Positions 1 through 64,000 of a DNA stretch of 64,000 nt are shown here, in pieces. Source of the stretch: Oligoflexales bacterium (GTDB lineage: Bacteria > Bdellovibrionota_B > Oligoflexia > Oligoflexales > JAPPIL01). Under the pieces are notes generated by a model. The model was not told the origin of the DNA. It did no database searches and saw only the letters and a list, made by a program, of their open reading frames with translations. The stretch spans positions 576,001-640,000 of the forward strand of contig OZ244057.1 of assembly GCA_965215515.1 (NCBI GenBank), in the 5' to 3' direction. Numbering within the stretch: position 1 is the stretch's first letter; every line of letters begins with the position of its first letter. Position numbers and translations under genes: made by a program.

Positions 1-126
1 ATTTTCATGTTACTGCTTGTAAGACTATGCCTTGAGAATATTACAACTTCGTTGAATACTGGCGTGTCCAGTCTTACATTACGGTTGTGTATTTATGGGT
101 AAGTGTGTTAGGCGGGTAAAATCTGT

Positions 127-1143
127 TTGTTATTAAGGAACTGGGCTGCCATGTATAAATTTCCTTTGATGGTAGTTGTTGTGTTGTTTGTCGCATCGCA
201 GCTCGCGGCGGCGCAGGGAGGTGGGTTGGCGGGGCTGCGGACGGTTTTCCCCCGTCTGTTAGCTAGGATGCAGGCACAGGAGCTGGCCACGATGGAGATC
301 GAGTTAGCTGCGGCTGCGTCTTTACGGCAGCTCGCGGTTGTGGTGGATGGTAGGGCGGTGTCGTCGCCGCAGCTCGGCAAGCCGCTGCCGCCTCTTGTGC
401 AGGCGAGGATGATGTTACATGAGCGGGAAGCGTTGTTGGCTGTGTTGCGCAGCTCGCGTCATACTATCCGTACTTCTCTGCGTAGTATCGTCCGTCTCGC
501 GGGTGAGGGTGAGGTCGTGGTGCGGCATGCTGGTGGTGCTACGCAGCAGGTTGTTCTGGAGAAGGCTAGTCTTTCTGCCGCGACGGATTTTTACACTCAA
601 AACGTGCGGGAGTTGGTGGGGGAAGGGGTGTTTGTTATTGTCGGTAGCAAAGAGCCTCTGTCCATGCTCAGCCTCAGCGATTATCTCAAGGAGCATGGCA
701 AGCATGTTGTTTCTTTGTTGATGCGAGTAGGGGAGCGGAAAAGAACGGGTCGTCGGGACATTGCCCGTGCCTTGCGTGAGCTGGGCAGCGCGGGCGACGG
801 TGCTTATCTGCCTGAGCGGGGGCGTACTGCGGTGGTGGGCACAGATTTTGCGGTACGTACCACGGCGCGGGCTGAGCCTATCATCGACGCAGGGGAAGAA
901 ACGGCACTGCTCGGGATCGAGACCAAGGCTGATATTTTTGAGTTTGCTGCACGTCTCGCGGCGACGAGGGGTGATGGCGAAGCGGTGCGGGCGAATTTGC
1001 GCAGTGTTCTTGCCCTCAACAACGATAGCGATCGTCTCACGATGACGATTGCTGTGCAAGACGGGGAGGTAGTTTTATTGAACGAAGCAAATTTGTTTGA
1101 GGTGCAGCGATTGTACTTACAAATTTTTGCTCCTACCGAGTGA
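127..1143 (+). CDS. Hypothetical exported protein (likely ATG start at 151)
   Basis: Long ORF with signal-peptide-like N-terminus (MYKFPLMVVVVLFVASQLAAA); no recognisable domain. Confidence 0.6.
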   Translation: MLLRNWAAMYKFPLMVVVVLFVASQLAAAQGGGLAGLRTVFPRLLARMQAQELATMEIELAAAASLRQLAVVVDGRAVSSPQLGKPLPPLVQARMMLHEREALLAVLRSSRHTIRTSLRSIVRLAGEGEVVVRHAGGATQQVVLEKASLSAATDFYTQNVRELVGEGVFVIVGSKEPLSMLSLSDYLKEHGKHVVSLLMRVGERKRTGRRDIARALRELGSAGDGAYLPERGRTAVVGTDFAVRTTARAEPIIDAGEETALLGIETKADIFEFAARLAATRGDGEAVRANLRSVLALNNDSDRLTMTIAVQDGEVVLLNEANLFEVQRLYLQIFAPTE

Positions 1144-1272
1144 TCCAAACGAGAATGAGTTGCCGATTTTCAGGACGCATCGCTGCTCCGCCGATCCTAC
1201 TGAATTGACTTGATTTTTACGGGTGCTCGCGGTAGTTTCAGGGGAAGGTGATCGTTGCTCGGGAGCAGTAGG

Positions 1273-1957
1273 GATGAGTGGTAAGGGAAAACCGCCAGTG
1301 CGGGAGGAGAGGCTCGATCGTTTCGAGGCGGCTTTAGCGGCCGAGCGCGAAGCGCGCGCCGCTGACCGCAAAGACTTCGAGGACAAGCGCAAGGCTGACC
1401 GCAAAGATTTCGAGGACAAGCGCAAGGCTGACCGCAAAGATTTCGAGGACAAGCGCAAGGCTGACCGCAGGGATTGGGCGGTGAAGATAGGCGAGATATC
1501 CAGCATGTGGGGACAGCTGGCTGAGTTTGTGATCAAGTCGGGTATTCTCGCGACCCTCGACGGTCACGCGGGTATCAGTGTCGATGATCTCGTTCCCAAC
1601 GTCGATGTGTATTGCCCCCAAGCGGGGGGCGAGGATGAATACGGCGAGATCGATATCGTTGCTAGCGGTGAACGTGACATCGTAGTCGTTGAAACCAAGG
1701 TAACCATGCACCACGATGATATCGGTAGATTTGTGGACAAGTACCTACGCAATTTCCCGCGTTGGAAACCTTGCTCGCAATATATTCTTCTCCCCGCTTG
1801 CCGCGGCAAGCGGGTCTTTGGTTGTTTGGCCTATGCGAAAGCGAACGCGAGTGTTGAGAAGACGGCGGTTAAGGCGGGGTTGATCACTGTGCATGTTTTT
1901 GGCGACAGCAGCAAGCTAGCCCACCCCGACACCGAACTGACCGACTTCCATCTTTAG
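1273..1957 (+). CDS. Coiled-coil repeat plus PD-(D/E)XK nuclease-fold protein (DUF3782-like)
   Basis: ADRKDFEDKRK repeats followed by EIDIVASGERDIVVVETK (D...ExK motif). ATG at 1273 preferred over the ORF-track start at 1223. Confidence 0.6.
1361..1469 (+). repeat. 33-bp in-frame tandem repeat, about 3.3 copies
   Basis: gctgaccgcaaagaYttcgaggacaagcgcaag at 1361, 1394 and 1427, plus a partial copy at 1460. Confidence 0.95.
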
Positions 1958-1986
1958 ACCTTGTATCCCTTCGGAAGGTCACTCAC

Positions 1987-2943
1987 ATGTATTTTGAACA
2001 CCTGATCGCCAAGCGACAGCAGGATTATCTTGCTCCTTCTGTTGCGTTGCACGGGGTGCGCCAGCGGGCGATTGCAATCCTCAAACAGCAGTGGGTGCGT
2101 TACCGAGCGATCTTTGCTACGCCTGCACATCTCGCACAACATGTAAACTTTCGCGGTGATGCCGTTACTATCGGGGCGGCGGAAGAACTGGGCACTGCGG
2201 CACAGCGTACGTTACGGCAACATTGCCAGGCCTTCAAGCCGTGGAAAAAGGGCCCTTGGTCGTTGTTTGGTATCGACATCGATGCGGAATGGCGCAGTGA
2301 TTGGAAATGGCAGCGGCTGGCGAAGAAACTTAACGGTGTGCAAAATAAAAAAATCGCCGACATCGGTTGCCACAACGGTTATTTTATGTTTCGTCTCGCC
2401 GCACAAAACCCCTCTCTCGTGGTGGGGTTTGAGCCTAATGCACGTTGTTATTTTAATTTTCATTTCTTGCAACGCTATGCTCAAGTGGCAAACCTCTACT
2501 TCGAGCCGTTCGGTGTTGAACATCTCCAGCATTATCCTGTCTTTTTCGATCTTGTCCTCTGTCTCGGCATTCTTTATCATCATACTGATCCTGTTGCGAT
2601 TTTGCGCCGCATTCATCACAGTCTTGTTGCGGGCGGGCGTGTGTTGATCGATTGTCAGGGGATCAACAGTTCTGCACCTATGTTGCTCTTGCCTGCGCGG
2701 CGTTATGCGGGGGCGGCGGGTATATGGTATTTACCTTCCCCGACAGCTTTACGGCATTGGCTGCAACGCAGTAATTTTCGCCGTATCAACTTTTTTTACG
2801 AAGACTATCTCTCCGCGGCTGAACAGCGCCGTACTGCCTGGGCTGATATCGCTAGTCTTGCTGACTTTGTCTGCCACGAGACACACACTACGGTGGAAGG
2901 TTACCCCGCACCGTGGCGGATGTATGTGGAGGCGTACAAGTGA
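1987..2943 (+). CDS. cmoB: tRNA U34 carboxymethyltransferase CmoB
   Basis: PWKKGP, IDAEWRSDWKW, DIGCHNGY, CLGILYH and TVEGYPAP motifs typical of CmoB. Confidence 0.92.
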   Translation: MYFEHLIAKRQQDYLAPSVALHGVRQRAIAILKQQWVRYRAIFATPAHLAQHVNFRGDAVTIGAAEELGTAAQRTLRQHCQAFKPWKKGPWSLFGIDIDAEWRSDWKWQRLAKKLNGVQNKKIADIGCHNGYFMFRLAAQNPSLVVGFEPNARCYFNFHFLQRYAQVANLYFEPFGVEHLQHYPVFFDLVLCLGILYHHTDPVAILRRIHHSLVAGGRVLIDCQGINSSAPMLLLPARRYAGAAGIWYLPSPTALRHWLQRSNFRRINFFYEDYLSAAEQRRTAWADIASLADFVCHETHTTVEGYPAPWRMYVEAYK

Positions 2944-3059
2944 CTTTCGTTAGCTGTGTTTTATCCTGAGTTCCGCAGGTAAATTTCCCAACATACTGTA
3001 ATTACAGGGATGTGCTTCCTGTGTAGGGCACTACATGTGCGCAAGTTTTGCGCAGTAGT

Positions 3060-3500
3060 TTAGAGCTTAAAGGGTGCAGAGGAGCATTTCAGTCCGACGA
3101 TGCGGTAGAGGTTTTCGGCCCGCGGGGAGGCTTTTATGTTAGGCATGCCGTACAGCTCTCCTGTCTTGATATGCCGCAACAGGGTAAATCTTGTCCGCCT
3201 GAGCGTGTCGCACAAATTCTCATAGCTGATCGTCTCGCCTTGCCGCATCCTGTAACGACACATTAACTGACGGACAAGGGCATAGGTGGTGGTAATCAAG
3301 GCCACCACCACCTGTGTTTCCTTTTCTTGTATTATTGCATTCAAGAGATGCCAACCTGTCACTGTCATAAACGCGTAGGGCGTTGCCATTGGTGCTGATC
3401 CTTGTTCAATATAGAAAGGCTCTCCAAAATCAGCAAAGTAACCTCTCAGTTCATCTTCCGTATCAGATGGCAACTTCGGCAGTGGAAATGCCTTTAACAT
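3060..3500 (-). pseudogene. Transposase C-terminal fragment (IS1634/IS4-like), probably chimeric
   Basis: The C-terminal part ISYENLCDTLRRTRFTLLRHIKTGELYGMP...AENLYRIVGLK resembles IS1634-family transposase C-termini; no DDE core present. Confidence 0.45.
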
Positions 3501-3696
3501 ACTAAGTTTAAGCGAGTGTCCAAACCTTTGTTAGGCTTCAGTTGATTTGTTGCCGCTGTAGACAGGGAAAATGGGTGCAACGCGTATACCAGAGGCATTT
3601 GCTCTTCTTTATTCAGTGGTGATGGTTGTAACTTACGTCTTGGCGAACGAACAACGATCTTGGCAGGCATCCTGCTGCGGATGTTGATGATAAGCT

Positions 3697-4764
3697 TTGT
3701 CATCTTTGCCATCGGCTTACTCACGCTTTGTCTACTGCTATGCCAAAGCTGAGTTAACGGTGCATGCCTACTGGAATCGTCCGTTCCCCATGCCTGTCGA
3801 TATTACTGAAATCTGGAAAACTTTTTACTATGCCTTTGAGACCGATAACATGTCTCGCTGGCGTGAAGTGCTTGCCATGCGTGTCCCGCTACGCATCGGC
3901 TCGATGTCCGATTCTTTTATGTTTATAGATAAGAAATACCAAGTCACACAAGAACTGCTCAAAATTATCAACTACTACGATTATCCTTATATCATCTTTA
4001 CGCGTTCCGATTTGATTGCCCACGATGAATATATGTAGTTGCTACGTGCTGATCTTTGTTCAATACAGATGAGTATTGCTTCGATTGACGATACCATGAA
4101 CCGCCTGATAGAGCCAGGTGCACCTAGCGCTAAGCGGCGACTGCTAGCTTTACAAAAACTGGTGCGTAGTGGCTTTTGGACGACAGCAAGGCTTAACCCC
4201 TTCTTCCCTATCTATCCCGATGGTTATTTCACTGATCCTAACTTTGATCGTAACAATATGCCTGCACCCTTCCACTATTCCAGTTTTGACATAGTAGATG
4301 CTGTTGCTGAACACGGCGTGCCAGCGATTTTAGCGGGTATTGTCAGACTTTCGAGTTTTTCTCTCAATCAAATAGAAAAGGCTAGCGGGCGAAATTTGCG
4401 AGAATTTTACCGCGACGATACTAAAAAGACGGCGATCTTCACCGAGAAAAAATCGCGTGACTTTCACTATAGCGATGCCGAGATCAGAGCCTACTATGAG
4501 CGTATCCATGCCAAGTGTGTGCAAAGAGGCATGCAATTCACCACCTGCTACATCGGTAATGGTGAGAATCATTTTTGGCAAGACCAAGACCTGTGGTCTA
4601 ATAAGAAAGACTGCTGCAATGCCATCGACCGCGTTGAAAAATTTGCTAAAACCAAAACCGCGCGTGATATAACTTGGGATGTAAGGATGAAACACACTAA
4701 CAACAAGTGCCTCAAGCCTTACGACAAAAGCACTTTGCATCGCCCCCTCAACCATCATGACTAA
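3697..4764 (+). pseudogene. Radical SAM protein (SPL-like), N-terminally damaged and split by an in-frame TAG at 4036-4038
   Basis: Partial cluster motif VYCYAK, then PLRIGSMSD, IFTRSDL, IEPGAPSAKRRL and ARLNP. ORFs 3697-4038 and 4039-4764 are in the same frame. Confidence 0.7.
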
Positions 4765-5143
4765 AAAAACCTACACAGGTATCAACATTCAATGGCCTAT
4801 CTCCAGAGAAATTCTTGCAGGCAGAAAAACCATCGAAACCCGCATCTACCCTATCCCACCACACTATCTTAACAAAGACATGCTACTAATCGAGACCCAT
4901 GGTTGCACAGGTAAATTCAAGTCTCGTATTACTGCTATCATCAAATTTACCAAGTGCTTCAAATACAAAGATCCTAAGTTATTCTATGCCGATTACCCCC
5001 GACACCGTGTAGATAAAAACTCCCCCTGGGCATGGGACAAACCGAAGTGGGGGTGGTATGTCGAAGTTGTTAGAGTTATCGACCCACCCGTTACTTTTTT
5101 GGGCAAGAAAGGTATTGTTTACACTAAGAATATTTTGGTTTGA
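4757..5143 (+). CDS. ASCH/PUA-like domain protein
   Basis: INIQWPISREILAGRKTIETR matches the ASCH GxKxxExR signature; start overlaps the upstream stop. Confidence 0.75.
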   Translation: MTKKTYTGINIQWPISREILAGRKTIETRIYPIPPHYLNKDMLLIETHGCTGKFKSRITAIIKFTKCFKYKDPKLFYADYPRHRVDKNSPWAWDKPKWGWYVEVVRVIDPPVTFLGKKGIVYTKNILV

Positions 5144-5167
5144 GGCTTTTACCATCACAGGCTAATA

Positions 5168-5745
5168 TCAAGCACCTTTATTCGCCCAGCCGTCAATGCC
5201 ACCATCATCGGATTTCTTCGGGTTGCACTCCCAGCCCATAAACCCACAGATTTTTTCGGCAAAGGTGTGACCACCCATTTCTAGCCACTCCGTTTTGGTG
5301 CGAGGAACGTTAAGCAAGTCAAATTCCGGTGTATCAGTTATTTTGCTGAGCCTATCACTGATAACCCGCACGGCCACAGGTGATACATCGCCCACAATAA
5401 ATTTTCTGTTGAGTTTAGCTGCCACAGCTGCTGTAGTCCCCCCACCACCAAAGCAGTCAAGCACTATGTCACCTTCATTAGTTGAGCATTTGATGATACG
5501 CTCAAATAGATGAATCAATTTAACTCTTTTTTCCATCCATTCTATGTAGGTAAGAATCTCACCTCTCCAGCGATCTTCAGAAGAGCGACGTTCGTAGCCA
5601 TTGCCCCAAATAATTTCATAGTTTTTGTTTGAGAAAAAAGGCGGGTCAATGTAACACACATCAACCGATGCGGGCGGTATATCCTCAAGCCAATCTATAC
5701 AATCTCCACAGATAACATAGTTCTGCTTTGCGTCTATCTTTAATC
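5168..5745 (-). pseudogene. Beta-class N6A/N4C DNA methyltransferase fused to an Mrr-like nuclease; internally deleted and truncated
   Basis: Frame is open upstream of 5659 (ICGDCIDWLEDIPPASVDVCYIDPPF). DPPF lies only about 55 aa from LDCFGGGGT, so the target-recognition region is missing; the ORF ends just after DGGIDG. Confidence 0.7.
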
Positions 5746-6008
5746 TTTTCTTTGTTGGAAAATCAACAATGTTTTTTCTATGTTGCTCTTTCCTTAACGA
5801 AATGTCCGCACCCCCCTACAAGGGTGTGGACGCAAATTGCATATCGGATTGGATGGTGGAGAATGAAGGTGTATACCCTTGGATTCCTTCTCCACTTGGC
5901 GGAAGACTGGGCGAAGGATTTGCTAGTTATTTTAGAAAGTTGCCGTAACACTTCGGCATGTGAAAATCAGGGCAAATCCAAGCTACAGCAGTAACTAGCT
6001 CTTTAAGC

Positions 6009-6776
6009 GTGCGAAACCAGTGGAGACGATGCGTGAGCAAGAAGAGTTTTTTGATACTGGAATGGGGACAGGGGGAAATTCACACATCGGCGTGGTTTCA
6101 AAAACGGAAAATCGGCCGCCCTCTTATCCACAAGTATTTGGCTACTGGTCTGTTACAACGGCTGGGGGGTGGAGCTTACCTCAAAGCTGGCGATCATCTC
6201 GATTGGCAAGCCGCCCTCTATGCCGCCCAAAATGAACTAAAGCTTCCCATGCATGTTGGCGGTCGCAGTGCACTTGAGCTGTTAGGAGTGAGCCATTACC
6301 TGAATATGGGCAACAGACCTGCGGTATTTTTAATCGCAACGAGACGCTTTAGAATGCCTATCTGGATAAGAACAAACGACTGGGGAGTTGATCTTCGCGT
6401 CAGAACTTCCAGTATGTTCAAAGATGACATAGGCATCGAGATCTTGAAAAGGTCTAATTTTGCTTTAAAGATTTCTTCCCGTGAGCGGGCAATTATGGAA
6501 GTCATCGACACAGTAGATTTGAGCCATTTATTTGAGGAGATAGAACAGTATGCCGAGAATCTTTTAAACATTAGATCGAGCTTGACACAGAAATTGCTTG
6601 AGAAATGCGCATCTATCAGAACTAAACGTGTATTTCTTTACATAGCAAGCAAGATGAATTTACCTGTGGTTAAAAAACTACATATCGACAAGATAAATTT
6701 AGGCAGAGGCGACAGAACTATTGCTTTAAACGGAAAGTTTGACAAAAAATTTGCTATCACAGTGCCTGCTGAATAG
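6009..6776 (+). CDS. abiEi: Type IV TA antitoxin, AbiEi family
   Basis: N-terminal wHTH (LQRLGGGAY), HVGGRSALELLG, SSRERAIME, LLEKCASIRTKRVFLY. Confidence 0.8.
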   Translation: MRNQWRRCVSKKSFLILEWGQGEIHTSAWFQKRKIGRPLIHKYLATGLLQRLGGGAYLKAGDHLDWQAALYAAQNELKLPMHVGGRSALELLGVSHYLNMGNRPAVFLIATRRFRMPIWIRTNDWGVDLRVRTSSMFKDDIGIEILKRSNFALKISSRERAIMEVIDTVDLSHLFEEIEQYAENLLNIRSSLTQKLLEKCASIRTKRVFLYIASKMNLPVVKKLHIDKINLGRGDRTIALNGKFDKKFAITVPAE

Positions 6777-6788
6777 GAAAATAGCCGT

Positions 6789-6914
6789 ATGGAAGACAGA
6801 TATGTCGAACAGTTTGAACTTCTCCTTGATGTTCTTCCCGTTGTAATGTTGGAAGAGAGGTTCGCCCTGAAGGTTGTCATTTCATCCGCGAGGTTGTCTT
6901 TTTCTCGCTCTTAG
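6789..6914 (+). pseudogene. AbiEii toxin N-terminal stub
   Basis: MEDRYVEQFELLLDVLPVVMLEERFALK breaks off where the GGTA nucleotidyltransferase motif would begin. Confidence 0.7.
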
Positions 6915-6953
6915 TGGGGGGAAGTTTTTTCAATTTCATCATGGAGGTGCACC

Positions 6954-7781
6954 ATGTCAGTTGTTTTTGCAGTCGATAGGCAAGCCAAACACCCAAGTTT
7001 GCGGATGAGTGATTATTTTGCCAGAGACAGGGTATTCACACGTGTTGTGTTGGGTGAGCGTGATTGGCGGATAATGCGGTTGTTGTTTGAGAACAAGATC
7101 GTTAGCAGGGAGCAGATAGGTAACCAGTTCTTTCCCAATGTCTGCAAAGATACGGTGAACAGGAGATTGCGCAAGATTGCAGGGTTAGGCTTGATCAAAA
7201 AAACTACGGTGTATGTCGGACGCAGGGCAATTTCGGGCTACTCGCTGACACTACGCGGCCTTACCAAAATTACACCAACATTGCCTTACGAAGTAAAAAC
7301 CAAAGCTACACGCAGTGAATGTCCTCTGCATGACATCGCCCTGAACGATATTCGCAAGGTATTTGAAGCTAAAGACAAAGTGCAAAGCTACTACACCGAA
7401 AATATCCTGCAAACTCGTATATATTTCAAAAACAATGAGTGGTTCAAGCCATTCGTTGAACTGAACAGTGATGCGATGACCGAAGTAGATTCAAAAGTTG
7501 GCACGTTGTATTTGGCTATCGAATTCGACCTGACGCACAAAAGCCATCGCAGCTATAGGCGCAAGCTCTATGCCTATTATCGCCAACAAAAGATTGATGA
7601 AGTGCTCTACATCTGTGCGAACAGATACATTTTACACACCATACTGAAGCTAGATGCGGAGGCAGCAGAACGCCATCACTGTCACCCTAGATTGTATTTT
7701 GCTTTATTCGATGATGTCACTGGCAAGCATGATGAATTGCGTTTCACAAATGCGAACAAGCGCATTTTCTGTGTGCGTTAG
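6954..7781 (+). CDS. Replication-relaxation (Replic_Relax, MOBC-like) relaxase, copy 1
   Basis: wHTH N-terminus (ERD...VNRRLRK), HDIAL, SDAM...AIEFD; clear paralog of 40999-41796. Confidence 0.7.
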   Translation: MSVVFAVDRQAKHPSLRMSDYFARDRVFTRVVLGERDWRIMRLLFENKIVSREQIGNQFFPNVCKDTVNRRLRKIAGLGLIKKTTVYVGRRAISGYSLTLRGLTKITPTLPYEVKTKATRSECPLHDIALNDIRKVFEAKDKVQSYYTENILQTRIYFKNNEWFKPFVELNSDAMTEVDSKVGTLYLAIEFDLTHKSHRSYRRKLYAYYRQQKIDEVLYICANRYILHTILKLDAEAAERHHCHPRLYFALFDDVTGKHDELRFTNANKRIFCVR

Positions 7782-7940
7782 GGGCATGTAGGGTGCTCTT
7801 TGCTCCTGATGCCGAGATGATGTCGGGGTAAGCAGGCAAATCGAGATAACTTATTGATGTTACGTTATTTTTAGCGATGATATTTTCTCAGTCAAGAGAG
7901 CTACCACCATTATGTTTATTTTCACTTAAAATGAGGAACA

Positions 7941-9600
7941 GTGCCAACTGCGGGCGACTTGCTGCAGAAGCTCCCTGACAAGGAGAAGGCCAAGATCGCT
8001 AACACCTTGCTTGACGATGTGCGTAAACGCCTCGGCAATTCGAGATTGAGCCTAGTTGCTAATGATACACTAGACAATCTAGCCGTGGATTTCTGGCGCG
8101 TTTCGTCCACCGATCAGCGCGATGGCTACTCCCTCGACGCTCAGGAAAGCAAAGCGGTGGAGTATAAGAAAGCTGCTTGCCTTAAAAGCGTAAAATCTTG
8201 GGCGGTAAGTGAATCGGCATCGAAAGAGTTCGACCGTAAGAAATTCTTTGAGATGATCGGTTTCGTCGTAGAAAATGGCATCAAGAATGTTGTCTTTGAC
8301 AAGATCGATCGTGCTTGTAGAGGTCTAAGGGCAGCTGTGCTGATTGAGGACTTAATCGAATCTGGTGTGCGCTTCTACTTAGGTGTTGTGCTGGCTAAGT
8401 GGTATATCGACAACCTCAAGACCGAGATCAAGAAGGGGCTAAATACGCGGCTAGCTGAAGGCTATTTCAACGCTAGAGCACCCGTTGGCTATATCAACGT
8501 CCGTCCTAAATTTGGCAAGGCTAACCTTGAGGTGCGAGAGGGGGTGGGAGCGTTCATAAGTGAGTGCTTTGAACTCTACAAGACGGGAAACTATTCCCGT
8601 TTAGACCTTGAGAAGCTCGGCATTGCGAAAGGTATCAGCTGGGAATCCGAGCAGCGGGTCTTCAATGAGAACGGCAGGAGCAAGTTAGTTCTCACCACAA
8701 AACACGTCACTGCCAAGATGGCTTGAAAATATCTTGGTAAACCCCGTCTACTGCCAGTGCAGACGGGTTGATAACAAAATCGTAAAGGTCGAGAACGCCA
8801 AGTGGCCAGATCTTACCTCCTACACAACCTTCATGGCTTGCCAGAAGGTAAAAGGGATCAGAGCAATGCAAAGCCACTCCAAAGCAGCCGTTAGCATCCC
8901 AAAACCGCTGATGCAGCTAATGATGTGCCGAGCATGTAGTCACACCGTGACAGGTGAGGTAAAACGCAAAGCTTCAGGCAAGACGTATGTGTATTACCAT
9001 TGTGCCAACCCGCGTTGCTCACAGCGTCGCATCAATACGGAACAGAGAGAGCTGTTTCGGCAGTTTGCCGTTGCCTTTGAACCATTTGCAAGGTTTACCC
9101 CTAAAGCCACTGCCGCCTTCTTGAAGCTGATAAGGGAGCGAGTGAAAGACATCAGCCTCTACTCGGTGGAAGCAGTTAACAAGTTGAAAGCGAAACAGGC
9201 TGAACTCAATCAACGCCTGCAGGAGATTGAAGACTTACAGCAGAAAGGTTTACTGTCGTCTAAAGAGCTAGCCAACCTCAAAGCGGCAAGAGATCAGGAA
9301 GTCGAGGCAGCTGAGGTTGAGATCGGTGCACACATAAAAGCTGATATGCGAACTTTAGAGGTTGGGCTAAACATCATCGAACTGCTAAAGAATGCCCGTG
9401 ACTTCATGCACTTAGATGGGTTTGAACTGGAAAAAGCACGACTGCTAAAAGCAATGCTATCGAACCCGACCTTGGAAGATGGAATTATTGAATTTAATTA
9501 CCGAAAACCGTTCGACGACCTCCTGCACTTGACAGGGGGTCGGAATTGGTGGAGTTTAGCAATCGCGACACAGAATCCGTGCTCATTCCACAATTCCTAA
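7941..9600 (+). pseudogene. Large serine recombinase, frameshifted near 8720
   Basis: RVSSTDQ, DKIDRACR, APVGY and a Zn ribbon (CRAC...YYHC). One extra G in aagatgGcttgaaaat separates KM from LENILVNP; a short deletion is likely at GVRF/YLG. Confidence 0.85.
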
Positions 9601-9609
9601 GGGCAAGGG

Positions 9610-9933
9610 ATGGCATCTACATACAGGGGAGCAGTAGCTAGCATGGCAGCAACGGGCGGCAAAGGTGCACTGAAGGGAGTGCTCTTCGGGGCGGCGATCG
9701 GTGCTGCTAGCAGCTACCTGATCCACAAGGCGTTGCAGAAAAGGGATAGCAAGACGAGGCGGCAGACGCTACTCAACCTCGATAAGTTTTCAGTCTCTGC
9801 ACCGACAAGAGGGCAAGGTGTACAGAACTTTCGGTTGTCAGCTCCTGACGTAGATGCGGGAACAATGTATAAAAAGCGTATGAACCACAAGGAGATGAAG
9901 GCACTGGTGCTGAAGGTTGTGGCGTGGAGCTAG
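9610..9933 (+). pseudogene. Chimeric remnant: glycine-zipper lipoprotein fragment fused to a recombinase N-terminus
   Basis: 5' part matches 41966-42412; 3' part matches 43058 (MYKKRMNHKEMKALVLKVVA); the intervening genes are deleted. Confidence 0.8.
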
Positions 9934-11630
9934 AAAGCGGTAAGTAGCCGCGCTGCGCGGCCTTGCTGAACAGCACATCAGGAGCTGGCAACCGTTTAAT
10001 AAGGAGTGGCCAACGCTTGAAGGGGCAGTTTACTTGCGTCTATCGGATGATACGCAGGTAGCCGTTGAACGGGGATCGCTGGAACAACAAATTCACATCG
10101 CCATCTCTGAAGCCGTATATCGATCAGAGCAGGAGCGGATGAATTACAGGATTACCGAGTTCTACATTGAGCCAGGCATCACGGGCACGCATGGCAATCG
10201 CCCTCTGTTGCCGCTTTCTCGCTCCACATCAGGCTACAGCACAACATCAGCCTCAAAAAACATGGCAATAGCAATTACACCAGCGAACAAGAAGCGAGCT
10301 AGCAAGCGAGCGTTACAAAAAGGCGGCGTAGCGGTTCTTCAGGCTGTGCCAGAAATACGATTGCGAGATATGCCTTAGAGGACTGCCGTTCAACCCTAAC
10401 GACCCCGCTTCGATCTTGCAGCTTGATCAGCTGGCAGCCTTTGCTGAATTTGAATCACGGACGACCTCCAAGCGTATCAGGGAAAGTAATCACTCTGCTT
10501 TGTTGACATCAGGGAAGTTTAACACCCACTACCCGCTATTGGGGTTTGATGTGGTCAGAAATGAATACGGCGAATGCACAGGCATCTACAAGCCCAACAA
10601 GGCAGAGCTAAAGCAGGTTGAGCTGATTATGAAACAATTTCTGCGCGTAGACAGGTTTAATCTGCTGATAGATTGGTGCAGGAAGATGAACATCAAAACC
10701 AAACGAGGCGAGAATTTCACTAAACACAGTATCAGAACGCTGCTGACCAATCCCCGTTACGTCGGCAAGTGGTATCGCAACAAGCACAACGAGGACAAGC
10801 GGCAGAGTAAGCTCATGCCTTATGAACGCTACACCGAAGTTAAATTGTGGCACGGTTGCGTTATCGACGAAGGGCTGTGGCTGCGAATTCAAAACAAGGT
10901 TAAGGAAATAGGCGAGTCGCGAGCACAGGCAATCAATCACTGCTACCCCTTATCTGGTTTGTTGTTTTTCAATGACGAATCAACTTTTGTCGGTAGTAGC
11001 GCATGGGGAAGAAAACGAAGATCGACCTACTACCACAATAGAGTTAACAAAATCAGGATCAGGACAGAGATTTTCGAGACGGCGGTAGAAACGGTCTTGC
11101 GTCAGATCATTGAAAACTCTCCAGAGTTTCAAGCAAGCATTGCAAATCATTCGGCACAAAAAGACACCGCGCTTAGTGTCGCAGCGGGAAAAATTGCCGA
11201 GATCGACACGAAACTAGACGAACTGGCAGACGAGAGGCAACGACTAGACCGCCGTTTGAACTTTCTGCTCGAAGACGATGATCTTGAGATGGCACGCTCT
11301 TTCAGGGAGGAGTATAGGGAGCGAGTTTCTGCTATGAAAGGCGAGGAACAGGAGCTTGCCGACAGGAAGCAACAGCTGCAGTTTGTGCAAAGACAGCTGG
11401 ATGAAACAAAGAACGTCAGCAAGAGCAGTTGGCTAGAGCATGTCAACCAAGCGCGATAAACTGTATAGGCAAGAAGGACTTGGTCGCACTCCAGTCTGCT
11501 TATAGGCGACTGTTTCACAAAATTATTGTTCACCCGTTGGAAAATGCAAAATTGCAGCTGGAGTTTGTTTTTAACGAAGTGTTTACATCTGCTTGCAGGG
11601 GAATGGACAAAATATGTCCCTCGGTTGATA
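9865..11630 (+). pseudogene. Large serine recombinase, copy A, disrupted at several sites
   Basis: YLRLSDDTQ, EPGITGT, AAFAEFESRTTSKR, LLTNPRYVG; paralog of 43058-44420; insertions and frameshifts near 9925, 10205, 10270 and 11450. Confidence 0.85.
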
Positions 11631-11682
11631 GAATGGGCTCTAGAAATGAAGAGACAGAATTTTTGTTCAACCAACAGTTATC

Positions 11683-12145
11683 AATGAAATCAAGCAGCTA
11701 TGACACTTCTTCTCTTATCCCTGAACCCCTGATCAAACAAAAATACCTCGAAGATTGCCTTTCAATTCGAGAAATTGCTAGAGAGTTTTCTTGTTCAAAA
11801 ACACACATCAGAAACCAGCTTCTCAAATACAACATCCCCATTAGAGAACCATCCAAGTATCACAAAGATCACAGCCGCACTTATGGAAAACGGAGGGTCG
11901 GTGGCAAAACCGTAGACCACAAAAGAGAGCAGAGAACCATTGCCACCATCAAAGAGATGTATAGCGAGGGAATCAAGCCAACTTCAATCGCTAGATTCTT
12001 GGATACCATGAAAACTCCCACCAAACAGCAGGGTAAGGGCTGGCATCATCACACGGTTATCACAATTCTCAAGCGAGAAGGGCTATATGTAACAAAAAAC
12101 AAACCTAGGAGGAGAAAATGGACACCATCGTCAATCTCATCATGA
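11683..12145 (+). CDS. Small HTH plus recombinase-like DNA-binding protein
   Basis: LSIREIAREFSCSKTHI (HTH) and YG...IARFLD...GKGWHHHTVITIL. The ORF-track start at 11429 includes the recombinase tail. Confidence 0.55.
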
Positions 12146-12279
12146 CAGTATTACTCTTGGCTGGAGCAGGCTATGCTGCCAAGAAGCTTTTACCCCTCGT
12201 GCAGAAAACCGCTATCGAACGCATCGACAAGGGTCTATCCTCTACTGAGGAGCTTACCCGAAAACTGACGGGGGAGTAG
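12118..12279 (+). CDS. Small membrane protein (53 aa)
   Basis: AGGAGG RBS; MDTIVNLIMTVLLLAGAGYAAKK... with one hydrophobic helix. Confidence 0.55.
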   Translation: MDTIVNLIMTVLLLAGAGYAAKKLLPLVQKTAIERIDKGLSSTEELTRKLTGE

Positions 12280-12751
12280 GTCGATTTTTGATGGTCAGGT
12301 GGATGTCTCGTACTGTACGGATGCCCATCAAGAAAGCTTCAGTCGCTTTGTCATCTCCACAACTGCAAGGCGAGTTACTTATATGGATGAGATACTCCTA
12401 AAATCTGTGGGTAGGAGCACATCCTTATATCAGCCAATGCCAACAACTAGTCATTATATTATTTCCTGTAAAAAACTGATCAATTTGTTGTCAAGTCAGC
12501 TCCTACTTGTATCTTAGAAGCACTTACTATTTTACGAAGCCAAGAAGATCACCAAGCAATGAACTGATGCTCCCCAATGTAGTAGCCCTATGAAAAAGAT
12601 GAGGAGTATTTCCCATCGTCAGTTCCCCAGTACTAGTGGAAATTAGCACTTTACTTTAGGAATATATCTCAAATTTCCGAAAAGTAATGAGTTGGGGTAG
12701 TTTCCTTTTCGGAAACTATACGCTTCTAGGAGTAGCTCCCAACGCAGAATC

Positions 12752-12782
12752 AATAAGCTTGTGAAAAACAAGCTTATTTTTT
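12752..12782 (+). terminator. Intrinsic terminator-like hairpin
   Basis: aataagcttgt-gaaaa-acaagcttatt followed by tttt. Confidence 0.6.
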
Positions 12783-12800
12783 GCTAGAGGGTACACCTGC

Positions 12801-14957
12801 TTGCTCTTAAACCCTCAGTTAGTCTTGGACAGTCGTAGCAATGGGGGTTGTTGGCTAGTTATGGTGAAAAGAATAATATACTCAATTCTAGCATGGACAA
12901 GATGGCTGTTGACTGGCACGGAAGACTCTATAACGCCTAGACCACCTGCCATCACACGGCAGAGAAGAAAGGATTCAAACAGCCATAGAGAATCTCTGAG
13001 TAGTCAAGATAGCCTGACTTACGAAACCCCCACCGAACAACCTTCAGATGACGATGTATCTGCAGTGTCAACAATCACCACAGTCAATGAGTCTTGCTCA
13101 GTCCCCTCTAATGATGCGTCACCATCTCCAAACACTAATGGTCTGGAGCTAGAGTCTTCCAGCCTGTCAGAAGCCACGCAAAAAGAGATGAAGATGCCAT
13201 CTACACAGCAGTCTGCTAGAATTCCACAAAAAACTTCGCATGAAGTCGTCAAACAACCCGGAGGCAACTCTCATCAAGAAATGCCTAATACTGCAGGTGC
13301 AGGCAATATAGAACCCAAGAAGCCAAAACTGCCACGCAAGATTGGAGGAAGACGTAGGCCAAAAGAACAAAAAACAACGCGACAGCCACCAAAACCTCGT
13401 CCAGAATTGATTTGTCGCGAGAATTGTGAATCTCAGCAGTGGGAGATAATCCTGACCGCAGGTGACGAATGCCAGATCAAGACCGTACATCAAAACGGTG
13501 TTTCTTTGGACATGAGAGACCATGAGTATCGCCTCTCGTCACTCACCAAACCATTGCAAATAGTTCTTGAGAGCGGGGAAGAATATGGATTCCCACTGTT
13601 TGAAGAGAAGCCATTTATTTTTAAATTGAGAAATGACTGGAAAGACAAGGGGCGTAAGACGGCTAGCATCAACAGGGGGCACTTTCTTGTAATTGTACCA
13701 AAAGAATGGGAACGAACAGGTCATGTTCCAGTTGAACCAAGCTTTTGCATGAACAAAAGTTTTAAGGCACATTATTTTTTCGGAGAGGATAATTATTTGG
13801 AAGAAGACATTGGAGGTTTTAGTCAGTGTGCTTTACCAACCAAATCAATTTTTAAGCTTACTGGCCAGCGTGTCTTCGATGATTCTGATGGCGGTGAACT
13901 GTTTGTTGGTGCTGTCCCAAGCTTAAAGCTTTTACAAGATATTGGTTGGGTGCGAATAGGAGAGGAGAAAAAAGGCGGTTGGAAGGGTGAAAATTTCAAT
14001 TCCAATGAGCAGAATATAACAGACATATTGAGTAATCGTGAGGGACATTTTTTTATCAGAGTTTATGATAACGAAGCTAGACAACTGGATAGTGGCGAAT
14101 TTCGTTATCTGAGTGATCTCGAAAAAATACTTGTGAATGGTAAGCCATACGAAAGAAATATGGTTCTTGTCCCGCCGCCGACTGGCTACCCTACGATAAA
14201 CGTGAGTTTCATTAGCAAAAATAACACAACCCTGCGTCCTATCTTGATGCACGATACGCAACACACTAAAGTGCAGGGAAGTAACCTCATTGTCGAGGCA
14301 CACCCAGATGGAGACAGTATATCTTGTAAACTTGAAAGCAACACAGGCAGTGTTGATCTCATATTAAATCTGCCGCGTATCTGGTGGAAAATTACCAGTG
14401 GTAAGTCTGATGAGTGGCATGACACACCACTTGTAATGACACGGCAGGAATTTTCTAAACATGCCAAACTGGATACCTATATCCAAATCCGTTTGTCACA
14501 ACGATTACGACATATTGGTGTTGGTTTCAACGACGAGTTAGAGCGAAAGTATAGTCGGGAGGGAGGTAAAAATGGCATTAACATCAGGTTGAAGGATTTC
14601 ATCGATTACTCACAAATAGATCAAAGGCTGGATAAGGATGCCGTGTTTAACATCAAGTGCGATGAAGAGATACTAACAATAATCAAGATTTCCTCCGATC
14701 CTATACCTGATAATGTCTCCGATGTAACCAAAAGTGTCACAGTATCTCAGCTGATAAAGCAAACAGGTAAACCAACAGCTATTGTAAGGAAAGTTACTGG
14801 TGGTTGGCGGAGAGGCAGGGGGTTTAGCATTGGCGAGATTAAAGATGCTGGGCTTACAGCTGCTGAAGCTATACACAGCTCTATTTCAGTTGACAAGCGG
14901 CGAAGAAGCACGCATTCAACTAACACAAAATTCATTAGGATACTGATAAATGCCTGA
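12801..14957 (+). CDS. Large hypothetical protein with a disordered N-terminus and a C-terminal ribosomal eL13-like domain; helicase partner
   Basis: C-terminus GRGFSIGEIKDAGL...ISVDKRRRSTH matches the eL13 signature; overlaps the helicase start. Likely ATG at 12861. Confidence 0.75.
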   Translation: MLLNPQLVLDSRSNGGCWLVMVKRIIYSILAWTRWLLTGTEDSITPRPPAITRQRRKDSNSHRESLSSQDSLTYETPTEQPSDDDVSAVSTITTVNESCSVPSNDASPSPNTNGLELESSSLSEATQKEMKMPSTQQSARIPQKTSHEVVKQPGGNSHQEMPNTAGAGNIEPKKPKLPRKIGGRRRPKEQKTTRQPPKPRPELICRENCESQQWEIILTAGDECQIKTVHQNGVSLDMRDHEYRLSSLTKPLQIVLESGEEYGFPLFEEKPFIFKLRNDWKDKGRKTASINRGHFLVIVPKEWERTGHVPVEPSFCMNKSFKAHYFFGEDNYLEEDIGGFSQCALPTKSIFKLTGQRVFDDSDGGELFVGAVPSLKLLQDIGWVRIGEEKKGGWKGENFNSNEQNITDILSNREGHFFIRVYDNEARQLDSGEFRYLSDLEKILVNGKPYERNMVLVPPPTGYPTINVSFISKNNTTLRPILMHDTQHTKVQGSNLIVEAHPDGDSISCKLESNTGSVDLILNLPRIWWKITSGKSDEWHDTPLVMTRQEFSKHAKLDTYIQIRLSQRLRHIGVGFNDELERKYSREGGKNGINIRLKDFIDYSQIDQRLDKDAVFNIKCDEEILTIIKISSDPIPDNVSDVTKSVTVSQLIKQTGKPTAIVRKVTGGWRRGRGFSIGEIKDAGLTAAEAIHSSISVDKRRRSTHSTNTKFIRILINA

Positions 14958-17900
14958 CAAAGACGACATAAAGGATTGGCCTAAGAAAATTTGCCAACGC
15001 TACGAGAGCTACTTAAAAACATCCTTCTTCTTTAAATATCCTAATCTCAGAAAATCTTTCCAAGAAGCATTGAGGAAAGAAGGCAGTCTTATGAAAGATC
15101 CAATCCCTGAAGAATATCGTAGTTTTAAGAAAGGCTTGACAGCTCAGGCATTAGCACAGAAATTTTTCCCTAGTAACAGCGATAGTCTTCTTCCAACTCT
15201 GATCGACGAGCAACTTTATACTCACCAAGAGAATGCTATTCGAGCCGCACATTCAAATTTTAACATCGTCGTTGCCACTGGCACAGCTAGCGGCAAGACC
15301 GAGAGTTTTCTTTACCCGATATTGTTCGAGCTGTATCAACAATATCTTGACGGCGAGCTTGAGAGGACTGGTGTGCGTGCTATGATTCTTTATCCTATGA
15401 ATGCACTTGCCAACGATCAGCGCGAGCGTCTTGGTGAAATCTGCAAGAATCTGGAAGATGCTGGTTCTAGGTTCAAGCCAACATTTGGGCAATACATCGG
15501 TCAGACACCTAATAACGCTCGTGACTATCACCGTAATGCTACAACACGAAGAGAAGATCGTCTGCCTGGAGAGCTTATTTTCCGTGATGATATGCGAAAA
15601 ACACCACCCCACATATTGTTGACCAACTACTCGATGTTAGAATATCTGCTCATTCGTCCTGACGACAGTCCACTGTTCGACAACGGTATGGGTAAACATT
15701 GGCAATTTATTGTGCTCGACGAGGCACATCAGTATCGTGGTGCTAAGGGCATGGAAATGGGTATGCTTATTCGGCGACTCAAACAGCGGTTACGAGACGG
15801 AGGGCGACAAGAGCCATTCCGTTGTATCGCTACCAGTGCCACCATTTCTTCTGGTAAAAGTGAGCAAGATAAGCAAGTGGTTGCTAATTTTGCTAAGGAA
15901 CTCTTTGGAGAAAAATTTTCTGCAAATGATGGCATTATTTTTGGTGATCCTGCACCCTCTAATAACGAAACACCTACTCGTTATCACGCCTTCTTTCGAG
16001 CACTTGAAGGGGCGTTTCTAATCCATAAAAACGGCGAAGATATTGTGGTACTCAATCGCAAAAGTGAGGGCGAAAACGAGAAGAGTGCAGTACCATTGGA
16101 AATAGCCTTGTGCAGAGAATGTGGCCAGCACTACTACGTTGGACGAGAGCATGAGGGAAAACTAGTGGAAGCTATACGAGATCCTAGTGACCCCCACTTC
16201 GGTGTAGACTACTACCTGCCTTTAAAGGATGACGATAATACGGGTGATGGACACGCACTATTGTTGTGCAGGAGCTGTAGTAAGATATCAAAATCCAAGC
16301 CAGAGTGCAGTTGCAATGCGACAATTTTTGTCAAAAAATGCGAACCACATAAAGATCATGCAGATCAGCTAGTGAAATGTGAGATCTGTGACTATAAGCG
16401 CGGTGGCATTGGTGACCCAGTGCAGGAAATTGTGCATGGCACTGATGGTCCCAATGCGGTTATAGCGACTGCTATGCACGAGTTATTGCCAGAGAATAAG
16501 CGCAAGGTACTTGCATTCGCTGATAGCCGTCAGGAAGCAGCGTTCTTTGCTTGGTACGCTGAGGATTCTTATGAAAAATTACGCGATCGCAACCTCCTTT
16601 TGAGAGCTATGACATTCAGTCGAGTTGACAAGGAGGGCTTATCCATAGATGATCTTAAAAACCGCCTATTACGCCAGTGTGAACAAGCTGGTCTATTTGT
16701 TAAAGCAGAAACCAAAGAGCAAAAGAGTTGGCAGGTACTAACGTCAATTTTGCGTGAAGCACTTACAGATGAAAGAAGATTATCCTTGAGCGGGGTTGGA
16801 TTAGTTAAGTGGTTTGTTAAGATTCCAGAAGATTTGATTGTACCAGAAATTATGCTACAGCCGCCGTGGAGTTTCACAAGAGAAGAAGCACTTTGTTTAA
16901 TTGGTTACCTATTGGATGAGCTACGCCTACACCGTGCCATGAATTTGCCAGAGAATGCCGCTACTCCAGATTGGAACGATGTCTCACCTGATCGTATACA
17001 AATTAGCTATTGCAAGGGGAAACCAGGAAGACAAAAGGGCGTGTCACAGTGGGGAAGTCCTCAGTCTGCTGTTGTCAAATACTTTCTGCGCAGGCTACTA
17101 GAAGGTAGTAACCTTCTAGTCGAGCAACATCAGGGAGAGTCAACAAAGCTGATGGAAGAAATATGGGATGTAATAAGAAAAATCAAAGATCCCCCAATTC
17201 TCTCTACTGGCTCGAATAACGGAACGTTTCGCCTCAACCCATGCTGGCTGCGCATCAAACCCGTTAAATTTGATGAGATATGGCAATGCGACACCTGCGC
17301 AAGTCTGAGTACTCACAACATTAGAAATGTTTGTCCACGCAATCGTTGCCCTGGCTTTCTGAATAATGTCGAGGAGAAGCAAACTGAGGAAAACCACTAC
17401 CGAATCATCTACAAAAGCACTGAGTTACCTCCTTCACTTAGTGCCAAAGAGCATACGGCACAGATTGATACCGACAAGGCACGGCAGCGGCAGCAAGAAT
17501 TCAAGGACGGAAAGATCCATCTACTAAGCTCTTCGACAACTTTTGAGGTTGGTGTCGATTTGGGTGATCTAGAAATCGTGTTTCTCCGTAACGTGCCACC
17601 AGAATCTTTCAACTACATCCAGCGTGTCGGACGGGCAGGAAGACGGGATACACCAGGTTTGGCAATAACCTACTGTCGTCGTAATCCACACGACCTCTAT
17701 CATTATGAAGATCCAAATAGAGCAATAAAGGGTACTATACACCCACCACACCTGAATATGACAAACGAAAAAATTGTATTGCGACACATGGTCGCTACCG
17801 TACTATCAGCGTTCTTCAGAGAAAATGAAGGTCGCTTCAAAGGCGTGGAGAGCTTTATCAAGAACTGGGACAGCCCGGCGATGGTAGGCGATGTAAGACA

Positions 17901-19197
17901 ATATTGTGAGGAAAACAACAAATTGCAAGATTACTTATGTCAAATTGTGCCCCAAGACATGCACGAGAAAACAGGGCTTGAGAATGGTGAATGGGTCAAA
18001 TATATTACTGGCGACAACAGTCGCCTCGCAATATCAGAGAAAGAAGTTAGCGAGGACTATAAACACATGGATAAAATAAGAGAAGAGGAGGCTAGTAAGA
18101 AAAATTATAGCCGTGCAGGTCGCATCGTCAGTCGCATGAAAACAATTGCCAGTGAGAAAACATTAGATTTTCTTTCTCGCAAAGCTGTTATACCGAAATA
18201 TGGCTTCCCCGTAGATGTTGTCGAGCTAGATACTCGCTCCGCGGATAAAAACAAAAGTGGCATCACTCTCCAGCGAGATCTATCTCAAGCTATTGCTGAG
18301 TATGCTCCCGATGGAAAAGTGGTAGCCAACAAGCTAGAGTGGAAATCGTGTGGAGTAAAAGTTGTATCTGGCAAAAGATTTCCTGTAAGATATTATCAAT
18401 ACGATAATGCTCGCAATTTTAACCAGTGGAACGAGGGTGATCCATCCAAACCGGAAGATGTTGAAAAAAAATATCTTATCCCAGAGTTTGGCTTTGTTAC
18501 TCCCTTTCTTGAGAAACCCAAACCACCGTCCAGACGGACACCACGTCTTTACACAACGCGTCCATTTTTTTTAAAGCCTAAAGAAGAAAATGAACTTGAG
18601 CCTAAAAACATTCTCGGCGTACAGGTGATCGCTCCACAGCCAGGTACTCTGGTTATTCTCTGTGAGGGAAAAAACATGAACAGATTCTATGTTTGCCTTG
18701 ACTGTGGTTGCCACATGGCAAAGACAAAAAAAGAACACAAATCTCCTTTTGGCTCAGATTGCAAAGGAATGTTAAAACGGTTTTCACTCGGCCACGAAAT
18801 GGTCACAGATGTTGTGCGCTTACAATTTCCAGATGTGTGTAACGAGTGGAAAGCCTATTCTGTTGCTTATGCCGTCTTACTTGGTACAGCGGAAACACTG
18901 AGCGTTCCTGCCAGTGACCTGAATGTAACCATAACTGGTGGCCGCAAGCCAGACGAATCCGCTATCGTGCTCTATGATAACGTACCTGGTGGAGCGGGGC
19001 TGGTGGCACAATTGGAACAGGAGGAGGTATTTCGTGAGATGATCACCAACGCGAAGAACAGAGTTGTAGGCAATTGCGGCTGTGATTCCAGTTGTTATGG
19101 TTGTCTGCGTAGCTACCGCAACCAATTCGCACACCCTCACCTAGATCGTAGGCTGGCACTAGAAGTTCTCGAAGGTGTAGAAAAGAACGAGATCTGA
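14950..19197 (+). CDS. SF2 DEAH helicase with C-terminal DUF1998 Zn domain (DruE/MrfA-like)
   Basis: TGTASGKT, DEAH, SAT, TTFEVGVDLG, QRVGRAGR, several CxxC motifs, LYDNVPGGAG...CGCDSSCYGCL. Confidence 0.9.
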   Translation: MPDKDDIKDWPKKICQRYESYLKTSFFFKYPNLRKSFQEALRKEGSLMKDPIPEEYRSFKKGLTAQALAQKFFPSNSDSLLPTLIDEQLYTHQENAIRAAHSNFNIVVATGTASGKTESFLYPILFELYQQYLDGELERTGVRAMILYPMNALANDQRERLGEICKNLEDAGSRFKPTFGQYIGQTPNNARDYHRNATTRREDRLPGELIFRDDMRKTPPHILLTNYSMLEYLLIRPDDSPLFDNGMGKHWQFIVLDEAHQYRGAKGMEMGMLIRRLKQRLRDGGRQEPFRCIATSATISSGKSEQDKQVVANFAKELFGEKFSANDGIIFGDPAPSNNETPTRYHAFFRALEGAFLIHKNGEDIVVLNRKSEGENEKSAVPLEIALCRECGQHYYVGREHEGKLVEAIRDPSDPHFGVDYYLPLKDDDNTGDGHALLLCRSCSKISKSKPECSCNATIFVKKCEPHKDHADQLVKCEICDYKRGGIGDPVQEIVHGTDGPNAVIATAMHELLPENKRKVLAFADSRQEAAFFAWYAEDSYEKLRDRNLLLRAMTFSRVDKEGLSIDDLKNRLLRQCEQAGLFVKAETKEQKSWQVLTSILREALTDERRLSLSGVGLVKWFVKIPEDLIVPEIMLQPPWSFTREEALCLIGYLLDELRLHRAMNLPENAATPDWNDVSPDRIQISYCKGKPGRQKGVSQWGSPQSAVVKYFLRRLLEGSNLLVEQHQGESTKLMEEIWDVIRKIKDPPILSTGSNNGTFRLNPCWLRIKPVKFDEIWQCDTCASLSTHNIRNVCPRNRCPGFLNNVEEKQTEENHYRIIYKSTELPPSLSAKEHTAQIDTDKARQRQQEFKDGKIHLLSSSTTFEVGVDLGDLEIVFLRNVPPESFNYIQRVGRAGRRDTPGLAITYCRRNPHDLYHYEDPNRAIKGTIHPPHLNMTNEKIVLRHMVATVLSAFFRENEGRFKGVESFIKNWDSPAMVGDVRQYCEENNKLQDYLCQIVPQDMHEKTGLENGEWVKYITGDNSRLAISEKEVSEDYKHMDKIREEEASKKNYSRAGRIVSRMKTIASEKTLDFLSRKAVIPKYGFPVDVVELDTRSADKNKSGITLQRDLSQAIAEYAPDGKVVANKLEWKSCGVKVVSGKRFPVRYYQYDNARNFNQWNEGDPSKPEDVEKKYLIPEFGFVTPFLEKPKPPSRRTPRLYTTRPFFLKPKEENELEPKNILGVQVIAPQPGTLVILCEGKNMNRFYVCLDCGCHMAKTKKEHKSPFGSDCKGMLKRFSLGHEMVTDVVRLQFPDVCNEWKAYSVAYAVLLGTAETLSVPASDLNVTITGGRKPDESAIVLYDNVPGGAGLVAQLEQEEVFREMITNAKNRVVGNCGCDSSCYGCLRSYRNQFAHPHLDRRLALEVLEGVEKNEI

Positions 19198-19381
19198 TAC
19201 CACCAGTAGTAGACCATTGCCGTAGCCTACAATCACATTCAGAAATTCACACAACCAAACTTGTTTGTTAAAACTGCAAGCTGATACATCAAAGTGGAAA
19301 ACAGTGCGTTAACTACCCTACCTTGATCGGTCGAGTGTGTGCAGGCTATCATATATTATATATCAGCTCTGGAGAAAATCA

Positions 19382-20570
19382 AATGGCATTAGAAATGGTA
19401 GTGCTGTTTTTAGTTACCTTACTGGTTACATGGGTAGCCACCTTTTTCTTTCAGGTTAAACCAATTAGCAGACGAGCTTCCAATGCTGAAAAAGATCTTA
19501 CAGAAGCAAAAGCACGAATTAGTGCGTGGGAAAACACGGAGGCTCGCTTTTCCTCTTTGGCATACAAGGCTCTAAATTCCAATAGCGAACACTACCTAAA
19601 CCTTGTAAGTGAACGATATAGTCAACATGATAAAGATGCAAAAAATGACTTAGATAAACGACAAGAAGCCATAAAAACCCTTGTCTCACCTATAAGTAAG
19701 AGCCTGTCAGAATTTGAAGGTAAGGTTGGTGAGATCAAGAAAGAGTACGGATCGGTGACAGCAAAGGTTAGCTCTATGAATGACATCCAAGATAAACTAC
19801 GCTCGGAAACTAATCGCCTAGTGAGAGCTCTCCAACGTCCAGAAGGGCGCGGTGCCTGGGGAGAGCTTCAATTCCGTAATGTGGTTGAGATGGCTGGGAT
19901 GGCAGAACACATAGATTTTGAAGAACAAAGCACTATCTATGGCAAGGAAGACAAGTCACGTCCTGATGCAATTATTCGCCTTCCTAATGATAGGCTGCTT
20001 GTGGTGGATACAAAAACGCCAATTGACTCATATTTGGAAGCATCAAAAGCATCTAACGAAGACGAGCGCAAGGTTTATATGAAGAACTATGTAAACAATT
20101 TCAGAAAAAGCATAGATGACCTTTCTTACAAGAGTTATTGGGGTAAGCTACAGGATAAGCTAAAACGTGTACCTGACTTCGTAGTCATGTTCGTACCAGG
20201 AGAGGCATTCTTTTCTGCTGCCCTAACCTCTGACCCTAAACTAATTCAATATGGAGTAGAGAAGAATGTAGTGATTGCCAGTCCAACTACTCTTATAGCT
20301 CTTTTGAGGACAGTTGCCTACTGCTGGCAGCAGCACAAGTTCACCGAAAATGTGGAGGAGGTTTCAAAGCAGGCAAAAAAGCTATTTGAAAGCATCAAGA
20401 CGTTTGGTGAGCATATGTCAGGTCTTCGTAAAACTTTAGAAAATGCAGTGAAAAAATTCAACGACAGTATTGGCTCACTTGAGCGAAATGTATTACCAAA
20501 AGCAAGGAAATTTGTGGATTTAGGTGTTATTCCTGCCAAGGAGGAAATTCCGGAAATATCCTCCATCTAA
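19382..20570 (+). CDS. rmuC: DNA recombination protein RmuC family
   Basis: N-terminal TM plus coiled coil, RGAWGELQ, RPDAIIRLP, VVDTKTP, PDFVVMFVPGE, SPTTLIALLRTV. Confidence 0.9.
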
Positions 20571-20602
20571 ATGCCACAAATATTTTCCTGCCATACCTCC
20601 TT

Positions 20603-22438
20603 TTATGTAATAAGAACCTCAACTGGTATCTGTTCCTGAATCACCTTTGGAACTATCGCTAGGCCGATCTGAGAGCATTTTTCGTATATCCAGTTACTGT
20701 TGCCGCTAGATGTAACTAATATAGATCGGGCATGTAATTTCATTTGTTCGACAAAATCAATGCCCGTTAATTCAGAGTCTCCTAACTCGTTGTCTATCAA
20801 CAGGACGTAGTCCTCATCATTTTTCTCTAATTTCAGAATGATCTTTCTAGCTGACTTTAAATCCTTTGCATACACAGTTTTGATGTTGTTTTTCTCAAGA
20901 TCGAATCCAGCAAATCTTTTTTGCCAAACCTTATAGACAAGTGGATCGTCATCAACCACTACAACAGTCATATTCGCTGCGAATGCTAAGCTTGCTGGGT
21001 AGAGAATGTTTTCCTCTGCTTGTGGAATTAAAATCTCAATTGTTACTCCCTTGTCTTCTGGTGACTTGATATCGAGTGTGCCACCCCATTTGCTAACATC
21101 TTCGATGGCAGAAGAAAGGCCAACCCCTGTGCCATCCTTCTTGCCAATGGTTACACCTCTCTTACCCACCTTTTTCAGGTTCTCTGTGGCTATGCCTTTG
21201 CCATTATCGGAGATGACAATAGAAACCATACCACCGTCTGTGCTAACACGTGTCTTCACAAACCCTGCTGAGTCAATAGCCTCAATAGAGTTCTTATACA
21301 GATTGATGAGATCACGCTTGAATTTGTTCGGCTCTACCTCACAGTAGGAAGCAAAGCCATCGCCATCACAGCTAATATCAAATTTAATATCCTTACCTTC
21401 ACACAACTTCGACAGTTTGATCTCTCCGACGATTTGATAAATTAGAGCACTAACATGACAAGATCGCAGAATATCCTTAGGCTGATCTACTGAAACCTTA
21501 CTCATAGCTGCCAATCGCATTTCGTCTTCCGTCAAACTGCCAATCTTCGGTATATCAGTAACTGTGTTGCTGATTCTTTCAAAAACGGATTTTATGATTC
21601 CAACTTGAGCATCTTTTTGATCTAAACGATCTACAGCTGACTCTCCAATTACAAGAGAAGCGATAACGTCATGCCTTACTCTTGTTGCTACTTTGGCTAC
21701 TTGTGCTTTAGAAATTGCTCTTCTCGCAATAGCTTCGTTGCTCTTGCTCCTCTTGATGTACTTAAGGAGAATGGTGTTAAATTTGAAAATCTCTGAAAAC
21801 CTATTCAGTCCGTGATTAGACTCCAGAAACTTTTCCTTATTCGCATTCTTATCCAGCTCTTCAGAGTAATCATGAAGGGGAGTAGAGACACTTCTAGCTA
21901 GCCTCAGTATGTGTAAATATAGGTAAAGAGAAATTAAGGAAAATAGGATGCAAATTAAAGTGGCGAACCCCAAAATAGTCAGCACAGGAATTTGATAACC
22001 GACGTGAAGTATGCCTACTTCGGTATCGTGATAATAAATAGGCTCTGAAACCAAAACATGCGGCATCCCATTGTTCCAGTAATAGCTCTTGTTATTTATT
22101 TTTGCTAACTCTGTGGGATTCAGTCTCCTGTGATCAGAGATATAAACCTTTCCGCTGGGTAAAGTTATCCAAACATTCTTAAAGTTTCCCGACTTAACCA
22201 GTGTCTTTACAACTTGCGTAGGTAAAAAATCTCCGCCTAAAGCTACTGGCTGGCTTAAGCTTTTGCTGACAACTCCCAACGTCTGCAAGAGCTGACTGTG
22301 GTAGTAATAAGCACCAAATAGTAAGCCAACAAGGAAAGTGCTGACTGCACCAACGATAAATATCTTCAGCGATAACGCCTTTGCTTTTTTCTTAGCAAAG
22401 GCAATTATAGATTGAGGTTCATTAGGCTGATTTTGCAT
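20603..22438 (-). CDS. Membrane sensor histidine kinase with C-terminal receiver domain (hybrid)
   Basis: Two TM helices, H-box VRHDV, N-box NLYKNSIEA, DNGKG, GTGVGL, receiver VVVDDD...LIDNEL. Confidence 0.88.
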   Translation of the reverse strand: MQNQPNEPQSIIAFAKKKAKALSLKIFIVGAVSTFLVGLLFGAYYYHSQLLQTLGVVSKSLSQPVALGGDFLPTQVVKTLVKSGNFKNVWITLPSGKVYISDHRRLNPTELAKINNKSYYWNNGMPHVLVSEPIYYHDTEVGILHVGYQIPVLTILGFATLICILFSLISLYLYLHILRLARSVSTPLHDYSEELDKNANKEKFLESNHGLNRFSEIFKFNTILLKYIKRSKSNEAIARRAISKAQVAKVATRVRHDVIASLVIGESAVDRLDQKDAQVGIIKSVFERISNTVTDIPKIGSLTEDEMRLAAMSKVSVDQPKDILRSCHVSALIYQIVGEIKLSKLCEGKDIKFDISCDGDGFASYCEVEPNKFKRDLINLYKNSIEAIDSAGFVKTRVSTDGGMVSIVISDNGKGIATENLKKVGKRGVTIGKKDGTGVGLSSAIEDVSKWGGTLDIKSPEDKGVTIEILIPQAEENILYPASLAFAANMTVVVVDDDPLVYKVWQKRFAGFDLEKNNIKTVYAKDLKSARKIILKLEKNDEDYVLLIDNELGDSELTGIDFVEQMKLHARSILVTSSGNSNWIYEKCSQIGLAIVPKVIQEQIPVEVLIT

Positions 22439-23246
22439 AAGACCTCAAGTCTTCATAGAGAATCTGACCTAGTTCAGTAAAAGTCACACCGTCGTAAGTA
22501 TTGAGTGATTTTATGAAATCATCTCTCAATGAGTTCAATACCTGATTGTAATACTTTTGCTCTTTCTTATCAGGGGTAACTTGGGTCAGGAATCTAACCA
22601 TAAAAGCCAAAGCAACCGTCGCATGGAAAGCTTGAATTGCTGGTCTATATGTTTTTCTAACGTAAGAAAAAACAGGAATGTCTAGTCCCTGTGCAATTAT
22701 TGGGTCAGCTGTCTGATAGATGTAAAGGCATTGATGTCCTAGCTCATGAGCAATGTTAATGGCAAGCTCTAGTTTCTTATTCGGCACACTCAGAAAAACG
22801 CTACCTTTAGCTAGGTGTGTGCTAAAGCCGATGCCAGCACTGCGACTCTTCAGCTTGCTGATATTTATCGGTACAATATGCTTTACCACTTCGTCAAACA
22901 ACACCGAAACATCTTGATTGCTACTTCCCTGAACCAAATATACCGCGGTCTTGAGTGTTTCAAGCTCTTGAGAAGAGATATTGCCCAACGAAAGATTTTT
23001 ATCGTCTTTACCATAGAGGTATAGCTGCTCAAGTTTTTCAGAGATATTTTTGTCTAGCAAGATACGATCGTCTATCTCAAAGAGTGTGCTCAAGTCATGC
23101 AAATGCTCTAGGTTACTCATCCAAGGGGAATAGACTTTGTAGTTGGTACCTAGGACAGAGTTAACCAGCCTCACGGTCTTTACCTTGAAAGTACAGCTCA
23201 ACTCTTGAATCTTGGCCAATCCATATTTTCCAAAAAACCACTCCAT
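22422..23246 (-). CDS. HExxH-family peptide-modifying enzyme (alphaKG-HExxH beta-hydroxylase-like)
   Basis: GFSTHLAKGSVFL, IAHELGHQ (HExxH) and SYVRKTYRPAIQAFHA, matching the downstream SxxR...RP...H motif of RiPP-associated HExxH proteins. Confidence 0.72.
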   Translation of the reverse strand: MEWFFGKYGLAKIQELSCTFKVKTVRLVNSVLGTNYKVYSPWMSNLEHLHDLSTLFEIDDRILLDKNISEKLEQLYLYGKDDKNLSLGNISSQELETLKTAVYLVQGSSNQDVSVLFDEVVKHIVPINISKLKSRSAGIGFSTHLAKGSVFLSVPNKKLELAINIAHELGHQCLYIYQTADPIIAQGLDIPVFSYVRKTYRPAIQAFHATVALAFMVRFLTQVTPDKKEQKYYNQVLNSLRDDFIKSLNTYDGVTFTELGQILYEDLRSYAKSA

Positions 23247-23254
23247 TCACACCT

Positions 23255-24765
23255 CTAGTGTAGAACCGTGCGTTCTAAAAAGAAGGTGATGCCACCGTCT
23301 TGAACACCAACACTCTTAACCCGTTTTGAATTAACAGATACTAGCAATTTTTTTTCAAACAAAGGCACTAGCCATACATTGTCCTGTACGTATTGGGATA
23401 GTTTTTTTACAGCAGCTACCCTCTGCTCAAGTGTGTTTGAAAGTTGCGCTTTGTTAAACAAGTCCTCATACTCCTTATCGTGCAAGGGGAAGTGCGGCCG
23501 CTTAGGTGATTTTTCCCCTCTAAGCAAGCCAAATAAGATCAACGGATCAGCAACACCAGCACCGAGTGAAGTGAGACGAAACAGTGTATCTTTGTTGTCA
23601 GTTGGAAAGAACTTAACTGTTGACCGCACCAGTTTGATTTTTAAACCAACCAACGCAAGTTGTTTCACCAGTTCTCGAATATAACCTCCGTATTTTTCAT
23701 CATCCAAACTTCCGTAAAAACTGGGATCTCATACTGTTTAGTTAAGTCAAGGTTAGGCACGCTTTTTAGCAATTTTTTAGCTGCTTCTGTGTCTCTAACT
23801 ATCTTTACCTCTGTGCGCCCCCAAAAGTGCTGGGCTAGAAATTCGTGAGCTGGGGTATATGTCTCAACACCTTCAGCAATTTTATCTCTGTCGATGGCGA
23901 TGTTTATCGCTTTTCTAAACCTTATGTCGGCTGCTATTGGGTTGTTGAAATTGAAGTTAATACTGGTGAGACCAGCAGCACGCTTTGATATCACCATATC
24001 CATATCTTTCCTAGGAACTGTCATTTCAATATCAGCATTACGCAACTCGCTTCCGTAGTACAGCGCAATTTCTTTTGCTGAAGTCACATCACCTACCTTC
24101 TCCAAAATGAGAGTTTTTGCATCTCGATTGTGAGCTTTGACTTTGTAGTTGCCAGCTCCGATCGGCACATCCTTCCAAGCCTCGTAGTCATCTGTGAAAG
24201 CTTCGATAGGAACGATAGAAAAATACGGACTAGCTAAGGAATGTAGAAATAAAGGGTTAGGTTTTCTCAGTTTTACGCTCAGAGTTCTATCATCAATAAT
24301 TTCTATACCGCTTACCTTCCCACTAACAAATTTTGTACTCCCTTCTACAGCTTCAGTCCCCTCTATTTCATTAAGGAAAGGAACAAAAAATGATCTGCGG
24401 TTAGAGTAAAAGCCACGAAGAATAGAAAACTCTAAGTCCTTTGCAGTAACTTTACGACCGTTATGAAACTCAAGTCCTTTCCTTATTCTCAAGATGTATG
24501 CTTCTTTTTCGTAATCCCAGTTGAAGGATTCCAGCAATCCTGGTTTCAGATCGTAAGAGTTCGATGTATAAACAAGCTGCCCTAGTACCGGAACGACAGT
24601 TGCTCTTAAAACATCGACTGGTACATCTTTGACAAAAGGAACTTGTCCTCCTGAGTCTAACTGAACACGAAGCACATCTTGTTTCGATGCTGTTGCTGAC
24701 TTGCTTTCAGATGTTGATACTACTGTCATGATAATTCCCCAAGTTGTTAGCATAAAATAGAGCAT
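23255..24765 (-). CDS. ABC family-5 (peptide) solute-binding protein, split by a 1-nt frameshift near 23716-23720
   Basis: LKPGLLES, FHNGRKVTAKDLEFS, PIGAGNY, RFRKAINIAIDR, VWLVPLF. Adding one T to a T5 run joins ORFs 23665-24765 and 23255-23707. Confidence 0.8.
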
Positions 24766-24766
24766 A

Positions 24767-24973
24767 TCACCTTACATCATGTTCATGTCGAGAGTGAACA
24801 ATCAGGTCTTCTCTCAATATTGGCGTTGTTCTTTCTTTCAGCTTCTCCAAAATTTTTTTGCTTGCCATAATGGGAGGAGCAGTATCTGTAACTACAGGAT
24901 CAATAGCCCAGCCTTCATTTGTCTGAGAGAACCCCAGTGCTGCCGCCAACATCAGTAGTGTTTTCCTGAACAT
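24767..24973 (-). CDS. Secreted 68-aa peptide, putative signal/RiPP precursor
   Basis: Strong RBS (GAGGAGG); signal-peptide-like MFRKTLLMLAAALGFSQTNEGWA; His-rich C-terminus VHSRHEHDVR; packed tightly in the operon. Confidence 0.7.
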   Translation of the reverse strand: MFRKTLLMLAAALGFSQTNEGWAIDPVVTDTAPPIMASKKILEKLKERTTPILREDLIVHSRHEHDVR

Positions 24974-24988
24974 GATACCTCCTCTTAA

Positions 24989-26395
24989 TCAAACACCTCG
25001 ATTAGAAACTAAGCCAAGGCTTTTGCGTTTATGTATGTAAGTCGTATATGGTAAATCTATCAAGCGAGCCGCTTCTACACGTTTTCCATCGGCAAGCATC
25101 ATAGCCTTTTCGAGGTAGTCACGTTCCAAACGATTTCGTATCTTTTCGACGAACTCCTTATAGGTAGGAAAATCTTCTGGCCTTTCGATTTTTTTGAGTG
25201 ATAATCTGCTGTCATTGTTTTCAAACAAGCTTGAGAATGAAAAGCAATCAATAACGTTACCAGCTAGGGCGTAGGCTTTGCGTATCTCACTACTCAATTC
25301 CCTGACGTTTCCAGACCATGCACGGGTCTTTAAGATTTCTATCGCGTCATCAGTGATACGTTTTTGTGAACCGGTTTCTAAATTCTTTTTTTCGACGATA
25401 AATCTGGCAATTGGCTCGATGTCTTCTTTTCTCTCTGCTAGGGATGGCACATGTATGTGAAATATATTTAGCCGATAGTACAAATCTTCACGAAAATTGC
25501 CCTTCCTCACCTCGTCGAATAAGCTTTTGTTGGTGGCAGCAATAGCTCGAACATCAATCTTTGTTGATGTATTACTCCCGACTGGGACAACTTCTTGCTC
25601 CTGCAACACTCGGAGCAACTTAACTTGCATGTCGAGAGGCATTTCTCCGATTTCGTCTAAAAATATCGTTCCAGAGTCAGCAGCAACAAATTTCCCCGTT
25701 TTGTTTCTGTATGCTCCTGAAAAAGAACCTTTGGTGTGCCCGAACAACTCACTTTCAACAAGTTCTTTAGGAATAGCTCCACAGTTTATAGCGATGAAGT
25801 TGTTAGATTTTCTTTGCGAGTTGTTGTGAATTGAACGAGCTACCTGTTCTTTACCTACACCTGATTGGCCAGTAATAAGGACATTTTCACTGGCTTTAGC
25901 GTATTTATATACCTCTGTGGCAACGTTTGCTAAAGCGGAGGAATAGCCACGCAGGTTTAATACTTTTTGAATCCACCTATCGTTGGCCTCTTGCTCTTCA
26001 TTAGAGAGCTTGCCATATTTTATTCTCAATGACGCTATTTCAGAGATAAGCAGGATAACCTCTTTGCTCTTCTGCTTCAGGTAGGTGTGATCAGCTCCAG
26101 CTGAAGTACACAAGACCGATTCCTCGTGAGATAAGCACGCCGAGAGGATGACCGTATGCATCATGGGATCAATCCTCTTGATCGCTCTCACTACTTCGTC
26201 GCCTTTGGTAGGCATATCGAAGTCCACTATTGCCATCCGAAACGGCGTATCGTCTGCCTTAGCCTGTTCAATGGCGCGCAGAGCCTGTTCTGGATCGGTG
26301 AAGGTCGCTAAAGGAATCTGTCTTTCGCTGAAGAGTGTCCTAGTAGCCGTTAGGAACATCTCATCATCGTCGATAGCTATGACCCTTGGATTCAT
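24989..26395 (-). CDS. Sigma54-dependent response regulator (NtrC-like: receiver, AAA+, HTH)
   Basis: AIDDD/VDFDMP receiver, GQSGVGKE, ELFGHTKGSFSGA, FLDEIGEM, FREDLYYRL, WSGNVREL; ATG at 26395 with GGAGG RBS. Confidence 0.92.
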   Translation of the reverse strand: MNPRVIAIDDDEMFLTATRTLFSERQIPLATFTDPEQALRAIEQAKADDTPFRMAIVDFDMPTKGDEVVRAIKRIDPMMHTVILSACLSHEESVLCTSAGADHTYLKQKSKEVILLISEIASLRIKYGKLSNEEQEANDRWIQKVLNLRGYSSALANVATEVYKYAKASENVLITGQSGVGKEQVARSIHNNSQRKSNNFIAINCGAIPKELVESELFGHTKGSFSGAYRNKTGKFVAADSGTIFLDEIGEMPLDMQVKLLRVLQEQEVVPVGSNTSTKIDVRAIAATNKSLFDEVRKGNFREDLYYRLNIFHIHVPSLAERKEDIEPIARFIVEKKNLETGSQKRITDDAIEILKTRAWSGNVRELSSEIRKAYALAGNVIDCFSFSSLFENNDSRLSLKKIERPEDFPTYKEFVEKIRNRLERDYLEKAMMLADGKRVEAARLIDLPYTTYIHKRKSLGLVSNRGV

Positions 26396-26447
26396 GGTTT
26401 CCTCCGTGCTCAAGTAAACATTTTCGTCCGCAAAAGGCAGAGTGTAG

Positions 26448-26462
26448 GCAAAGTTCGTGCCA
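26448..26462 (-). promoter_or_regulatory. Sigma54 -24/-12 promoter of the signalling operon
   Basis: Minus strand TGGCACGAACTTTGC is a consensus match about 50 bp upstream of the regulator ATG. Confidence 0.8.
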
Positions 26463-26524
26463 AAACATATAACATCCTTAAATCACAGATTTTTTATGCG
26501 GAAGGGGAAACAGCAGTCAAATCT

Positions 26525-26540
26525 CTACAAGATGTTGTAG
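26525..26540. promoter_or_regulatory. Candidate enhancer (UAS) palindrome CTAC-N8-GTAG
   Basis: ctacaagatgttgtag; related sites at 26714-26729, 30963-30978 and 30987-31002. Confidence 0.55.
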
Positions 26541-26818
26541 CCCTCCAAGCTCAACTCCTCTAAGCAGGTCAACAAGCTATCCAGATAACTGGAAAAAGAG
26601 CGTATGCGATCGATCTGGTTATGGCTACAACTTTTTTTGTGGTTTATGGCAAAATCAGATTTAATTACTGATAAATTATTAAAACTAGGGGACTTATTTC
26701 TGAAAGTTGATTGCAACAAAAAGTTGTAGCTGCTGGGTTGAGGGGGGACTACCAGTCATGGCTGTTCTCCTCTTCCGAGGAGCTTGCGGTGCGAATGACG
26801 TGGATGATGGGCTTGTAG

Positions 26819-26866
26819 CGCAATATGTAACGCAGTATGTAACGCAATATGTAATTGAGCATGTAA
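26819..26866. repeat. 12-bp tandem repeat (three copies plus one degenerate)
   Basis: cgcaatatgtaa cgcagtatgtaa cgcaatatgtaa ttgagcatgtaa. Confidence 0.85.
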
Positions 26867-26890
26867 TGAATTTTTTCCCCATTGAAATCA

Positions 26891-26938
26891 TTGACAAAAA
26901 TTAAATTCTCCTGCATAATATTCATGTAGTGCATGAGT
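26891..26938 (+). promoter_or_regulatory. Sigma70 promoter plus palindromic operator of abiEi-abiEii
   Basis: TTGACA-N17-CATAAT followed by ttcatg-tagtg-catgag. Confidence 0.65.
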
Positions 26939-26950
26939 TTTGTGCGTTAA

Positions 26951-27529
26951 ATGAGGAACGAGAAGTATTCGTTACTATACCAGATTGCCCTTGAGCAGCA
27001 GGGGCTGTTTACCGCCAAGCAAGCTAAACAGGCAGGCTTTGATGGGCGCAATCACCCATACTATGTGGCGAGAGGCGATTGGGAAAAAGAACACCGCGGG
27101 ATATATCGTTTGTGTCACTTTCCCAACGAGCCATCATCGGAATATACCCTCTGGTCTCTGTGGTCATGCAACCGGGATGGTGAGCCTCAGGGTGTCTACT
27201 CTTATGAAACGGCACTCAGTATTTATGACCTCACAGATCTAAATCCTGCTAAGATAACGATGACAGTACCGCTTGGCTTTCGCCGCAACGCACAGATACC
27301 CGGTATCCTTATTCTCCGCAGGGGAAAGCTTACATCAGCTGATTGGCAGGCGATAGAGGGTTACAGAGTTACCACCCCTGTTAGGACTTTGTATGATGTT
27401 ATTTTTTCCGACCATATACCTGAGGAGTTCATCTATCAGGCGGTAAGAGAGGGCTTCGCAAACGGACTATATCCCAAACGCAAGTTGCAAGAATACGGAA
27501 TACTCGACAAGGTAAAAAAATACCGATGA
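26951..27529 (+). CDS. abiEi: Type IV TA antitoxin, AbiEi family
   Basis: IALEQQGLFTAKQA, RGIYRL, SYETALSIYDL, RVTTPVRTLYD. Confidence 0.85.
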   Translation: MRNEKYSLLYQIALEQQGLFTAKQAKQAGFDGRNHPYYVARGDWEKEHRGIYRLCHFPNEPSSEYTLWSLWSCNRDGEPQGVYSYETALSIYDLTDLNPAKITMTVPLGFRRNAQIPGILILRRGKLTSADWQAIEGYRVTTPVRTLYDVIFSDHIPEEFIYQAVREGFANGLYPKRKLQEYGILDKVKKYR

Positions 27530-28386
27530 AATATAAATCGGCAACTGCCCTTCGACATGCAATACAGCACCGCCTGAGTTTAATCTCAGAAGGTAGGGAA
27601 GAGAGCGTGCAACGTCTGCGTCGGCATCTTGCCTTTGAGCGTTTGTTGGCAAGAGTCTTCAAGCAACCATCATCACCTTGGGTTCTGAAGGGTGGTTATG
27701 CTATGGAGCTGCGGCTACAAAGCTCTAGGACAACTAGAGACGTTGATCTCGCTGTATCGGAGGAGCGTCTGCTCACTTCAGGACACGAGCAGGTAGCAAA
27801 AGCTGTGCATACTAGGCTAATGGAATCACTAGCTGAAGATTTGGGTGATTTTTTCTCGTTCAAATTAAAGGAAAAGTACACTAAATTGTTTGCACCGCCT
27901 AGTGGTGGTGTCCGACTCTATGTTGATGCGATACTAGATAACAAACTGTTCTCCAGATTTCATATAGATGTTGGAGTTGGTGATGCCGAGATAATGCCTT
28001 TAGAAAACCTGACTAGTAGAAATCTGTTGGCCTTTGCCGGCATCGACTGCCCGCCGTTCCCATCTATTCCACGTGAACAGCATTTCGCTGAAAAAGTGCA
28101 TGCCTACACAACGCTGTATAATGGTCAAATGAGTTCACGCGTCAAGGATTTGATCGACATGGTGCTACTCATCCAAGGCGGCAAGATGGACAAAGTGAAA
28201 TTAGCAAAGGTGCTACCTCAAACTTTCAGCGTACACAAGAAGCATGCATTGCCACAAAAACTGCCAACACCACCTGCAAAATGGGCAACGAAGTTCGCCA
28301 CTCTTGCAGCAGAATGCCATTTGGAGTTGAGTCTTGAAGATGCCTTTGATCTCGTTAGCAGATACTACGATGAGTTGTCTACCTGA
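27526..28386 (+). CDS. abiEii: Type IV TA toxin, AbiEii nucleotidyltransferase
   Basis: WVLKGGYAMELR, RTTRDVD, AEKVHA, SSRVKDLID; ATGA overlap with the antitoxin gene. Confidence 0.88.
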   Translation: MKYKSATALRHAIQHRLSLISEGREESVQRLRRHLAFERLLARVFKQPSSPWVLKGGYAMELRLQSSRTTRDVDLAVSEERLLTSGHEQVAKAVHTRLMESLAEDLGDFFSFKLKEKYTKLFAPPSGGVRLYVDAILDNKLFSRFHIDVGVGDAEIMPLENLTSRNLLAFAGIDCPPFPSIPREQHFAEKVHAYTTLYNGQMSSRVKDLIDMVLLIQGGKMDKVKLAKVLPQTFSVHKKHALPQKLPTPPAKWATKFATLAAECHLELSLEDAFDLVSRYYDELST

Positions 28387-28416
28387 TCTATCTACTAGAT
28401 AGGATCAGTCGCATTC

Positions 28417-28592
28417 GTATAATATTCATGTAGTGTATGAATTTTGTGCATACAAGGCGGAACCATAGGTACTCGTTGTGTGCCAGATTGCCCTAGAGTA
28501 ACAGGGTCTATCTACTGCCAAGCGTGCTAATCAGGCAAGATTTGGTGGGTACAATCATCCATGCTATCTAGCGATGGGGCAATATGAAAAAA
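28417..28592 (+). pseudogene. Degenerate duplicate of the abiEi promoter, operator and 5' end
   Basis: Aligns by eye with about 26913-27088 (ataatattcatgtagtg...ccagattgccct...gccaagc); start codon lost, in-frame stop. Confidence 0.75.
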
Positions 28593-28704
28593 TCTGCTCC
28601 AACTGTTGACCCAGCTGGAACCGTGCTTACACTCCAAATGTGATGACCAACAAGCAACACATATTATGCTGTCGGCGGGTTGATAGTTGAACTGACGAGG
28701 AGTA

Positions 28705-29445
28705 TTGACAATGGACACAGAATCGAGCACGCATAGCAATGGGCAGGTGGTACCTGTCTTGGATGAAACGACGTTTGAGACGGTTTCAGCAACTATCCTG
28801 CAGGTAGTGGGTAACACTGTCCCTTTAGTAGGTGCAGTTTCTGGGCTATTTCTGCAGGAAATTTCTGGAAGGCGACTAAAACGATTCAAACTTTATATTG
28901 AGGTACTAAACAACAAGTATGAAAATTTGGAAAAGCTCTGTCACTCTCACGATACGAGACTAAATCTAGTAGAGGAAGGGGTTTACCACGCGACTAGAGC
29001 CTACTCAGAGGAGAGGATAAAGCACATTGCCTCTATCATCGCTAATGGCATCTCTGGCAAGGGAAAAGAGGAAACTGAAGCAAGTCGAATGCTGAAAATT
29101 TTGGCAGAGCTGGAGGACGAGCAGATTATCGTGCTGGCTTACTACTTGGATAAGAACAGGGATAACGAGGAGTTTTACAATACTCACGCCAATGTGTTGG
29201 AACAAAAGATTGACTTCATCGGTGGTGGTATTGAGCGATCAGACGAGGCTACAATGCAGGAAACAGCCAAGCTACAACTTGTTCGCCTCGGACTGTTGCA
29301 GCATATTTTCAAAAAGCCACGCGAAGGCGAAATTCCTGATTTCGACCCGAAAACTGGCATGATTAAAGCATCGGGTTACATGCTGACTTGGCAAGGCAGC
29401 ATGTTTTTGCGCTACCTCGGTCTTGCTGAACCAGGGGAACTTTGA
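28705..29445 (+). CDS. Hypothetical protein (Abi-alpha/DUF4393-like architecture)
   Basis: VPLVGAVSGLF amphipathic N-terminus, ILAELEDEQIIVL and a C-terminal wHTH-like LVRLGLL...LTWQGSMFL. Confidence 0.5.
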   Translation: MTMDTESSTHSNGQVVPVLDETTFETVSATILQVVGNTVPLVGAVSGLFLQEISGRRLKRFKLYIEVLNNKYENLEKLCHSHDTRLNLVEEGVYHATRAYSEERIKHIASIIANGISGKGKEETEASRMLKILAELEDEQIIVLAYYLDKNRDNEEFYNTHANVLEQKIDFIGGGIERSDEATMQETAKLQLVRLGLLQHIFKKPREGEIPDFDPKTGMIKASGYMLTWQGSMFLRYLGLAEPGEL

Positions 29446-29458
29446 GGGTTATGTACAC

Positions 29459-30817
29459 ATGAAAAAAGACAAATCAGGCAAAAGATATGCTTTCCCCTTT
29501 GGAATATTCCAAAGAGGAGTGATTGACATTACACTCAGCAAGTGGGAAATTCTCAAGCAATTGACCTTCATTCAGAAAATTTTGTTTCTGCTGGGACTTC
29601 GACACGAGAAAAATATTGAAGACATGGAGCGTAGAATCACTAATTTAGCTACAAGAATTTCTCATGATGAAATTTTTGGTTACGACTCTGATTTTGGAAA
29701 GCAGTTGTTCACAATCAACATGGAAGTTGGCAAGAGAAATTGGGATGTGGAAAAGAACCTTACACCTAAAGATTTAGAAAAAGCTGATGCCATCGTAGAC
29801 TCCAATCGTATAATAAGAAATAGGTTTATCGGTTTAGTGTCAGAGCCTCCGCTAAACATGTCTCTTATTGATGCTGATCCAGAAGTATGCCTAACCATTG
29901 TTCCAATGACCCCTTATGTGCTAGTGCAAAGCATTCGCTATTTTATTGATGTAAATCCGCACTACACATTTTCTGCCATTAGACAATCAAACCATCAGTA
30001 CAAGGATGAATTGATCGCATATCTCTACGAGTTGCTTGACCTCCAAGCAAAAAATGCCATGAGCTTGCTGGGGTTCTTAGAATTGTGTCACACTATCCAG
30101 CAAAAGAAGGGGTATTCTTCACTTATCAAGGAGGAACAGGACGCTTCCGAGAAAGCCAACTTGATTATAATTAGACTAAAATCATTTATAGAAAAAGTTA
30201 CAGCATTTGTAGGGGTGATATACGGGGACACTTCTGTAGATTCTTCTAATAAGCACAAATCACGTGAGAAAAAAATTGCCAGCCATATCAGAGAAAGCCA
30301 CAAGAAGCACCCTTACTACCAACAACTCACTGCTTATATTAAACGAGAAAACTTTGCAGAGCTTGACAACTATAGAACTGGTATTTTGCACAAAAAGGGG
30401 TCATCTGAAATGCAGCCCCATAGTTTTGTGGGAAAGAAATTTGACGAAACCCCTCTCAGAAAACTTCTTGGGGTAATTATGGAACACCGACAAAGGAGTT
30501 CAACAGCATTGATAAGTGCATTAGCGATTATGACTGACGAACTTGTAAACATGGAAGCACCGGAAAAGCGTTTCGTGATGTTTATGGATCTGCTTGAACT
30601 CACAAACACGCTATATCCTGACAAAAAGGAAAAGCAAATCAACATGCTTCCTGCTATGTTGCCAAAGCTTTTTATCATGTGCGAGGAGTATTTTGGGGTT
30701 GACGAGCCACAAGACGCTGATCAGTCAGCAGATGTTGAGAAGTCAGCACAAGCTGGAGAGCAACATGAGGGTAAGCAACAGACAGACAAACATCCACAAG
30801 GGGACAAACAGTCGTAG
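29459..30817 (+). CDS. Hypothetical protein with a HEPN-like RxxxxH motif
   Basis: All-helical-looking ORF containing LDNYRTGILH. Confidence 0.5.
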   Translation: MKKDKSGKRYAFPFGIFQRGVIDITLSKWEILKQLTFIQKILFLLGLRHEKNIEDMERRITNLATRISHDEIFGYDSDFGKQLFTINMEVGKRNWDVEKNLTPKDLEKADAIVDSNRIIRNRFIGLVSEPPLNMSLIDADPEVCLTIVPMTPYVLVQSIRYFIDVNPHYTFSAIRQSNHQYKDELIAYLYELLDLQAKNAMSLLGFLELCHTIQQKKGYSSLIKEEQDASEKANLIIIRLKSFIEKVTAFVGVIYGDTSVDSSNKHKSREKKIASHIRESHKKHPYYQQLTAYIKRENFAELDNYRTGILHKKGSSEMQPHSFVGKKFDETPLRKLLGVIMEHRQRSSTALISALAIMTDELVNMEAPEKRFVMFMDLLELTNTLYPDKKEKQINMLPAMLPKLFIMCEEYFGVDEPQDADQSADVEKSAQAGEQHEGKQQTDKHPQGDKQS

Positions 30818-31065
30818 TAGCAAAACAACCATGCACACAACTAGTGGTACCCCGTAACTTGTTCTACAATATTTCACACTTTTTCCCATGAAAACTCAAA
30901 GTTTTTCTACCAATTTTCTCATCACACTATTCTGTTGAAATCATTGAATAGCCTAGTTTTCGCTACGAAACGTTGTAGATACATTTCTACGACACCTTGC
31001 AGAAGTTAATACTTAAAAAATTTCTTTCCAAGCAGTTCTAGTCGTTTAGCTAAAAAAGTAAATTT

Positions 31066-31081
31066 TGGCACACTCCTTGTA
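31066..31081 (+). promoter_or_regulatory. Putative sigma54 promoter of the ICE backbone
   Basis: TGGCACACTCCTTGTA (-12 GC is GT, one mismatch), with tandem CTAC-N8-G(T/C)AG sites 65-100 bp upstream. Confidence 0.55.
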
Positions 31082-31122
31082 ATGCCTCTCTTTGCAAACG
31101 TTAACACAGTGAGGGAGAACAC

Positions 31123-31594
31123 TATGAGCAACGCGCAAGGAAAGCCATGGCTGAACGAGGATGGCAGCACCAAGTCGGACGAGGAGTTGAGGGAGATTAC
31201 CCCGAACTGGGGGGAGAGTATTTGGGAAAAATACCTCTCTACATTTGAGGTTAAACAGAAAGAAGATTCTGTTTTATCACCTTCTATAGTGGACACCTTC
31301 TCCGCAGAGGAATGTGCCGGATTGTTATTTTCCCTAGCAAGTGAGGAGAAACATCTCTGCCTCAAGGTTGCGCTCAATGTCTGTATCCGTGAGCTTTCCC
31401 CCAGACAAAGGGACATCATTATTGGCTACTACTGGGATGGTAAAACGGTCAATGAAATGGCTGCAAGCATGGGGATCAGCACACAAGCTGTATACAAGGC
31501 TATGAGAGTGGCTTTAGCAAAGCTAAAGGCAAGCCTGACAAGTGGTTCGATGCAGAAGCGGATGATGGCAGCAAGAGAAATACTGGCCTCCTGA
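31123..31594 (+). CDS. Sigma70 region-4-type HTH regulator
   Basis: LSPRQRDIIIGYYWDGKTVNEMAASMGISTQAVYKAMRVALAKLK. Confidence 0.75.
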
Positions 31595-31689
31595 GGTTTA
31601 CAAAAGGTTGGTATTTAGTCTTTTTGGTTGGTTATTTCCCTATTAGTGAGGGGACAATTTTTTTAATCACCAATTTAGGAGGTCACATA

Positions 31690-31941
31690 ATGCCCGCAAA
31701 ATTTTCAGTTGAAGATCAGATTATCGCTAGGTCATTGTCGAGAAAGCTGCGTCCCAGACAGCGGAAGGCGATTGTGCTGCGATTTTGGTACGAGTACTCG
31801 ATTTTTGAGGTAGCCAAGTCCCTAAGGGTAAGCTGGGAGGATGCAGACAGAACCATTAAGGACGCACTGGCCAAGCTAAAGCAAGATTGTATGGAGCAGC
31901 CGCACTTCTCAAGAGCCTTGAAACTACCGTTTGCCGCATAG
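31690..31941 (+). CDS. Small sigma70 region-4-type HTH protein
   Basis: LRPRQRKAIVLRFWYEYSIFEVAKSL...ALAKLK; GGAGG RBS before ATG 31690. Confidence 0.7.
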   Translation: MPAKFSVEDQIIARSLSRKLRPRQRKAIVLRFWYEYSIFEVAKSLRVSWEDADRTIKDALAKLKQDCMEQPHFSRALKLPFAA

Positions 31942-31955
31942 TGCTAGGAGGGAAA

Positions 31956-32306
31956 ATGAAGGTGTTTGATGTTTTTAAGGGGCGTAAACGCAGAAGTGGC
32001 GACATAATCAAGATTCGTAGTGTTGGCTGTGGCTACTATAACCGCGCTACCAACACTTACGAGCTACAGATCAACGGGTTTGCCCCGAACAGCCACATCC
32101 TCAGGCCAGAGAAGGACATCGGAGCGAATAACGACTATGTGATCTATCACAAAAGTCCCTATGCCAGAGGCTTGCAGCAAGTCGGTGTCGGTCATCTCAT
32201 GAGCGGAGACAACGCAGGTCTAGTGCAACTTGAGTGGGACATCTATGGCAACACACACATCTACCTCAACCTGTCACGGGGTAAAACAGAAAGGAGGACA
32301 GCCTAG
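31956..32306 (+). CDS. Hypothetical ICE backbone protein
   Basis: AGGAGG RBS before ATG 31956; beta-rich ORF in the operon. Confidence 0.55.
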   Translation: MKVFDVFKGRKRRSGDIIKIRSVGCGYYNRATNTYELQINGFAPNSHILRPEKDIGANNDYVIYHKSPYARGLQQVGVGHLMSGDNAGLVQLEWDIYGNTHIYLNLSRGKTERRTA

Positions 32307-32359
32307 TCTAAATCTACGCTGGGAAGATTGTAAGGGGAAGTTCAGCTTAAATCTTAACA

Positions 32360-32716
32360 GTGAGGTATCGTATGCAAAACAAAACCAAGAACGAAACTCT
32401 TACTCTTGGTTGGCTTGATCCGAGAGACAACAGCGTCAATCACGCCGGAGTTAGCTTCTACAACCCTACCTACGGGGAGTATCTGCTGAAGATTGACGAA
32501 GAACCAAGCGAAAAACAATACTTCCTTAAACCCTCCTCTAGTGAGGGCGAGCACATTACCTACCGCATGGAGCTTGTGCTTAAACGTAAAGACGGACGCT
32601 TCCTAAAACGTCAACGTGTTGGCACTGGATATAGCAACGCAGAAACAGATGGCAATGTGCTTATCAACTACGGCTCGAAATTCAAAACTCTAGTGCTTTA
32701 TCTGAGAAATAAGTGA
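32360..32716 (+). CDS. Hypothetical ICE backbone protein
   Basis: Operon position; composition similar to the preceding ORF. Confidence 0.55.
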   Translation: MRYRMQNKTKNETLTLGWLDPRDNSVNHAGVSFYNPTYGEYLLKIDEEPSEKQYFLKPSSSEGEHITYRMELVLKRKDGRFLKRQRVGTGYSNAETDGNVLINYGSKFKTLVLYLRNK

Positions 32717-33003
32717 ACTCAAAAAAATTATGGGTAGTTTATCTTTCATGGTTTGCTGACACAGCTCTAGCGCAGTTTTGGGGTGGGAGTGGCTTTGAGG
32801 GTAAGATTAGATCGTTTACCGACAACCTGATGTCAGTCATTTTACCGGCGGTTGCCATACTTGGCTTACTTTACGCAGCTATGCTCGCTATCAGCGGTGA
32901 TGAAGGTGCAAAAAAACGCATGATCCTTGTGGTGGTGGCAAGTGTGATCGGATTTCTTGCTCCCCTGATCATTCGCTGGTTTCAATCAGCTGCTGTTGGA
33001 TGA
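32713..33003 (+). CDS. VirB2/TrbC-like pilin
   Basis: Signal peptide ending ALA plus two hydrophobic helices; directly before the virB3/virB4-like genes. Confidence 0.65.
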   Translation: MNSKKLWVVYLSWFADTALAQFWGGSGFEGKIRSFTDNLMSVILPAVAILGLLYAAMLAISGDEGAKKRMILVVVASVIGFLAPLIIRWFQSAAVG

Positions 33004-33322
33004 CATGATGGGAATCAACACTTCAGAGGTGCAGCGAAACTTAGATGCAAGGTTTAAGATCGGGGGTATTGAAGCCCTCGATCTACTGATAGCTCTGATA
33101 TGCAGTGCGATTATGAATCTGTTCTTCGGTGGCACAGCACTAGAGATTCCTCTAGTGCTTGGTTGTCCAGCACTCATTCTTGCGGGTTTTTACTTCGGTA
33201 AAAGGGGAAAACCAGAAAAATTTATGGTTCATCTTATTCACTTTTATTTAGAAGCGGGATTTTTCTCAGCAGGAGCAGAGCCAACAAAGTCTCTGCAAAT
33301 GCGAAGGAAGATTTATGCGTAG
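32996..33322 (+). CDS. VirB3-like membrane protein
   Basis: Two TM helices, about 105 aa, overlaps the VirB4 start. Confidence 0.6.
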   Translation: MDDMMGINTSEVQRNLDARFKIGGIEALDLLIALICSAIMNLFFGGTALEIPLVLGCPALILAGFYFGKRGKPEKFMVHLIHFYLEAGFFSAGAEPTKSLQMRRKIYA

Positions 33323-35738
33323 CCTCGCTAGTGAATTGGAGTTCTGGCACTTCGATGAAGACCTAATGGTTTTTAAAGATGGCTCACTCGGTGCAGGTTT
33401 TAAGCTGGCAGGGTTTGATATTACCTGTGCTACAGAGCAGGCTATCAATCAGATGAACAGAGGGCTGGAAAATTTGTTGATCTCTGCTGATGAGGGAATG
33501 AGGCTGCAAGTGTTTTACAAGCTGACACCGAATGTAACTGATCTTATAGATCAGCATCAAAAACTGTCTGGTTCTGTTACTGGTAATTATCAGCGAATTG
33601 CTGCTGCTCGTGTTAGGTTTTATCTCCAAAATCAAACTGACAAGAAATACTTTGTGCCTAACATTTTCTTTTTCATCCGTAGTAGACCCTATGCACTGAA
33701 AAAACAAAGTTTATTCGCATCAGATAAACAGTTTCAGCGGATTTCAAGAGAAGAGTTTGCTCGAAGGAAAGAGAGATTTCTCCGCTCTGTAAAGGGTATA
33801 GAGTCAGGTCTTGCTTCAGCGGCACTTGCTCCTAGCAGACTTAAACACGAGGAATGGTTCAATCTCATATTTGAATACCTGAACCTTGATCGTACAGAAA
33901 GGATCGGAGCAAGTTGTTACAAAGAGCCGCAAAGCTTTCTCAATCCCTCGGTCAGTGAACAGCTCACATTGACTGATTTCATTTGGGATAAGGACGCGAT
34001 AACGCTCGGCACATACATGTTTCGCACCATCACCCTTGCCACGCTGCCTGAAGGGCAGACATATGCAGCAATGGCTAACATGTTCGCTGCCGTGCCGTTT
34101 CATTTTTGGCTGAGCCAGTCCGTTCATCTGCTAGATCAGGCAAAGGCAAGGTCATCGCTGGAGATGAAACGCAGGATAGCACACTCAATGGCTTCGGGTA
34201 GCAAAAATGTTAGTGACTTAGATTCAGAAAACAAACTCGGACAGATCGAAGGCTTACTGGAGAATTTACTAGAGGGTTCAGAAAAGCTCGTATCATCTGA
34301 TTTCAATGTCATCATCTGGGGAAGAACCAAAAGTGAGCTAGACGATAAGACAGATGAAATCCTAAAAACCTTTCGCACATTGAATCAGGCAGAAGGGTTA
34401 CAAGAAACACTAGCAGGTAAAGAAGCTTTTTTTAAATCTATCCCCGGTGCTTGTCTAGGGATGCGGCACAAGAAGATGAAGTCCAGCAATGCTGTGCATC
34501 TGATGCCTGTCTTTGCTAGCTGGGCAGGTAATCCTAAACCAGTGTGTCTGCTGCCGACAAGAGATGGGCGGTTATTCTCGCTCGATCCCTATGCAGACCA
34601 CTTACCAGCTTGGAACGGTATCGTATTCGGCAGCTCAGGCAGTGGTAAAAGCTACACGATCGTGCAGTTGATGGCGATGTTTTACGGTAAGGTAAGCAAA
34701 GAAAACAGACCACGTATTGTCTGGATTGATAACGGTGCATCTTCAAAAAGACTAGTTGAGATATTAGATGGTGAGTTTTTAGACCTCGATTTGAACTCAG
34801 GTCTGTGTCTTAACATGTTCGATTTGAAAGAAGGAGAGATAACACCAAGTCCAGAGCGGATTCGTACAGTCTTAGCTGTCCTTGAGATGATTCTAAAAGA
34901 CGAAGATAAAAAAGCTCTCGGTAAGCGGGAGAAAGCTTTACTGGAAGAGCAAGTGCATAAGGTCTATGAGGATGCAAGTGGAAAGATACCTACTTTGTCA
35001 GATTTGAAAGAGTTGTTGGATAAACACAAAGATGCACAGATACGAAAGTTCGGTGAAATACTCTACAGCTGGACAGGAACATCAGCTTATGGACAGATGC
35101 TCGATGGACAAACCAACGTCAAACTCTCTAAAGACCTTGTTTCTATAGAGGTGCAGCATCTGAGCAACTATTCAGATCTGAAAGATGTCCTATTACTTCT
35201 TCTGACCTCTTACATTCAAGATGTGGCATCGTCTGATATTGGCAGGGAGTATCTGCTGATCATTGATGAGGCGGAGCGTCTGTTTCAGTCAGAGTTAGCA
35301 AGGCAAGTGGTAATTACCTGTTATCGCACTTGGCGCAAGTTCAAAAGCGGCATCTGGTGTTTGAGTCAGAACTACAAAGACTTTATGGCAGATAAAGCTC
35401 TTCGTGATGCTCTGATGACCAACACGACTAGCGTTATCATTCTGCGGCAGAGCAAGATTGATTGGAGTGATTTCAAAAAGACGTTCGATTTTAACGACAC
35501 ACAAGTGGAGCGTATCAAAAATCTGACAATCAAAAAGGGAGAATACAGTGAATTTTATTATCTGCAAGATGAGAACGAAGCGATCTTACGGCTTGTTCCT
35601 GAACCATTGAGTCACTGGTTTTCTACCTCAGATGCTAACGACAAGACCATGATTGCTAGTACAGAAAAACAGAATCCGAGTATGAGTAAGTTAGATGTTC
35701 TTAAATTGCTGGCTTCTCAACCTAAAAACAGGGGGTAA
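33315..35738 (+). CDS. virB4: VirB4/TraC-family T4SS ATPase
   Basis: GSSGSGKS Walker A, IDNGAS, IIDEAE Walker B, RTWRK, SQ motif; 807 aa. Confidence 0.85.
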   Translation: MRSLASELEFWHFDEDLMVFKDGSLGAGFKLAGFDITCATEQAINQMNRGLENLLISADEGMRLQVFYKLTPNVTDLIDQHQKLSGSVTGNYQRIAAARVRFYLQNQTDKKYFVPNIFFFIRSRPYALKKQSLFASDKQFQRISREEFARRKERFLRSVKGIESGLASAALAPSRLKHEEWFNLIFEYLNLDRTERIGASCYKEPQSFLNPSVSEQLTLTDFIWDKDAITLGTYMFRTITLATLPEGQTYAAMANMFAAVPFHFWLSQSVHLLDQAKARSSLEMKRRIAHSMASGSKNVSDLDSENKLGQIEGLLENLLEGSEKLVSSDFNVIIWGRTKSELDDKTDEILKTFRTLNQAEGLQETLAGKEAFFKSIPGACLGMRHKKMKSSNAVHLMPVFASWAGNPKPVCLLPTRDGRLFSLDPYADHLPAWNGIVFGSSGSGKSYTIVQLMAMFYGKVSKENRPRIVWIDNGASSKRLVEILDGEFLDLDLNSGLCLNMFDLKEGEITPSPERIRTVLAVLEMILKDEDKKALGKREKALLEEQVHKVYEDASGKIPTLSDLKELLDKHKDAQIRKFGEILYSWTGTSAYGQMLDGQTNVKLSKDLVSIEVQHLSNYSDLKDVLLLLLTSYIQDVASSDIGREYLLIIDEAERLFQSELARQVVITCYRTWRKFKSGIWCLSQNYKDFMADKALRDALMTNTTSVIILRQSKIDWSDFKKTFDFNDTQVERIKNLTIKKGEYSEFYYLQDENEAILRLVPEPLSHWFSTSDANDKTMIASTEKQNPSMSKLDVLKLLASQPKNRG

Positions 35739-35740
35739 CA

Positions 35741-36436
35741 CTGCAAAAGAAAGCTATTGGATTGTTACTAGTCTTTTCTCTTACTTCCTCTCCTGCACAT
35801 AGTTTCTGGGGAGATGGGGGTGCAGGGTGGGTACAGATACCATATCTGGTGAAAATTCTACTTGAGAACTACAAACGCTATCAGCAACTCAAGCTGATGA
35901 TGCAGCAAGCAAGAAGATCGGGTGATTATTTTAGGACAGTTCATCAAGGGTTAGAAAACATCACAGGTCTTTTAGACAGCTTGCCAATCACTGATCAGGG
36001 GGTACTTAAGGATTTACGAAGTTTTAACGGGTCACTCAAAACCATATCGCAAATCTACGGAAAAATACCCAGATCACCGGAAGAAGCACTGCATAGGCTG
36101 CATGACCAAACCGCGGCTGAATCACTACAGATGGTGAATTCATTTAAGGATTACTCGAAGGCACAGGAAAGCAACTCGCAATCGCTCAGGATTCAGAGCC
36201 AATCAGCTTCACCTAAAGGAGCTGCAAGGGCTACCGCGGTTTCCAATGCGATGATTTTGGAAAGTATCAATCAACTGATCCGCTTGCAAAGTCAAAGCCT
36301 GAAAATGCAAAGTGAGCAGCTAGCTATGTTGAATAGGCAGGATAAGAAAACTATCGCCTCCTATCAGGAGGTTGATAAAAGTATAGGCAGTGCCTTCAAG
36401 AATTTCAAACGCCAAGAAAAATTCGTAAAATTTTAG
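35741..36436 (+). CDS. VirB5/TrbJ-like exported protein
   Basis: Signal peptide and Gln-rich helical body. The frame extends to CTG 35741 after a GGGGG RBS-like run (ORF-track start 35762). Confidence 0.5.
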   Translation: MQKKAIGLLLVFSLTSSPAHSFWGDGGAGWVQIPYLVKILLENYKRYQQLKLMMQQARRSGDYFRTVHQGLENITGLLDSLPITDQGVLKDLRSFNGSLKTISQIYGKIPRSPEEALHRLHDQTAAESLQMVNSFKDYSKAQESNSQSLRIQSQSASPKGAARATAVSNAMILESINQLIRLQSQSLKMQSEQLAMLNRQDKKTIASYQEVDKSIGSAFKNFKRQEKFVKF

Positions 36437-37303
36437 ATGTTCGACCAGTTGGTAGGGGTAGCAAAAGATATTCGGGGGGAGACACTCGAACTTTACTGGT
36501 TACTTTTAACTCCGTTGGTGCTGTTACTCATCATACTGGAGTTTTTCAAGTATCAGAAAGACAGTATAGATGTTTTTGATATTATCAGACGAGTTGTCAT
36601 CTCGATGGTGCTGCTGTTTTCTTTTGAATATACGATCAATGCCCTTTCTACGATTGGGGATGGGATCGTTAGCAAAATAGATAAGACCGCTGATGTTTGG
36701 GATGTATTAAAAAATCTGGGGCCGAATTACCAAGACTCTTCCAGTGGGCTATTTGATATAAGAGGACACATTCTTTACACACTGGCACTGCTTTCTTATC
36801 TCATCGCCTACTTAGGATTTTTTGTCACCGATGCACTTGTTCACTTTGTCTGGATCGTTCTGTATACGGTATCACCCCTGATGATTTTAGCTTACGTTGC
36901 TAAAGCAACAGCTAACGTGACTGCGAACTTATACAAAGGGCTAGTTAAGGTAGTTATCTGGAAAATTATGTGGACGATTCTTGGTGCGCTGCTACTGAAA
37001 TTAGCCATGACCCCCCAGACAGGAGAGGACATGGAAGGCTACTTAGTAGCGATGATTACTAATCTGTGTATTGGACTCAGTATGCTTTTTATTCCTATCG
37101 CAACTCGTTCACTAATCAACGATGGATTGGAGAAGGCAGCATCAGCATTAGCCGTTGCTCCAGCAATAGCTGCGGTGAATACAGCAAAGGTCTACACCAA
37201 GAAAGCGGCTAGACGAGGTTCTGCGAAAGCATCGGGGACAGAACAACCAACTACTAAATCACAGGATAATCCTGTCAGAGAGAGTGTCGACAGGTTTAGG
37301 TAA
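36437..37303 (+). CDS. VirB6/TrbL-like polytopic membrane protein
   Basis: Five or six TM helices; SPLMILAY motif; operon position. Confidence 0.65.
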   Translation: MFDQLVGVAKDIRGETLELYWLLLTPLVLLLIILEFFKYQKDSIDVFDIIRRVVISMVLLFSFEYTINALSTIGDGIVSKIDKTADVWDVLKNLGPNYQDSSSGLFDIRGHILYTLALLSYLIAYLGFFVTDALVHFVWIVLYTVSPLMILAYVAKATANVTANLYKGLVKVVIWKIMWTILGALLLKLAMTPQTGEDMEGYLVAMITNLCIGLSMLFIPIATRSLINDGLEKAASALAVAPAIAAVNTAKVYTKKAARRGSAKASGTEQPTTKSQDNPVRESVDRFR

Positions 37304-37340
37304 GAGCACATAAATCAATTATTTTGGAGGAAACATTGCT

Positions 37341-37922
37341 GTGAAAAAAGACTCTACACTTCGTGTGTGGACTGACGTTAACTCATTATTAAGAACTCAT
37401 AAACTTCTCAATCTAGGACTTATTTCAGTTTGTATATTACAGCTGTTCATCATTGCTACGATGTATTTTGCTGATCCTATCGTGGTCATTAAAGAAGATG
37501 GTAAACAACGCTACTTTGCGGGACGTAAGACTAGCTTACCTATATCTGAGGAGGCTGTTGAAGAATTCGTTGAAGGTTTTTTGCGCGTCCGCTACGAGTG
37601 GAACAAACTCGACCCCAAGGCAAAGCAGAAGAGCTTATCGCCAATCGTTACAGATGGATTACAGAAGAAGATGTTCAAGCTATTGACCCACCTCAAGGAT
37701 AAGGAGTTTCAGGGCAAAGAGACTTCGCAGGCAATCGTCAATATCAAAGTTAACGTTACCAAAGAGAAGGTAGTGGCAAGTTTTGATAAGCTTTTACGGA
37801 TTGAAGGAGTGCCGATTCCAGTGCCGACAACAGTGTCACTCAACATAATCAAAGGCACTCCCAACATCTGGAATCCAATAGGCTTGCTTGTCAATGGGGT
37901 GATCGAACACCAGTCTAAATGA
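37341..37922 (+). CDS. VirB8-like bitopic protein
   Basis: One TM helix, FVEGFLRVRYEW, C-terminal NPIGLLV. Confidence 0.65.
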   Translation: MKKDSTLRVWTDVNSLLRTHKLLNLGLISVCILQLFIIATMYFADPIVVIKEDGKQRYFAGRKTSLPISEEAVEEFVEGFLRVRYEWNKLDPKAKQKSLSPIVTDGLQKKMFKLLTHLKDKEFQGKETSQAIVNIKVNVTKEKVVASFDKLLRIEGVPIPVPTTVSLNIIKGTPNIWNPIGLLVNGVIEHQSK

Positions 37923-38653
37923 TGAAAAGCCTTATCTTGGTAAGCGTCTTGCTCTGTCACCATTCGGTGGCATGGGCAAGCGGGATCAGAACAGCTTATG
38001 TCAACGATACCAAGATGCAACCCATCTATCTAAAGATGGGTAAAGCATCGGTACTGAGGTTTGCAGAAAAACCCAAGAAAGTGGTTATCGGTAATCAAAA
38101 CTACTACTCGATTGAGTTTATCGACAACGATTTAACTATTCAACCACTAGGTAGAGTAGAAACGAATCTGTTTGTCTATACACCTTATCATACCTACGGG
38201 TTTATTCTGCGGGTTTGTCACAGCTGCCGTTATGACGATTTAGTTTATGTGAAGTGGAAGTCCAAGTATCAACCACCTCCTAAAATCAAAAAGGCGAAGA
38301 TCGTACCCGGATTTAAAGCAATTGGACTCAAGTTCAATGTGGGTGGAGGTATTTCAGCTACCGTTATCAAAACCACGGCTGATACTACTAGGCAGTTGCG
38401 GTTTGTTGATCTGCAATTGAAGAACAGTGGGAGAACGAAGATCAACATCACATCGGCAAGAATCGTAGCTACTCGCAGAAATGTTCCACTACCAAATCAA
38501 GGGTATGTTATCGAACAAGATTTTCTGAAGGCTGGTGAGATTACGAAGGCCAGATTATTTCTATCTGCAAAGGAGACAAGAGATTTTACCGTGAACGTAT
38601 TTGTAAATGCACACAAAGGAAGAGTCATCATTGCTCAAGGGTATCTGAGATGA
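37919..38653 (+). CDS. VirB9/TrbG-like core-complex protein
   Basis: Signal peptide; SVLRFAEKPKKVVIGN, LTIQP, TNLFVYT. Confidence 0.7.
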   Translation: MMKSLILVSVLLCHHSVAWASGIRTAYVNDTKMQPIYLKMGKASVLRFAEKPKKVVIGNQNYYSIEFIDNDLTIQPLGRVETNLFVYTPYHTYGFILRVCHSCRYDDLVYVKWKSKYQPPPKIKKAKIVPGFKAIGLKFNVGGGISATVIKTTADTTRQLRFVDLQLKNSGRTKINITSARIVATRRNVPLPNQGYVIEQDFLKAGEITKARLFLSAKETRDFTVNVFVNAHKGRVIIAQGYLR

Positions 38654-39585
38654 AGTATGCAAAGCAGATGCGGGCGTTTTTCCTCAAAAAAGAGGGTGGC
38701 AAGGAGGTTATCGACAGAAAAAGATTTTTTGGCGCGGTGAGTGTGATCTTGTTGCTTGGAGCTTTTTCTCTGCTCTTTCCCAAGACAGGTAGAGATTCCA
38801 GTGTTATTATTAACTCGGCAGAGCCGATAGATAGGGACAACTCTGAAGAGGTGGTAACACAGTCGTCTTCACCTAAAGTAACTGGGATGCTGCAAGCATC
38901 CCAGCAAAGGGGATATGAGAGTTTACATAGGATACATGCAAAGCCAGCCCCTAGAAAGGCGCAGAAGATAGAATACAAAGCTCCGCAAGTTATCGAGAGA
39001 AAAGGGACAGATAGTTTTACGGATAAACTGCCAGTAGGAACAAACCTCATAGGTAAACTCTTGACTGGCATAGATACCAGAGAGGTTAAACAATTCTACA
39101 AGGTGTTTCTTCCTTATGGAGGCAGAAGTAAACACGGTGGCAGTATACCGAAAAATTCAATTCTTTTTGGCACGGTTAGTTATCCCGGTAAAGGGAAGAA
39201 GGTGTTTATGCAATTCTCAAAAGCACTGTTGCCTGATGGAAGAGAGGTTGAATTGAAAGCACAAGCATTAAATGCAAAAGATTATTCGCCGGGATTAGTA
39301 GGAGAGTTTCACAGCAAGGCAATCGAAAGAGTTGCCTCGACTCTGGGTCTGACAATGGTATCGGCAATTACCGATACTCTCACCGAGAAACAAGTACTTG
39401 GCACAGAAGGGACTGTTACACCAAAAGCAACAACCAAGAATGCACTCTATCAGGGAATCTCTAAAGCAAGTGAGATGGAAGCACAGAGACAGATGGCAGA
39501 ACTCGGTGATGTGCAAGAATATGTCACGATCCCAGCAGGTCAAGAGCTGATCGTCAATCTTGTGACAACCTATCACAGTGAATAA
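38650..39585 (+). CDS. VirB10/TrbI-like protein
   Basis: TM helix, linker, LPVGT...IPKNSILFG...LLPDGR...GLVG...VTIPAGQ. Confidence 0.75.
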   Translation: MKYAKQMRAFFLKKEGGKEVIDRKRFFGAVSVILLLGAFSLLFPKTGRDSSVIINSAEPIDRDNSEEVVTQSSSPKVTGMLQASQQRGYESLHRIHAKPAPRKAQKIEYKAPQVIERKGTDSFTDKLPVGTNLIGKLLTGIDTREVKQFYKVFLPYGGRSKHGGSIPKNSILFGTVSYPGKGKKVFMQFSKALLPDGREVELKAQALNAKDYSPGLVGEFHSKAIERVASTLGLTMVSAITDTLTEKQVLGTEGTVTPKATTKNALYQGISKASEMEAQRQMAELGDVQEYVTIPAGQELIVNLVTTYHSE

Positions 39586-41036
39586 GGCCAAAAATGGTGA
39601 AGTGCTGGAGAACTTTGTTCTCATGCTGCTGTATTGCCCCTCTGTCTTTTTGCGGGTTTGTTTCTTCGGTCTGAGGCGTGTTGATTTCAAAGATTTAAAT
39701 ACGTGGTCATGGATATTTACTGTCACTGGAAGCCTTGCAATAGTGCTGTTCTTGACGTTGAGCTATCAGCAAGCGATGAACCTGTATTTGCTGCTGTTGG
39801 GTGCTCTCTCAGTGATTGGGCTATTCGTCTATGGCTTCAAACCTTTTAGAAAACACGTTCTGTTTCAAAAAGCCATAAAGCGATCTGGCTTAAAAAGTGC
39901 TATCGGGGAAATGCCAAAGATAAAAGCCATCATCCCTATCGGAGAAAATCGCTCTAAGGTGGTTGTGGAGACATTGGGTGTTGGCCTCAATAAGTTTAAA
40001 GCACAAAGTGATAGTTTAACCGCTGGTTTTCGTCAAAAAATCGAAAGTATTGCTCATGGCAAAGACATGGGCAAGGTTGAGATTGTTCTGTGTGAAGGTG
40101 ATCTGCCGAAGATGGTAGGGTTTCATGAGTTGTATGCCCACGTTAAAGAGCCGTATTCGTTCATCGTTGGGCAGAGCATAAAGGGTGTGGTAGTGCAGAA
40201 AATTCAATCTCTGCCTCACTTACTTATATCTGGAGCGACAGGTGGCGGTAAATCGGTATTCTTCCGCTTCCACTCGCTTTGCTTGTGGAAGCTGTTTTGC
40301 CGCTTTCTAGCTCCTATGCTTTCACTGCTGAAAAGCTCGCCACACATTCAACTGTATCTCTTGGACTTGAAGCGTGGAGCGAGCAAGCGGCAGACAAGCC
40401 CCATGAGCGTAGCGAATGGAGGTCAAGGAATTTGGAGCACTGCTCAACGTCAGGATAGCAGCAGATGAGACGGAGGCGACGAACATTCTGGAGTCTCTTG
40501 TTGCTGAGATGCACCGCCGCTATGAAATCTTGGAGCAAAGTGGACACAAGTCGATCGACCCTGCGAGGGACAAGCTAGATTTGATCGTGGTGGGTATAGA
40601 TGAAGCGGCAGCGTTGTTTGGCAAAGGAGCAAGCAAATCTGCTCGTGAGTGCATGGGCGAGCTAGCTCGTTTGGCTAGAGCGGCTGGAATTCACCTTATA
40701 CTCTCCACACAAAAGCCAGTGAAAGAAGCCATTAGCACAGAGATATTGGATAACTTATCGGGACGAATGACCTTCAGGATGGTTTCAACTGCGGCTTCAA
40801 ACGTGGCGATGGGCGGAAGCTACGCTCAGAAGTTACCCGCAATCAAAGGACGCGGCATGTGGAGCAATGGCAGCGAACAGAAGCAGGTGCAAGCACCTTA
40901 TGTTGATGACGAATTGATTGAAGTAGAACTGGAGGTGATTAATCAAGAGTTTGCAGATGGCATCAGGAAAAATTTCAATTCACTTTTGGAGGTAACGGAT
41001 GATGACAAAATATCAGAGACAGCTAACCATGTTTGA
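39578..41036 (+). pseudogene. FtsK/SpoIIIE-type ATPase (candidate coupling protein), disrupted by two short insertions
   Basis: PHLLISGATGGGKS, LDLKRG|VE, IDEAA, ARAAGIHLILSTQKP; foreign segments at about 40266-40316 and 40380-40416. Confidence 0.85.
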
Positions 41037-41796
41037 TACTGAAACGATCCCGACAAAGGTTGTCTTAAGTGAACGTGATCTCAAATTGATGTGTTCTTTG
41101 TTTGAGAACAAGATCGCTAGCAGAAATCAGATAAACGAGCAGTTTTTTCATGGTGTCTCTATCCACACCGTGAACAGACGGCTGCGCAAGCTCGTATGTC
41201 TTGGGTTGATAACGAGAGTTACAGCGATGGTGAGTAGCAGGGTAATTTGTGGCTACTGCTTGAGCCGAAAGGGTCTCACCAAAATTAAACCGATATTGCC
41301 GTATAAGGTAAAAACCAAGACAACCTTAAGTGAATGCCCGTTACATGACATCGCCTTGAACGACATCCGCCAAGCATTTGAGGCGAAGGACGCAGTGCAA
41401 CGCTACTACACCGAGAATGTTCTGCAAACATGCACGGGCTTCAAATCAGACAGGCAGTTTAGGCCCTTTGTGGAACTGAACAGTGACGCAATGGCTGAAG
41501 TAAATACAAGAATCGGGGTGCTGAACTTGGCCATTGAGTTTGATACGACGGTCAAAAGTAAAGATCGTTACCGCCAAAAGGTTAATGCTTACTATGGCAA
41601 GCGAGGGATTGACGGGGTGTTATACATCTGTGCAAGCAAGCACATTTTAAACATCTTGCTCAAGATAGATAAGGAGGTAGCAGATCGCCATCGTCGTAAA
41701 CCGAAAGTGTATTTAGCTATGTTGAGCGATGTCATTTGTGCGCTGGACGAAATGACATTTACGAATGCCATCGGGTACATCTTCCGTGTTCGCTAG
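40999..41796 (+). CDS. Replication-relaxation (Replic_Relax, MOBC-like) relaxase, copy 2
   Basis: LSERD, VNRRLRKL, HDIAL, SDAM...AIEFD; follows the FtsK-type ATPase. Confidence 0.72.
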   Translation: MMTKYQRQLTMFDTETIPTKVVLSERDLKLMCSLFENKIASRNQINEQFFHGVSIHTVNRRLRKLVCLGLITRVTAMVSSRVICGYCLSRKGLTKIKPILPYKVKTKTTLSECPLHDIALNDIRQAFEAKDAVQRYYTENVLQTCTGFKSDRQFRPFVELNSDAMAEVNTRIGVLNLAIEFDTTVKSKDRYRQKVNAYYGKRGIDGVLYICASKHILNILLKIDKEVADRHRRKPKVYLAMLSDVICALDEMTFTNAIGYIFRVR

Positions 41797-41965
41797 GAAC
41801 ATGCAGGGTGCTTTTACTATATGCCCCCTATATCGTCTAAGTTGGGGCAGGAGGTGTGATTTAATATGTTGAATTTACTTGATTTAATGAGATGAGGTGT
41901 CTAGCGGTCAATAATTCGGGGGTTATTTTTCAGAGATCATTTTTAACAACCTATTAGGAGGTTTC

Positions 41966-42412
41966 ATGAAACAGAAGGTGATGGTGATGTGCTTGGTGTT
42001 GAGTGCCGCGTTAGCGGCTGGATGTGCAACGTTGCACAGGTCTATGTCTGTGGGTGTGGGCATAGGCATAGGGACAGGAGTAGCGGCAAACATGGCAGCA
42101 ACGGGGGGCAAGGGTGCGATGAAGGGCGCACTCTTCGGCGCGGTGATCGGTGCTGCTAGCAGCTACCTGATTCACAGTGCTTTGGAGAAGAGAGATGCCA
42201 AGACGAGGAAGCAGACGCTACTTAACCTCGATAAGTTCTCTGTCTCCACACCAACAGGCAGGCGAGGCGTGCAGGACTTTCGGCTGTCCGCTCCTGACGT
42301 TGACAAAGAATGTTTCGATTGGGAGGTGCGAGGCAATCAGCTAGTGCAACAACATTGCGTGTGGACGATCAGGGGTAACGCCACATGGCAACTAAACACA
42401 AGGAGGCGATGA
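41966..42412 (+). CDS. Lipoprotein with glycine zipper
   Basis: Lipobox LAAGC; GxxxG repeats. Confidence 0.7.
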   Translation: MKQKVMVMCLVLSAALAAGCATLHRSMSVGVGIGIGTGVAANMAATGGKGAMKGALFGAVIGAASSYLIHSALEKRDAKTRKQTLLNLDKFSVSTPTGRRGVQDFRLSAPDVDKECFDWEVRGNQLVQQHCVWTIRGNATWQLNTRRR

Positions 42413-42727
42413 ATGAGTGCAAAACAGAAGGAAATGTGTAGGGTGCTGTTGGACAAGGAGCAGGCTAGCCTCGTTAGCGGGCTAGTCGCCAAGTTGCGAG
42501 GTGACTACTGCAAGGTAGACAGCTCGAAGCTGCTGAACCAGATCGTGGCGATCTTCTTTCAGAAGTACGCGGCGCAGGAGTATGACAGCATCGCCACAAC
42601 GTTCTTCGACAAACGCGGCTACCTGCGCAACCTCATCAACACCGCCCCGATCGAGGACATAGACAAGTCTATCAAGACTTACTTAGGCAAGGGGCGCACG
42701 GTGAAGGTGCGAAAGCAACAGCCTTGA
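42413..42727 (+). CDS. Hypothetical protein
   Basis: AGGAGG RBS; abuts the lipoprotein gene. Confidence 0.55.
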   Translation: MSAKQKEMCRVLLDKEQASLVSGLVAKLRGDYCKVDSSKLLNQIVAIFFQKYAAQEYDSIATTFFDKRGYLRNLINTAPIEDIDKSIKTYLGKGRTVKVRKQQP

Positions 42728-42767
42728 ATTCAAATGTGTTGCGCTGTAACATTGAAAGGAGCGTGCT

Positions 42768-43076
42768 ATAACAAATGAAAATTCGGGAAGGTTTTGTAAA
42801 AAATGCGGCAAATTTAAACTCTGGGATTGTTTCAGCAAGAAGCCTGGTGGTCGGAACGGGCGGGACAGTGCTTGTAAAGACTGCCGCAAGCGGGCACAGG
42901 TCAGCAGGAGAAAGAAATTGCGTGCTAACAAGCACATGGTGATTGATGGTGAGAATTTGGTAATTAAACACCGTATCGTTGGCGACCCATTGAAAGTAGA
43001 TATAGATGGCATCGCCATGATTATCGCTAACGCCTACCACAACAGGAGTGAGGACTTATGTATAAAAAGCGCATGA
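42768..43076 (+). CDS. Zn-finger protein (CKKC...CKDC) with ATA start; candidate recombination directionality factor
   Basis: Open 102-codon frame absent from the ORF track; AAGGAG 6 nt upstream of ATA; overlaps the recombinase start. Confidence 0.5.
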   Translation: MTNENSGRFCKKCGKFKLWDCFSKKPGGRNGRDSACKDCRKRAQVSRRKKLRANKHMVIDGENLVIKHRIVGDPLKVDIDGIAMIIANAYHNRSEDLCIKSA

Positions 43077-44482
43077 ACCATAAGGAGATGAAGGCTCTGG
43101 TTTTGAAGGTCGTGGCGGATTGCCGCGGCCTTGCTGAACAGCATATCAAGAGCTGGCAGCCGTTCAATAAGGAGTGGCCAACGATTGAAGGAGCGGTTTA
43201 TTTGCGACTGTCTGATGATACACAAGTAGCCGTTGAGCGTGGATCGTTGGAGCAGCAAATTCACATCGCCATCTCTGAAGCACAGTATCGTTCGGAACAG
43301 GAGCGGATGAACTACAGGATTACCGAGTTCTACATTGAGCCAGGCATCACGGGCACGCATGGCAATCGCCCTCTGTTGCCGCTTTCTCGCTCCACATCAG
43401 GCTACAGCACAACATCAGCCTCAAAAAACATGGCAATAGCAATTACACCAGCGAACAAGAAGCGAGCTAGCAAGCGAGCGTTACAAAAAGGCGGCGTAGC
43501 GGTTCTTCAGGCTGTGCCAGAAATACGATTGCGAGATATGCATCAGAGGACTGCCGTTCAACCCTAACGATCCTGCTTCGATCCTACAACTTGATCAGCT
43601 AGCAGCTTTTGCTGAGTTCGAGTCTCGAACAACCTCAAAGCGTATCAGGGAAAGCAACCACTCTGCGTTGCTAACTTCAGGGAAATTCAACAGTCACTAT
43701 CCGCTGTTGGGGTTTGATGCGGTAAAAAACGAGCATGGTGAACATACTGGCATTTACAAGCCCAACAAGGCAGAACTGAAGCAGGTTGAGTGGATTATGT
43801 CATCGTTCCTGCGAGTGGACAGATACAAGACTCTACTTGATTGGTGTAGGGGGAAGAATATCAAGAGTAAGCGAGGTAGAGACTTTACATTAGTTAGCAT
43901 CAGGGGTCTGCTGACAAACCCTCGCTATATCGGCAAGTGGTATCGCAACAAGCACAACGCTGGCAAGAGACAGAGCAAGCTCATGCCCTATGAGCGTTAT
44001 ACTGAGGTTAAGTTGGATCATGGCTGCGTCATATTGACACGCGTTTGAGCTTCCTACTCGAAGGCGATAAAATGGAGATAGCACAGTCTTTCAGAGATGA
44101 GTATGAGAGACAGTTTTTAGACCTGAAAGACGAAGAGAGGGAGCTTATCGACAGGAAGAGGCAGCTTCAGTTACTGCAAAGACAGCTCGATGAAGCACAA
44201 GATGCTAGTAAGAGTGGGTGGTTAGATCATGCCAACAAGGCCATCAGCTGCATTAGGAAGAAGGATTTGATCTCGCTCAAATCTGCCTACAAGCAGCTCT
44301 TTCAGAAGATCATCGTTCACCCTCTGGATAGCACAAGATTGCAGTTGGAGTTTATCTTTAAGAGTGCGTCCACATCCATCCGCATGGGTGTGGACAAATT
44401 CTGTCCCTCGGTAGATTTGGTGGAGCATATCGGAATCGAACCGATGACCTCGGCAATGCCATTGCCGCGCTCTACCAACTGA
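43058..44482 (+). pseudogene. Large serine recombinase, copy B (disrupted; C-terminus reads into the tRNA antisense strand)
   Basis: YLRLSDDTQ, AEFESRTTSKR, LLTNPRYIG; same lesions as copy A at about 43372-43500, plus a deletion of roughly 0.4 kb at about 44035. Confidence 0.85.
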
Positions 44483-44493
44483 GCTAATGCCCC
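44418..44493 (-). tRNA. tRNA-Ala (GGC)
   Basis: GGGGCAT-TA-GCTCAGTTGGTAGAGC-G-CGGCA-ATGGCAT-TGCCG-AGGTC-ATCGGTTCGATTCCGAT-ATGCTCC-ACCA; 76-nt cloverleaf with G3:U70 and encoded CCA. Confidence 0.97.
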
Positions 44494-44554
44494 GTCATTC
44501 TTCTGTTACTGCCTTAACTGCACGCTCGCGACGTAATTCTTCTGTTACTACTAA

Positions 44555-45547
44555 CTAAATTCCTCTGCGAAAGAGCTGCAGAAACTTTGAATCCAACGAT
44601 AACAGTAGATTTGAGCGTTTTGTCAAAGTTTTTTTATAAGCTTCTAGAGTGCGAGAAAATTCGTAGAACTCAGGGTCTTTGCCGAGCTGTTTGGCATAGA
44701 TGTCGATCGCTTGAGCCTCGGCTTTACCCATAATTATCTCGCTGCGACGCAAGGCATCGGATTCAATGGCTTTGAGGTCTTTGTTTATCTTACCCGTGAT
44801 TTTTGCACTTTCACCCTTGCCAATCGATTTAATTTTTTCGGCAATACGCAAACGCTCAGAAATCATGCGTTGATAAACTTTCTCCTGCACACTTTCAACG
44901 TAAGCAATACGGCGGAGCTGTACGTCCACTAACTCAATACCAAAAACTTCCAACTCTTCTTGTGCACGCTTGATGATAATGCGACTGAGCTCCTCCCGCC
45001 CGACTTCGATGGCTTCAATCTCACCCATAATTTCTTCGTCGATGTTTTCTTCGCCCTCTTCCTCCCGCTGCCGCTGCTCAGCACTGCGTTTGACCCGCTC
45101 TTCAAGAATTTGATTGTCGTTGCGTACCGACTCAACCAGATTATGACTGGAAATTGTGTCACGGGTAATACCATCGATAATACCGTTGAGCTTGTTCTGT
45201 GCCCCATATTCGTTGATAACAATCTGCGCATACTTAACGGCATCAGCAATCCTCCACCGCGCCGTGGTATCGACAAGAATATACTTTTTGTCTTTAGTCG
45301 GAATCTGCTCAGGATCGCCATCCCAGGTCAACAAACGCTTCTCGTAAAAACGCACATCCTGAATAAACGGCAGTTTCCAATGCAAACCAGACTCGGTGAT
45401 CGGGGCACTGACAATACGCCCGAACTGCACAATCAAAGCCTGATGCTCCTCCCGCACCCGATAACTGGCACTGTAAACAACTATTACCACCAACAGCGCG
45501 GCAACCATATACACACTACTTTTCACCGATTCGCTCCTTCCTGTCAT
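44555..45547 (-). CDS. hflC: FtsH protease modulator HflC
   Basis: SPFH domain: GLHWKLPFIQ, TKDKK, VYQRMISER, DPEFYEFSRTLEAY. Confidence 0.93.
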   Translation of the reverse strand: MTGRSESVKSSVYMVAALLVVIVVYSASYRVREEHQALIVQFGRIVSAPITESGLHWKLPFIQDVRFYEKRLLTWDGDPEQIPTKDKKYILVDTTARWRIADAVKYAQIVINEYGAQNKLNGIIDGITRDTISSHNLVESVRNDNQILEERVKRSAEQRQREEEGEENIDEEIMGEIEAIEVGREELSRIIIKRAQEELEVFGIELVDVQLRRIAYVESVQEKVYQRMISERLRIAEKIKSIGKGESAKITGKINKDLKAIESDALRRSEIIMGKAEAQAIDIYAKQLGKDPEFYEFSRTLEAYKKTLTKRSNLLLSLDSKFLQLFRRGI

Positions 45548-46649
45548 CGCCGAGGAAATTTTGCAGATCGTCAGGTTTTTGATAAAGCGGCAGTATACCC
45601 TTCAAACTGCTATCCACAACAGTAATACGTGACAACGAAGTCATGACATCTTCCACGGTCTCTAGATAAAGACGCTTCTTGGTGACCTCAGGTGACTTGC
45701 GATACGAAGCATAAACTGAAGCAAAACGTTGCGACTCACCCCGTGCCTTGTTTAAAATAGAAACAGCATAACCCTGAGCATCAGCAATCTGCTTGTCAGC
45801 CTTACCACGAGCCTCAGGGATGATGCGATTGTACTCCTTCTCGGCATTGTTGATCGTCTCCTCCTGCTCCTGCTTGGCAACGTTAACCTCGTTGAAAGCA
45901 GGTTTCACCTCGTCAGGCGGATTGACATCCTGCAACTTGATCGTCACAATAGTGACCCCCAACTTGTACTTGTCGATAAGCTCTTGCGTAAGCTTCTTCG
46001 CTTCGACAGCAATGGCGATACGATCGGTAGTCAAGACACTGCTCACCGAACGATTGCCAACCACACGGCGCATAATAGACAACGATAAGTCGTTGATGTT
46101 GCGCACAGGATCTCTGGCACTGAACAAAAACAAACGCGGATCGCTGACACGATACTCAATCTTCCACTCGACGTTAGCCACATTGAGATCACCCGTGAGC
46201 ATAATACTCTCTTCGTTGATCTTATCCCTAGAAGTGCGCGTGACACGTCGCTCCATCGCCCGCTCCCGATAACCAAAACTCATCGGCTGACTGCTGATCG
46301 GAACCTTAACCACATCATCAACCCCAAAAGGAATTTTGAAATGTAGCCCATTATCCACCGTCTTGACGTACTCACCGAAACGAGTAACCACCCCACGCTC
46401 GTGAGGCTGGACAGTATAAAAAGACGAGAACGCCCCGTAGCCAACCAGAATAACAAGAACTATCAGCAACACCGACACAAAACTGCTGTCACCGCCACCC
46501 TGCCCACGCCCACTACCATTACCGCCGCGCCGCCGACCGCCACCCACCCTACCAAACCCCAGCTCGCTCAAAAAACTGTTGATCTCATCCATAATTTTAT
46601 CGCCAGAACCACGCGGGCGATTGAGCGGACGCACATTATCGTCATCCAT
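45516..46649 (-). CDS. hflK: FtsH protease modulator HflK
   Basis: Gly-rich N-terminus, MLTGDLN, LQDVNPP, PEARG, PEVTKKRLYLET; ATG 46649 preferred over 46763. Confidence 0.93.
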   Translation of the reverse strand: MDDDNVRPLNRPRGSGDKIMDEINSFLSELGFGRVGGGRRRGGNGSGRGQGGGDSSFVSVLLIVLVILVGYGAFSSFYTVQPHERGVVTRFGEYVKTVDNGLHFKIPFGVDDVVKVPISSQPMSFGYRERAMERRVTRTSRDKINEESIMLTGDLNVANVEWKIEYRVSDPRLFLFSARDPVRNINDLSLSIMRRVVGNRSVSSVLTTDRIAIAVEAKKLTQELIDKYKLGVTIVTIKLQDVNPPDEVKPAFNEVNVAKQEQEETINNAEKEYNRIIPEARGKADKQIADAQGYAVSILNKARGESQRFASVYASYRKSPEVTKKRLYLETVEDVMTSLSRITVVDSSLKGILPLYQKPDDLQNFLGDDRKERIGEK

Positions 46650-46878
46650 GCACTGCACTCCTTCGCGACGAAACCACACACCCGCCACCGACAAGGCGAG
46701 CACCCCGTTTAAACAAAACACAGCAAGCTTGGCAAGCTCCAAATACTCGCGGACGAGATTCAACTTCCCACCGACCTACACCCCGATGCACACCGCTACC
46801 CCACAATTGCAACAACAGATTGCCATACAGAACGCAACGCTTTAGAATGACAACAGGCAGTGCGGTGAACACAGAGCG

Positions 46879-47796
46879 ATGCAATGTCCGCAACTACTGA
46901 CAATACCATTACTGCTGTCACTAACGACAGCGACAGAGGCGGGAACATTGACCGACTACCTCAGCAAAACATGGCAGAGCTGGCGCGCTAAACTGACCGC
47001 ACCCGCGATGCGCCTTTTCTACTACCCCGAGCGAGCAGAAATCCCCCCGCCGCCAAGCTCGCAAGAACTCAACACACAAGAGATTTTTCTGCACACCGCC
47101 GACGGAGTGCGCTTACACGGGCGTTTTTATCAACATAACACCACCCCCGCACGCGGCACAGTAGTGCAGTTCCACGGCAACGCAGGTAACATTACCAACC
47201 ACGTCGGTCTCCTGCTGTGGCTGGTGGAACACGGCTACAACCTCTTCGTTTTCGACTATCGCGGCTACGGACGTTCAGAATCAACACCATCGCCCGCAGG
47301 CCTGCACCAAGATGCCCTCGCCGCCCTCCACGAAACCGAACGCCTGCACCGTACCTACGCCGACAAAGGATTGCTGATCATCGTCGGACAATCACTCGGC
47401 GGAGCAGTGGTGCTGAAAGCACTAGAAAACTTTACCGCCACCCTGCCCGTCGCCCTGCTAGTGCTCGACTCGACCTTCGCCTCGTACCGCGACGTCGCCC
47501 TGCGTATCACCAGCACCAACTTTCCTGGCCTGCTGCTCGCCCCATTCGCCTGGCTGCTGGTGTCCGATGCCTACGCCGCAGACCTTAAACACTGTTGCCC
47601 ACAACACCTGCTAGTCCTGCACTCCAAACACGACCAAACCGTGCCCTTCAGCTGCGGTCAACACATCTACGAACAAGCTAACTCCAAACATAAAAACTTC
47701 TGGACCGACAACACCATGACACACCTGCTACTCACCCACGACAGACCCGATATCCAACAACGCTTTTTGAGATTACTCCAAAACCTAAACCCCTAA
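46879..47796 (+). CDS. Alpha/beta hydrolase
   Basis: FHGNAGN, FDYRGYGRS, GQSLGG nucleophile elbow, HSKHDQTVP. Confidence 0.88.
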   Translation: MQCPQLLTIPLLLSLTTATEAGTLTDYLSKTWQSWRAKLTAPAMRLFYYPERAEIPPPPSSQELNTQEIFLHTADGVRLHGRFYQHNTTPARGTVVQFHGNAGNITNHVGLLLWLVEHGYNLFVFDYRGYGRSESTPSPAGLHQDALAALHETERLHRTYADKGLLIIVGQSLGGAVVLKALENFTATLPVALLVLDSTFASYRDVALRITSTNFPGLLLAPFAWLLVSDAYAADLKHCCPQHLLVLHSKHDQTVPFSCGQHIYEQANSKHKNFWTDNTMTHLLLTHDRPDIQQRFLRLLQNLNP

Positions 47797-47918
47797 GCAA
47801 ACCAAAGCTATTTGTTTGACACACAAGACACCGCCGTCCAATTGTGAAATTACTCCAAAACCTAAACCCCTAAGCAAACCAAAGCTATCGCTTGACATAC
47901 AAGATGTCGCTGTCCAAG
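47772..47918. repeat. 77-bp tandem duplication spanning two convergent stop codons
   Basis: attactccaaaacctaaacccctaagcaaaccaaagctat is identical at 47772 and 47849; the remainder is diverged. Confidence 0.9.
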
Positions 47919-50900
47919 TTAGGCAGAGATTGCAAACGCAACAACACCTCATCATTCATCTCTATTCTCGTGGACGAAGTTAGCGTAAATTTAATCTTGG
48001 GGTAGCACAACACAAAATATAACGGCGTATCGCCGATGTTGTCGGCACATATTTGGGCAAGATGTTGCAGTGCGAGGGGATGTTCATGAGCCAGTTGTAC
48101 ACCGCGCAACCGCAAGTAAACCTTGCCAACCTGCTGACGACGCGCAACGCTGAGTGCTTGGATGTCCCTGACGGTTAGATTTATTCTCTCGTTGTACGCC
48201 TTGTCTACCCGCAGTCTAACCAACACCGCGGTGTAGATGGGAGGGACAGGTATATCACGCTCGAACATAGCAACCTCACGGAGGGCAGTTTCATCTTCGA
48301 GAGTTAACCACAAGACACGGCGTTGCTTTTTACTCAGGCGTTCACTGACACCCGTCAAGATAGCCACCACCACCACCTCTGACTGGCTGACAGACAAGGA
48401 TTCTAGCCGCGTCGTGCGAAAAAAAGCACGATCGCTACCATAAAAAGACAGCGGATGCTTGGACAGATACGCACCCAATTGCTTTCTCTCTGCTGTTAAC
48501 GAAGCGAAGCTGGCGGTAAGCACACCTTCAGTGGTGAACCCGTCTTGCAAAGCATGCAGATCATGATCATCATTGTCAAACAAGGTCATCTGACGCTGCC
48601 TTTTGCGGCGATGGATTTCCTCGCTGTACTTAACCAACCTGCTGCTGTTTTTATGCACATAGACACGATCAACATTGAGCACATCGAAACAACCACTGAG
48701 CGCGAGTAATTCCAAGTTTCTCTTGCCCACCTTGCCGAGATCAACACGCTTAACAAACGCAATCATGCTCTCAAACGCCCCACGAGCAACACGCTCCTGC
48801 TCGATAACCTTGATCGCATTGCCGCTCATGCCCTTGATCGCAGACAGACCGAACACAATCGCATGCGGCTGCGCTACCCGCGGGAGAAACCGCGCCTCGC
48901 TATCGTTAATCGAAAGAGGTACAAGCGTAATACCTAGCCGCCGACACTCGTTGACATAACGCAAAGTTTTTTCACCATAATCACAATCGCAAGTCATCAC
49001 CGCAGCCATGAATTGGGCGGGGTAATTAACTTTCAAATACGCGGTCTGATAACTCAACAAGCCATACGCCGTCGAGTGACTTTTGTTGAAACCATACTCG
49101 GCGAAACTTGCCATCAAGTTAAACAAAGCAACGGCTTTCTGCTGTGCGATCCCATTGCCCACACAACCTGCGACAAAACGCGACTGCTGTTGTGCCATCT
49201 CCTGCGGTTTTTTCTTGCCCATCGCCCGTCGTAACAGATCGGCTTCGCCTAGGCTATAATTAGCAAGCATCGCCGCGATCTGCTGTACCTGTTCCTGATA
49301 GACGATAACCCCGTAAGTATCTTTTAGCACCGTGACAAGTTGCGGTAAAAGATGCACGATGGCTTTCTTGCCGTGTTTGCGGTCGATAAAATCATCGACC
49401 ATGCCTGAAGCAAGCGGCCCTGGTCTGAACAAAGCGATCGTCGCAACAATGTCTTCGAAGGTTGACGGTTGTAATTTTTGTAACAACCGTATCATGCCGT
49501 GACTTTCCAACTGAAATATGCCCGTGGTATACCCCGCACTGATTTCTGCATAAACTTTGCGATCGTCGCGAGGAATAATGTCGAGATCAAAATTTTTATC
49601 ACACTGCTGGCGAATGAAGTTTACCGCCAAGGAAATGATGGTCAAGGTCTTCAGGCCAAGAAAATCAAATTTTACTAAACCCGTCTGCTCGGCGTTTTTC
49701 ATCTCATACTGGGTAATGAGATGGCCATCTTCCGAGCGGTAGACAGGCACATAGTCAGTAATAGGAGCATCGGAAATCATAATACCCGCGGCATGCACAG
49801 AAGTGTGACGGTTAAGCCCTTCAAGCTTGTGAGCGAAATCCATCAGTTCACGATAATCATCATCCTGTGCTATCGCTTCCTGCAAACGCGGTTCTTTTTG
49901 CAATGCAGTAGCAAGCGTGATACCGAGTTCGTTAGGCACGAGACGGGCAAGACGATCGACTTTTTGATAACTGATTTCCAACACACGTCCGACATCGCGG
50001 ATGGCAGCCTTGGCATTCATTTTACCGAAAGTCGTTATCTGGGCAACGTTATCCTTTCCGTAACGTTCGATAACATATTTGATAACCTCATCTCTGCGCC
50101 ACTGACAAAAATCTATATCAAAATCAGGCATCGATACCCGCTCAGGATTTAAAAATCTTTCGAAAAATAAACCGTGCACTACAGGGTCAATATCCGTAAT
50201 CCGCAGAGCATAAGCGACCAACGACCCCGCTCCTGAGCCGCGCCCAGGGCCGACAGGGATGTTGCGCTTTTTCGCCCAAGCGATGAAATCATGTACGATT
50301 AAAAAGTAGCCAGGAAATTTCATCGCGGCAATAACACGCAATTCATAAGCGAGACGCTCGCGATAGGTCTGCTGCGCATCATCCGTCAAGTCAGTGTACT
50401 TGGCCAAACGTTGTTGCAAACCGTCATGTGCGTAACGTGCCAACTCCTGCGCAGGATCGCCAGCCAAAGTAGGGAGATGATACGTGCCAAACTGCAAGAC
50501 CACGTTGCAACGTGCCGCGATCTTAACAGTATTGGCTATTGCGTCGGGAAAGTGAGCATAACGCTGGACAACTTCTTCGTTGTCGAGCAGATGAAAATGT
50601 GCGTCACGATTACCGCGCTCGATGTCGCTGAAAGTTAAGTCGTTCTTGATCGCCAAGAATATATCGTGTGCACCGCGAAAATCACGGGAGATGTAGTGAG
50701 CATCGGCAGAGCAGACCAGCGGTAAATTGAAATGGCGTGCCACTTTTACCTGCGTCGCCAGTAAAGCACGCTGTTTAGGTAAACCGTTGTCGATCATCTC
50801 GACGAAGTAGCCATCCTTCCCGAACAAACGTCGCATGGCAGCAACATGTGCGGCCAGCAGTCGGTAGACAGACTGACAGCTGGGCGGTAAATTGTCCAAA

Positions 50901-51376
50901 ACCAGATCTCGCCCCGCGTGCCTTTGCAACTGCTGCACCAGAAAACCCAACTCGCCTAGCTGACAGCTGGAGAGTGCGATCAGCCCTTCACTGTGCGCGG
51001 CGAGCAACTCCTCTGGCACAACGGGCACGGCAGCCGTGGTCGCCAGATAACCGCCGCTGCTGATCTTGATGAGATTGTGGTAACCGACGTTGTCCGCGGC
51101 CAACAACACGAGATGAAACGGGCGCGGTTTGGGATTGCTGAGCTCAGCCGTCGCGGGTTGGCCGCACCAAAAAATTTCGCAACCGATGATCGGCTTGATG
51201 CCCGCGGTGCATGCCTTCTCGTAAAAATCTAGCGCAGCATGCATGTTGCCATGGTCGGTAACCGCAACCGCCTCATGCCCCAAACTCTCCACCCTCTCCA
51301 GCAGTTGCTCAATCTTGATCGAGCCATCGAACAAGGAGTATTCGGTATGTACATGCAAATGGGCGAAATCAGCCAC
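47885..51376 (-). CDS. dnaE: DNA polymerase III alpha subunit
   Basis: PHP HLHVHTEYS, GPGRGSGAGS, PDFDIDF, KFDFLGL, YGFNKSH. Confidence 0.97.
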   Translation of the reverse strand: MADFAHLHVHTEYSLFDGSIKIEQLLERVESLGHEAVAVTDHGNMHAALDFYEKACTAGIKPIIGCEIFWCGQPATAELSNPKPRPFHLVLLAADNVGYHNLIKISSGGYLATTAAVPVVPEELLAAHSEGLIALSSCQLGELGFLVQQLQRHAGRDLVLDNLPPSCQSVYRLLAAHVAAMRRLFGKDGYFVEMIDNGLPKQRALLATQVKVARHFNLPLVCSADAHYISRDFRGAHDIFLAIKNDLTFSDIERGNRDAHFHLLDNEEVVQRYAHFPDAIANTVKIAARCNVVLQFGTYHLPTLAGDPAQELARYAHDGLQQRLAKYTDLTDDAQQTYRERLAYELRVIAAMKFPGYFLIVHDFIAWAKKRNIPVGPGRGSGAGSLVAYALRITDIDPVVHGLFFERFLNPERVSMPDFDIDFCQWRRDEVIKYVIERYGKDNVAQITTFGKMNAKAAIRDVGRVLEISYQKVDRLARLVPNELGITLATALQKEPRLQEAIAQDDDYRELMDFAHKLEGLNRHTSVHAAGIMISDAPITDYVPVYRSEDGHLITQYEMKNAEQTGLVKFDFLGLKTLTIISLAVNFIRQQCDKNFDLDIIPRDDRKVYAEISAGYTTGIFQLESHGMIRLLQKLQPSTFEDIVATIALFRPGPLASGMVDDFIDRKHGKKAIVHLLPQLVTVLKDTYGVIVYQEQVQQIAAMLANYSLGEADLLRRAMGKKKPQEMAQQQSRFVAGCVGNGIAQQKAVALFNLMASFAEYGFNKSHSTAYGLLSYQTAYLKVNYPAQFMAAVMTCDCDYGEKTLRYVNECRRLGITLVPLSINDSEARFLPRVAQPHAIVFGLSAIKGMSGNAIKVIEQERVARGAFESMIAFVKRVDLGKVGKRNLELLALSGCFDVLNVDRVYVHKNSSRLVKYSEEIHRRKRQRQMTLFDNDDHDLHALQDGFTTEGVLTASFASLTAERKQLGAYLSKHPLSFYGSDRAFFRTTRLESLSVSQSEVVVVAILTGVSERLSKKQRRVLWLTLEDETALREVAMFERDIPVPPIYTAVLVRLRVDKAYNERINLTVRDIQALSVARRQQVGKVYLRLRGVQLAHEHPLALQHLAQICADNIGDTPLYFVLCYPKIKFTLTSSTRIEMNDEVLLRLQSLPNLDSDILYVKR

Positions 51377-51403
51377 GACACCTTTTCCTCAAAAAATCAC
51401 TCG

Positions 51404-52513
51404 CTAATTTTTACCCCAAACTTTGGCGAGACAGATTTCGCTGGAACTCTCGAACTCGATTGTTGTGTAAAACTTTCCCGCCCCCAGTTCTGCAAGGATG
51501 TCGCGTATGCTATGTTTGATCTCCGTCATCTTATCGATGCTGGTATTCTCCTCGACGACGACGTGCGAGCTGAACACGTGCGAAGTGCCGTCGAGCGACC
51601 AAATACGCACATCGTGCATATCGACCACACCTGCGACGCGTTTTTTGACTTCGGTATAGAGGTCGCCCAAATCCACGCCATGAGGAACAGCTTGCAAAAA
51701 GAGTTTGATCGCTCCCCACAGATTAGTGCCTACCACGTGCAAAATGAAGACGATGATACAGACTGATAGGATAGGGTCGAGCAACGGCAGATCGAAGAAC
51801 ATCAACACCACCGCAACCACCAGAATCGATACCCAGCTGAGTATATGGGCGATCATGCGCCAGATGAGCATTTTTTCGTTAGCGGTGCGCCCTTGCTTCA
51901 ACACGAGTGCGGCCGCGACGTTGACGGCGATACCGAGTAAGGCGAGGGCAAACATCCCGCCGCTGTGGGGTGAGTGGTCGTGGCCGTGCTGCTCCCGCTC
52001 GCCACCTGCAAAAATTTCAATACCGATCAGGTCAGGGATAATGTGCAGCAGTATCCAAACACTACCCACGACGATAATTATTCCGCTGAGGACCGCGGAC
52101 AACAACGAGAAGCGACGGTAACCGTAGGAATAGTGGGCGTTGGATCGGCGCAGAGCAATGCGTTCGAGTAGCCAAGCCAAGGCCAGCGTAATGCTATCGC
52201 CGATAGCATGCAGCGCGGCGGAAATGATGGCCGTGCTACCAGCCGCTACCCCGCCGACTAATTCCACTACGGCATAGATAAGCGTCAGTGCAAAAGCGAT
52301 GCCGATATTTTTAAACGCCGAAGCATCGGGCTCAAAACCGTCGAGCGCAGCACGCCGAACACCTCCGTCGTGTGTGTGCTGGGTGTGGTCGCGCTGCGAG
52401 AGTACACTCACGCCCTCTTCTCCGTCGAGGCTATCCGCGGCGAAGCTAGCACAGCACACCGCGACCGTCAATGACACGCCCTGCTCGGCATTAACGATTA
52501 GTATTTTGGGCAA
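51404..52513 (-). CDS. Cation diffusion facilitator (CzcD/ZitB-like) transporter
   Basis: TM helices, YSYGYRR, His-rich loops, DPILS, MHDVRIWSLDG; start uncertain. Confidence 0.85.
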   Translation of the reverse strand: MPKILIVNAEQGVSLTVAVCCASFAADSLDGEEGVSVLSQRDHTQHTHDGGVRRAALDGFEPDASAFKNIGIAFALTLIYAVVELVGGVAAGSTAIISAALHAIGDSITLALAWLLERIALRRSNAHYSYGYRRFSLLSAVLSGIIIVVGSVWILLHIIPDLIGIEIFAGGEREQHGHDHSPHSGGMFALALLGIAVNVAAALVLKQGRTANEKMLIWRMIAHILSWVSILVVAVVLMFFDLPLLDPILSVCIIVFILHVVGTNLWGAIKLFLQAVPHGVDLGDLYTEVKKRVAGVVDMHDVRIWSLDGTSHVFSSHVVVEENTSIDKMTEIKHSIRDILAELGAGKFYTTIEFESSSEICLAKVWGKN

Positions 52514-52525
52514 AAATAACTTAGG

Positions 52526-53323
52526 ATGGCAGACATGTTTTTCCTGCCGTTGCTGTTATTTCTCCTGTTGTTCGTGTTGACAAGCGATTATCAGCGACGT
52601 GACGGGCAAGCGTTGCAAACGTTAATGGGAACGGCCCGTGCTATCGGCGAAGCTGTATTGAGCAACGACTTGGTGCGGCTCAGTGCCCCACCGTCCGACA
52701 GCACCAAAGCTTGCCGTTTCCTGCACGACTTAGCCCACCGCCACCTCTATCGCGGTGAACTGCGGGTCGATGCTCTGCGTCTTGTGCAACAAGCGATCGA
52801 CGCGGCACGCGCACAGCAGCGTGTGCGTGGGCAGCTGCGCTTGTTGTTTATGACCCGCGTCGGCGGGGTGATTGTCTTCAGTATGCTGGGTAATTTTCTG
52901 CTGAGCCACTTGCTTACTGCCACACCACCTTCGTACCTCATGCCCTGTCTGGGGAGTGCGGTGTTGCTAGTGGGGACGGTGATTCTGGAGAAGGGCATGC
53001 CCAGGTCGTGGTTCTGGCAACAGCACGACATCAGCCTGCCTGGACGCAGGTGGGCGGCCGCACTGTTCGATCGCGGTGACCACACCTTCCATCCCACTCT
53101 ACGACAGATGCAGATACGTGAAATCACTCTCGGCATCGACCTCAGTGCAGAAAAAACCGCCTTTCTTACCCACTGGCAACATACGCAACAGGATGCCGAG
53201 AAAACAGCTTTGCGCAAGCGTCAGGATTTTTTCCCTCTCTTCGAACTGTTGATCTTCGCAGCACTCGCCGCCCTGCACCTGTCGCCTGTTCTACACAGCC
53301 TGTTCGCCTTGCTTCACCCCTAG
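52526..53323 (+). CDS. Hypothetical membrane protein
   Basis: Several hydrophobic segments; no confident family. Confidence 0.5.
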   Translation: MADMFFLPLLLFLLLFVLTSDYQRRDGQALQTLMGTARAIGEAVLSNDLVRLSAPPSDSTKACRFLHDLAHRHLYRGELRVDALRLVQQAIDAARAQQRVRGQLRLLFMTRVGGVIVFSMLGNFLLSHLLTATPPSYLMPCLGSAVLLVGTVILEKGMPRSWFWQQHDISLPGRRWAAALFDRGDHTFHPTLRQMQIREITLGIDLSAEKTAFLTHWQHTQQDAEKTALRKRQDFFPLFELLIFAALAALHLSPVLHSLFALLHP

Positions 53324-53357
53324 GGTGTCTGGCGCGCAACCCCACTCGAGCGCAGTC

Positions 53358-55121
53358 TCACATCTTGGCGGGCGGCTCGATGCCGAGCAGTTGCAACCCC
53401 TGCGTTAGCACGTGGGCACAGCAACCGACGAGGGCGAGGCGTGCACCCCGCCGCGCAGGCGGGCTTGCCCGCAGCACCGAGTGTGCGCGGTAGTACCTGC
53501 TGAAAGTTTTTGCCAGTGTGTACAGGTAGGTAGTTAGCACGGAGGGTTTCAACGACGTGGCGGCGAACTGCACCGTATGGTTAAAACGATAGAGCTGGTG
53601 AATTAAACTCTGCTCCTCCTCCTCGCACAGTAAGTGCAAGTCTTCGCAAGACGCCGCGGTGCTGGCTTTAGCTAGAATAGAGTTGATCCGTGCGCAAGCG
53701 TACATGAGATAGAGACCCGTATTGCCGTCGAAACGTAACCAGGCGGGAAGATCGAAAATAATTTCTTTCTGCGGGTCGGATTGCAGCATGCCGTATTTTA
53801 TCGTGCCGAGGGCGAGACGATGCAGGGTTTCGGTGATTAATTCAGCATCCCAGCGGTCGCGATACTTGTCGAGATGCGGGGCAAGCTCGCAGCTCAGCTG
53901 TTCCCGCAGCGCGCTGAAGGGCACAATGTTGCCACGCCGCGACGACATTTTACCCTCTCGCAAACGCACCAAACCATAGCTGAGATGGGTGTTCTTCTCC
54001 TGTCCGCCGAATCCCATCAATGCCAACGTCTTAAACAGTTGCTGAAAGTAATGCGCTTGCTCCGCACCTACCACGTAAAGCGAACGATCGAGCGGGTATT
54101 GTTGAAATTTGCGATAGGCGAGGGCGAGGTCTTTGGTGGCATACAGCGTGTTACCGTCTGACTTCAGCACCATAAAAAAACCTAGCTCCCCTAGCTCAGC
54201 ACCATAAGCACCCTCCGACAAGGTGAATGTGCCGCGGTCGATATACTTTTGCAAAATCGTCTTAGCCTGTGGCGTAACTTCCGACTCGTAGTAGCAGACA
54301 TCAAACTTTATCCCTAGCCATCGATAGATAGCGTCAAAGTCGGCGAGGCAGTATTGTCGTGTCTCCTGCCATAACTGGTAAAACTTGCCTTGCCGTGTCT
54401 CCATCTGCCGTAGGATGTGGGACAACTGTCGTTGCTGTTCCGCATCGTCCTGACGCAGCTGCTGCGTGGCCAGGACATAGTGCCGTCCCAGCCACTCGGC
54501 ACGATGTTGCGGGGGTGCCGCCTCGCGGCTGCGTTCCAGATGCCAAAGACATTTGGCGATGTGTGCTCCCTCATCGCCGACATAGTTGGCGGCGATAACC
54601 CGATGGCCGAGATAACGCAGCATGCGGGCAAGAGCATCGCCGAGACAGACGTTGCGGGTGTGACCGACGTGGAAGATCTTGTGTGTGTTAGGCTGGGAAA
54701 ATTCCACCATGATCGTCTGTACTGCTGCGACTTTCGCCGCGGCAAAGTAATCGCCGCGTAAAATTGGCGGCAAAGTCAGTTCCGCAAAATGCGTCGGGTC
54801 GATAAAAAAATTGAGATAACCGCCCTTCACCTCCGTCCTGTGCAGCCACGCCAACTGTGCAGGCACAACATGACGAGCGATGCTGGCGGCAATCTGCGCA
54901 GGCGCACACCGTAACTGCGCGGCAAAACGAAAACAGGGGAAAGCATAGTGCCCCAGCTTTCTGTTGGGCGGTAAGTCGAGCAGTGCGGCAGTTGCATCAA
55001 CGCTGAGCACCACACCAAGCTGTGCCAACACAGGCTGCAGTGTCTCCGCCAGCGTGAGGCGTAAAGGATCAGACGTTGCCATGCTACAGACTACGGTAGC
55101 AAAGTCGCTGTCTCTTCGCAA
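53358..55121 (-). CDS. argS: Arginine--tRNA ligase
   Basis: SQPNTHKIFHVGH (HIGH), KSDGNTLY, GKMSSRRG, YLMYACAR, LLGIEPPAKM; true start may be ATG 55083. Confidence 0.95.
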   Translation of the reverse strand: MRRDSDFATVVCSMATSDPLRLTLAETLQPVLAQLGVVLSVDATAALLDLPPNRKLGHYAFPCFRFAAQLRCAPAQIAASIARHVVPAQLAWLHRTEVKGGYLNFFIDPTHFAELTLPPILRGDYFAAAKVAAVQTIMVEFSQPNTHKIFHVGHTRNVCLGDALARMLRYLGHRVIAANYVGDEGAHIAKCLWHLERSREAAPPQHRAEWLGRHYVLATQQLRQDDAEQQRQLSHILRQMETRQGKFYQLWQETRQYCLADFDAIYRWLGIKFDVCYYESEVTPQAKTILQKYIDRGTFTLSEGAYGAELGELGFFMVLKSDGNTLYATKDLALAYRKFQQYPLDRSLYVVGAEQAHYFQQLFKTLALMGFGGQEKNTHLSYGLVRLREGKMSSRRGNIVPFSALREQLSCELAPHLDKYRDRWDAELITETLHRLALGTIKYGMLQSDPQKEIIFDLPAWLRFDGNTGLYLMYACARINSILAKASTAASCEDLHLLCEEEEQSLIHQLYRFNHTVQFAATSLKPSVLTTYLYTLAKTFSRYYRAHSVLRASPPARRGARLALVGCCAHVLTQGLQLLGIEPPAKM

Positions 55122-55224
55122 GTCAGAGGAATTGGAGGACGCAGCGTTAAATATCTTGCTGATTTTTTTTCAGTAGCTTAACATTATAGATAGTGAAGCT
55201 AATCATTACTGCGGAAGAGTTCAT

Positions 55225-56418
55225 ATGCGTGGTTGTACGTGTAGCTTGTTGGCGGGGCTTGTCCTCGTGGCATGTGGTTTCGCGGAGAGGGCTGACAGGT
55301 CGCTCCTTATCATCGACCCTAGTGCGGGGGAGAAGCTTGCTGATGCCTTCGTCACCGAATGGCAGGTGCAGGCGGGCGAGGAGTTGGTGTTGCCGTTGCC
55401 CGAGGGTTTTGCCTACCGCTTCACGGTCGATTGGGGTGACGGCAGCGAGGGGCAGGTTAGTGCCTACAACGATCCCGCCGCCCGTCATGTCTACGCCGAA
55501 GAAGGCCGCTACGTGGTGGCCATCAGCGGTATGTTGGAGGCCTGGAGTTTTTGGCGTATTTCGGACAGCAGGGATAGTTTGTGGACGGTACGCAATCTCG
55601 GTGATGTCGGCTGGAAAAGCCTCTTCGGAGCTTTTGCCTCTTGCCCCAATTTGACCACCGTCGTCGGTGGTCACGTCGCCGCGGTGACCGACATGGGATC
55701 GATGTTCGACAGTGCCGTGCAAGCGTTACCCGATGGGCGGGATTGGGACACCGCACAGGTCATCGACATGAGCTACATGTTTGCAGGGGCGAGTTCGGCA
55801 CAGCCACTGGTAGGAGAGTGGGACACGGCCGCAGTGCAGGACATGAGTCGCATGTTTGCGAAGACTAGGGAGGTTGACCCCGACGTGAGCAGTTGGGTTA
55901 CCTCGGATGTCATGCGCATGGCTGGGATGTTCTACGAGGCGGCGGCGGCACAACCCGCGACGGGGACTTGGAATACCGTCAGTGTAACCGACATGAGCGA
56001 CATGTTCCACAATGCCCCGCGCGCCAACCCCGATGTCAGCTGTTGGAACACGACGAACGTCACCGACATGAGCAACATGTTCTACGGGGCAGTCAAGGCC
56101 AACCCCGATGTCAGCTGTTGGGATGTGGCACAGGTCATCAGCATGCAGAACATGTTTCACACTGCGGTGTCCGCCATCCCCGACATGTCGAGGTGGGAAA
56201 TCCCCGCGGTGACGACGATGGAAGGCATGTTCCACGGGGTCAGTTTGCCGAGCCAAAACTGGAGCGACCTGCTTATCCGCGCCGCACATACTTCCGCACA
56301 GCAAGGGGTAGTGCTGGATGGAGGTGACTCACGTTGGCATGCCGCGGCCGCGGCGGAACGCGCCGAACTGCTGACACGCGGCTGGCACATCAGCGATCTC
56401 GGTCAGGACACGGGCTGA
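55225..56418 (+). CDS. DUF285/BspA-type surface lipoprotein
   Basis: Lipobox LVAC, VDWGDG PKD-like domain, 25-aa WxTxxVTDMxxMF repeats. Confidence 0.85.
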   Translation: MRGCTCSLLAGLVLVACGFAERADRSLLIIDPSAGEKLADAFVTEWQVQAGEELVLPLPEGFAYRFTVDWGDGSEGQVSAYNDPAARHVYAEEGRYVVAISGMLEAWSFWRISDSRDSLWTVRNLGDVGWKSLFGAFASCPNLTTVVGGHVAAVTDMGSMFDSAVQALPDGRDWDTAQVIDMSYMFAGASSAQPLVGEWDTAAVQDMSRMFAKTREVDPDVSSWVTSDVMRMAGMFYEAAAAQPATGTWNTVSVTDMSDMFHNAPRANPDVSCWNTTNVTDMSNMFYGAVKANPDVSCWDVAQVISMQNMFHTAVSAIPDMSRWEIPAVTTMEGMFHGVSLPSQNWSDLLIRAAHTSAQQGVVLDGGDSRWHAAAAAERAELLTRGWHISDLGQDTG

Positions 56419-56508
56419 GCGCATCGCGCTTGTCAACGTACGTGATCTGCCTTAACATAGTTAGCAGGGCTACTGGTACTAATACTAAATAAAGTATAGG
56501 GATTCGTT

Positions 56509-57897
56509 ATGCGCATGCTGGTTTTTCTTCTCTCGTTTTTGTTTTTGGTTTTTGGCAGTGCCTGTGGTTTCGACGGCAATGGCAAGCGGGGGGCAGCTCT
56601 TCCTGATGATGGAGATAACGGCGAGGAACAGCTTTCCGATGCCTTCGTTTCCAAATGGCGGGTAAGTGCCGAGGGCGGCATTGTGAATCTCCCTCTGCTG
56701 GGTGGTTTCAACTACGATTTTACCGTCGATTGGGGTGATGGTCAGGTGACCGAGCACGACGGCGCGATGGTTTCTCATGCCTACGAAGAGGCAGGCATCT
56801 ATACAGTGAAAATTACAGGGTTGCTAGAAGCGTGGAGCTTCGCAGCAGAGCCGCGCAGCCGTGACATGTTGTTGAGTGTCGAGGATCTCGGTGATCTCGG
56901 TTGGCGTAGTCTGCAAGGTGCTTTTGCGGGGAGCGAGGAACTTACCGCGGTTAGCGGTGGCAATATGTCCAACGTTTACAGTATGCATGCGATGTTTGAA
57001 GGTGCTGCCGCGGTTATGCCCGATACAGGCGGTTGGGATACGCACCAGGTACGAACCATGACGGCGATGTTCATGGGGGCGATGGCGGCTGACCCCGATG
57101 TGGGTGGCTGGAACACGGAACAGGTAGCCAGCATGCACTCTATGTTTCGTGGGGCGAGGGCCGCCAACCCCGATGTCAGCAATTGGGATACGGGTGCGGT
57201 TACCAACATGAGCTACATGTTCATGAACGCGTTTTCTGCCATGCCTGAGGTCAGCAACTGGAATACCGCCAAAGTGACCGACATGAGCAATATGTTTCGA
57301 GGGGCGATTGCGGCTGACCCCGATGTCAGCAATTGGGACGTGTCCGCGGTGGCAGACATGAGTTACATGTTTGCGGAGGCGGTGTCCGCCAATCCGCCTG
57401 TCAGCAAGTGGCTTACAGGTGCGGTAACCAACATGCGGGGGATGTTTACACGGGCGACGAGTGCGAACCCTGTGGTCAACGGCTGGGATACGAGTGCGGT
57501 GACCGACATGTCGGGGATGTTTCTCGATGCCATTTCCGCCAACCCTAGCCTCGACTGCTGGGATGTCGGCAAAGTAAGCGATATGCGTCACATGTTCAGC
57601 GGTGCGGCCAAGGCCGATGTCAACCTGTCGAAGTGGGATTTCGGTGCGGTGATCTTCATGCACAACTTGTTTCACGGTGTGACCCTATCTACTGACAACT
57701 ACGACGGTCTGTTGACGAGAGTGAATGAGACCTCGTCCCGTACCAACCTCATCCTCGACGCGGGCAACTCCCAGTACAGTGCCGACGGGGCTGTGGCGCA
57801 TCACAGCCTAACCGATAGGGGCTGGCATATCCGCGATGCTGGTATCGCTCCCGACGCGAGCAGCGAAGAAGGAGACGCTGAAGAAGGCGGCGAGTAA
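56509..57897 (+). CDS. DUF285/BspA-type surface lipoprotein
   Basis: Lipobox GSAC, VDWGDG, about ten NPDVSNWDTxxVxxMxxMF repeats. Confidence 0.85.
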   Translation: MRMLVFLLSFLFLVFGSACGFDGNGKRGAALPDDGDNGEEQLSDAFVSKWRVSAEGGIVNLPLLGGFNYDFTVDWGDGQVTEHDGAMVSHAYEEAGIYTVKITGLLEAWSFAAEPRSRDMLLSVEDLGDLGWRSLQGAFAGSEELTAVSGGNMSNVYSMHAMFEGAAAVMPDTGGWDTHQVRTMTAMFMGAMAADPDVGGWNTEQVASMHSMFRGARAANPDVSNWDTGAVTNMSYMFMNAFSAMPEVSNWNTAKVTDMSNMFRGAIAADPDVSNWDVSAVADMSYMFAEAVSANPPVSKWLTGAVTNMRGMFTRATSANPVVNGWDTSAVTDMSGMFLDAISANPSLDCWDVGKVSDMRHMFSGAAKADVNLSKWDFGAVIFMHNLFHGVTLSTDNYDGLLTRVNETSSRTNLILDAGNSQYSADGAVAHHSLTDRGWHIRDAGIAPDASSEEGDAEEGGE

Positions 57898-57907
57898 TCC
57901 GATGAGT

Positions 57908-57932
57908 CCACCCCCTGAACGCGGGGTGGTTT
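57908..57932 (+). terminator. Terminator-like hairpin
   Basis: ccacccc-ctgaacgc-ggggtgg-ttt. Confidence 0.45.
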
Positions 57933-57959
57933 AGGCTTGTGCTTGACTGGGAGTTACCG

Positions 57960-58883
57960 ATGAGAAACTTGCTGTTAGGGATGTTATTTTTTGTGACTGC
58001 TGGCACGCTGTGCGCGGCGGCTGACTTTGTTTCCGTCTGGAGGGTGGCGGAGGATGACTTACAGGTGGTGCTACCTGTACCACAAGGATTTGATTACGAT
58101 TTTCAAGTAGATTGGGGTGACGGCGCCAGTGGGCAGGTGACCGCTTGGGATGACGAGGATGCGGCGCATACCTATGCACAGGCAGGTACTTACACGGTTA
58201 CGCTGCGCGGGCGGGTGGAAGCGTGGAGTTTTTGGAAAATACCCCACAGCAAGGATAAGATCATCGCGGTCAACAATCTCGGCAGTGTCGGTTGGCGGAG
58301 TTTTTTCGGAGCCTTTCTAGCCTGTGAGAACCTCAAGGAAGTTGCGGGGGGCGATACGGCACAGGTGACAGACATGCGCTACATGTTTTATCTCGCACCC
58401 CTGGCTGTACCTGACACGACTGGCTGGGACACGAGTGCAGTCACGAACATGGCGGGCATGTTTTGGTTTGCGAAGGCGGCGAACCCCGAGGTCAGCAACT
58501 GGAACACGGCCGCGGTGACGGATATGAGTTTCATGTTTGCCAGCGCACGCGCGGCGAACCCCGAGGTCAGCAACTGGAACACGGCACAGGTGCGAAGCAT
58601 GCGGAGTATGTTTTACCGTGCCGTCGCGGCAACTCCGAACATGGGTACTTGGAATTTTGCGCAGATCGGAGATATGCATCGCATGTTTTGGGGAGTGACA
58701 TTACCGACGGCTATCTACAGCAACATGCTGGTGCAGTTGGCCTCCACCGCGGGGTCGCACAACGTAATTTTGCACGGTGGTTACTCCAAATACAACGCGG
58801 CGGGTGCAACGGCCCGCCAGGAGTTGACCACCAGGGCATGGGTGTTGATCGATGGCGGGCGCGCCCTTGACCCCTCCTCTTGA
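57960..58883 (+). CDS. DUF285/BspA-type surface protein
   Basis: Signal peptide, VDWGDG, same 25-aa repeats. Confidence 0.85.
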   Translation: MRNLLLGMLFFVTAGTLCAAADFVSVWRVAEDDLQVVLPVPQGFDYDFQVDWGDGASGQVTAWDDEDAAHTYAQAGTYTVTLRGRVEAWSFWKIPHSKDKIIAVNNLGSVGWRSFFGAFLACENLKEVAGGDTAQVTDMRYMFYLAPLAVPDTTGWDTSAVTNMAGMFWFAKAANPEVSNWNTAAVTDMSFMFASARAANPEVSNWNTAQVRSMRSMFYRAVAATPNMGTWNFAQIGDMHRMFWGVTLPTAIYSNMLVQLASTAGSHNVILHGGYSKYNAAGATARQELTTRAWVLIDGGRALDPSS

Positions 58884-58900
58884 TCTCGGTACACGTGGCG

Positions 58901-61900
58901 ATGAACACGAACAGGAAGCTCGTGCTGGGTGTCGCTGCCACGTTCCTCTTTTTTGTCGGCTGTGCGTGGCAGCCGAACGCACGGATACGGACTAGTGCCA
59001 CCGATGCTGCCCTTGTTATCGAGTTTCTCGTGCGCAATTCTGACCCGACCATTCGCTTGCCGTTACCGAAGGGTTTCACTTATGATTTTGTGGTAGATTG
59101 GAATGACGGCACTGAATCTTACATCGATTCTCACGACGATCCCGATACCCTGCATAGATATGAGAGGGTAAAGTCCTACCGTGTCAGCATTACTGGTCAG
59201 GTAGGTTCTTGGAGTTTTTGGAAAGTTCCTCACAGCAAAGATCGCATCGTTGCGGTGGAAGATTTGGGTGATGTCGGCTGGCATAGTCTGGCGGGGGCGT
59301 TTTACGATTGTAATTTGCTGGAGAGCACCGCGGGAGGGGACACCTCGGCTGTCACCGACATGAGCTACATGTATCACCGCTCGCCTTTGGTCGTGCCAGA
59401 TACCAGTGCCTTCGATACCAGCAGTGTCACCACGATGCGGGCGATGTTCGATAGGGCTGCCAGTGCCGATCCCGATGTGCGTGTTTGGGACACGAGCAAG
59501 GTCAGAGACATGTCGGGGATGTTTGCCAAGACAAGCGAAGCTCGTCCTCAAACAGACAGGTGGGACACTTCGAAGGTGGTGTTGATGTCGGACATGTTTC
59601 GTGCCGCGCTGGTTGCCAACCCTACGGTCACGCGCTGGAACACGAGCGACGTGAAAGACATGTCGTCGATGTTTGCGGGGGCGGTGGTTGCCGATCCTCA
59701 CGTAAACGACTGGGATACGGGATCGGTTGTTTCCATGTACGGGATGTTCAAGAATGCCACCTCCGCGCGTCCTGACATGTCACGCTGGGATTTCGCTGAG
59801 GTCAAGTTCATGGATGACATGTTCGCGGGTGTGGTGTTGCCGACCTCTACGTACAGCCAGATGCTGACACGAGCTGCACTTACCGCTCGTCAGCAGGAAG
59901 TGGTATTGCACGCGGGGGAAAAGACCCGCTACCACCCTGAGGTTGTGGATTCTCGCGAACTTCTCGTCGAAACCATGCGGTGGGAAATCACCGACGGTGG
60001 CCTGGACACCTCTGCGCAAGAATTTTCCACCCGTTGGGAGGTACGCGGTAGCGATCTGACCGTTAAGCTCCCGCTGGTGTGTGCCGATGGCCGCGGCGGG
60101 CAGTACGATTACAACTTCAAAGTTAACTGGGGTGATGGAGTTGAGTCACAGGTGGTCAGGTGTGATGACAACCTCCGTACGCATACCTACTCGCAGGAGG
60201 GGGTGTACACGGTTACCATCACGGGGTTGTTGGAAGCGTGGAGTTTCAAGGAAGAACCGCACAGCCGTGCTAAACTCACCGATGTCTGGAATCTGGGGTC
60301 GGTGGGCTGGAAAAGTTTACGCGGTGCGTTTGCAGGGTGTAGCAATCTGAACACGGTGGCGGGGGGAGACACTGCGTTGGTAACGGACATGAGCTATATG
60401 TTCCACGACTCTCCCCAGGTCGATGTCGAGGTCGGCGAGTGGGACACCCGTAGGGTCACCGACATGGGGCACATGTTTAAGGATGCGACGGTGGCGCGTC
60501 CTGAGGTCAGTAACTGGGATGTGTCTTCCGTGCTCAACATGACGCAGATGTTCAAAAACGCGACGCGTGCCGAGCCTGACATGTCGGGGTGGAATTTTGC
60601 TCAAGTCGGAAACATGGATGAGATGTTTGTCGGAGTCAAGTTACCTACTACTAACTACGACAAGATGTTGTTATGTCTTTGTGCAACGTCGCAGCGCAAG
60701 GACACGGAGATCAATCTGCACGGGGGGCAGTCGAAGTATAGTTTGCGTGCCTACAGCGCACACGATTTACCATGCAGTGCTGATTCTATGTGTGTCGATG
60801 CTGACGGGAGTGCCATCACTACGGCTGAGGCGGCGCGAGATCAACTCGACAAGAACGAAAATGGCAATTGGGTTATCGACGACGGGGGGCTGGAGCGCAT
60901 TCCTGCACCGTTTGTGACGCGTTGGTATCTGCCGCGCGGCGGTCAGATCACACTGCCCTTGCTGCGGCGGGCAGGATTGTCTTACGCTCTAGAGGTGGAG
61001 TGGTGTGACGGCACGAGAGAAAGCATCAGCGGCGATGAATGGGATGTGGCTGCTGCCACCCACACCTGCCCTCCTCCCGCGTCGAGCGATCTGGAAGACC
61101 TGCCGACGGTCATCATCAGCGGGGATATCGGTACGGGGCGTTGGAGTTGTCGTGATTTTGCGGTTGAAAACAGATGCGACAAGCTCTATGCCGTCGATGA
61201 TCTCGGTGATCTCGGCTGGAAGAATCTCAGCGGGGCGTTTGCTTTTGCCGAGTCGCTGGTGGTTTTTGCAGGGGGGAACACCTCGCAAGTTACCGATATG
61301 AGTTTTATGTTTTTTAGATCCGAGAGGGTACGACCTGAGGTCTCGAATTTCGACGTGAGCAAGGTTGAAAACATGTGGGGGATGTTTCAGGGTGCGTTGT
61401 CCGCTGACCCTGATGTCAGTATGTGGAATACGTCTAGAGTGAAGGATATGGGTTGGATGTTTGCCCAGACTAGGCTGGCCAACCCTGATGTCAGTGATTG
61501 GCGCACGTCCCTTGTGACTAGCACTCAGCGTATGTTTTCTCAGGCGGAGCTGGCTGATCCTGATCTCAGCAATTGGGACATGCAGCAGGTTACAGACATC
61601 AGTTATATGTTTTACCAGGCGCGTCAGGCGACCCCTGATGTTGCGCAGTGGAACACTGCACGGGTGGAGGATATGGCGGGGGTTTTTCGCCGTGCCGACA
61701 AGGCTGATCCCGATGTCGGCAGCTGGGACACATCACGAGTGACGAATATGCACCATATGTTTGCCGATACCAGAAGCGCGACACCAGATGTTAGTCGTTG
61801 GGATGTCGGTCGTGTTACTAATATGCGTGGCATGTTTAGAAATGCGGTCAGTGCTAGACCAGATGTCAGTGACTGGAATGTTGCTAGTGTTGAGGATATG

Positions 61901-62182
61901 AGTTTTATGTTTGCGGGGGCGACGAAAGTTGCGAATAGTTTAAATGTTGCACAGTGGGATTTCCGTGCTGTTGCCAAAATGGGGTCGATGTTCAAGAGCA
62001 TAGCTCTCCGCAGCGACATTTATAGCAAAATGCTGATGAGGATTGAGGAAACGACCACCAAGAAAAACGTAACTCTGCACGCGGGTGGGTCACGGTACAA
62101 TTCACAAGCCGCGGCTGTACGTCAGCGACTCATCGATGACAGGGGGTGGAAAATAACCGACGGCGGTCTGGAGCAAGATTAG
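58901..62182 (+). CDS. Three-module DUF285/BspA-type surface lipoprotein
   Basis: Lipobox FVGC; three PKD-plus-repeat modules, each ending WxIxDGG. Confidence 0.85.
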   Translation: MNTNRKLVLGVAATFLFFVGCAWQPNARIRTSATDAALVIEFLVRNSDPTIRLPLPKGFTYDFVVDWNDGTESYIDSHDDPDTLHRYERVKSYRVSITGQVGSWSFWKVPHSKDRIVAVEDLGDVGWHSLAGAFYDCNLLESTAGGDTSAVTDMSYMYHRSPLVVPDTSAFDTSSVTTMRAMFDRAASADPDVRVWDTSKVRDMSGMFAKTSEARPQTDRWDTSKVVLMSDMFRAALVANPTVTRWNTSDVKDMSSMFAGAVVADPHVNDWDTGSVVSMYGMFKNATSARPDMSRWDFAEVKFMDDMFAGVVLPTSTYSQMLTRAALTARQQEVVLHAGEKTRYHPEVVDSRELLVETMRWEITDGGLDTSAQEFSTRWEVRGSDLTVKLPLVCADGRGGQYDYNFKVNWGDGVESQVVRCDDNLRTHTYSQEGVYTVTITGLLEAWSFKEEPHSRAKLTDVWNLGSVGWKSLRGAFAGCSNLNTVAGGDTALVTDMSYMFHDSPQVDVEVGEWDTRRVTDMGHMFKDATVARPEVSNWDVSSVLNMTQMFKNATRAEPDMSGWNFAQVGNMDEMFVGVKLPTTNYDKMLLCLCATSQRKDTEINLHGGQSKYSLRAYSAHDLPCSADSMCVDADGSAITTAEAARDQLDKNENGNWVIDDGGLERIPAPFVTRWYLPRGGQITLPLLRRAGLSYALEVEWCDGTRESISGDEWDVAAATHTCPPPASSDLEDLPTVIISGDIGTGRWSCRDFAVENRCDKLYAVDDLGDLGWKNLSGAFAFAESLVVFAGGNTSQVTDMSFMFFRSERVRPEVSNFDVSKVENMWGMFQGALSADPDVSMWNTSRVKDMGWMFAQTRLANPDVSDWRTSLVTSTQRMFSQAELADPDLSNWDMQQVTDISYMFYQARQATPDVAQWNTARVEDMAGVFRRADKADPDVGSWDTSRVTNMHHMFADTRSATPDVSRWDVGRVTNMRGMFRNAVSARPDVSDWNVASVEDMSFMFAGATKVANSLNVAQWDFRAVAKMGSMFKSIALRSDIYSKMLMRIEETTTKKNVTLHAGGSRYNSQAAAVRQRLIDDRGWKITDGGLEQD

Positions 62183-62370
62183 GTGTTGGTTTCCAGTAAC
62201 CAAGAAGAAAAACTTTCTCGTCGATCTTGTCCACGTTAACTGTTTGAGCGAGCACGAGTTTTTTGCGGCTCTGGCGGAGTCGGACATCGCTGCGAACAAC
62301 TCTGGCGAGAACACGAAAACGCTCTGGCGGCAGAAAACGCAGGGTTGGCGGGGGACAATGCTTTTTTTGC

Positions 62371-63024
62371 TCAGGGGGAGAACACGATCTCCAGCCTGTC
62401 ATCGTGAATGATGTCCTCGAGGTGAATAAACACCGCACCGCTCGCGACCGCCGTGCCAGAGCCAGTGCTGATCAACAAGCCTGTCACCTCCACCTCAAGA
62501 TAGCCATCGCTGTAAAAAGCGATAACCGTGTTCGGGTAACCAGCGCGCAGCATCGCGGCGGGGTTATCTGGTAAGGGCGAGGAGTGCATTGCCGCGTCGT
62601 CGCGGTATTTAATCCTCGCACCGATGTATCTGCTCGCTTCTTTCCTGAGGCCACTGACCTGTTCGAGAGGAATAGTTGCCCTGTCATCGAAGTCCACCCG
62701 TGCATCACCCTTGTCCCCCATGCCTGAGGCAGACTCGACGGTAAGTTCGATTTGCCGCGCCCTCTTAGCGTCGGCGGACGGAGGCAGTACTGTGACATCC
62801 ACCACCTTCCCGCTCCAACTATGCTCGTCCCGCACATAGTGCACATACTTGCCCCGCAGCTGGTCGGCGAGCACACGCTTGACCCAACGCTCCGACGCAC
62901 CTTGTTCGCCCACAAGAGTGAACAGCAGGCCTGTGCCAGCCACACCCCCTCCGCCATGCCGTAGCAACGGCGCACGCGCCGCCAACAGCGACAAGGCCAC
63001 CAGCACCGACCACCTCAACCACAT
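62371..63024 (-). CDS. Hypothetical exported protein
   Basis: Hydrophobic N-terminus; no recognisable domain. Confidence 0.5.
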   Translation of the reverse strand: MWLRWSVLVALSLLAARAPLLRHGGGGVAGTGLLFTLVGEQGASERWVKRVLADQLRGKYVHYVRDEHSWSGKVVDVTVLPPSADAKRARQIELTVESASGMGDKGDARVDFDDRATIPLEQVSGLRKEASRYIGARIKYRDDAAMHSSPLPDNPAAMLRAGYPNTVIAFYSDGYLEVEVTGLLISTGSGTAVASGAVFIHLEDIIHDDRLEIVFSP

Positions 63025-63163
63025 AGCTCTCTCCCAGATGTACGACGACGGACAACACCCTTACAACTGCGAGGGAAAGGATGTCAAGACTCCAAGAGAG
63101 CCAGTCAGGCCGTGTTGCTGCTCGCTGAGAACGCGAACAGCAACACGCACACAACCTGTTTAA

Positions 63164-63952
63164 TCACTGATCACTGCTGGAGTCTGTACAAATGCCCTGA
63201 TAGATGTGTTCATTCCCTTCGAAACTGCGGCGGGCAAATACACTCTGCCCGTCACGGCAGGGGGTGCCATCCGCATTAAAATATACTAGGAACACATTAT
63301 CGTTATCGTCCTTATTCTCACCCCGACCTGTTGGCGTATTCTGAGAGAGTACCCTGCCCTCGTCATCGACAGTGATAAAGTCAACTTCGCCTTCCTGCCA
63401 GCCAGACGTTGGCGTAGCTAAGGTAAACCTATACCTGGTAAAACTAGTGCCAGCATCGTCGCTACCACCTGGCTCAGCGGACAATATCAGATCGTCATCG
63501 GGTGCGGCAGTAACAGTAACCTCGACATCATCGACACGGGTATCGCCCATGTAATAGACCAACTTGCTGATGCCCTTGTCCGCGGCACCGTCGGTGAAGA
63601 ACAAGCCATCGATACCCCGAAAGCTGTCTCTCGCCTCGGTAACATGGATGTTGCCGCGGCTCCAGCGAGCCAAGGCGTGCTCCACTAACTCACCTTCAGC
63701 GTTGTACACCTCTACCCGTAGCGGCTGATCTTGCAACTCACGCTCTACCTCGTCATACTCGAGCGTGAGTTCCGAGTTAGATAAGCCCTGCGGAGTGACA
63801 GCTACGGAGAAGAAAGTCCTCTCCGCCAGCGTACCTGAGCTGCCATACCTCTCGCCGCGCGGAGCAAACTGGCCCTGATAGGAATAACGCAACCCCGTCA
63901 CCTTCTCTCCGAGATGACAAGAGATGGATCTGAGATCCAGAATGTTAACCAC
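63164..63952 (-). CDS. Hypothetical beta-rich protein (probably begins beyond the window end)
   Basis: Long ORF running to the window edge. Confidence 0.5.
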   Translation of the reverse strand: MVNILDLRSISCHLGEKVTGLRYSYQGQFAPRGERYGSSGTLAERTFFSVAVTPQGLSNSELTLEYDEVERELQDQPLRVEVYNAEGELVEHALARWSRGNIHVTEARDSFRGIDGLFFTDGAADKGISKLVYYMGDTRVDDVEVTVTAAPDDDLILSAEPGGSDDAGTSFTRYRFTLATPTSGWQEGEVDFITVDDEGRVLSQNTPTGRGENKDDNDNVFLVYFNADGTPCRDGQSVFARRSFEGNEHIYQGICTDSSSDQ

Positions 63953-64000
63953 CCCATCTTGATTGACATCGGCACGCCCGAGCGGAATACCCCCACAAGA

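Follow-up and report, generated by a model that had tools for sequence, protein, structure and literature searches.

What made the breaks in the mobility genes of a conjugative element (ICE) of an Oligoflexales bacterium, and did one small sequence make them all? The question arises from the stretch of DNA analysed here (64 kb in full, hereafter the window), in which a short motif recurs at lesions of large serine recombinase and FtsK genes. A first-pass annotation had read its copies as scars of a tiny REP- or RPE-like mobile unit, or of templated repair from a common donor. All five copies are indeed where it had placed them and in both orientations, with none expected by chance: GTGGAGCKAGMAAGCGG matches the window exactly at four places (9924+, 10211-, 40374+ and 43379-), the expectation from 100 shuffles being 0.00, and a fifth copy with two mismatches lies at 40300- against 0.06 expected. 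A profile search of the 64 kb with the repeat unit found no copy beyond those listed in Table 1. Alignment with intact ICE paralogs of the same genome places all five at indels or replacements that these paralogs lack, and each segment is a copy of the same small, dispersed repeat. The motif is probably the conserved core of a modular, genus-restricted mini-repeat that is written into new sites and then sorted by selection.

Table 1. Mobility genes, repeat-derived lesions and neighbouring features (positions within the window).
Feature	Position	Strand	Basis
Large serine recombinase pseudogene A	9865..11640	+	Pfam Recombinase on ORF pieces; paralog alignment
Site i, recombinase A	9925..9955	+	Alignment to intact paralogs and copy B; nhmmer E=3.4e-5
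Site ii, recombinase A	10205..10226	-	Paralog alignment; profile search
Site iii, recombinase A	10267..10330	+	Paralog alignment
T4SS module of ICE	32360..39585	+	Pfam; tblastn
FtsK/SpoIIIE-type ATPase gene of ICE	39578..41036	+	Pfam FtsK_SpoIIIE; paralog alignment
FtsK lesion 1	40269..40315	-	Paralog alignment; nhmmer E=3.3e-6
FtsK lesion 2	40380..40416	+	Paralog alignment; nhmmer E=7.3e-8
Large serine recombinase pseudogene B, ICE end	43058..44417	+	Paralog alignment; protein match
Site ii, recombinase B	43373..43394	-	Identical to copy A; within 229-nt identical run
Site iii, recombinase B	43435..43498	+	Identical to copy A
tRNA-Ala(GGC) adjoining recombinase B	44418..44493	-	ARAGORN; Rfam

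The lesions are not assembly artefacts. In a MAG-type assembly of one contig, a short and GC-rich sequence that keeps appearing at frameshifts might suggest adapter carry-over or faulty assembly or polishing, but the contigs of three runs (contigs, not raw reads, were compared) show 0 differences from the lesions, with 3x depth over the tract that is present three times in the genome, site iii of recombinase B included. Further, contigs from one run of a second study hold both related filled and empty forms, the family is found in the genomes of two other species, and its copies have diverged together with their flanks. The chance of an artefact is therefore negligible.

Both recombinase genes of the window are pseudogenes and were compared with intact paralogs at 1630.7-1632.6k and 125.3-127.1k of the same genome. 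At site i, a truncated sense unit of 31 nt (TGGAGCTAGAAAGCGGTAAGTAGCCGCGCTG) stands in place of GATTGC and adds in-frame TAG and TAA stops to recombinase A; the same lesion is found in the copies at 4.2k and 29k of this genome and in one copy of G002, a genome of the same genus. Site ii consists of 22 nt of an antisense unit in place of GAGTT after GNRP, a net gain of 17 nt that shifts the frame, and a longer unit is kept at this position in the 1758k copy of the window's genome (~48 nt) and in the 2343k copy of G002 (~51 nt). At site iii, a 64-nt patch (..GAGCTAGCAAGCGAGCGTTACAAAAAGGCGGCGTA) belonging to a second module of the family replaces 53 nt coding for FV(I)IKEIARLVRDLEIWK in the catalytic domain. 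Recombinase A, which lies beside a remnant element, carries sites i to iii and then later stops (three stops within the protein match); recombinase B carries sites ii and iii and, by protein match, a central deletion of ~120 aa at ~44030. As the recombinases also carry deletions and other stops, the repeat is for them only a possible cause of lost mobility of the ICE.

The FtsK gene is interrupted, giving the ORFs 39578-40468 and 40416-41036, and is colinear with an intact 460-aa paralog except at two inserts; the references were intact paralogs of the same genome at 1634.5-1635.9k and ~129-130.4k. Lesion 1, directly after Walker A, is a 47-nt antisense unit in place of CGACC, and its net gain of 42 nt keeps the frame, reading FHSLCLWKLFCRFLAP. 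Thus, of the earlier statement that every copy lies at a damaged site, the indel at each copy holds, but this one leaves the frame intact. At lesion 2, 37 nt in sense orientation are cleanly inserted between GGAG and TGGAG and cause a frameshift; the insert equals one unit of a 41-nt array at 1759.06-1759.32k of the genome. Empty forms of both sites (CAACC in the case of lesion 1) occur in contigs of run X1. Because the two inserts are the only visible defects of the gene, it is plausible from the alignment that they disabled the FtsK part; that the lesions immobilised the ICE overall is unproven.

The T4SS module (pilin, a TraC/VirB4-like protein of 807 aa, a TrbI/VirB10-like protein and others) has open ORFs that align by tblastn, colinearly and over almost their whole length, with two or three other ICE copies; the profile search found no unit in it. 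The units of the window are thus confined to the recombinase and FtsK genes, as the emphasis of the first-pass annotation on mobility genes implied. The tRNA-Ala(GGC) gene is presumed to be the integration site of the ICE; no attL repeat of at least 16 nt was found in the window, and Rfam searches of the window and seven related loci returned no family besides tRNA. The motif had also been linked to the tRNA/att core through a 7-nt match (TGGTGGAGC...). The match is literal, yet it looks like chance and is not meaningful, because the repeat core begins at GGAGC, the preceding dinucleotide varies (of 84 copies, 45 have GC, 16 GT and 16 AA), and the genome contains GTGGAGC 206 times.

The family core reads GGAGC[G/T]AG[A/C]AAGCGG and is followed by a short A-rich spacer and a variable tail to give units of 27-51 nt. 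These are found solo or as head-to-tail arrays of 2-13 units at ~12 loci, with a copy number that varies by locus. The array periods are 27, 29, 39, 41, 57 and 95 nt, and arrays with periods of 29, 41 and 95 nt, which are not multiples of 3, all lie outside intact ORFs. To some units the second module (GAGCTAGCAAGCGAGCGTTAC..GCGTAGCG) is joined; it adjoins host arrays at 1528.6k, 2091.7k and 2099.0k and is plentiful in G001, another genome of the genus. G001 also contains a longer repeat of ~360 bp with the core inside. The core was counted 61 times in the window's genome, 295 times in G001 and 291 times in G002, and was found in none of the remaining 28 of the 31 genomes of the order that were searched; the reversed core, used as a control, had no match across the genome search. 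By their marker genes, the genomes are 91-94% complete. A separate scan across species genomes detected the unit at 59 loci of just two further records, both of them MAGs of Oligoflexales.

In host DNA, units are intergenic or lie within ten conserved genes, among them DapD, NuoC-NuoD and LptF/G. All ten genic copies are in sense orientation and in frame, in genes confirmed by Pfam, although in a DNA methylase the unit precedes the Pfam domain, and the real start may lie downstream of it. DapD contains ten 13-codon copies, and NuoC-NuoD a block of units in its linker. As the inserts sit in this linker and at places where orthologs differ in length, they would be expected on the protein surface, compatible with the fold. 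In the three genes compared (NuoC-NuoD, DapD and an oxidoreductase), the inserts are absent from orthologs of the same genus and the same family, which indicates that the family was still active after the species separated. The motif had been taken to mark lesions as such, a reading weakened to the extent that it is common in intact genes. The genome-wide count shows this to be partly the case, and with ten intact host genes carrying the core in frame the reading is not supported.

Copies in ICE DNA occur in either orientation and in any frame. ICE-like DNA, delimited by BLAST similarity alone, makes up 6% of the genome and holds 13 of 33 loci in a regex census (binomial p=2.5e-8) and 9 of 26 in a profile census (p=1.3e-5). 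Twelve of the 13 lie within serine recombinase or FtsK genes, a bias counted on non-independent paralogs; counted as distinct sites, ICE DNA has 6 of 23 (p=0.002). Within the recombinase gene family, at least seven distinct positions hold sequence of the repeat family. By their tails, the ICE copies appear as a sequence subfamily of their own: with two tail types defined by eye after viewing the sequences, the ICE-type tail has all 13 exact matches in ICE DNA and the host-type tail all 29 in host DNA. In G002, the 'ICE' tail is found at 19 places that are not assignable to either class.

The genome contains at least seven ICE copies or remnants, mostly decayed, and lesions are shared among them. 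Recombinases A and B agree at every base over a run of 229 nt, against ~85% identity in the rest of their alignment; one G002 copy has all three recombinase lesions and two others are intact; both FtsK lesions are common to two copies in the window's genome, with two differences in 37 nt. As lesion alleles are mosaic among the ICE paralogs and a second species, with the 229-nt tract identical, gene conversion is indicated. The dN/dS of 0.07 between lesion-bearing copies equals that between intact copies, which fits mosaic patching better than long neutral decay; alternatively, the lesions could be very recent in each copy.

As regards the copying of units, insert ends could be defined at all five window sites by alignment to intact paralogs. 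Neither terminal inverted repeats nor a target duplication of fixed length, the hallmarks of MITEs, were found at the five ICE and two host junctions. Instead, target bases are replaced at four of the five ICE sites and, judged by eye, apparently also in NuoC-NuoD and DapD; junctions show either 5-53 replaced bases or an ambiguous microhomology of 4-5 nt. The likeness of insertion sites to the unit falls at percentiles of 0.46-0.99 within their genes, mostly 0.5-0.9, and is not convincing. Seven units or arrays gave DNA folding z-scores of +0.95, -3.84, -1.23, -0.53, +0.82, -2.16 and +2.14. Five are thus no better folded than shuffles (z > -2), one composite is borderline (-2.16), and the unit of FtsK lesion 1 (-3.84) is the sole clear hairpin, a palindromic hairpin of the RPE type not being found. 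Collectively, a DNA-templated, transposase-independent process is favoured.

The main competing proposal is a classical non-autonomous transposon of MITE or REP type, moved by a transposase in trans with a preference for targets in recombinase and FtsK genes. A dispersed, multicopy family in both orientations, the ~360 bp core-containing repeat of G001, an 8-bp hairpin in one unit variant and the 12 of 13 ICE loci in two genes, a possible target preference, would all suit it. It is nevertheless unlikely, given the missing inverted repeats and consistent duplications, the lengths of 22 to 64 nt with target bases replaced, and the single clearly structured unit or array among seven. A mobilising gene of the kinds that the first-pass annotation had proposed to look for (RAYT/TnpA/RT) did not emerge either: Y1_Tnp/RAYT (PF01797) has no match in G001, G002 or G003, despite ~290 copies of the repeat in each of the first two, and the only Y1 gene in the window's genome is an IS200/IS605 remnant beside a TnpB-like stub, with no family repeat nearby. 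No reverse transcriptase (RVT_1) was matched in the window's genome, a single contig that is 93.9% complete by markers. It should be noted that at 91-94% completeness a mobilising gene could be missing from the assemblies. The label 'REP-like' is hence not borne out, the units being mostly non-palindromic and Y1/RAYT absent from the repeat-rich G001 and G002.

It could also be argued that one old pseudogene allele was shuffled among ICE copies, with insertion no longer going on. The repeat would then be a fossil, concentrated in recombinase and FtsK genes through survivorship, since only ICEs that cannot excise stay in the chromosome. The three recombinase lesions common to two species, the FtsK lesions shared by two copies, the mosaic identity patterns and the many decayed remnants agree with this. 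As a full account it is improbable, since the species-specific inserts in NuoC-NuoD, DapD and the oxidoreductase point to activity after the split and family sequence occupies several different recombinase positions; it accounts for persistence, not origin, and is largely compatible with the preferred explanation. A regulated, reversible switch of integrase and FtsK, worked by the host or the ICE through gain and loss of units (phase variation), is highly improbable. Array copy number does differ between loci, precise loss of the single unit within GGAG/TGGAG of FtsK lesion 2 is conceivable, and another recombinase copy has a 41-nt array, a period that is not a multiple of 3. But loss of a unit cannot restore the 53 nt of catalytic-domain coding replaced at site iii, recombinases A and B have further stops and a deletion, and contigs of three same-study runs, which drop rare variants, showed no insert length variants.

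On the preferred explanation, that of a mini-repeat written into new sites and sorted by selection, new copies would be inserted across the genome with an existing unit as template, for example in break repair or template switching. In host genes, selection would spare sense, in-frame copies in loops and linkers, read as hydrophilic peptides of the ERESGKQAWRSEA type. No such filter would act in ICE DNA, where copies could be kept whatever their orientation or length. The window would then record five events, three sites in the large serine recombinase and two in the FtsK-type ATPase, which remove part of the catalytic domain and shift frames, leaving an ICE with open T4SS genes whose own integrase and DNA pump presumably do not work. 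Homologous recombination or gene conversion would have passed the lesion tracts among the many ICE copies, those of a second species included, and immobile copies may be those that persist. A more specific and doubtful version has units written into breaks with neither transposase nor reverse transcriptase, the breaks perhaps made by expanded Rpn/YhgA-like PD-(D/E)XK nucleases; the ICE subfamily would preferentially enter integrase and FtsK genes and spread by gene conversion as a heritable 'grounding' allele that fixes sibling ICEs as islands.

Rickettsia is the best-known case of selfish repeats lying in frame within housekeeping genes. RPEs are lineage-restricted selfish repeats with no known transposase; they are intergenic and, with unusual frequency, interrupt unrelated housekeeping genes in frame, coding for a conserved peptide that the protein tolerates (PMC10969869). 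The mini-repeat is likewise lineage-restricted, in frame in unrelated conserved genes and absent from the orthologs checked, so that 'RPE-like' fits its behaviour in the ten host genes. In contrast to RPEs, which are ~100-150 bp, palindromic and solo, it has mostly non-palindromic units of 27-51 nt in arrays of up to 13; further, its host is an Oligoflexales genus, not Rickettsia, and its ICE-borne subfamily also disrupts ICE genes. MIRUs are ~40-100 bp units found in variable tandem arrays at a few dozen dispersed loci, oriented with genes and with reading frames that matter, between genes of operons and outside conserved domains or linkers; they are not known to be associated with conjugative elements. 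Head-to-tail arrays of differing copy number at many loci resemble MIRUs or a dispersed minisatellite, but the mini-repeat also lies within genes and in conjugative-element DNA. Its modular build recalls BOX of Streptococcus pneumoniae, boxA-boxB(n)-boxC with a variable tandem middle module, whose elements cluster and insert into one another (PMC10969869). BOX elements lie between genes, are structured and are believed to be moved in trans, whereas the mini-repeat is often in coding DNA and is without terminal inverted-repeat modules. With REP/BIME it shares shortness, abundance, lineage specificity and a GTAG tetranucleotide in module GCGTAGCG, but not palindromes, RAYT/Y1 (in G001 and G002) or repeats flanking the Y1 gene of the window's genome. 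Overall, the family behaves as RPEs of Rickettsia or a dispersed minisatellite do.

A second, unrelated lineage with such repeats is thereby added, with a much shorter, non-palindromic and array-forming unit. The host-gene copies offer a natural series of tolerated peptide insertions, and one and the same repeat can be viewed side by side where it would be filtered, in essential genes, and unfiltered, in mobile DNA. The ICE family provides a case in which a single repeat subfamily appears to have disabled integrase and DNA-pump genes again and again, with gene conversion homogenising these genes. Should copying indeed proceed without a transposase, bacterial templated insertion would have a tractable example here. 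For annotation, the inserts account for ICE genes called 'frameshifted' and for housekeeping proteins of excessive length in these MAGs.

Small repeat units of 27–51 nt replace or interrupt coding sequence in the integration and DNA-translocation genes of an integrative conjugative element (ICE), and lie inside open frames of host genes as well. The ICE is encoded in a low-GC stretch of the window (~3.3k–44.4k) that ends at tRNA-Ala(GGC). The window itself is C1 576001-640000 of a single-contig genome (G000) of 2.18 Mb and 52.6% GC, in which this ICE family is represented by at least seven copies or remnants. Its genes encode a T4SS pilin, a TraC/VirB4-like protein of 807 aa, TrbI, FtsK/SpoIIIE, Replic_Relax and large serine recombinases. 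Open recombinase frames of 605 and 598 aa with Resolvase and Recombinase domains, found in two ICE copies of G000, served together with an intact 460-aa FtsK paralog as internal references for the lesions. For the T4SS ORFs of the window, two or three further ICE copies gave near full-length single alignments, so that breakage within the conserved module is confined to FtsK and the recombinase. A search of the window for attL found no repeat of at least 16 nt of the tRNA end.

The motif GTGGAGCKAGMAAGCGG is matched exactly at four places in the window (9924 and 40374 on the forward strand, 10211 and 43379 on the reverse), with none expected from 100 dinucleotide-preserving shuffles, and at 40300 on the reverse strand there is a fifth copy that differs at two positions. 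These positions, proposed in the first-pass annotation, were borne out by reading of the sequence and by alignment of recombinase pseudogenes A and B. Further, a search of the 64 kb with a profile of 55 distinct units gave the five lesion places and no other significant match. The proposal that the segments disable the integrase and FtsK of the ICE also held. The residues lost at site iii are the conserved arginine-containing motif of the serine recombinase catalytic domain. In the FtsK gene, the two inserts are the sole visible defects. At most for FtsK can the lesions be regarded as the cause of ICE immobility, and the suggested tie between the motif and the tRNA/att core was rejected as a chance resemblance.

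Unit-related lesions in the recombinase pseudogenes and FtsK gene of the window ICE
Lesion	Gene	Position in window	Change relative to intact form
Site i	Recombinase A	9925-9955	31 nt in place of GATTGC
Site ii	Recombinases A and B	10205-10226 and 43373-43394	22 nt in place of GAGTT
Site iii	Recombinases A and B	10267-10330 and 43435-43498	64 nt in place of 53 nt coding FV(I)IKEIARLVRDLEIWK
FtsK lesion 1	FtsK/SpoIIIE	40269-40315	47 nt in place of CGACC, directly after Walker A; net +42, in frame
FtsK lesion 2	FtsK/SpoIIIE	40380-40416	clean 37-nt insertion between GGAG and TGGAG

Contigs from three runs of one study showed no differences to the stretch, and contig depth was threefold over a tract present three times in G000. 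In a run of another study, forms skipping each FtsK insert were found, with CAACC or AGGGT instead; site ii occurs there in an intact-type form, and 109 nt of the lesion tract are present too. The run comparison is one of assembled contigs and is blind to rare variants. Runs X1 and X2, with only 0.08 and 0.05 of the sampled words, are no guide to habitat.

The lesion alleles are shared among ICE copies in an uneven manner. Recombinases A and B are perfectly identical over 229 nt spanning sites ii and iii and ~85% identical elsewhere; by our own arithmetic, a chance run of this length at ~85% identity has a probability of the order of 1e-16. The same recombinase lesions occur in a third G000 copy and in one copy of the same-genus genome G002, with a fuller unit at site ii (~48 nt in G000, ~51 nt in G002), while sites i, ii and iii are all intact in two other G002 copies. 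A second G000 FtsK copy carries both FtsK lesions; over the 200 nt upstream it shows full identity with another, intact paralog, so this copy is a recombinant. Further, dN/dS between lesion-bearing copies (0.07) is no higher than between intact copies (0.02–0.11), a misfit with long neutral decay of one old pseudogene. Repeated patching of lesion tracts by gene conversion among ICE copies fits the pattern.

In the whole of G000 the motif has eight exact copies and 54 with at most one mismatch, most of them in tandem arrays with a period of 27, 29, 39, 41, 57 or 95 nt at ~12 loci. FtsK lesion 2 is identical to one unit of a 41-nt array located in another recombinase copy, and the site iii patch corresponds to a second module, one that flanks host arrays. 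The 15-nt core was counted 61 times in G000 and 295 and 291 times in the same-genus genomes G001 and G002, with none in the other 28 genomes searched (one of the same family, 27 of the same order) and none for the reversed pattern used as a control. A 25-nt version, scanned across one genome per species, was found at 59 loci, all of them in two records with Oligoflexales MAG titles; in these, the core forms part of a rich mosaic of modules. Among known RNA families, tRNA was the sole match on the window and seven related loci. A repeat of ~360 bp with the core (..CCTCCGTTGTCTTGGCA..GTGGAGCTAGCAAGCGGCAAAAAAGCCGATCAGCGAGAAACTC..) occurs at roughly 20 or more loci in G001 (OY282434.1), for example at L077 444-801; G000 lacks this repeat, and no Rfam family matches it. 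This element was considered as an insertion-sequence end and rejected, the flanks of three copies sharing only ~200–370 bp and mosaic fragments, with no common ORF.

The motif had been taken as a marker of lesions, which was not borne out, for units also lie inside intact host genes. Ten host genes carry a unit inside an open frame, on the coding strand in all ten: by Pfam, DapD-like, NuoC-NuoD, VTT-pyridine-nucleotide oxidoreductase, a 1250-aa DnaJ-domain protein, ComEC-like, LptF/LptG, a UvrD/PD-(D/E)XK helicase-nuclease, a DNA methylase, BioD-BioA and a 4HBT thioesterase. The unit peptides are of the ERESGKQAW/ELASGKQAW type in seven, GA(S/R)KRQ in two and KAANKPGEAEWS in one. In-frame blocks at G000 C1 350.4-350.8k (L061), 1528.5-1528.8k (L062) and 2099.0-2099.2k (L063) lie in three housekeeping genes; the DapD-like block comprises ten 13-aa copies, and those in the NuoC-NuoD linker and the oxidoreductase ~75–80 aa each. 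These three inserts are missing from the G001, G002 and same-family G003 orthologs and thus arose after the species split. Inside intact genes the array period is 39 nt; arrays with periods of 29, 41 and 95 nt are located beyond intact frames. In a Thr-Gly-Tyr-Thr cluster at G000 C1 2012.5-2012.8k (L116 1530-1820), the real tRNA-Gly(TCC) is adjoined by three pseudo-copies of its 3' half, in tandem and of 95 nt each, with a unit inserted in each between T arm and anticodon stem.

In-frame selfish repeats are known from Rickettsia, where palindromic elements occur in frame inside genes (PMC10969869). The host-gene pattern matches that account; unlike those elements, these units are far shorter, form arrays and are mostly not palindromic. 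Of the suggested scars of a tiny REP/RPE-like unit, the small dispersed repeat and its RPE-like behaviour stand, while the REP-like part falls away with the lack of Y1/RAYT genes in the relatives and of palindromes in most units.

BLAST similarity was used to delimit ICE-like DNA, which amounts to 6.0% of G000. In a regular-expression census, 13 of 33 loci fall in it (p=2.5e-8) and the other 20 in host DNA. ICE-like DNA has 9 of 26 loci in a profile census (p=1.3e-5) and 6 of 23 distinct sites when paralogous copies are merged (p=0.002). Recombinase or FtsK genes account for 12 of the 13 ICE loci; at the 13th, an ICE copy that is intact in other respects carries an antisense unit in frame within a small sigma-r4-like ORF. 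In ICE genes, units occur in both orientations and all frames. The ICE tail CCAYRARCRWAGCGAR has 13 matches in G000, all in ICE DNA, and the host tail AAGCCnnGCGRAGCG has 29, all in host DNA, a split that is descriptive only, both tails having been defined by eye. G002 has 19 occurrences of the 'ICE' tail and 23 matches to the recombinase family, and in G001 both counts are zero.

Several features of the ICE and its surroundings were also observed. An in-frame antisense second-module insert (..LHRSLPSSLHALRHIRCANEW..), judged against the 1631k copy, lies in the recombinase C-terminal coiled-coil region at G000 C1 125.6k, 27.9k and 152.6k; it is present in the 598-aa recombinase at 125k, whose frame is otherwise open, and in two further copies. 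Intact members of the recombinase family (G000 L081, L085; G002 L082, L087) abut tRNA-Pro, tmRNA, tRNA-Ala(TGC) and tRNA-Arg(CCT), the 3' end of each gene reading into the tRNA. A helix-turn-helix and 'Recombinase'-domain fragment (..IPESVIKRKYLENRLSTRAIA..GKGWHNCTV..), at window 11640-12145 and G000 27.1-27.7k and 151.8-152.4k, is in each case fused to a recombinase copy, downstream of it, as would result from insertion of a second small element at the end of the ICE. A 1415-aa protein encoded in the cargo (window 14950-19197) combines DEAD/Helicase_C with a C-terminal MrfA Zn-binding (MZB) domain; an adjoining 718-aa ORF of unknown family (12801-14957), RmuC, two AbiE toxin-antitoxin sets, a histidine kinase and a sigma-54 activator also belong to the cargo, which may be a defence island. 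Past the ICE, host DNA at 55225-62182 encodes four successive DUF285 (BspA-like) repeat proteins, the largest of 1100 aa with six repeats.

How the units are copied was weighed between three routes. Movement by transposition is argued against by the lack of inverted termini and of a fixed duplication, by the replacement of target bases at most sites and varying inserted lengths, and by the absence of a Y1/RAYT gene from the repeat-rich relatives G001 and G002. Copying through reverse transcription is opposed by the finding of no RVT_1 in G000. With the evidence counting against both, DNA-templated copying is favoured, in which existing units would serve as templates during repair or replication. 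Target-site resemblance to the unit gave percentiles of 0.46–0.99 in what is a weak test, and microhomologies at the NuoC-NuoD and DapD junctions are impressions by eye. A RAYT/REP link was separately considered and rejected: G000 has a single Y1_Tnp, which belongs to an IS200/IS605 remnant and lacks a family repeat in its vicinity, and G001–G003 have none.

A role in unit copying for PF04754 nucleases (Transposase_31, Rpn/YhgA-like PD-(D/E)XK) is a lead only. Rpn/YhgA-like proteins promote RecA-independent recombination in E. coli. The PF04754 gene set is enlarged in this bacterial family: matches number 14, 58, 8 and 5 in G000, G001, G002 and G003 and 0 in a more distant same-order genome, and do not track the core counts of 61, 295, 291, 0 and 0. 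Some of the G000 genes adjoin ICE remnants (26.6k, 151.4k, 280.0k). Finally, a search of a public protein collection with the NuoC-NuoD insert peptide, a poor guide to how far the unit has spread, gave one match among 8000 scored candidates, a PF04754-type protein carrying an in-frame unit.

Follow-up and report, generated by a model that had tools for sequence, protein, structure and literature searches.

The C-terminal position of a protein family that we call H is an exchangeable slot. In the copy studied here the slot holds a homologue of the globular core of the ribosomal protein eL13. H and a DruE-like helicase are encoded as a conserved two-gene module, which lies in a low-GC island of the 64,000 nt of Oligoflexales DNA that were analysed (the window).

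H and a compact DruE-like helicase form a conserved pair

The following features were assigned, all on the + strand.

12801..14957, +: gene of H, 718 aa when read from TTG 12801; the likelier start is ATG 12861
12861..13397, +: low-complexity N-terminal region rich in S, P, T, K and R (composition, alignment consensus)
13326-13358, +: conserved basic motif K-x-P-R-x-I-G-G-R-R closing the N-terminal region (alignment consensus)
13398..14720, +: predicted all-beta conserved core, an array of Ig-like/beta-sandwich domains, residues ~200-640 (AlphaFold model)
14721..14768, +: predicted flexible linker (pLDDT <50 at model residues 414-431; alignments)
14769..14954, +: C-terminal eL13-core-like domain, residues 657-718 (Pfam, NCBIfam, phmmer, profile and fold searches)
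14950..14957, +: 8-nt overlap ATGCCTGA, holding the start codon of the helicase gene and the stop codon of H
14950..19197, +: compact DruE-like helicase of the YprA family, 1415 aa (PADLOC, Pfam, PDB)
15220-15849, +: DEAD/DEAH domain of the helicase (Pfam DEAD 2.5e-19; DEAH at residue 257)
17422-17646, +: Helicase_C of the helicase (Pfam 1e-10)
18865-19107, +: MZB/DUF1998 of the helicase (Pfam 6.1e-12)

The core of H matches no Pfam or PADLOC model, and H is by its sequence a new family. It comprises 723 clusters (50% identity, E<=1e-3). The AlphaFold model of H (494 residues) reaches a mean pLDDT of 86.9, and 31 columns are invariant in an alignment of 67 H sequences. The low-complexity N-terminal region varies between relatives in length and content. 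The position of the linker is occupied by an extra Ig-like domain in many relatives, of which the H of the window keeps the last strand alone (DVTKSVTV). Foldseek with the whole 494-residue model returned generic Ig arrays only (TM 0.11-0.17). A search for longer fused forms gave two matches only, of which one is an SNF2 fusion and the other has Ig/PEGA-like pieces. A literature search on the H subfamily and the module returned no description.

The helicase carries six CxxC motifs and ends 29 residues past the MZB domain. It has no nuclease domain, and Pfam reported no PLD family. All seven PADLOC DruE models (E 5.4e-160 to 5.9e-106, with DruE1 at 5.4e-160 and DruE3 at 2e-148) rank far above DpdJ, BrxH and DrmA. 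The NCBIfam model TIGR04121 of the repair-linked, ligase-associated DEXH helicase reaches 1.1e-16 only. In the PDB the helicase matches the DruE-type chain 9tu7_Y (3.7e-74) and YprA (6znp_A, 5.8e-25). A preliminary description of this DNA had named a Druantia-type DUF1998 helicase, which the DEAH at residue 257, the MZB/DUF1998 domain and the DruE1 match bear out.

A survey of co-occurrence, as proposed in that description, covered 56 related loci, all from MAGs of many phyla and none of them archaeal. A DruE-like ORF lies immediately 3' of the H gene in 50 of them. Where complete, the helicase is similar across loci (tblastn 1561-2116 bits over nearly the whole length). With helicase starts taken as tblastn alignment starts, the genes overlap in 35 of the 50 loci with both, in 26 by exactly 8 nt. 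The 8-nt overlap makes translational coupling of H to the 1415-aa DEAH/DUF1998 helicase likely, as the preliminary description had it.

GC content is 0.43-0.45 in 2-kb windows over the module and 0.52-0.57 from 50 kb to the end of the window. The module is neighboured by AbiEi, relaxase-like and serine-recombinase genes. Together with the occurrence in MAGs of many phyla, this points to a mobile module. It is present once in the window's own genome, within the island. No conserved third gene was found in the flanks of the 56 loci; the commonest family occurs in 4/56, all from a single close clade. An RmuC recombination gene (19323-20570) adjoins the module in the window. It was considered as a third component or as a nuclease acting in trans and was discarded, being present in 0/56 related loci.

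The C-terminal domain of H is related to the core of eL13

The last ~60 aa of the 718-aa ORF had been described as eL13-like, and Pfam, NCBIfam, PDB profile and fold searches agree. The tail signature reads GRGFSxGExxxAG...VDxRRRSxHxxN. Pfam Ribosomal_L13e (PF01294) matches residues 669-705 at profile positions 62-98 of 180 (E 5.3e-7), with 30.1 bits against a gathering cut-off of 24.9. The NCBIfam model of archaeal L13e (NF008914) matches residues 668-713 at positions 27-72 of 83 (E 1.6e-11); its score of 43.7 bits is below the equivalog cut-off of 96, and the tail is not a full-length eL13. The top phmmer match in the PDB is Pyrobaculum eL13 (9e6q_AH, E 2.7e-5). With a profile of 40 tail sequences this chain scores 1.2e-14, and eukaryotic eL13 ~1e-9.

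The fold model of the last 85 aa of H has a domain core with pLDDT >90, and its top 50 Foldseek matches, a check likewise suggested beforehand, are eL13 chains only. In a VIA search of 48,161 chains eight eL13 representatives score Z 8.2-10.5, while the next, unrelated row has Z 2.4. The eL13 fold matches superpose with an rmsd of 1.5-2.9 A over 63-67 residues. The likeness to eL13 is far above chance, and sequence and model comparisons identify the tail as a homologue of the globular core of eL13. Fold and signature of this core are common to both, with 24-36% identity over 63-67 aligned residues, whereas the long N- and C-terminal extensions of eL13 have no match in H. The tail closes a bacterial protein of 718 aa, and bacterial ribosomes contain no eL13. 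In eL13 itself the globular core binds rRNA.

DotG/IcmE is the best PDB match of the tail profile (E 3.8e-18). It is not counted as a homologue because its score sums 16 weak matches, each with E >5, to the GFSxxELxxAG repeat.

The tail is exchanged across the H family

Among 281 non-identical H members 234 carry an eL13-like tail and 36 another one, while 11 are cut. The eL13-like domain is the dominant and apparently the ancestral tail, and its absence from homologues, which would have spoken against the original proposal, is not what the family presents. On a FastTree tree of the H core at least 31 tail changes are needed. Two S17 tails have different eL13-bearing members as their tree neighbours.

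The other tails include S17 (L033 2.7e-27, P0089 2.4e-30), S2 (L054 3.6e-92, P0253 7e-94), S5 (P0138, P0149), S6 (P0226, 6.6e-25), S18 (P0236, 4.3e-13) and a C-terminal repeat of NusA (P0161, 1.7e-7), whereby the S5, S6, S18 and NusA cases are gene calls on metagenome contigs. Sigma-70 regions 2-4 are found at the N-terminus of L049 and L051. A NusG match in L044 (E 0.0034) failed the cut-off and was left out of the evidence. Recurrent non-ribosomal tails (types a to f) had no matches in Pfam and NCBIfam, and the tail profiles A3, A4 and A5 found nothing in the PDB. The protein Atlas gave no usable match for the type c tail and weak winged-helix leads for type a (score 0.78).

In L054 the S2 tail has 92.8% identity with the S2 of its own genome, which is encoded in an rpsB-tsf-pyrH operon. 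The tail is full-length, shows a dN/dS of 0.21 against the host S2 and was retained as the identity of the H core fell to 67%. Its sequence marks it as a recently captured copy of the host rpsB. Another copy of S2 in this genome (99.2% identical) is part of a fusion with an HNH-like protein, whose operon also encodes a sacsin-like ATPase and an SNF2 helicase. A fused S17 is only 41% identical to the S17 of its host.

Since relatives fill the same position with S2, S5, S6, S17 and S18, a link of the tail to RNA or ribosomes is indirectly supported. The helicase stays similar while the tails change, so that the partner of the tail is unlikely to be DruE itself.

Relation to Druantia

Druantia is widespread, and the role of its partner proteins is debated across 2026 preprints, which, as far as covered here, favour a sensor, an ssDNA binder or an exonuclease. 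The preliminary description had suggested testing with PADLOC whether the pair is already classified as DruH/DruE. The helicase is of DruE type, but by sequence the partner is not DruH: neither the H of the window nor five relatives gave a DruH match at E<=10. On the PADLOC DruH3 models E. coli DruH itself reaches E = 0. Aligned by hhalign, the H family profile A1 and E. coli DruH reach 0.3% probability. The best 60 of 89 matches of A1 in the PDB are eL13 only, and no solved DruH chain appeared in the fold searches of H models. On PADLOC, hhalign and the listed PDB profile matches, homology of H to DruH was rejected. The partner of a compact DruE on a Clostridium butyricum plasmid was likewise considered as a relative of H and is unrelated.

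The overall plan is nevertheless similar to Druantia type III-A of E. coli and P. aeruginosa. This system is likewise a gene pair, in which the partner gene precedes, and is coupled to, that of a DruE-type YprA helicase whose DEAH, Helicase_C, Zn and DUF1998/MZB modules are also present in the window. DruH, too, combines Ig-like domains with a C-terminal domain. It has an N-terminal helical, six Ig-like and a C-terminal helical domain; the H model, which starts after the N-terminal 200 residues, shows an Ig-like array and a small C-terminal domain. In contrast to the helical N-terminal domain of DruH, H has a seemingly disordered N-terminus, and its C-terminal domain is eL13-like. Type III-A DruE is ~2100 aa long with two C-terminal PLD-like nuclease domains, whereas the window helicase has 1415 aa and no PLD. 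In the covered parts of the respective reports, the N-terminal helical domain of DruH is linked to exonuclease activity (Loeff et al.) and the nucleic acid that DruH of type III-A binds or processes is ssDNA rather than RNA (10.64898/2026.05.12.722862; 10.64898/2026.05.13.724313).

In the type III-B-like systems a compact DruE, mostly without nuclease domain, is combined with a single partner gene as here (Bell et al. 2025, 10.1101/2025.09.15.676423; Gaudin et al. 2026, 10.64898/2026.05.13.724758). The window shares the compact, nuclease-less DruE form of Bell et al. 2025, which is a likeness of form. In what we covered of both reports the III-B-like partner is described only as lacking annotated domains. 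Their main texts contain neither 'L13' nor 'ribosomal', the covered parts of the supplement neither 'L13e' nor 'ribosomal', and six accessions of related loci are not among the listed rows of the helicase table of Bell et al. 2025.

Possible function of the module

A defence function of the module is suggested by homology and context. Our joint reading, which we hold as possible though somewhat short of probable, is a mobile Druantia III-like anti-phage module with H as a sensor tied to the translation or transcription machinery by its exchangeable tail. The helicase would be the conserved motor and H a sensor or adaptor, with an Ig-like scaffold and an exchangeable recognition domain on a flexible linker. 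This candidate recognition domain is the homologue of the rRNA-binding core of eL13 in the window and in about five in six relatives, and a bacterial small-subunit ribosomal protein or transcription-factor domain in others. The eL13-like, S2, S5, S6, S17 and S18 tails may tie H to the ribosome or rRNA, and the sigma-70 and NusA pieces to RNA polymerase. An infection-linked change at the tethered site could then license or recruit DruE, and invader DNA would be unwound. Binding of the tail to ribosomes or RNA is suggested by the nature of the tails; its coupling to helicase activity is part of the same proposal.

Several points count against this reading. An N-terminal extension of 650 aa may keep S5, S17 or S18 from being built into 30S subunits. 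Type III-A DruH handles ssDNA and not RNA. The commonest tail has no counterpart in bacterial ribosomes; these lack eL13 and are not known to have a site for it, so that this tail cannot simply occupy a known place.

Should the tails dock on ribosomal and transcription proteins or mimic them, surveillance of the translation machinery would be joined to a defence helicase that is directed at DNA, and this link would offer a handle for finding the phage factors that are sensed. The H family is a natural experiment, in which the motor is constant, the partner modular and the slot filled by differing, identifiable host proteins. Outside the ribosome, the core fold of eL13 is a common one in bacteria, a point of relevance to the origin of archaeal and eukaryotic eL13.

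A somewhat unlikely alternative is that nucleic-acid binding alone led to the recruitment of ribosomal proteins, NusA HhH repeats, sigma-70 and winged helices, with no link to the ribosome. H shares the overall plan of an Ig array with a small C-terminal domain, every identified tail binds nucleic acid in its native setting, and the invariant tail residues (G, F, S, E, D, R-R, N) make up the signature of eL13, which we take to be RNA-facing. However, the S2 tail was kept full-length, 93% identical to the host S2 and under purifying selection on an H core down to 67% identity, and we know of no role of S2 as a free-standing nucleic-acid binder. Moreover all five kinds of bacterial ribosomal tails are small-subunit proteins, which a random draw from all ribosomal proteins would give in roughly 1 in 100 cases (a rough estimate that takes the small subunit to have 21 proteins and the large subunit 33).

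Rather unlikely is the further reading of H as an immune receptor with integrated host gene-expression pieces (S2, S5, S6, S17, S18, NusA, sigma-70) as baits or docking handles, in which phage attack on ribosomes or RNA polymerase, or their take-over, would activate the DruE-type helicase. If true, it would be a bacterial counterpart of the integrated decoys of plant NLRs, and the eL13 fold, regarded so far as restricted to the ribosomes of archaea and eukaryotes, would have a large non-ribosomal branch in bacteria.

Clearly unlikely is the bait reading, according to which phage take-over factors bind or modify certain host proteins and the tails are copies of these; a struck bait would change H and release or activate DruE. 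Within a single genome, two unrelated defence-like operons have each recently captured a copy of the host rpsB, the shuffled tails resemble specificity cassettes, and the tail sits on a linker predicted to be flexible. Phage proteins (T4 AsiA, lambda N) directly target sigma-70 region 4 and the C-terminal repeats of NusA. In plant NLRs copies of host proteins were inserted repeatedly at a variable position of the immune sensor, with which the slot of H is compared only in its way of working; the proteins are unrelated, and the commonest insert of H is not a host protein. Against the bait reading speaks the dominant and apparently ancestral tail: it resembles eL13, a protein that bacteria lack and that therefore cannot be mimicked in them, and archaeal loci number 0/56. 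Furthermore, the fused S17 has diverged to 41% identity from the host protein, and we know of no phage effectors for S2, S5, S17 or S18.

A housekeeping or element-maintenance pair (repair, conjugation-linked DNA processing) with incidental RNA-binding domains is highly improbable, although RmuC is adjacent in the window and YprA/MrfA relatives work in DNA repair according to the covered part of Bell et al. 2025 (10.1101/2025.09.15.676423). Against it stand the ranking of the DruE models over DpdJ, BrxH, DrmA and the repair-linked TIGR04121, the unconserved flanks including RmuC, and the single copy within an island. The terminal domain of H is hypervariable, as is typical of conflict systems.

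The C-terminal domain of H is eL13-like

H is encoded directly upstream of a Druantia-like helicase. The features of the locus are:

12752-12778, + strand: terminator-like hairpin with an 11-bp stem and a T run, just 5' of the H ORF
12801-14957, + strand: H ORF, 718 aa from TTG 12801
14950-19197, + strand: DruE-like helicase ORF (P0002), 1415 aa
19323-20570, + strand: RmuC-family gene (Pfam 2.9e-89), directly 3' of the helicase

Residues 669-705 of H match Pfam Ribosomal_L13e (PF01294) and pass its gathering cut-off (30.1 bits versus 24.9), and residues 668-713 match the archaeal L13e model NF008914 (E 1.6e-11). The best PDB match found by phmmer is Pyrobaculum eL13 (9e6q_AH, E 2.7e-5). When 40 tails, taken from the window and from related loci, are combined into a profile, the same chain is matched at 1.2e-14 and eukaryotic eL13 at ~1e-9.

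The last 85 residues of H were modelled using AlphaFold, giving a domain core with pLDDT >90, and the Foldseek top 50 for this model consists exclusively of eL13 chains. Searched against 48,161 representative chains, it retrieves eight eL13 chains at Z 8.2-10.5 (rmsd 1.5-2.9 A over 63-67 residues), the next row being an unrelated chain at Z 2.4. The eL13 likeness, which the preliminary description had read from a C-terminal motif and proposed to check by Pfam and Foldseek, is real, as both return eL13. The tail corresponds to the globular core of eL13 only; the extensions are absent.

Within the eL13 signature, the GFSxxExxxAG stretch (14814-14870) also resembles the periplasmic repeat unit of Legionella DotG/IcmE (PDB 7muc/9ngw), each unit matching weakly. 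DotG/IcmE was rejected as a homologue of the tail because its top profile score is the sum of 16 weak matches to the repeat.

H and a DruE-like helicase form a conserved two-gene module

A search with the H core, i.e. the Ig-like array preceding the tail, retrieves 723 clusters at E<=1e-3 and 292 at E<=1e-30 among 1.84 billion representatives. In contigs from one genome per species we find 56 H loci from many phyla; all are MAGs, with no cultured isolate among them. Many belong to lineages that we take to be sponge or coral symbionts, and such lineages include Spongiisociaceae, Azotimanducaceae, Latescibacterota, Binatia, SAR202 and Rhodothermales.

A co-occurrence survey had been proposed, and it pairs H with a DruE-like ORF directly 3' in 50 of the 56 loci. 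Regarding the remaining six, the contig ends in or just after H in L004, L050 and L055, H is truncated in L028 and L056, and 4.9 kb 3' of H in L008 hold no match. The two genes overlap in 35/50 loci, by exactly 8 nt in 26, taking alignment starts as helicase starts. Every other flanking family is confined to 4 or fewer of the 56 loci, so that no conserved third gene was found. H and the DruE-like helicase thus constitute a conserved two-gene module.

P0002 carries DEAD, Helicase_C and MZB/DUF1998 domains (Pfam); its DEAH box is at residue 257, and it contains six CxxC motifs. It had been taken for a Druantia-type DEAH/DUF1998 helicase, and its top PADLOC models are indeed DruE (DruE1 5.4e-160, DruE3 2e-148). 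Its solved relatives are the large DruE-type helicases 9tu7_Y (3.7e-74) and 9wae_A (1.7e-40) as well as YprA (6znp_A). No nuclease domain is present, the protein ending 29 residues past the MZB domain. Judged by domain form, this compact, nuclease-less helicase is in keeping with the 'Druantia type III-like' branch described by Bell et al. 2025 (bioRxiv 10.1101/2025.09.15.676423), which is named subtype III-B by Gaudin et al. 2026 (10.64898/2026.05.13.724758).

H is distinct from DruH

The DruH/DruE classification by PADLOC, which had been left to be checked, holds for the helicase as DruE but fails for H as DruH. PADLOC DruH models do not match H or five relatives even at E 10, while the E. 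coli plasmid DruH used as control (annotated 'STY4851/ECs_5259 family') matches the DruH3 models at E = 0. Moreover, hhalign of a 67-sequence H-family profile against E. coli DruH yields a probability of 0.3%. Nor is H related to the partner of a compact DruE carried by a Clostridium butyricum plasmid. Based on these comparisons H represents a new family.

The model of residues 225-718 (mean pLDDT 86.9) shows a beta-sandwich array, then a disordered linker and the small tail. Foldseek matches it to Ig arrays such as contactins and DSCAM; matches of that kind are also reported for DruH in Loeff et al., where DruH is described as an N-terminal domain, six Ig-like domains, then a C-terminal domain. 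The domain plan of H thus resembles that of DruH, with an Ig-like array before a C-terminal domain, but the N-terminus of H is of low complexity where DruH has a helical domain.

The C-terminus is an exchangeable slot

An eL13-like-tail HMM is positive in 208/248 retrieved proteins. After adding locus proteins and removing identical cores, 281 proteins drawn from the best 150 of the 723 family clusters and further listed proteins divide into 234 with eL13-like tails, 36 with other tails and 11 that are cut.

The other tails include further ribosomal domains, as seen by Pfam: Ribosomal_S17 in L033 (2.7e-27) and P0089 (2.4e-30), full-length Ribosomal_S2 in L054 (3.6e-92) and P0253 (7e-94), Ribosomal_S5 with N- and C-terminal domains in P0138 and P0149, Ribosomal_S6 in P0226 (6.6e-25) and Ribosomal_S18 in P0236 (4.3e-13). 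P0161 ends in a NusA C-terminal repeat (NCBIfam, 1.7e-7, below the model cut-off). For S5, S6, S18 and NusA the fusions are known as gene calls from databases. At L033 and L054 the DNA itself was read: the ribosomal domain follows the H core and is followed in turn by an intact DruE. Another six or more recurrent tail types have no family match.

In Acidobacteriota, H measures 1360-1450 aa (L049, L051, L052, L053). Sigma-70 regions 2, 3 and 4, and after them a match to region 1.2, lie in frame 5' of the core in L049 and L051, the two scanned for these domains; L052 and L053 are known by equal frame length. The Acidobacteriota proteins have a divergent eL13-like tail in which the GKGFS and RRR motifs are lost. 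In L044 and P0252 the H core is fused to an SNF2 helicase, recalling the RapA/BrxHII-like helicases of ARMADA and DISARM. The L044 fusion (L044:6513-11807) comprises a full SNF2 and a weak NusG-like stretch (E 0.0034), 5' of DruE.

With the observed tail labels placed on a FastTree tree of the H core, at least 31 tail changes are counted. The two S17 proteins and several tails of one recurrent type (type a) have nearest neighbours with eL13-like tails, which points to repeated tail replacement or cassette exchange. Taken together, the C-terminus of H is an exchangeable slot.

We found no published description of the eL13 match or the tail swaps of this family, nor literature joining Druantia with L13e; what turned up on integrated decoys against phages concerns NLRs. 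The preprints by Gaudin et al., by Hu et al. and by Bell et al. do not use 'L13' or 'ribosomal' in their main text, and 'L13e' and 'ribosomal' are absent from four Bell et al. supplement files, one of them covered in part. The Pfam match is already visible in databases, since many family members in the protein collection carry automatic PF01294 labels.

Ribosomal tails are additional copies

The genome of L054 contains three S2 domains, one in the usual rpsB-tsf-pyrH setting. The H-fused S2 is 92.8% identical to the rpsB-operon S2, with 10 aa and 28 nt differences over 226 codons (dN/dS 0.21). This fusion, with identical derived junction residues, recurs in P0253, which shares 67% core identity with L054, and it is therefore sufficiently old to have been inherited and retained. 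In L033 the fused S17 shares 41% identity with the genome's own S17. The ribosomal tails are thus additional copies.

The third S2 in the L054 genome is 99.2% identical to the host S2 (1 aa difference in 226) and makes up the N-terminal part of a 697-aa protein whose C-terminus is HNH-like. The gene lies between those for a 1077-aa sacsin-like ATPase and a 1011-aa SNF2 helicase in a three-gene operon (L066:5553-13877, +) adjoined by an N6 DNA methylase gene, a second, unrelated defence-like system with a captured S2.

Possible role of the tail

The helicases remain alike from locus to locus (1561-2116 tblastn bits for complete ones) while the tails change; most likely the tail addresses something outside the H-helicase pair. 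Since the identified tails are all derived from components of translation or transcription, and the five kinds of bacterial ribosomal protein among them all belong to the small subunit, we tentatively favour, with somewhat less than even confidence, a recognition module aimed at that machinery. Plain ssDNA/RNA binding by the tail is the main rival, possible but rather unlikely; it has an analogy in DruH of type III-A, for which such binding has been shown. The idea that the tails act as integrated bait imitating host proteins has its appeal where the tail is S2, sigma-70 or NusA, yet it leaves the dominant eL13-like tail unexplained, and we consider it improbable. Since bacteria have no known eL13 to imitate, binding of structured RNA or the ribosome would be the likeliest role of the eL13-like tail.

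The module in the window

The two genes had been described as coupled, and in the window H ends and the helicase begins within the same 8 nt, ATGCCTGA, which hold the stop codon of the one and the start codon of the other. Since TTG 12801 directly follows the terminator-like hairpin, ATG 12861 is the likelier start of H. The hairpin position moreover hints at a promoter of the module's own between 12779 and 12860, but none of the consensus promoter-like sites maps to this gap.

GC content in 2-kb windows is 0.43-0.45 over the module (12-20 kb) versus 0.52-0.57 in the stretch beyond 50 kb. Just 5' of the module Pfam indicates AbiEi, a relaxase-like gene and serine-recombinase pieces. The AbiEi antitoxin-like regulator gene (6009-6776, +; Pfam 2e-33, PADLOC AbiEi 2e-65) is followed by a Replic_Relax-domain gene. 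Large-serine-recombinase domains (Resolvase N-terminal, Zn ribbon, Recombinase x2) extend over 4-5 successive ORFs at 7941-12145 (+), which could represent either disrupted genes or more than one recombinase at the edge of the island. RmuC, present in 0/56 related loci, was rejected as a module component and, not being conserved with it, is probably separate island cargo. The window's own genome carries one copy of the module.

What the first reader, a model, noticed from the sequence alone, without database searches (positions are those of the whole stretch)
20603..26462. Putative modified-peptide quorum-sensing operon carried by an ICE
Seen: five tightly packed, co-oriented genes behind a consensus sigma54 promoter. 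In order: sigma54 response regulator, 68-aa secreted peptide ending IVHSRHEHDVR, family-5 peptide-binding protein, HExxH enzyme, hybrid histidine kinase. No ABC permease, radical SAM enzyme or RiPP exporter is present in the operon. Established: alphaKG-HExxH proteins hydroxylate RiPP precursors, and family-5 binding proteins can act as co-sensors for kinases. Inference: the peptide is modified and Sec-exported, bound by the binding protein, sensed by the kinase, and activates its own operon through sigma54. That would be an agr/com-like autoinducing loop built from parts I do not recognise as a described combination, in an apparently diderm host.
Basis: partly seen in the sequence, partly recalled or inferred. 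Interest (0 to 1): 0.9.

Follow-up and report, generated by a model that had tools for sequence, protein, structure and literature searches.

The report
Peptide-sensing switch on a conjugative element
A mobile DNA element in a relative of predatory bacteria carries a five-gene sensing circuit (secreted small protein, peptide-binding protein, hydroxylase, kinase, sigma-54 activator) that appears to switch on both itself and the element's DNA-transfer genes, although its binding-protein gene is broken in this genome.

Summary
One point was missed: the family-5 binding-protein gene is split into two ORFs by a one-base frame change at a T5 run, while its closest relatives are intact at 488-492 aa.

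The cassette is a conserved unit. Nineteen fetched loci from Bdellovibrionota carry it in the same order. Twenty of 21 loci with the regulator have an exact TGGCAC-N5-TTGC just upstream of it.

The small ORF is real. It has a signal-peptide-like N-terminus and a conserved C-terminal tail. Most relatives have a 147-170 aa form; the window's clade has 63-80 aa.

The HExxH protein passes the aKG-HExxH model cut-off, and its model matches ChlH.

New here: a 16-bp palindrome, CTACRA-N4-TTGYAG, occurs at only three places in the 2.18-Mb genome. One lies upstream of the cassette promoter. Two lie upstream of a second sigma-54-like promoter that heads the element's type IV secretion operon. A second clade uses a different palindrome at both promoters.

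The circuit therefore looks like the element's transfer switch. Hydroxylation of the tail and its binding to the binding protein remain inferred.

The parts
26448..26462 (-). P1: sigma-54 promoter TGGCACgaactTTGC
   Evidence: Only exact match in the window. The same consensus lies 30-65 nt upstream of the regulator ORF in 20 of 21 regulator-containing loci.
26525..26540 (.). Proximal activator-binding palindrome CTACAAgatgTTGTAG, 63 nt upstream of P1
   Evidence: one of only 3 sites in the 2.18-Mb genome. Relatives have 2-3 such palindromes about 101 nt apart upstream of P1.
26625..26642 (-). Degenerate distal palindrome (CCACAA-N6-TTGTAG), about 100 nt upstream of the proximal one
   Evidence: Read. 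It sits where relatives have their second perfect palindrome. It does not match the exact pattern.
24989..26413 (-). NtrC-type sigma-54 response regulator (likely start ATG 26395, 468 aa)
   Evidence: REC + Sigma54_activat + AAA_lid_14 + HTH_8. GAFTGA-like GSFSGA at residue 223. 54-74% identical to the regulators of clade-1 loci.
24767..24973 (-). Small secreted protein (68 aa): signal-peptide-like N-terminus, variable linker, conserved C-terminal tail
   Evidence: Short homologues of 63-80 aa (P0064-66, P0136) and long ones of 147-170 aa share the tail.
23665..24765 (-). Family-5 solute-binding protein, N-terminal ORF (366 aa)
   Evidence: PF00496 E 2.9e-37. Closest relatives are single ORFs of 488-492 aa.
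23716..23720 (-). T5 run where the binding-protein frame changes
   Evidence: The upstream frame gives ..IPVF and the other frame gives YGSLDDEKYGG.. The relative P0068 reads ..IPIFYGSLNDEKYGS.. in one frame.
23255..23707 (-). Family-5 solute-binding protein, C-terminal ORF (150 aa)
   Evidence: matches the C-terminal third of relatives' binding proteins.
22422..23246 (-). aKG-HExxH-type enzyme (274 aa), no signal peptide
   Evidence: TIGR04267 45 bits, cut-off 40. H167/E168/H171/H208 invariant in 26 orthologues. Profile hits ChlH 8s5f at E 6.3e-6. AF2 pLDDT 92.3. Foldseek 8s5f E 2.5e-9, TM 0.66.
20603..22438 (-). Hybrid histidine kinase (611 aa): two membrane spans flanking a loop of about 100 aa, H-box, HATPase_c, C-terminal REC
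30963..31002 (+). Two more copies of the palindrome (CTACGAaacgTTGTAG, CTACGAcaccTTGCAG) upstream of P2
31066..31081 (+). P2: sigma-54-like promoter TGGCACactccTTGTA (-12 reads GT, not GC)
   Evidence: Homologous positions in L002, L001 and L006 carry [TA]GGCAC-N5-[CT]TG[TA]A. L004, L010 and clade 2 carry TGGCAC-N5-T/C.GC forms.
31124..41796 (+). Conjugation operon headed by two small Sigma70_r4 proteins, with T4SS pilin, VirB4/TraC, TrbI/VirB10, a split FtsK-type coupling protein and a Replic_Relax protein
   Evidence: Homologous to the flanks of L002 and L010.
44418..44493 (-). tRNA-Ala at the right edge of the low-GC island

Best explanation
The cassette is the sensory and regulatory module of an integrative conjugative element (ICE).

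Supported by sequence:
- A host-sigma-54-dependent promoter (P1) drives the response regulator, a Sec-type secreted small protein, an orphan periplasmic family-5 peptide-binding protein, a cytoplasmic aKG-HExxH oxygenase and a membrane hybrid histidine kinase.
- The regulator's predicted binding palindrome lies upstream of P1 (self-activation).
- It also lies upstream of a second sigma-54-like promoter (P2) that heads the ICE's type IV secretion/transfer operon.

Inferred:
- The HExxH enzyme modifies the small protein's conserved C-terminal tail in the cytoplasm. Beta-hydroxylation of Pro, Asp, His or Phe is most likely; oxidative C-terminal trimming is possible.
- The protein is then exported by Sec.
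- In the periplasm its tail, whole or clipped, is bound by the binding protein.
- The binding protein then docks on the kinase's roughly 100-aa periplasmic loop and sets the kinase/phosphatase balance.
- The regulator in turn fires P1 and P2.

The ICE would thus sense its own product, reading donor density or self versus non-self, before committing to transfer. Whether the signal turns transfer on or off cannot be told.

In this genome the binding-protein gene is frame-shifted and several ICE genes are split. Here the switch is probably signal-blind, or part of a decaying element.
For: Conserved unit:
- All five genes occur in the same order in 19 fetched loci, about 10 distinct sequences, from Bdellovibrionia, Bacteriovoracia and Oligoflexia MAGs.
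- A small ORF-binding protein-HExxH-kinase core persists in more distant loci.

P1:
- An exact TGGCAC-N5-TTGC lies upstream of the regulator in 20 of 21 regulator-containing loci.
- The host has an intact rpoN (452 bits).

Regulon:
- CTACRA-N4-TTGYAG gives 4 matches at 3 sites in the window, against 0.09 expected; 0 of 100 shuffles reach 4.
- The same 3 sites are the only ones in the whole 2.18-Mb genome; the reversed-pattern control finds 0.
- One site is upstream of P1 and two are upstream of P2.
- In L001, L002, L004, L006 and L010, palindromes with at most 1 mismatch cluster upstream of P1 and again upstream of the conjugation-side promoter. There are 6-12 matches per locus against 0.15-0.24 expected.
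- Clade 2 uses a different palindrome, ACGAARNTTCGT. It is upstream of P1 in all 8 loci with a match, and a further site or two lies just upstream of the mapped P2 in L014, L027, L030 and L031.
- The operator therefore changes in parallel at both promoters.
- Genes behind P2 are conjugation genes.

Small protein:
- It has a basic and hydrophobic N-terminus ending in a small-x-small motif, read from the sequences.
- In the tail, Pro is invariant and Asp nearly so across 14 sequences.
- An [H/N]-x-F-type ending recurs in distant loci.
- In the Elusimicrobiota MAG L013 the small ORF lies directly upstream of the HExxH gene.

Enzyme. Family members hydroxylate His, Asp, Phe, Gln and Pro, and can cut a C-terminal motif oxidatively (passages of PMC13060819 and PMC12636437).

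Sec export after cytoplasmic modification has a precedent in the bufferins (PMC11626156 passages).

Binding protein:
- The closest solved relatives are peptide binders, PrgZ among them.
- No Opp-type permease or ATPase genes lie in the scanned flanks of 11 loci.
Against: - No test here shows hydroxylation, export, peptide-binding-protein contact or binding protein-kinase contact.
- The window's binding-protein gene is broken. So are those of two relatives, at other positions: P0085+P0117 on one contig, and P0077.
- P2 in the window lacks the canonical -12 GC (TTGT).
- The cassette encodes a hybrid kinase but no HPt protein, so phosphotransfer to the regulator is unexplained.
- The most conserved part of the small protein is the presumed core rather than a leader. 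That is unusual for RiPP precursors.
- His in the tail is not invariant (Ala in L002 and L006).
- Two loci with the core (L072, L077) showed no convincing small secreted ORF.
- Many loci are near-duplicates or kin, so the counts overstate independence.
Confidence: 0.5

Rival explanations
1. The binding protein and kinase sense an outside ligand, such as peptides from recipient or prey cells or a metal-peptide complex. The small secreted protein and the HExxH enzyme are accessory. The tail might be a tethered competitor or adaptor that sets the threshold, or the enzyme might act on the binding protein or the kinase. The wiring to P1 and P2 stays the same.
For: - Family-5 binding proteins bind many outside ligands and can gate a hybrid kinase. 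CBP-ChiS of Vibrio cholerae is an example (listing and abstract starts of PMC12704726 and 10.1101/2020.01.10.902320).
- The binding protein gives weak NCBIfam hits to nickel and opine-metal binders as well as Opp and Dpp.
- Binding protein, enzyme and kinase genes overlap or abut, which suggests coupled production.
- Two binding protein-kinase pairs without HExxH also lack the small ORF (L080, L082). The pair can therefore exist without them.
Against: - The small ORF with its tail is kept next to the core across deep divergence.
- In L013 it lies directly beside the enzyme gene rather than the binding protein.
- Known aKG-HExxH substrates are all small precursor peptides.
- No outside ligand is suggested by any neighbouring gene.
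Confidence: 0.22
2. The cassette makes a periplasmic modified peptide or small protein with a function of its own: bufferin-like metal buffering, or an antimicrobial or entry-exclusion factor. The two-component system only regulates its production.
For: - Sec-signal RiPP precursors of 60-120 residues that stay in the periplasm are known (bufferins, PMC11626156 passages).
- The window's tail is His- and acid-rich (HSRHEHDVR).
- Beta-hydroxy-Asp and beta-hydroxy-His are metal ligands in siderophores (recalled, not checked).
- Metal-efflux genes flank some loci (L004, L014).
Against: - It leaves the orphan peptide-binding protein, welded to the kinase in every locus, without a role.
- It does not explain why the regulator's operator also sits in front of the conjugation operon.
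- The His-rich ending is peculiar to the window. Relatives end ..YSRHSFIR or ..FRDHSFA.
Confidence: 0.12
3. The HExxH protein works here as a peptidase, or on another substrate, rather than as a hydroxylase of the tail. It might clip the small protein or process another cassette protein.
For: - The fold is zincin-like.
- PflC shows hydrolytic cleavage when the leader is missing (abstract and passages of PMC12636437).
Against: - The best structural and profile matches are the aKG-dependent ChlH and SjiH, with ordinary zincins far behind at E > 0.2.
- The protein has no signal peptide, so it cannot process anything in the periplasm.
Confidence: 0.08

Closest known systems
aKG-HExxH RiPP oxygenases (ChlH domain of ChlB, BpmH, PflC/PosC, PesO)
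   Same: Passes the family HMM. HExxH plus a downstream His are invariant. The fold is ChlH-like. It is encoded next to a small ORF whose conserved residues (Pro, Asp, His, Phe) are of the kinds this family hydroxylates.
   Different: About 17% identity to ChlH. No radical SAM, MNIO, protease or exporter partner. The presumed substrate carries a Sec-type signal peptide. The gene sits inside a two-component sensing operon on an ICE rather than a natural-product cluster.
LuxP-LuxQ-LuxU-LuxO of Vibrio (recalled; LuxO NCBIfam model hit, 250 bits, below its 800-bit cut-off)
   Same: Periplasmic binding protein plus membrane hybrid kinase plus NtrC-type sigma-54 regulator reading a self-made signal.
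   Different: The binding protein is family 5 (peptide type), not LuxP type. No HPt protein is in the cassette. The signal would be gene-encoded and enzyme-modified. The regulator is not a LuxO equivalog.
CBP-ChiS chitin sensor of Vibrio cholerae (listing and abstract starts)
   Same: A family-5 periplasmic binding protein controlling a hybrid sensor kinase.
   Different: The ligand there is an outside sugar and ChiS binds DNA itself. Here a separate sigma-54 regulator is used and the ligand is probably the cassette's own product.
Peptide-controlled conjugation in Firmicutes: pCF10 PrgZ/PrgX, ICEBs1 RapI-PhrI, pLS20 Rap-Phr (recalled; PrgZ appears among solved relatives; pLS20 paper PMC7641744 seen as listing and abstract start)
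   Same: A mobile element encodes a Sec-exported signal precursor whose C-terminal part is the signal. pCF10 also has a family-5 binding protein. The output is the transfer operon.
   Different: Those peptides are imported by Opp and act on cytoplasmic receptors. Here there is no permease and the read-out is a membrane kinase and sigma-54. The signal is probably enzymatically oxidised. The host is a diderm.
agr / com autoinducing-peptide loops
   Same: The signal gene, sensor kinase and regulator sit in one self-activated operon.
   Different: No AgrB- or ComAB-type processing exporter. The kinase does not look like a direct peptide receptor, because a binding protein is interposed. The promoter is sigma-54 type.
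Bufferins (Sec-exported MNIO-modified RiPPs; PMC11626156)
   Same: A long precursor with a Sec signal peptide, modified by a cytoplasmic non-haem iron oxidase and then exported by Sec in diderms.
   Different: A different enzyme family and chemistry. Bufferins are metal buffers, not linked to a binding protein-kinase pair.

Membership tests
aKG-HExxH peptide beta-hydroxylase (TIGR04267 / IPR026337) | Scores above the curated family HMM cut-off | tested here: met
   45.0 bits against a 40-bit cut-off, residues 121-264. The same place is found in the genome search at 45.9 bits.
aKG-HExxH peptide beta-hydroxylase (TIGR04267 / IPR026337) | HExxH iron-binding motif conserved, with a further downstream His | tested here: met
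   H167, E168, H171 and H208 are invariant in 26 orthologues. They align with HEHRH and LHA of ChlH. Which residues bind iron and aKG in ChlH was not read from the primary paper.
aKG-HExxH peptide beta-hydroxylase (TIGR04267 / IPR026337) | ChlH-type fold | tested here: met
   AF2 model pLDDT 92.3. Foldseek top hits 8s5f chains at E 2.5e-9, TM 0.66, then SjiH 22ob at E 4e-6. The next rows have E > 0.2.
aKG-HExxH peptide beta-hydroxylase (TIGR04267 / IPR026337) | Fe(II)/aKG-dependent oxidation of a neighbouring precursor peptide | not testable with these tools
   Needs co-expression or an in vitro assay with mass spectrometry.
NtrC-type sigma-54 response regulator with its promoter | REC + AAA+ sigma-54 activation domain with GAFTGA-type loop + HTH_8 | tested here: met
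   Pfam domains. GSFSGA at residue 223.
NtrC-type sigma-54 response regulator with its promoter | -24/-12 promoter, upstream palindromic activator sites, host rpoN | tested here: met
Family-5 (cluster C) peptide-binding protein of an ABC importer | SBP_bac_5 domain in one intact ORF | tested here: not met
   The domain is present, but the ORF is split at 23716-23720. Relatives are intact.
Family-5 (cluster C) peptide-binding protein of an ABC importer | Adjacent Opp/Dpp-type permease and ATPase genes | tested here: not met
   None in the window's operon or island. None in the flanks of the 11 relatives whose ORFs were scanned.
RiPP biosynthetic cluster | Precursor with leader and core, modifying enzyme, dedicated protease and/or exporter | tested here: inconclusive
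   A precursor-like ORF and an enzyme are present. There is no protease or exporter, and a Sec-type signal peptide stands instead. Modification is untested.
agr/com-type autoinducing peptide quorum sensing | Signal gene inside the operon that its own regulator activates | tested here: met
   By sequence only: the small ORF lies behind P1, which carries the regulator-type palindromes.
agr/com-type autoinducing peptide quorum sensing | Dedicated processing exporter, and a kinase that binds the peptide directly | tested here: not met
   No AgrB- or ComAB-like gene is present. A binding protein is interposed.
agr/com-type autoinducing peptide quorum sensing | Density-dependent response to the secreted product | not testable with these tools
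   Needs culture and reporter work.
Integrative conjugative element | T4SS, coupling protein, relaxase-type protein and recombinase inside a compositionally distinct island at a tRNA | tested here: inconclusive
   - GC is about 43% against about 55% in the flanks.
- tRNA-Ala lies at the edge.
- Pilin, VirB4/TraC, TrbI and Replic_Relax genes are present.
- The coupling protein and serine recombinases are in pieces.
- No repeat of the tRNA end of 13 nt or more was found.
This looks like an ICE or its decaying remnant.

The most novel reading that the evidence does not exclude
A peptide-pheromone system in diderm bacteria. An ICE-encoded small protein is oxidised on its C-terminal tail by an O2/Fe/aKG-dependent HExxH enzyme and leaves by Sec. 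In the periplasm it is read by an orphan Opp-like binding protein and a hybrid kinase, and it licenses (or vetoes) conjugative transfer through sigma-54. The element would thus count its own carriers, and would gate the signal on oxygen and metabolic state. It would be a functional counterpart of enterococcal and Bacillus pheromone-controlled conjugation, built from unrelated parts.
Probability: 0.35. Interest if true: 0.9.

Novelty: new variant of a known kind. Interest (0 to 1): 0.78.

Why it matters
Gene-encoded peptide signals that control conjugation are textbook for Firmicutes. They are essentially undescribed for diderm bacteria, where acyl-homoserine lactones fill that role.

This cassette gives a concrete candidate with clear, testable parts:
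- a defined operator and two promoters;
- a short conserved tail;
- an enzyme of a family known so far only from natural-product pathways;
- an orphan binding protein.

If confirmed, it would do three things:
- It would widen the biology of aKG-HExxH enzymes from antibiotic-like RiPPs to signalling.
- It would add a new input type for sigma-54 regulators.
- It would show how ICEs of predatory and related bacteria decide when to transfer.

Six literature searches found no description of this gene combination. The library lacks most subscription-journal papers, and the founding ChlH paper could not be read.

Tried and rejected
- Complex prediction: the intact L001 binding protein (residues 27-506, alignment A2) with its cognate tail (residues 121-160, alignment A3) gave no verdict. 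The score was 0.00 and controls were not run. This counts neither for nor against binding.
- Reads at the frame change: eight holder runs were listed and none is on record as RNA. Contigs of X1, X2, X3 and X5 laid on 20500-26600 left 23716-23720 uncovered. Sequencing error versus real mutation is therefore unresolved.
- X5, from a second study, holds short identical pieces between 23867 and 25642 only.
- Atlas search with the 160-aa small protein: no usable feature hit, and structural rows all under TM 0.4.
- AF2 of the 160-aa form reached only pLDDT 60.8, so no fold search was made with it.
- Pfam and NCBIfam find nothing for the small protein.
- Earlier notes of this scan: none for this genome.
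- A direct repeat of the tRNA-Ala end, to fix the island's borders: nothing of 13 nt or more.
- Exact TGGCAC-N5-TTGT as a conserved P2 form in the loci: only one unrelated match. The conserved feature is TGGCAC with a variable -12 element.
- Terminator and sigma-70 promoter scans of 20300-27000 were at or below shuffle expectation.
- Covariation of the tail with the sensor domains was not attempted, because there are too few independent sequences.

Full report
**What is in the sequence**

The finding lies on the minus strand.
- Response regulator: 26413..24989, with REC, Sigma54_activat (E 3.7e-68), AAA_lid_14 and a weak HTH_8. An ATG at 26395 behind a GGAGG is the likelier start.
- Small ORF: 68 aa, 24973..24767, 15 nt further on.
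- Family-5 binding-protein gene: starts 1 nt after the small ORF.
- HExxH protein: 274 aa, 23246..22422, 8 nt after the binding-protein gene ends.
- Histidine kinase: 611 aa, 22438..20603, overlapping the HExxH gene by 17 nt.
- TGGCACgaactTTGC at 26448-26462 is the only exact sigma-54 consensus in the window. One such match is not improbable by chance (0.27 expected).
- No permease, radical SAM or exporter gene lies in the operon.

The binding-protein gene is two overlapping ORFs, 24765..23665 (366 aa) and 23707..23255 (150 aa). The frame changes at a T5 run at 23716-23720.
- The upstream frame ends ..YEIPVF. The other frame continues YGSLDDEKYGG.. The 84%-identical relative P0068 (491 aa) reads ..YEIPIFYGSLNDEKYGS.. 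in one frame.
- Nine of the ten closest relatives, P0068 to P0077 at 66-84% identity, are single ORFs of 488-492 aa. The tenth, P0077, is 311 aa.
- Further down the list, one contig carries its gene in two pieces (P0085 and P0117), broken at yet another position.

**The cassette is a conserved unit**

The HExxH protein has 59 homologues at E <= 1e-3. Those that carry names are from Bdellovibrionaceae or Halobacteriovorax, or are called HEXXH-motif or aKG-HExxH proteins. Scans with the protein and with an alignment of 26 orthologues fetched 33 loci.

BLAST of the window's proteins against all their ORFs, plus inspection of the gap between regulator and binding protein, gave the following.
- Nineteen loci have all five genes in the window's order. 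They represent about ten distinct sequences, since many are the same contig fetched twice or near-duplicates.
- Two more loci are cut by a contig end but are collinear as far as they go.
- L020, L021 and L033 have small ORF-binding protein-HExxH-shorter kinase, without an adjacent regulator.
- The remaining short contigs hold binding protein-HExxH or HExxH-kinase pairs.

A second scan with a binding-protein alignment added more full cassettes (L066, L070, L071) and more cores (L073, L074, L077, L079, and L072 from a Bradymonadales MAG).
- Only two related binding protein-kinase pairs lack HExxH (L080, L082). Both also lack a small secreted ORF.
- In the Elusimicrobiota MAG L013 the order differs, but a small ORF ending ..THSDLTDHSFSK lies directly upstream of the HExxH gene.
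- L072 and L077 showed no convincing small secreted ORF.

**The small protein**

Each small protein begins with one to three basic residues and a run of 10-14 hydrophobic or Ala-rich residues. A small-x-small motif follows, for example EGWA|I in the window, VLA|S in L001 and AYA|H in clade 2. That is the pattern of a type I Sec signal peptide. No predictor was available, so this is read from the sequences.

Most relatives are 147-170 aa. The window's clade is short, at 63-80 aa (P0064, P0065, P0066, P0136).
- P0065 and P0066 report the same longest-contig lengths (30299 and 10608) as intact binding proteins P0071 and P0074 and HExxH proteins P0002 and P0003.
- The short form therefore probably sits in intact cassettes. 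This is an inference from contig lengths only.

All forms share the C-terminal tail. Examples:
- window: ..ILEKLKERTTPILREDLIVHSRHEHDVR
- L001: ..ILKRLKENSTPVLREDQILYSRHSFIR
- clade 2: ..IMDGLLRNVSPNIGNDIALFRDHSFA

In the 14-sequence alignment the tail Pro is invariant and the Asp is nearly so. An [H/N/S]-x-F ending within a few residues of the C-terminus recurs in distant members (L013, L021, L033, L073, L074, L083, P0143, P0146). His is replaced by Ala in L002 and L006.

A profile of the family finds only 31 cluster representatives at E <= 1e-3 among 1.84 billion. Three of these are giant proteins that repeat the middle domain. AF2 models the middle part (residues 45-115) at pLDDT 70-82 and the tail at about 50. 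That fits a folded domain with a flexible tail.

**The enzyme**

- TIGR04267 scores 45 bits against a cut-off of 40.
- H167, E168, H171 and H208 are invariant in 26 orthologues.
- The profile finds one solved structure, ChlH (8s5f), at E 6.3e-6. HELGHQ aligns to HEHRHQ and FHA to LHA.
- The AF2 model (pLDDT 92.3) matches 8s5f at E 2.5e-9 and TM 0.66. SjiH follows, and ordinary zincins trail at E > 0.2.
- The protein has no hydrophobic N-terminus, so it should be cytoplasmic.

From passages read in two van der Donk papers: this family beta-hydroxylates His, Asp, Phe, Gln and Pro, and PflC/PosC also remove a C-terminal tetrapeptide oxidatively (PMC12636437; PMC13060819). The founding ChlH paper (Nat Chem 2024) was seen only as a citation. 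Modification in the cytoplasm followed by Sec export has a precedent in the bufferins (PMC11626156 passages).

**Binding protein, kinase and regulator**

- The binding-protein profile is closest to solved peptide binders: 8upi, OppA, DppE, MppA, DppA, and PrgZ at E 7.5e-18.
- No Opp-type permease or ATPase gene lies in the window's island or in the flanks of the 11 loci whose ORFs were scanned. L006 has an unrelated MacB-type set.
- The kinase has hydrophobic spans at about 24-46 and 150-178 around a loop of roughly 100 aa. It has an H-box (RVRHDV) at residue 256, an HATPase_c domain and a weak C-terminal receiver.
- No HPt protein is encoded in the cassette.
- The regulator has a GSFSGA loop.
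- The host has an intact rpoN.

**Promoters and operators, the main new result**

An exact TGGCAC-N5-TTGC lies a few tens of bases upstream of the regulator in 20 of 21 regulator-containing loci. The exception, L019, has its only match on the other strand.

Upstream of P1, the window and clade-1 loci carry a 16-bp palindrome, CTACRA-N4-TTGYAG.
- In the window it gives 4 matches at 3 sites, against 0.09 expected; 0 of 100 shuffles reach 4.
- The same 3 sites are the only ones in the whole 2.18-Mb genome; a reversed-pattern control finds 0.
- One site (26525-26540) is 63 nt upstream of P1.
- A degenerate copy lies about 100 nt further up. Relatives have perfect copies about 101 nt apart.
- The other two sites (30963-30978, 30987-31002) lie 64-103 nt upstream of TGGCACactccTTGTA at 31066-31081. 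That element is 44 nt before the ATG (31124) of a Sigma70_r4 protein.
- This gene heads a tightly packed 15-ORF block ending at 41796. The block contains a T4SS pilin, VirB4/TraC, TrbI/VirB10, an FtsK-type coupling protein and a Replic_Relax protein.

Relatives show the same arrangement. With at most one mismatch, palindromes cluster upstream of P1 and again on the conjugation side:

| Locus | Palindromes upstream of P1 | Palindromes on the conjugation side | Other |
|---|---|---|---|
| L001 | 4181, 4271, 4372 | 11309, 11351, 11407 | none |
| L002 | 4190, 4279, 4380 | 2434, 2458 | 15034 (stray) |
| L004 | 3201, 3291, 3392 | 9801 | none |
| L006 | 3292, 3392 | 1676 | none |
| L010 | 1930, 2031 | 8426 | 7905 (inside the kinase gene) |

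These are 6-12 matches per locus against 0.15-0.24 expected.

The conjugation-side sites precede the following elements:
- TGGCAC-N5-[CT]TG[TA]A in L001 and L006;
- AGGCAC-N5-TTGTA in L002;
- TGGCACaggttTGGCT in L004;
- TGGCACcaaccGTGCA in L010.

The genes behind them are homologues of the window's transfer operon in L002 and L010.

Clade 2 (L012/27/28, L014/29, L015/30, L031) uses a different palindrome, ACGAARNTTCGT.
- It is upstream of P1 in all eight loci: two sites in L014 and L029, three in the other six.
- One or two further sites lie downstream of the kinase gene in each locus.
- P2 itself, TGGCAC-N5-T[CG]GCT about 230 nt (730 nt in L027) beyond the kinase stop, was mapped in L014, L027, L030 and L031, where these further sites lie just upstream of it.
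- In L014 and L027, P2 reads towards a TrwB-type coupling-protein gene.

The operator thus differs between clades but changes in parallel at both promoters. That is what one expects if the cassette's own regulator serves both. In the window the -12 element of P2 is GT rather than the canonical GC.

**Context**

- The window's flanks are about 55% GC. Positions from about 4 kb to 44.5 kb are about 43% GC and end at a tRNA-Ala.
- Besides transfer genes, the island carries two AbiE pairs, a DruE-like helicase, RmuC and serine-recombinase pieces.
- The coupling protein is split, with FtsK_SpoIIIE profile positions 29-57 and 92-137 in successive ORFs. There is no homopolymer at the junction.
- The flanking DnaE (1163 aa) and ArgRS (587 aa) are whole. 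The island therefore looks like a decaying ICE, although assembly error is not excluded.
- ArgRS is 82-83% identical to two Oligoflexales MAG chromosomes, so the host belongs to Bdellovibrionota.
- The HExxH orthologue is absent from both same-genus genomes searched. It was found in 6 of 131 genomes of the phylum set at E <= 1e-20, the window's own included. That fits horizontal arrival.
- Conjugation-type genes also flank the cassette in L001, L002, L010, L014 and L027.
- The regulator-less cores sit in ordinary chromosomal surroundings, for example L021 in a Peredibacter chromosome.

**How it most likely works**

Supported by sequence:
- a sigma-54 operon that carries its own activator;
- operator sites at that operon and at the ICE's transfer operon;
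- a cytoplasmic aKG-HExxH enzyme;
- a secreted small protein with a conserved tail;
- an orphan periplasmic peptide-type binding protein;
- a membrane hybrid kinase.

Inferred:
- the enzyme oxidises the tail before Sec export;
- the tail, whole or clipped, is the binding protein's ligand;
- the loaded binding protein acts on the kinase's periplasmic loop;
- the kinase controls the regulator.

My rough odds for the separate steps: wiring 0.8, tail as enzyme substrate 0.55, tail as binding-protein ligand 0.4. The sign of the response cannot be told. Element-encoded signals in Firmicutes include both activators and vetoes (recalled). In this genome the broken binding-protein gene should leave the circuit blind. 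Occasional slippage on the T run might give some full-length product, but that is speculation.

**Rivals**

- The binding protein and kinase may read an outside ligand, with the small protein and enzyme as accessories.
- The small protein may be a periplasmic product with its own function, as bufferins are.
- The enzyme may act as a peptidase or on another substrate.

Each fits some facts (see the rival entries). None explains as well the joint conservation of tail, enzyme, binding protein and kinase together with the shared operator at the transfer operon.

**Comparison and novelty**

- In architecture it works most like LuxPQ-LuxO (binding protein + hybrid kinase + sigma-54 regulator; recalled) and like CBP-ChiS.
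- In biological logic it works most like pheromone- or Phr-controlled conjugation (PrgZ; pLS20 abstract start; the rest recalled).
- It is a member of none of these. There is no HPt, no permease and no cytoplasmic receptor, the binding-protein class differs, and the signal is gene-encoded and probably oxidised.
- The enzyme is a member of the aKG-HExxH family, but in a setting not reported for it.
- Six literature searches found no description of the combination.
- I rate it a new variant of a known kind: signal-controlled conjugation, built from different parts.

**Limits**

- Many loci are kin or duplicates.
- Signal peptides were judged by eye.
- The complex prediction gave no verdict.
- The reads did not cover the frame change.
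- No expression data were available.

Noticed in passing
window 26814-26861 and 26891-26919: Three to four tandem 12-nt units (TGTAACGCARTA) lie just upstream of a near-consensus sigma-70-type promoter (TTGACA-17-CATAAT, 11 of 12). That promoter faces the AbiEi/AbiEii pair at 26951-28386. The units may be the antitoxin's operator. They lie between the cassette's upstream region and the AbiE genes.
   Followed up: partly
window 12801-20570: Island cargo looks like anti-phage defence. A 1415-aa helicase scores 533 bits on the Druantia DruE model and has DEAD, Helicase_C and MZB domains. A 718-aa protein without a family precedes it, and an RmuC-family protein follows. A second AbiEi-like gene lies at 6009-6776.
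   Followed up: partly
window 39578-41036; 7941-12145; 43668-44482; 5168-5659: Several island genes are in pieces: the FtsK-type coupling protein (two overlapping ORFs), large serine recombinases (Resolvase, Zn_ribbon and three Recombinase fragments) and a DNA methylase fragment. Flanking housekeeping genes are whole. The coupling-protein junction has no homopolymer run.
   Followed up: partly
relatives: P0085 + P0117 (one contig), P0077: Two other members of the window's clade also have broken or truncated binding-protein genes, each at a different position. Either these long assemblies carry indel errors, or the receptor is lost repeatedly, as signal-blind variants are in other signalling systems.
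   Followed up: no
L001 11540-11610; L006 1440-1490 (minus strand): Between the conjugation-side promoter and the first Sigma70_r4 gene there is a long GC-rich hairpin followed by a T run. It looks like a leader terminator or attenuator. The window has only a weak palindrome there, at 31078-31121.
   Followed up: no
L014, L027, L030, L031 just upstream of P2: Two extra TTGGCA repeats, 9-10 nt apart, precede the TGGCAC of P2 (..TTGGCAtagTTGGCAttaTTGGCAC..). That is a tandem array of -24-like elements.
   Followed up: no
P0138 (1628 aa), P0147 (1273 aa), P0148 (1611 aa): The middle domain of the 147-170 aa small proteins recurs 6-14 times in three giant proteins of unknown kind. Their Pfam hits are scattered, low-complexity-type matches only.
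   Followed up: partly
window 20892-20953: In three runs of one study a 1948-nt contig follows the window up to 20953, inside the 3' part of the kinase gene, and then continues with unlike sequence. It also has T>C at 20922. A variant or a second context of this stretch seems to exist in the same samples.
   Followed up: no
window 55225-62182: Four consecutive chromosomal genes encode DUF285 repeat proteins of 314 to 1100 aa.
   Followed up: no
flanks of L001, L002, L020, L027: A small Glyoxalase/VOC-family gene lies within a few hundred bases of the cassette in four otherwise different loci.
   Followed up: no

Follow-up and report, generated by a model that had tools for sequence, protein, structure and literature searches.

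A predicted sigma-54 activator and shared palindromes that probably link a signalling operon to a conjugation operon in an Oligoflexales bacterium

Can a single sigma-54 activator control both its own signalling operon and the transfer operon of a conjugative element? This question is raised by a 64,000-nucleotide stretch of an Oligoflexales genome (the window), for which an initial annotation had proposed exactly this wiring on the basis of five sequence motifs. All five are present, at the positions and with the sequences given there. We consider it probable that an NtrC-class activator drives its own sigma-54 promoter and the promoter of the conjugation operon via shared predicted enhancer palindromes.

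The candidate activator is a response-regulator enhancer-binding protein of 468 aa encoded on the minus strand (24989-26395). It combines a receiver domain (PF00072, E 4.1e-10), a sigma-54 interaction AAA+ domain (PF00158, E 3.7e-68), an AAA lid and a weak C-terminal HTH_8 (PF02954, E 5.6e-4), whose 20 bits lie under the Pfam cut-off of 22. Its GAFTGA loop reads GSFSGA; among the aligned activators that of genome G009 has GSFTGA and the other five have GAFTGA. Also on the minus strand, a 68-codon ORF (24767-24973) has an N-terminus that resembles a signal peptide by eye and no family match; the G009 operon has no counterpart, as the activator and binding-protein genes overlap there and leave no room. 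The SBP_bac_5 periplasmic binding-protein gene (23255-24765, minus) contains a frameshift near 23700, at a run of five T (T5), that divides it into ORFs of 366 and 150 aa, while its homologues are read in one continuous frame of about 500-560 aa; membership in this family names no ligand. A 274-aa protein of no family with an HELGH (HExxH) stretch (22422-23246, minus) and a histidine kinase of 611 aa (20603-22438, minus) follow. The kinase carries HATPase_c and a weak C-terminal receiver and is therefore probably a hybrid kinase. The genome encodes RpoN (PF04552, E 3.9e-63, in a 500-aa open frame) and has four strong PF00158 matches, the activator gene among them.

Upstream of the activator gene, TGGCACGAACTTTGC (26448-26462, minus) matches the -24/-12 consensus exactly, with GG and GC dinucleotides 10 nt apart within TGGCAC-N5-TTGC, and 52 nt separate its end from the ATG. 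It is the only exact TGGCAC-N5-TTGC in the window and one of 22 in the genome. A perfect 6-4-6 palindrome, CTACAAGATGTTGTAG (26525-26540; palindromes are given without strand), lies across a 62-bp gap from the -24 element and is a candidate enhancer site. The imperfect palindrome CAACAAAAAGTTGTAG (26714-26729) is 251 bp upstream of the same element, and its function is doubtful.

On the backbone side, the sigma-54-like promoter TGGCACACTCCTTGT (31066-31080, plus) ends 43 nt short of the ATG at 31124, the start of the first gene of the conjugation operon. The GG dinucleotide and the spacing are kept, and the one departure from consensus is a T for the C of the -12 element, which reads GT. This counts against the site, as a review ranks -12 among the main determinants of how a promoter is recognised and a stable closed complex formed (PMC5095919). 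Two candidate enhancer palindromes precede this promoter, the distal CTACGAAACGTTGTAG (30963-30978) with a gap of 87 bp to the -24 element and the proximal, imperfect CTACGACACCTTGCAG (30987-31002) with one of 63 bp. The proximal gap is thus nearly equal at the two promoters (62 bp for the activator, 63 bp for the backbone). The initial annotation had given about 65-100 bp between the proximal palindromes and their -24 elements, a range that is about right for three sites (62, 63 and 87 bp) and wrong for the one at 26714. A consensus scan of 30820-31124 (plus) found no sigma-70-like promoter.

How unusual are these motifs? One-mismatch matches to the sigma-54 consensus occur at chance level in the window (8 observed, 5.9 expected, with at least 8 in 26 of 100 shuffles). 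CTAC-N8-GTAG is found at three sites where 0.47 are expected, a count reached in 1 of 100 shuffles, and at 18 sites across the 2.18-Mb genome. The extended palindrome CTAC[AG]A-N4-TTGTAG occurs at just two places in the 2.18 Mb, one upstream of each promoter. Relaxing the pattern to C[TA]AC[AG]A-N4-TTG[TC]AG yields seven genomic sites, four of them inside one 4.5-kb stretch of the locus. Additionally, of the genome's 50 TGGCAC-N5-TTGN sites two are preceded by such a palindrome at a distance of no more than 170 bp, namely the activator and backbone promoters.

Related elements extend the comparison beyond this genome. An intergenic TGG[C/A]AC-N5-TTGN stands at the operon head in 7 of 22 related loci (the window, G051, G009, G088, G054, G058 and the metagenome locus L042/L043). 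A sigma-54 activator gene (PF00158) is present in the examined flank of six of these seven loci, the window included, the exception being G009, whose contig ends 1.45 kb upstream. The 15 other loci have neither an operon-head sigma-54 promoter nor, in the examined flank, a PF00158 activator gene; because the loci are kin, this contrast of 6/7 to 0/15 overstates their independence. In the seven operon heads the C position of the -12 GC is occupied by T three times, by A three times and by G once, and by C in none, while the activator's own promoter, where present, is consensus (2 of 2). The window and G051 operon heads align through TTGG-AC---CCTTGTAAT, and in G088 a triad of SBP_bac_5, kinase and activator genes lies directly upstream of the promoter. 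As the linkage of activator and operon promoter recurs in relatives and is absent from the loci that lack the promoter, the proposal of one activator acting on two promoters is well supported, though not proven, by what is a comparison and not an experiment.

The slot between the divergent promoters holds cargo that the initial annotation took for a later insertion, and two observations make this likely. Copies of a 13-bp direct repeat, TTGAAATCATTGA, flank it (26882-26894 and 30935-30947, both plus), a shared word of at least 13 bp being found in 3 of 500 shuffles, and the genes that occupy the slot vary in every relative. The AbiEi/AbiEii pair (26951-28386, plus) is complete (PADLOC E 6.1e-59 and 5.7e-85, with which Pfam concurs) and has its own sigma-70-like promoter at 26891-26919. 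Two further genes, for proteins of 246 and 464 aa (28705-30817, plus), belong to no supported family; the label HEPN that had been attached to the cargo traces to a single sub-threshold Pfam match (E 0.0038) with no PADLOC match, and we do not retain it.

The conjugation operon opens with two small regulators of 156 and 105 aa (31124-31941, plus) that contain a sigma-70 region-4 HTH only. T4SS genes follow (32713-39585, plus), with a pilin at 32713-33003, a VirB4-like ATPase at 33315-35738, a TrbI/VirB10-like protein at 38650-39585 and unnamed genes between. The VirB4-class ATPase expected of an ICE is thus present, with TraC_F_IV and P-loop_TraG domains, together with pilin and TrbI. An ICE should also encode an intact coupling protein, relaxase and integrase, and here only the candidate relaxase, a Replic_Relax-family protein (40999-41796, plus; E 3.2e-7), is intact. 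The FtsK/SpoIIIE-type coupling-protein gene (39578-41036, plus) is broken by a frameshift, whereas its paralogues encode 459-460 aa in a single frame, and the serine recombinase gene (43058-44482, plus) lies in three frame-shifted pieces and lacks about 125 residues relative to paralogues of 597-602 aa. In base composition, the window shows a low-GC island between about 3 and 45 kb. ICE transfer, as claimed for this locus, is doubtful for the present copy, given its broken coupling-protein and recombinase genes.

This decay gives weight to the reading that the wiring is real in design but an inactive relic here, its sensor and transfer machinery degraded and its promoters no longer in control of transfer, which we regard as a serious possibility somewhat short of even. 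Besides the coupling-protein and recombinase genes it draws on the frameshifted SBP_bac_5 gene, and Logan contigs of four runs match the window over 24100-31743 and 40291-41506. Those runs, however, come from one study that may be the source of the assembly and are therefore not independent, errors of assembly could still account for the single-base frameshifts, the contig pieces listed leave the recombinase breaks unbridged, and the SBP_bac_5 break falls outside the compared stretch. Moreover, the two promoters, every palindrome, the activator and kinase genes and most of the T4SS genes show no damage. Two sister elements lie in the same genome (around G000 1,630,700-1,644,500 and 125,000-138,400), with backbones 44-91% identical in amino acids, by segment, to the T4SS, coupling-protein, relaxase and recombinase proteins of the window. 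Both have intact coupling-protein and recombinase genes, which might act in trans. The circuit here may be a relic, or it may depend on these two sister elements.

It is unlikely that the palindromes serve instead as operators for some other DNA-binding protein, such as the region-4 HTH regulators of the element itself. Any dimeric HTH protein would suit 16-bp palindromes, and genes for two region-4 HTH proteins follow immediately downstream. Yet the position of the sites, 62-96 bp upstream of the -24 elements, and the agreement of the gaps are what enhancers would show. The first regulators of the sister elements are 51-55% identical to that of the window, and still the genome-wide palindrome scan placed none of the palindromes anywhere near these elements. 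The relatives point the same way. G009 has the closest activator (52% identity, beside an SBP homologue at 44%) and a region-4 regulator only 28% identical, and similar palindromes, CTAACAA-N2-TTGTTAG, stand in tandem at its conjugation promoter, where the proximal gap is 62 bp; the activator and conjugation genes of G009 sit on different contigs. G051, whose element regulator shares 50% and whose activator 32% identity with that of the window, has a different repeated motif (TTCGCCAC and CGGCGAAAAGTCGCCG) common to its two promoters, though taken alone these shared words fall short of significance (91 of 500 shuffles gave one of at least 11). Across these relatives, the type of candidate palindrome is one that tracks relatedness of the activator, not of the element's own regulator.

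Lastly, it is very unlikely that the site at 31066 is no working sigma-54 promoter and that transcription of the operon begins at some promoter of another kind that escaped recognition, leaving only the activator's promoter as real: the C of the -12 is missing, one-mismatch matches are at chance level and in the sister elements the same backbone is driven by a front end that lacks the motif and has a divergent gene, but TGGCAC at -24 with exact spacing to TTG recurs at seven operon heads linked to activator genes, the alignment with G051 runs through the site and the scan shows no sigma-70-like alternative.

In the preferred reading, in which one activator serves both promoters, the SBP_bac_5 protein would be the likely ligand sensor and the activator would be phosphorylated, probably via the (hybrid) histidine kinase of the operon. 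It would then bind the 16-bp CTACRA-N4-TTGYAG palindromes, whose centres lie about 71 and 96 bp upstream of the two sigma-54 promoters, and open both promoters by ATP hydrolysis. Its own promoter, with the consensus -12 GC, would provide positive feedback. The promoter at 31066-31080, with GT at -12, is predicted to be the weaker output promoter, from which the two region-4 regulators would be transcribed, followed by the genes for the T4SS, coupling protein, relaxase and recombinase. Binding to the palindromes, sigma-54 dependence of both promoters, what kind of signal is sensed, and the behaviour as a feedback and threshold circuit are all points that we infer from sequence. Autoregulation would not be general, since upstream of the G009 activator gene there is no recognisable sigma-54 promoter or palindrome.

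Parts of this design have precedents. NtrB/NtrC systems of the glnAp2 type use a regulator with REC, AAA+ and Fis-type HTH domains and tandem palindromes about 70-110 bp upstream of a -24/-12 promoter, and count their own operon among the targets. The window regulator similarly has REC and AAA+ domains, with a sub-threshold HTH_8 match, tandem palindromes upstream of a predicted -24/-12 promoter and its own operon as a predicted target. Unlike that system, its other predicted target is a conjugation operon and not nitrogen genes, on the sensor side a probable hybrid kinase is joined by an SBP_bac_5 protein, the -12 of the target promoter departs from consensus and GSFSGA stands in the GAFTGA loop. 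In the Vibrio LuxP/LuxQ-LuxU-LuxO system a periplasmic binding protein, a hybrid kinase and an NtrC-class sigma-54 activator form one signalling chain whose output is small RNAs. The window operon joins the same three kinds of protein, but its binding protein is of another family, its predicted output is a protein-coding operon and Pfam scans of the operon's proteins found no Hpt relay or autoinducer synthase family. The Vibrio chain is a quorum-sensing relay (PMC4878744). For the window operon, control by a peptide or by cell density, as the initial annotation proposed, has no support in the present results.

Comparison with known transfer switches is also instructive. For pheromone plasmids, where an OppA-like SBP_bac_5 protein takes part in sensing, the resemblance is that the window front end includes such a protein; the difference is that its gene shares an operon with a kinase and not with a transporter. 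Transfer of ICEs is gated by repressors, SOS signals, quorum-sensing regulators, RpoS or bistable cascades; ICEBs1 has the RapI-PhrI switch and the plasmid pCF10 the PrgZ/PrgX switch. To our knowledge, none of the ICEclc, ICEBs1 and pCF10 switches uses sigma-54 or an AAA+ enhancer-binding protein. As in those three, an element-encoded regulatory front end is predicted to gate a long transfer operon in the window; unlike them, this front end is built on sigma-54 and such a protein. The ICEclc switch involves RpoS and MfsR/TciR (PMC5812530). In that 2017 ICE review 'RpoN' appears once, in the reference list, about a cargo regulon (PMC5812530). A 2025 survey of sigma-54 regulons has no occurrence of 'conjug-' words, 'type IV secretion' or 'plasmid', and full-text literature searches listed no paper in which a conjugation operon is under a sigma-54 enhancer-binding protein.

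A sigma-54 promoter stays silent unless its activator acts, so that an element with a front end of this kind would hold its transfer under very tight control that depends on a signal. The sister elements offer a contrast: their front end consists of a divergent gene and, after it, a different upstream region, with no sigma-54 motif within 4 kb, no activator gene within the 20 kb examined and no strong PF00158 match nearby. One backbone family with two front ends inside one 2.18-Mb genome is a clean comparative system, and the consistently non-consensus -12 at the transfer-operon promoters is a testable point of promoter design. A similar type of activator and palindrome is found on two unrelated secretion backbones, VirB4-first in the window and TraU/T2SSE in G009, and a cassette that serves both would therefore move between elements as a unit. 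We tentatively suggest, as a possibility that is still doubtful, that conjugative elements of this phylum carry interchangeable front ends, one of them a mobile cassette of sensor kinase and sigma-54 activator with its own enhancer sites, in which a strong autoregulatory promoter and a weak output promoter form a feedback-plus-threshold switch. If true, such a switch would commit only part of the population to transfer.

The genome carrying this element is a single contig of 2,180,710 bases, of which the window represents bases 576001-640000, and its G+C content is 52.6% versus 47.7% for the window. A low-GC island (40-50% G+C) extends from ~3 kb to 45 kb of the window between flanks of 53-57%. 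Because a gene for a DruE-like helicase (14950-19197; 1415 aa; PADLOC E 5.4e-160) and an RmuC-family gene (19323-20570) both lie inside it, the island has defence cargo too. They are followed by the signalling operon (20603-26395, minus strand), an AbiEi/AbiEii pair with two genes of no family (26951-30817), and the conjugation operon (31124-44482, plus strand). The latter encodes two sigma-70-region-4 regulators, a pilin, a VirB4-like ATPase, a TrbI-like protein, an FtsK-type coupling protein, a Replic_Relax protein and a serine recombinase. No Rfam family matched positions 20000-33000 at E up to 0.1.

Each promoter and palindrome motif in the initial annotation was recovered at the position it had reported. 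The promoter of the activator gene, which heads the signalling operon, is TGGCACGAACTTTGC (26448-26462, minus strand), an exact TGGCAC-N5-TTGC match and the only one in the window (22 in the genome). Its 3' end lies 52 nt from the ATG at 26395, which is preceded by a GGAGG ribosome-binding site. The backbone promoter, at the head of the conjugation operon, is TGGCACACTCCTTGT (31066-31080, plus strand); its last base alone departs from the consensus, so that the -12 element reads GT, not GC. From its 3' end to the ATG at 31124, a start codon backed by homologue alignment and preceded by GAGGGAG, the distance is 43 nt. Matches to the promoter consensus with one mismatch are not rarer in the window than expected by chance (8 versus 5.9 expected), and the backbone site thus cannot be supported by sequence alone. 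Sorting the genomic sigma-54 sites into intergenic and genic by ORFs, a criterion that was too strict, placed 3 of the 22 consensus sites upstream of an ORF.

Scanning the window and the whole genome, as had been proposed, demonstrated that the palindromes accompanying these promoters occur above chance. CTAC-N8-GTAG is found at three sites in the window where 0.47 are expected, and the longer form CTAC[AG]A-N4-TTGTAG has only two occurrences genome-wide, of which one precedes each promoter. Four of the seven genomic matches to a relaxed pattern fall inside this 4.5-kb stretch. Additionally, among 50 genomic TGGCAC-N5-TTGN sites, two have a palindrome no more than 170 bp upstream, namely the activator and backbone promoters. 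The palindromes are not due to chance. The proximal palindrome is separated from the -24 element by 62 bp on the activator side and 63 bp on the backbone side, while the distal backbone palindrome leaves a gap of 87 bp. The proximal spacing had been put at about 65-100 bp, which is close to these measured gaps; the site at 26714, 251 bp away, is a poor enhancer candidate. The sequence CTACAACTTTTTTTGTGG at 26625-26642 resembles the reverse complement of the 26714 site, and together they make up a loose inverted pair, ~90 bp apart, in the interval from the activator promoter to abiEi.

The two promoters are separated by the AbiE cargo, which had been proposed to be a later insertion, and two observations agree with that proposal. 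A 13-bp direct repeat, TTGAAATCATTGA, is present at 26882-26894 and 30935-30947, on either side of the AbiE pair and its two unknown neighbours. Of 500 mononucleotide shuffles, 3 produced a shared word of at least 13 bases, and the repeat may represent a scar of insertion. The slot also holds different genes in each relative: DHBP-synthase-like and 309-aa genes in G051, two unknown genes in G054 and an unrelated 403-aa gene in G009 (all three are genomes of the same phylum). This fits insertion of the cargo into a once-single divergent control region. The HEPN label originally given to the cargo is based on one sub-threshold match and is unsupported. Several smaller features were observed here. 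The left copy of TTGAAATCATTGA overlaps the -35 element of the abiEi promoter, and the short direct repeats ATGTAAC/ATGTAAT just upstream of that promoter (26815-26870) may be AbiEi operator sites. Positions 28419-28595, following abiEii, are ~80% identical to 26914-27090 and include a TATAAT of their own; this is a degenerate duplicate of the abiEi promoter and 5' coding region, apparently left over from a second AbiE module in tandem.

We used the conjugation operon's first regulator as the query for a search of all 131 species genomes in the phylum, and found a match in 22, including the window's own genome. A scan of genome contigs added one true relative, L002 (the G049 contig), and a metagenome scan using a four-sequence regulator alignment yielded the metagenomic locus L042/L043 and one short fragment. 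Viral contigs scanned with the regulator alignment contained no relative, and tblastn of the regulator against plasmids returned two partial matches only, both to ordinary sigma factors. With near-identical or overlapping loci counted once, 22 loci with usable upstream sequence were compared.

An intergenic TGG[C/A]AC-N5-TTGN site heads the operon in 7 of the 22 loci: the window (TGGCACACTCCTTGT), G051 (TGGAACAAACCTTGT), G009 (TGGCACGCACTTTGT), G088 (TGGCACGAAGATTGA), G054 (TGGCACGGAGTTTGA), G058 (TGGCACGCGAGTTGA, followed by three small genes and then the regulator) and L042/L043 (TGGCACGTATCTTGG). Alignment of the window and G051 promoters runs through TTGG-AC---CCTTGTAAT. A gene with a sigma-54 interaction domain is present in the flanking sequence of six of these seven loci; the seventh, from G009, is a 5.3-kb contig with only 1.45 kb of upstream sequence. 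In the window and G051, other genes lie between the operon and a divergent activator gene; the activator gene is directly divergent in L042/L043, divergent at a distance of 1.4 kb in G054, co-directional and immediately upstream in G088, and ~8 kb upstream in G058. G088 has a full triad of SBP_bac_5 protein, kinase and activator, its binding protein having no similarity to that of the window by tblastn, and in L042 the operon that holds the activator gene also encodes a hybrid kinase. Upstream of the sigma-54-like promoters of G054 and L042, at a distance of ~95-140 bp, there are long imperfect inverted repeats (L040 2150-2185 and L042 4225-4262), which are candidate enhancers with other specificities.

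No intergenic promoter-like site occurs in the remaining 15 loci over the sequence available (4 kb upstream for 12 of them, 336-1748 bp for three), and none of the 15 has an activator AAA+ match in its flanks. They include two sister elements from the window's own genome (~1,630,700-1,644,500 and 125,000-138,400) along with the elements of G047 and G048, two genomes from the same genus. Because the loci are kin, the contrast of 6/7 with 0/15 is descriptive and not a test. In several of the 15, a divergent gene whose product resembles, by eye, a small HTH repressor abuts the upstream region of the regulator. The single match among them, TGGAACACGCCTTGT in G055, located 2 kb upstream of the regulator and inside a 250-aa ORF, was rejected as chance. 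In G046, TGGCCGTGGAGTTGA matches 7 of 9 consensus positions 115 bp upstream, with a flank of only 356 bp. The weaker regulator matches L010, L020, L021, L023, L025, L026, L033 and L034 have no site of at least 8/9 positions within ~1.5 kb upstream.

The palindromes could be bound by the sigma-54 activator, or they could be operators for the element's own region-4 HTH regulators. Within the phylum, the activator is most similar to a protein of G009 (52% identity at full length, 47% for the C-terminal 137 residues); for the C-terminal part, no other genome gives a match better than E 7e-9. The G009 gene adjoins a homologue of the periplasmic binding protein (SBP, 44% identity), and the conjugation promoter there carries two perfect palindromes, CTAACAA-N2-TTGTTAG, which have in common with those of the window the outer CTA...TAG and the inner ACAA/TTGT. 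The proximal gap is 62 bp, as on the activator side of the window. The G009 region-4 regulator is 28% identical to that of the window, its secretion genes are of another type (TraU and a T2SSE ATPase), and the gene adjoining the enhancer sites is not conserved between the two. In G051, the regulator is 49-50% identical but the activator only 32%, and the repeated motif differs from that of the window: TTCGCCAC and a palindrome, CGGCGAAAAGTCGCCG, are common to the activator and backbone promoter regions, the activator gene having its own sigma-54 promoter, TGGCCCCACCTTTGC. The sister elements, with regulators 51-55% identical to that of the window, have no such palindrome nearby. Thus the type of palindrome follows the activator and not the HTH regulators, which across these three genomes is the main argument against the operator reading. 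The comparison of relatives therefore left the earlier proposal of a single activator serving both promoters well supported as predicted wiring.

In the activator (468 aa), a receiver domain is combined with a sigma-54 interaction AAA+ domain (E 3.7e-68) and an AAA lid, and the Fis-type HTH at the C-terminus gives a Pfam match slightly below cut-off. The loop that contacts sigma-54 (residues 223-228, window 25733-25750) has GSFSGA in place of GAFTGA, and GSFTGA is found in the G009 orthologue and in one other activator of this genome. PspF with the T-to-S change is reported to retain binding to one of two fragments of sigma-54 region I (PMC3467059). The genome encodes sigma-54 and four strong matches to the AAA+ family of the activator. 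The signalling operon further encodes an SBP_bac_5 binding protein, a kinase of 611 aa with a weak receiver at its C-terminus, a 274-aa protein containing HELGH, and a 68-codon ORF whose translated N-terminus appears signal-peptide-like by eye. This ORF is not conserved: in G009 there is no room for it, the activator and SBP genes overlapping. No signal synthase or Hpt protein was identified among the operon's products, and the peptide- or density-controlled transfer originally suggested is unsupported.

We found no account of ICE or plasmid transfer controlled by sigma-54 or an enhancer-binding protein in a literature search that left subscription journals mostly uncovered, so an earlier description may exist. 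In a 2017 ICE review, RpoS is the sigma factor for ICEclc and 'RpoN' occurs once, in the reference list (PMC5812530). A 2025 survey of sigma-54 regulons contains no 'conjug'-words, 'type IV secretion' or 'plasmid' (PMC12316311).

Decay of this copy was judged against the two sister elements, with backbone identities of 44-91% at the amino acid level by segment. The coupling-protein gene changes frame between 40393 and 40416, while the sister proteins (459-460 aa) are encoded in one frame. Three fragments remain of the serine recombinase (43058-43372, 43500-44033 and 44027-44479), with residues 317-441 of the 597-602-aa sister proteins missing. The SBP gene is broken near 23700, at a T5 run; in eight homologues, the two parts are contiguous and in one frame. 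Contigs from four public DNA runs, which belong to one study and are possibly the source data of the assembly, do not differ from the window over 24100-31743 and 40291-41506; the pieces listed for them do not span the recombinase breaks, and the SBP break falls outside the stretch compared. No RNA run was among the datasets listed for this sequence. Given the broken coupling-protein and recombinase genes, the element is probably unable to excise or transfer by itself, and complementation by the sister elements is possible. Both sisters are apparently intact, and their front end is of another kind that lacks sigma-54 motifs; this genome additionally contains at least two fragments of the regulator (1,160,418 and 1,757,035).

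Across the seven backbone promoters, the base after TTG is never C, being T in three, A in three and G in one (window 31080; L035 3841; L038 1463; L039 8450; L040 2325; L060 2965; L042 4383). Both recognisable activator-gene promoters, those of the window and G051, end in TTGC. From these bases, the output promoter may be weaker than the autoregulatory one. The activator genes of G009 and, by eye, L042 have no visible sigma-54 motif upstream, indicating that not all relatives autoregulate. A weak output promoter combined with positive feedback would be expected to create a threshold.
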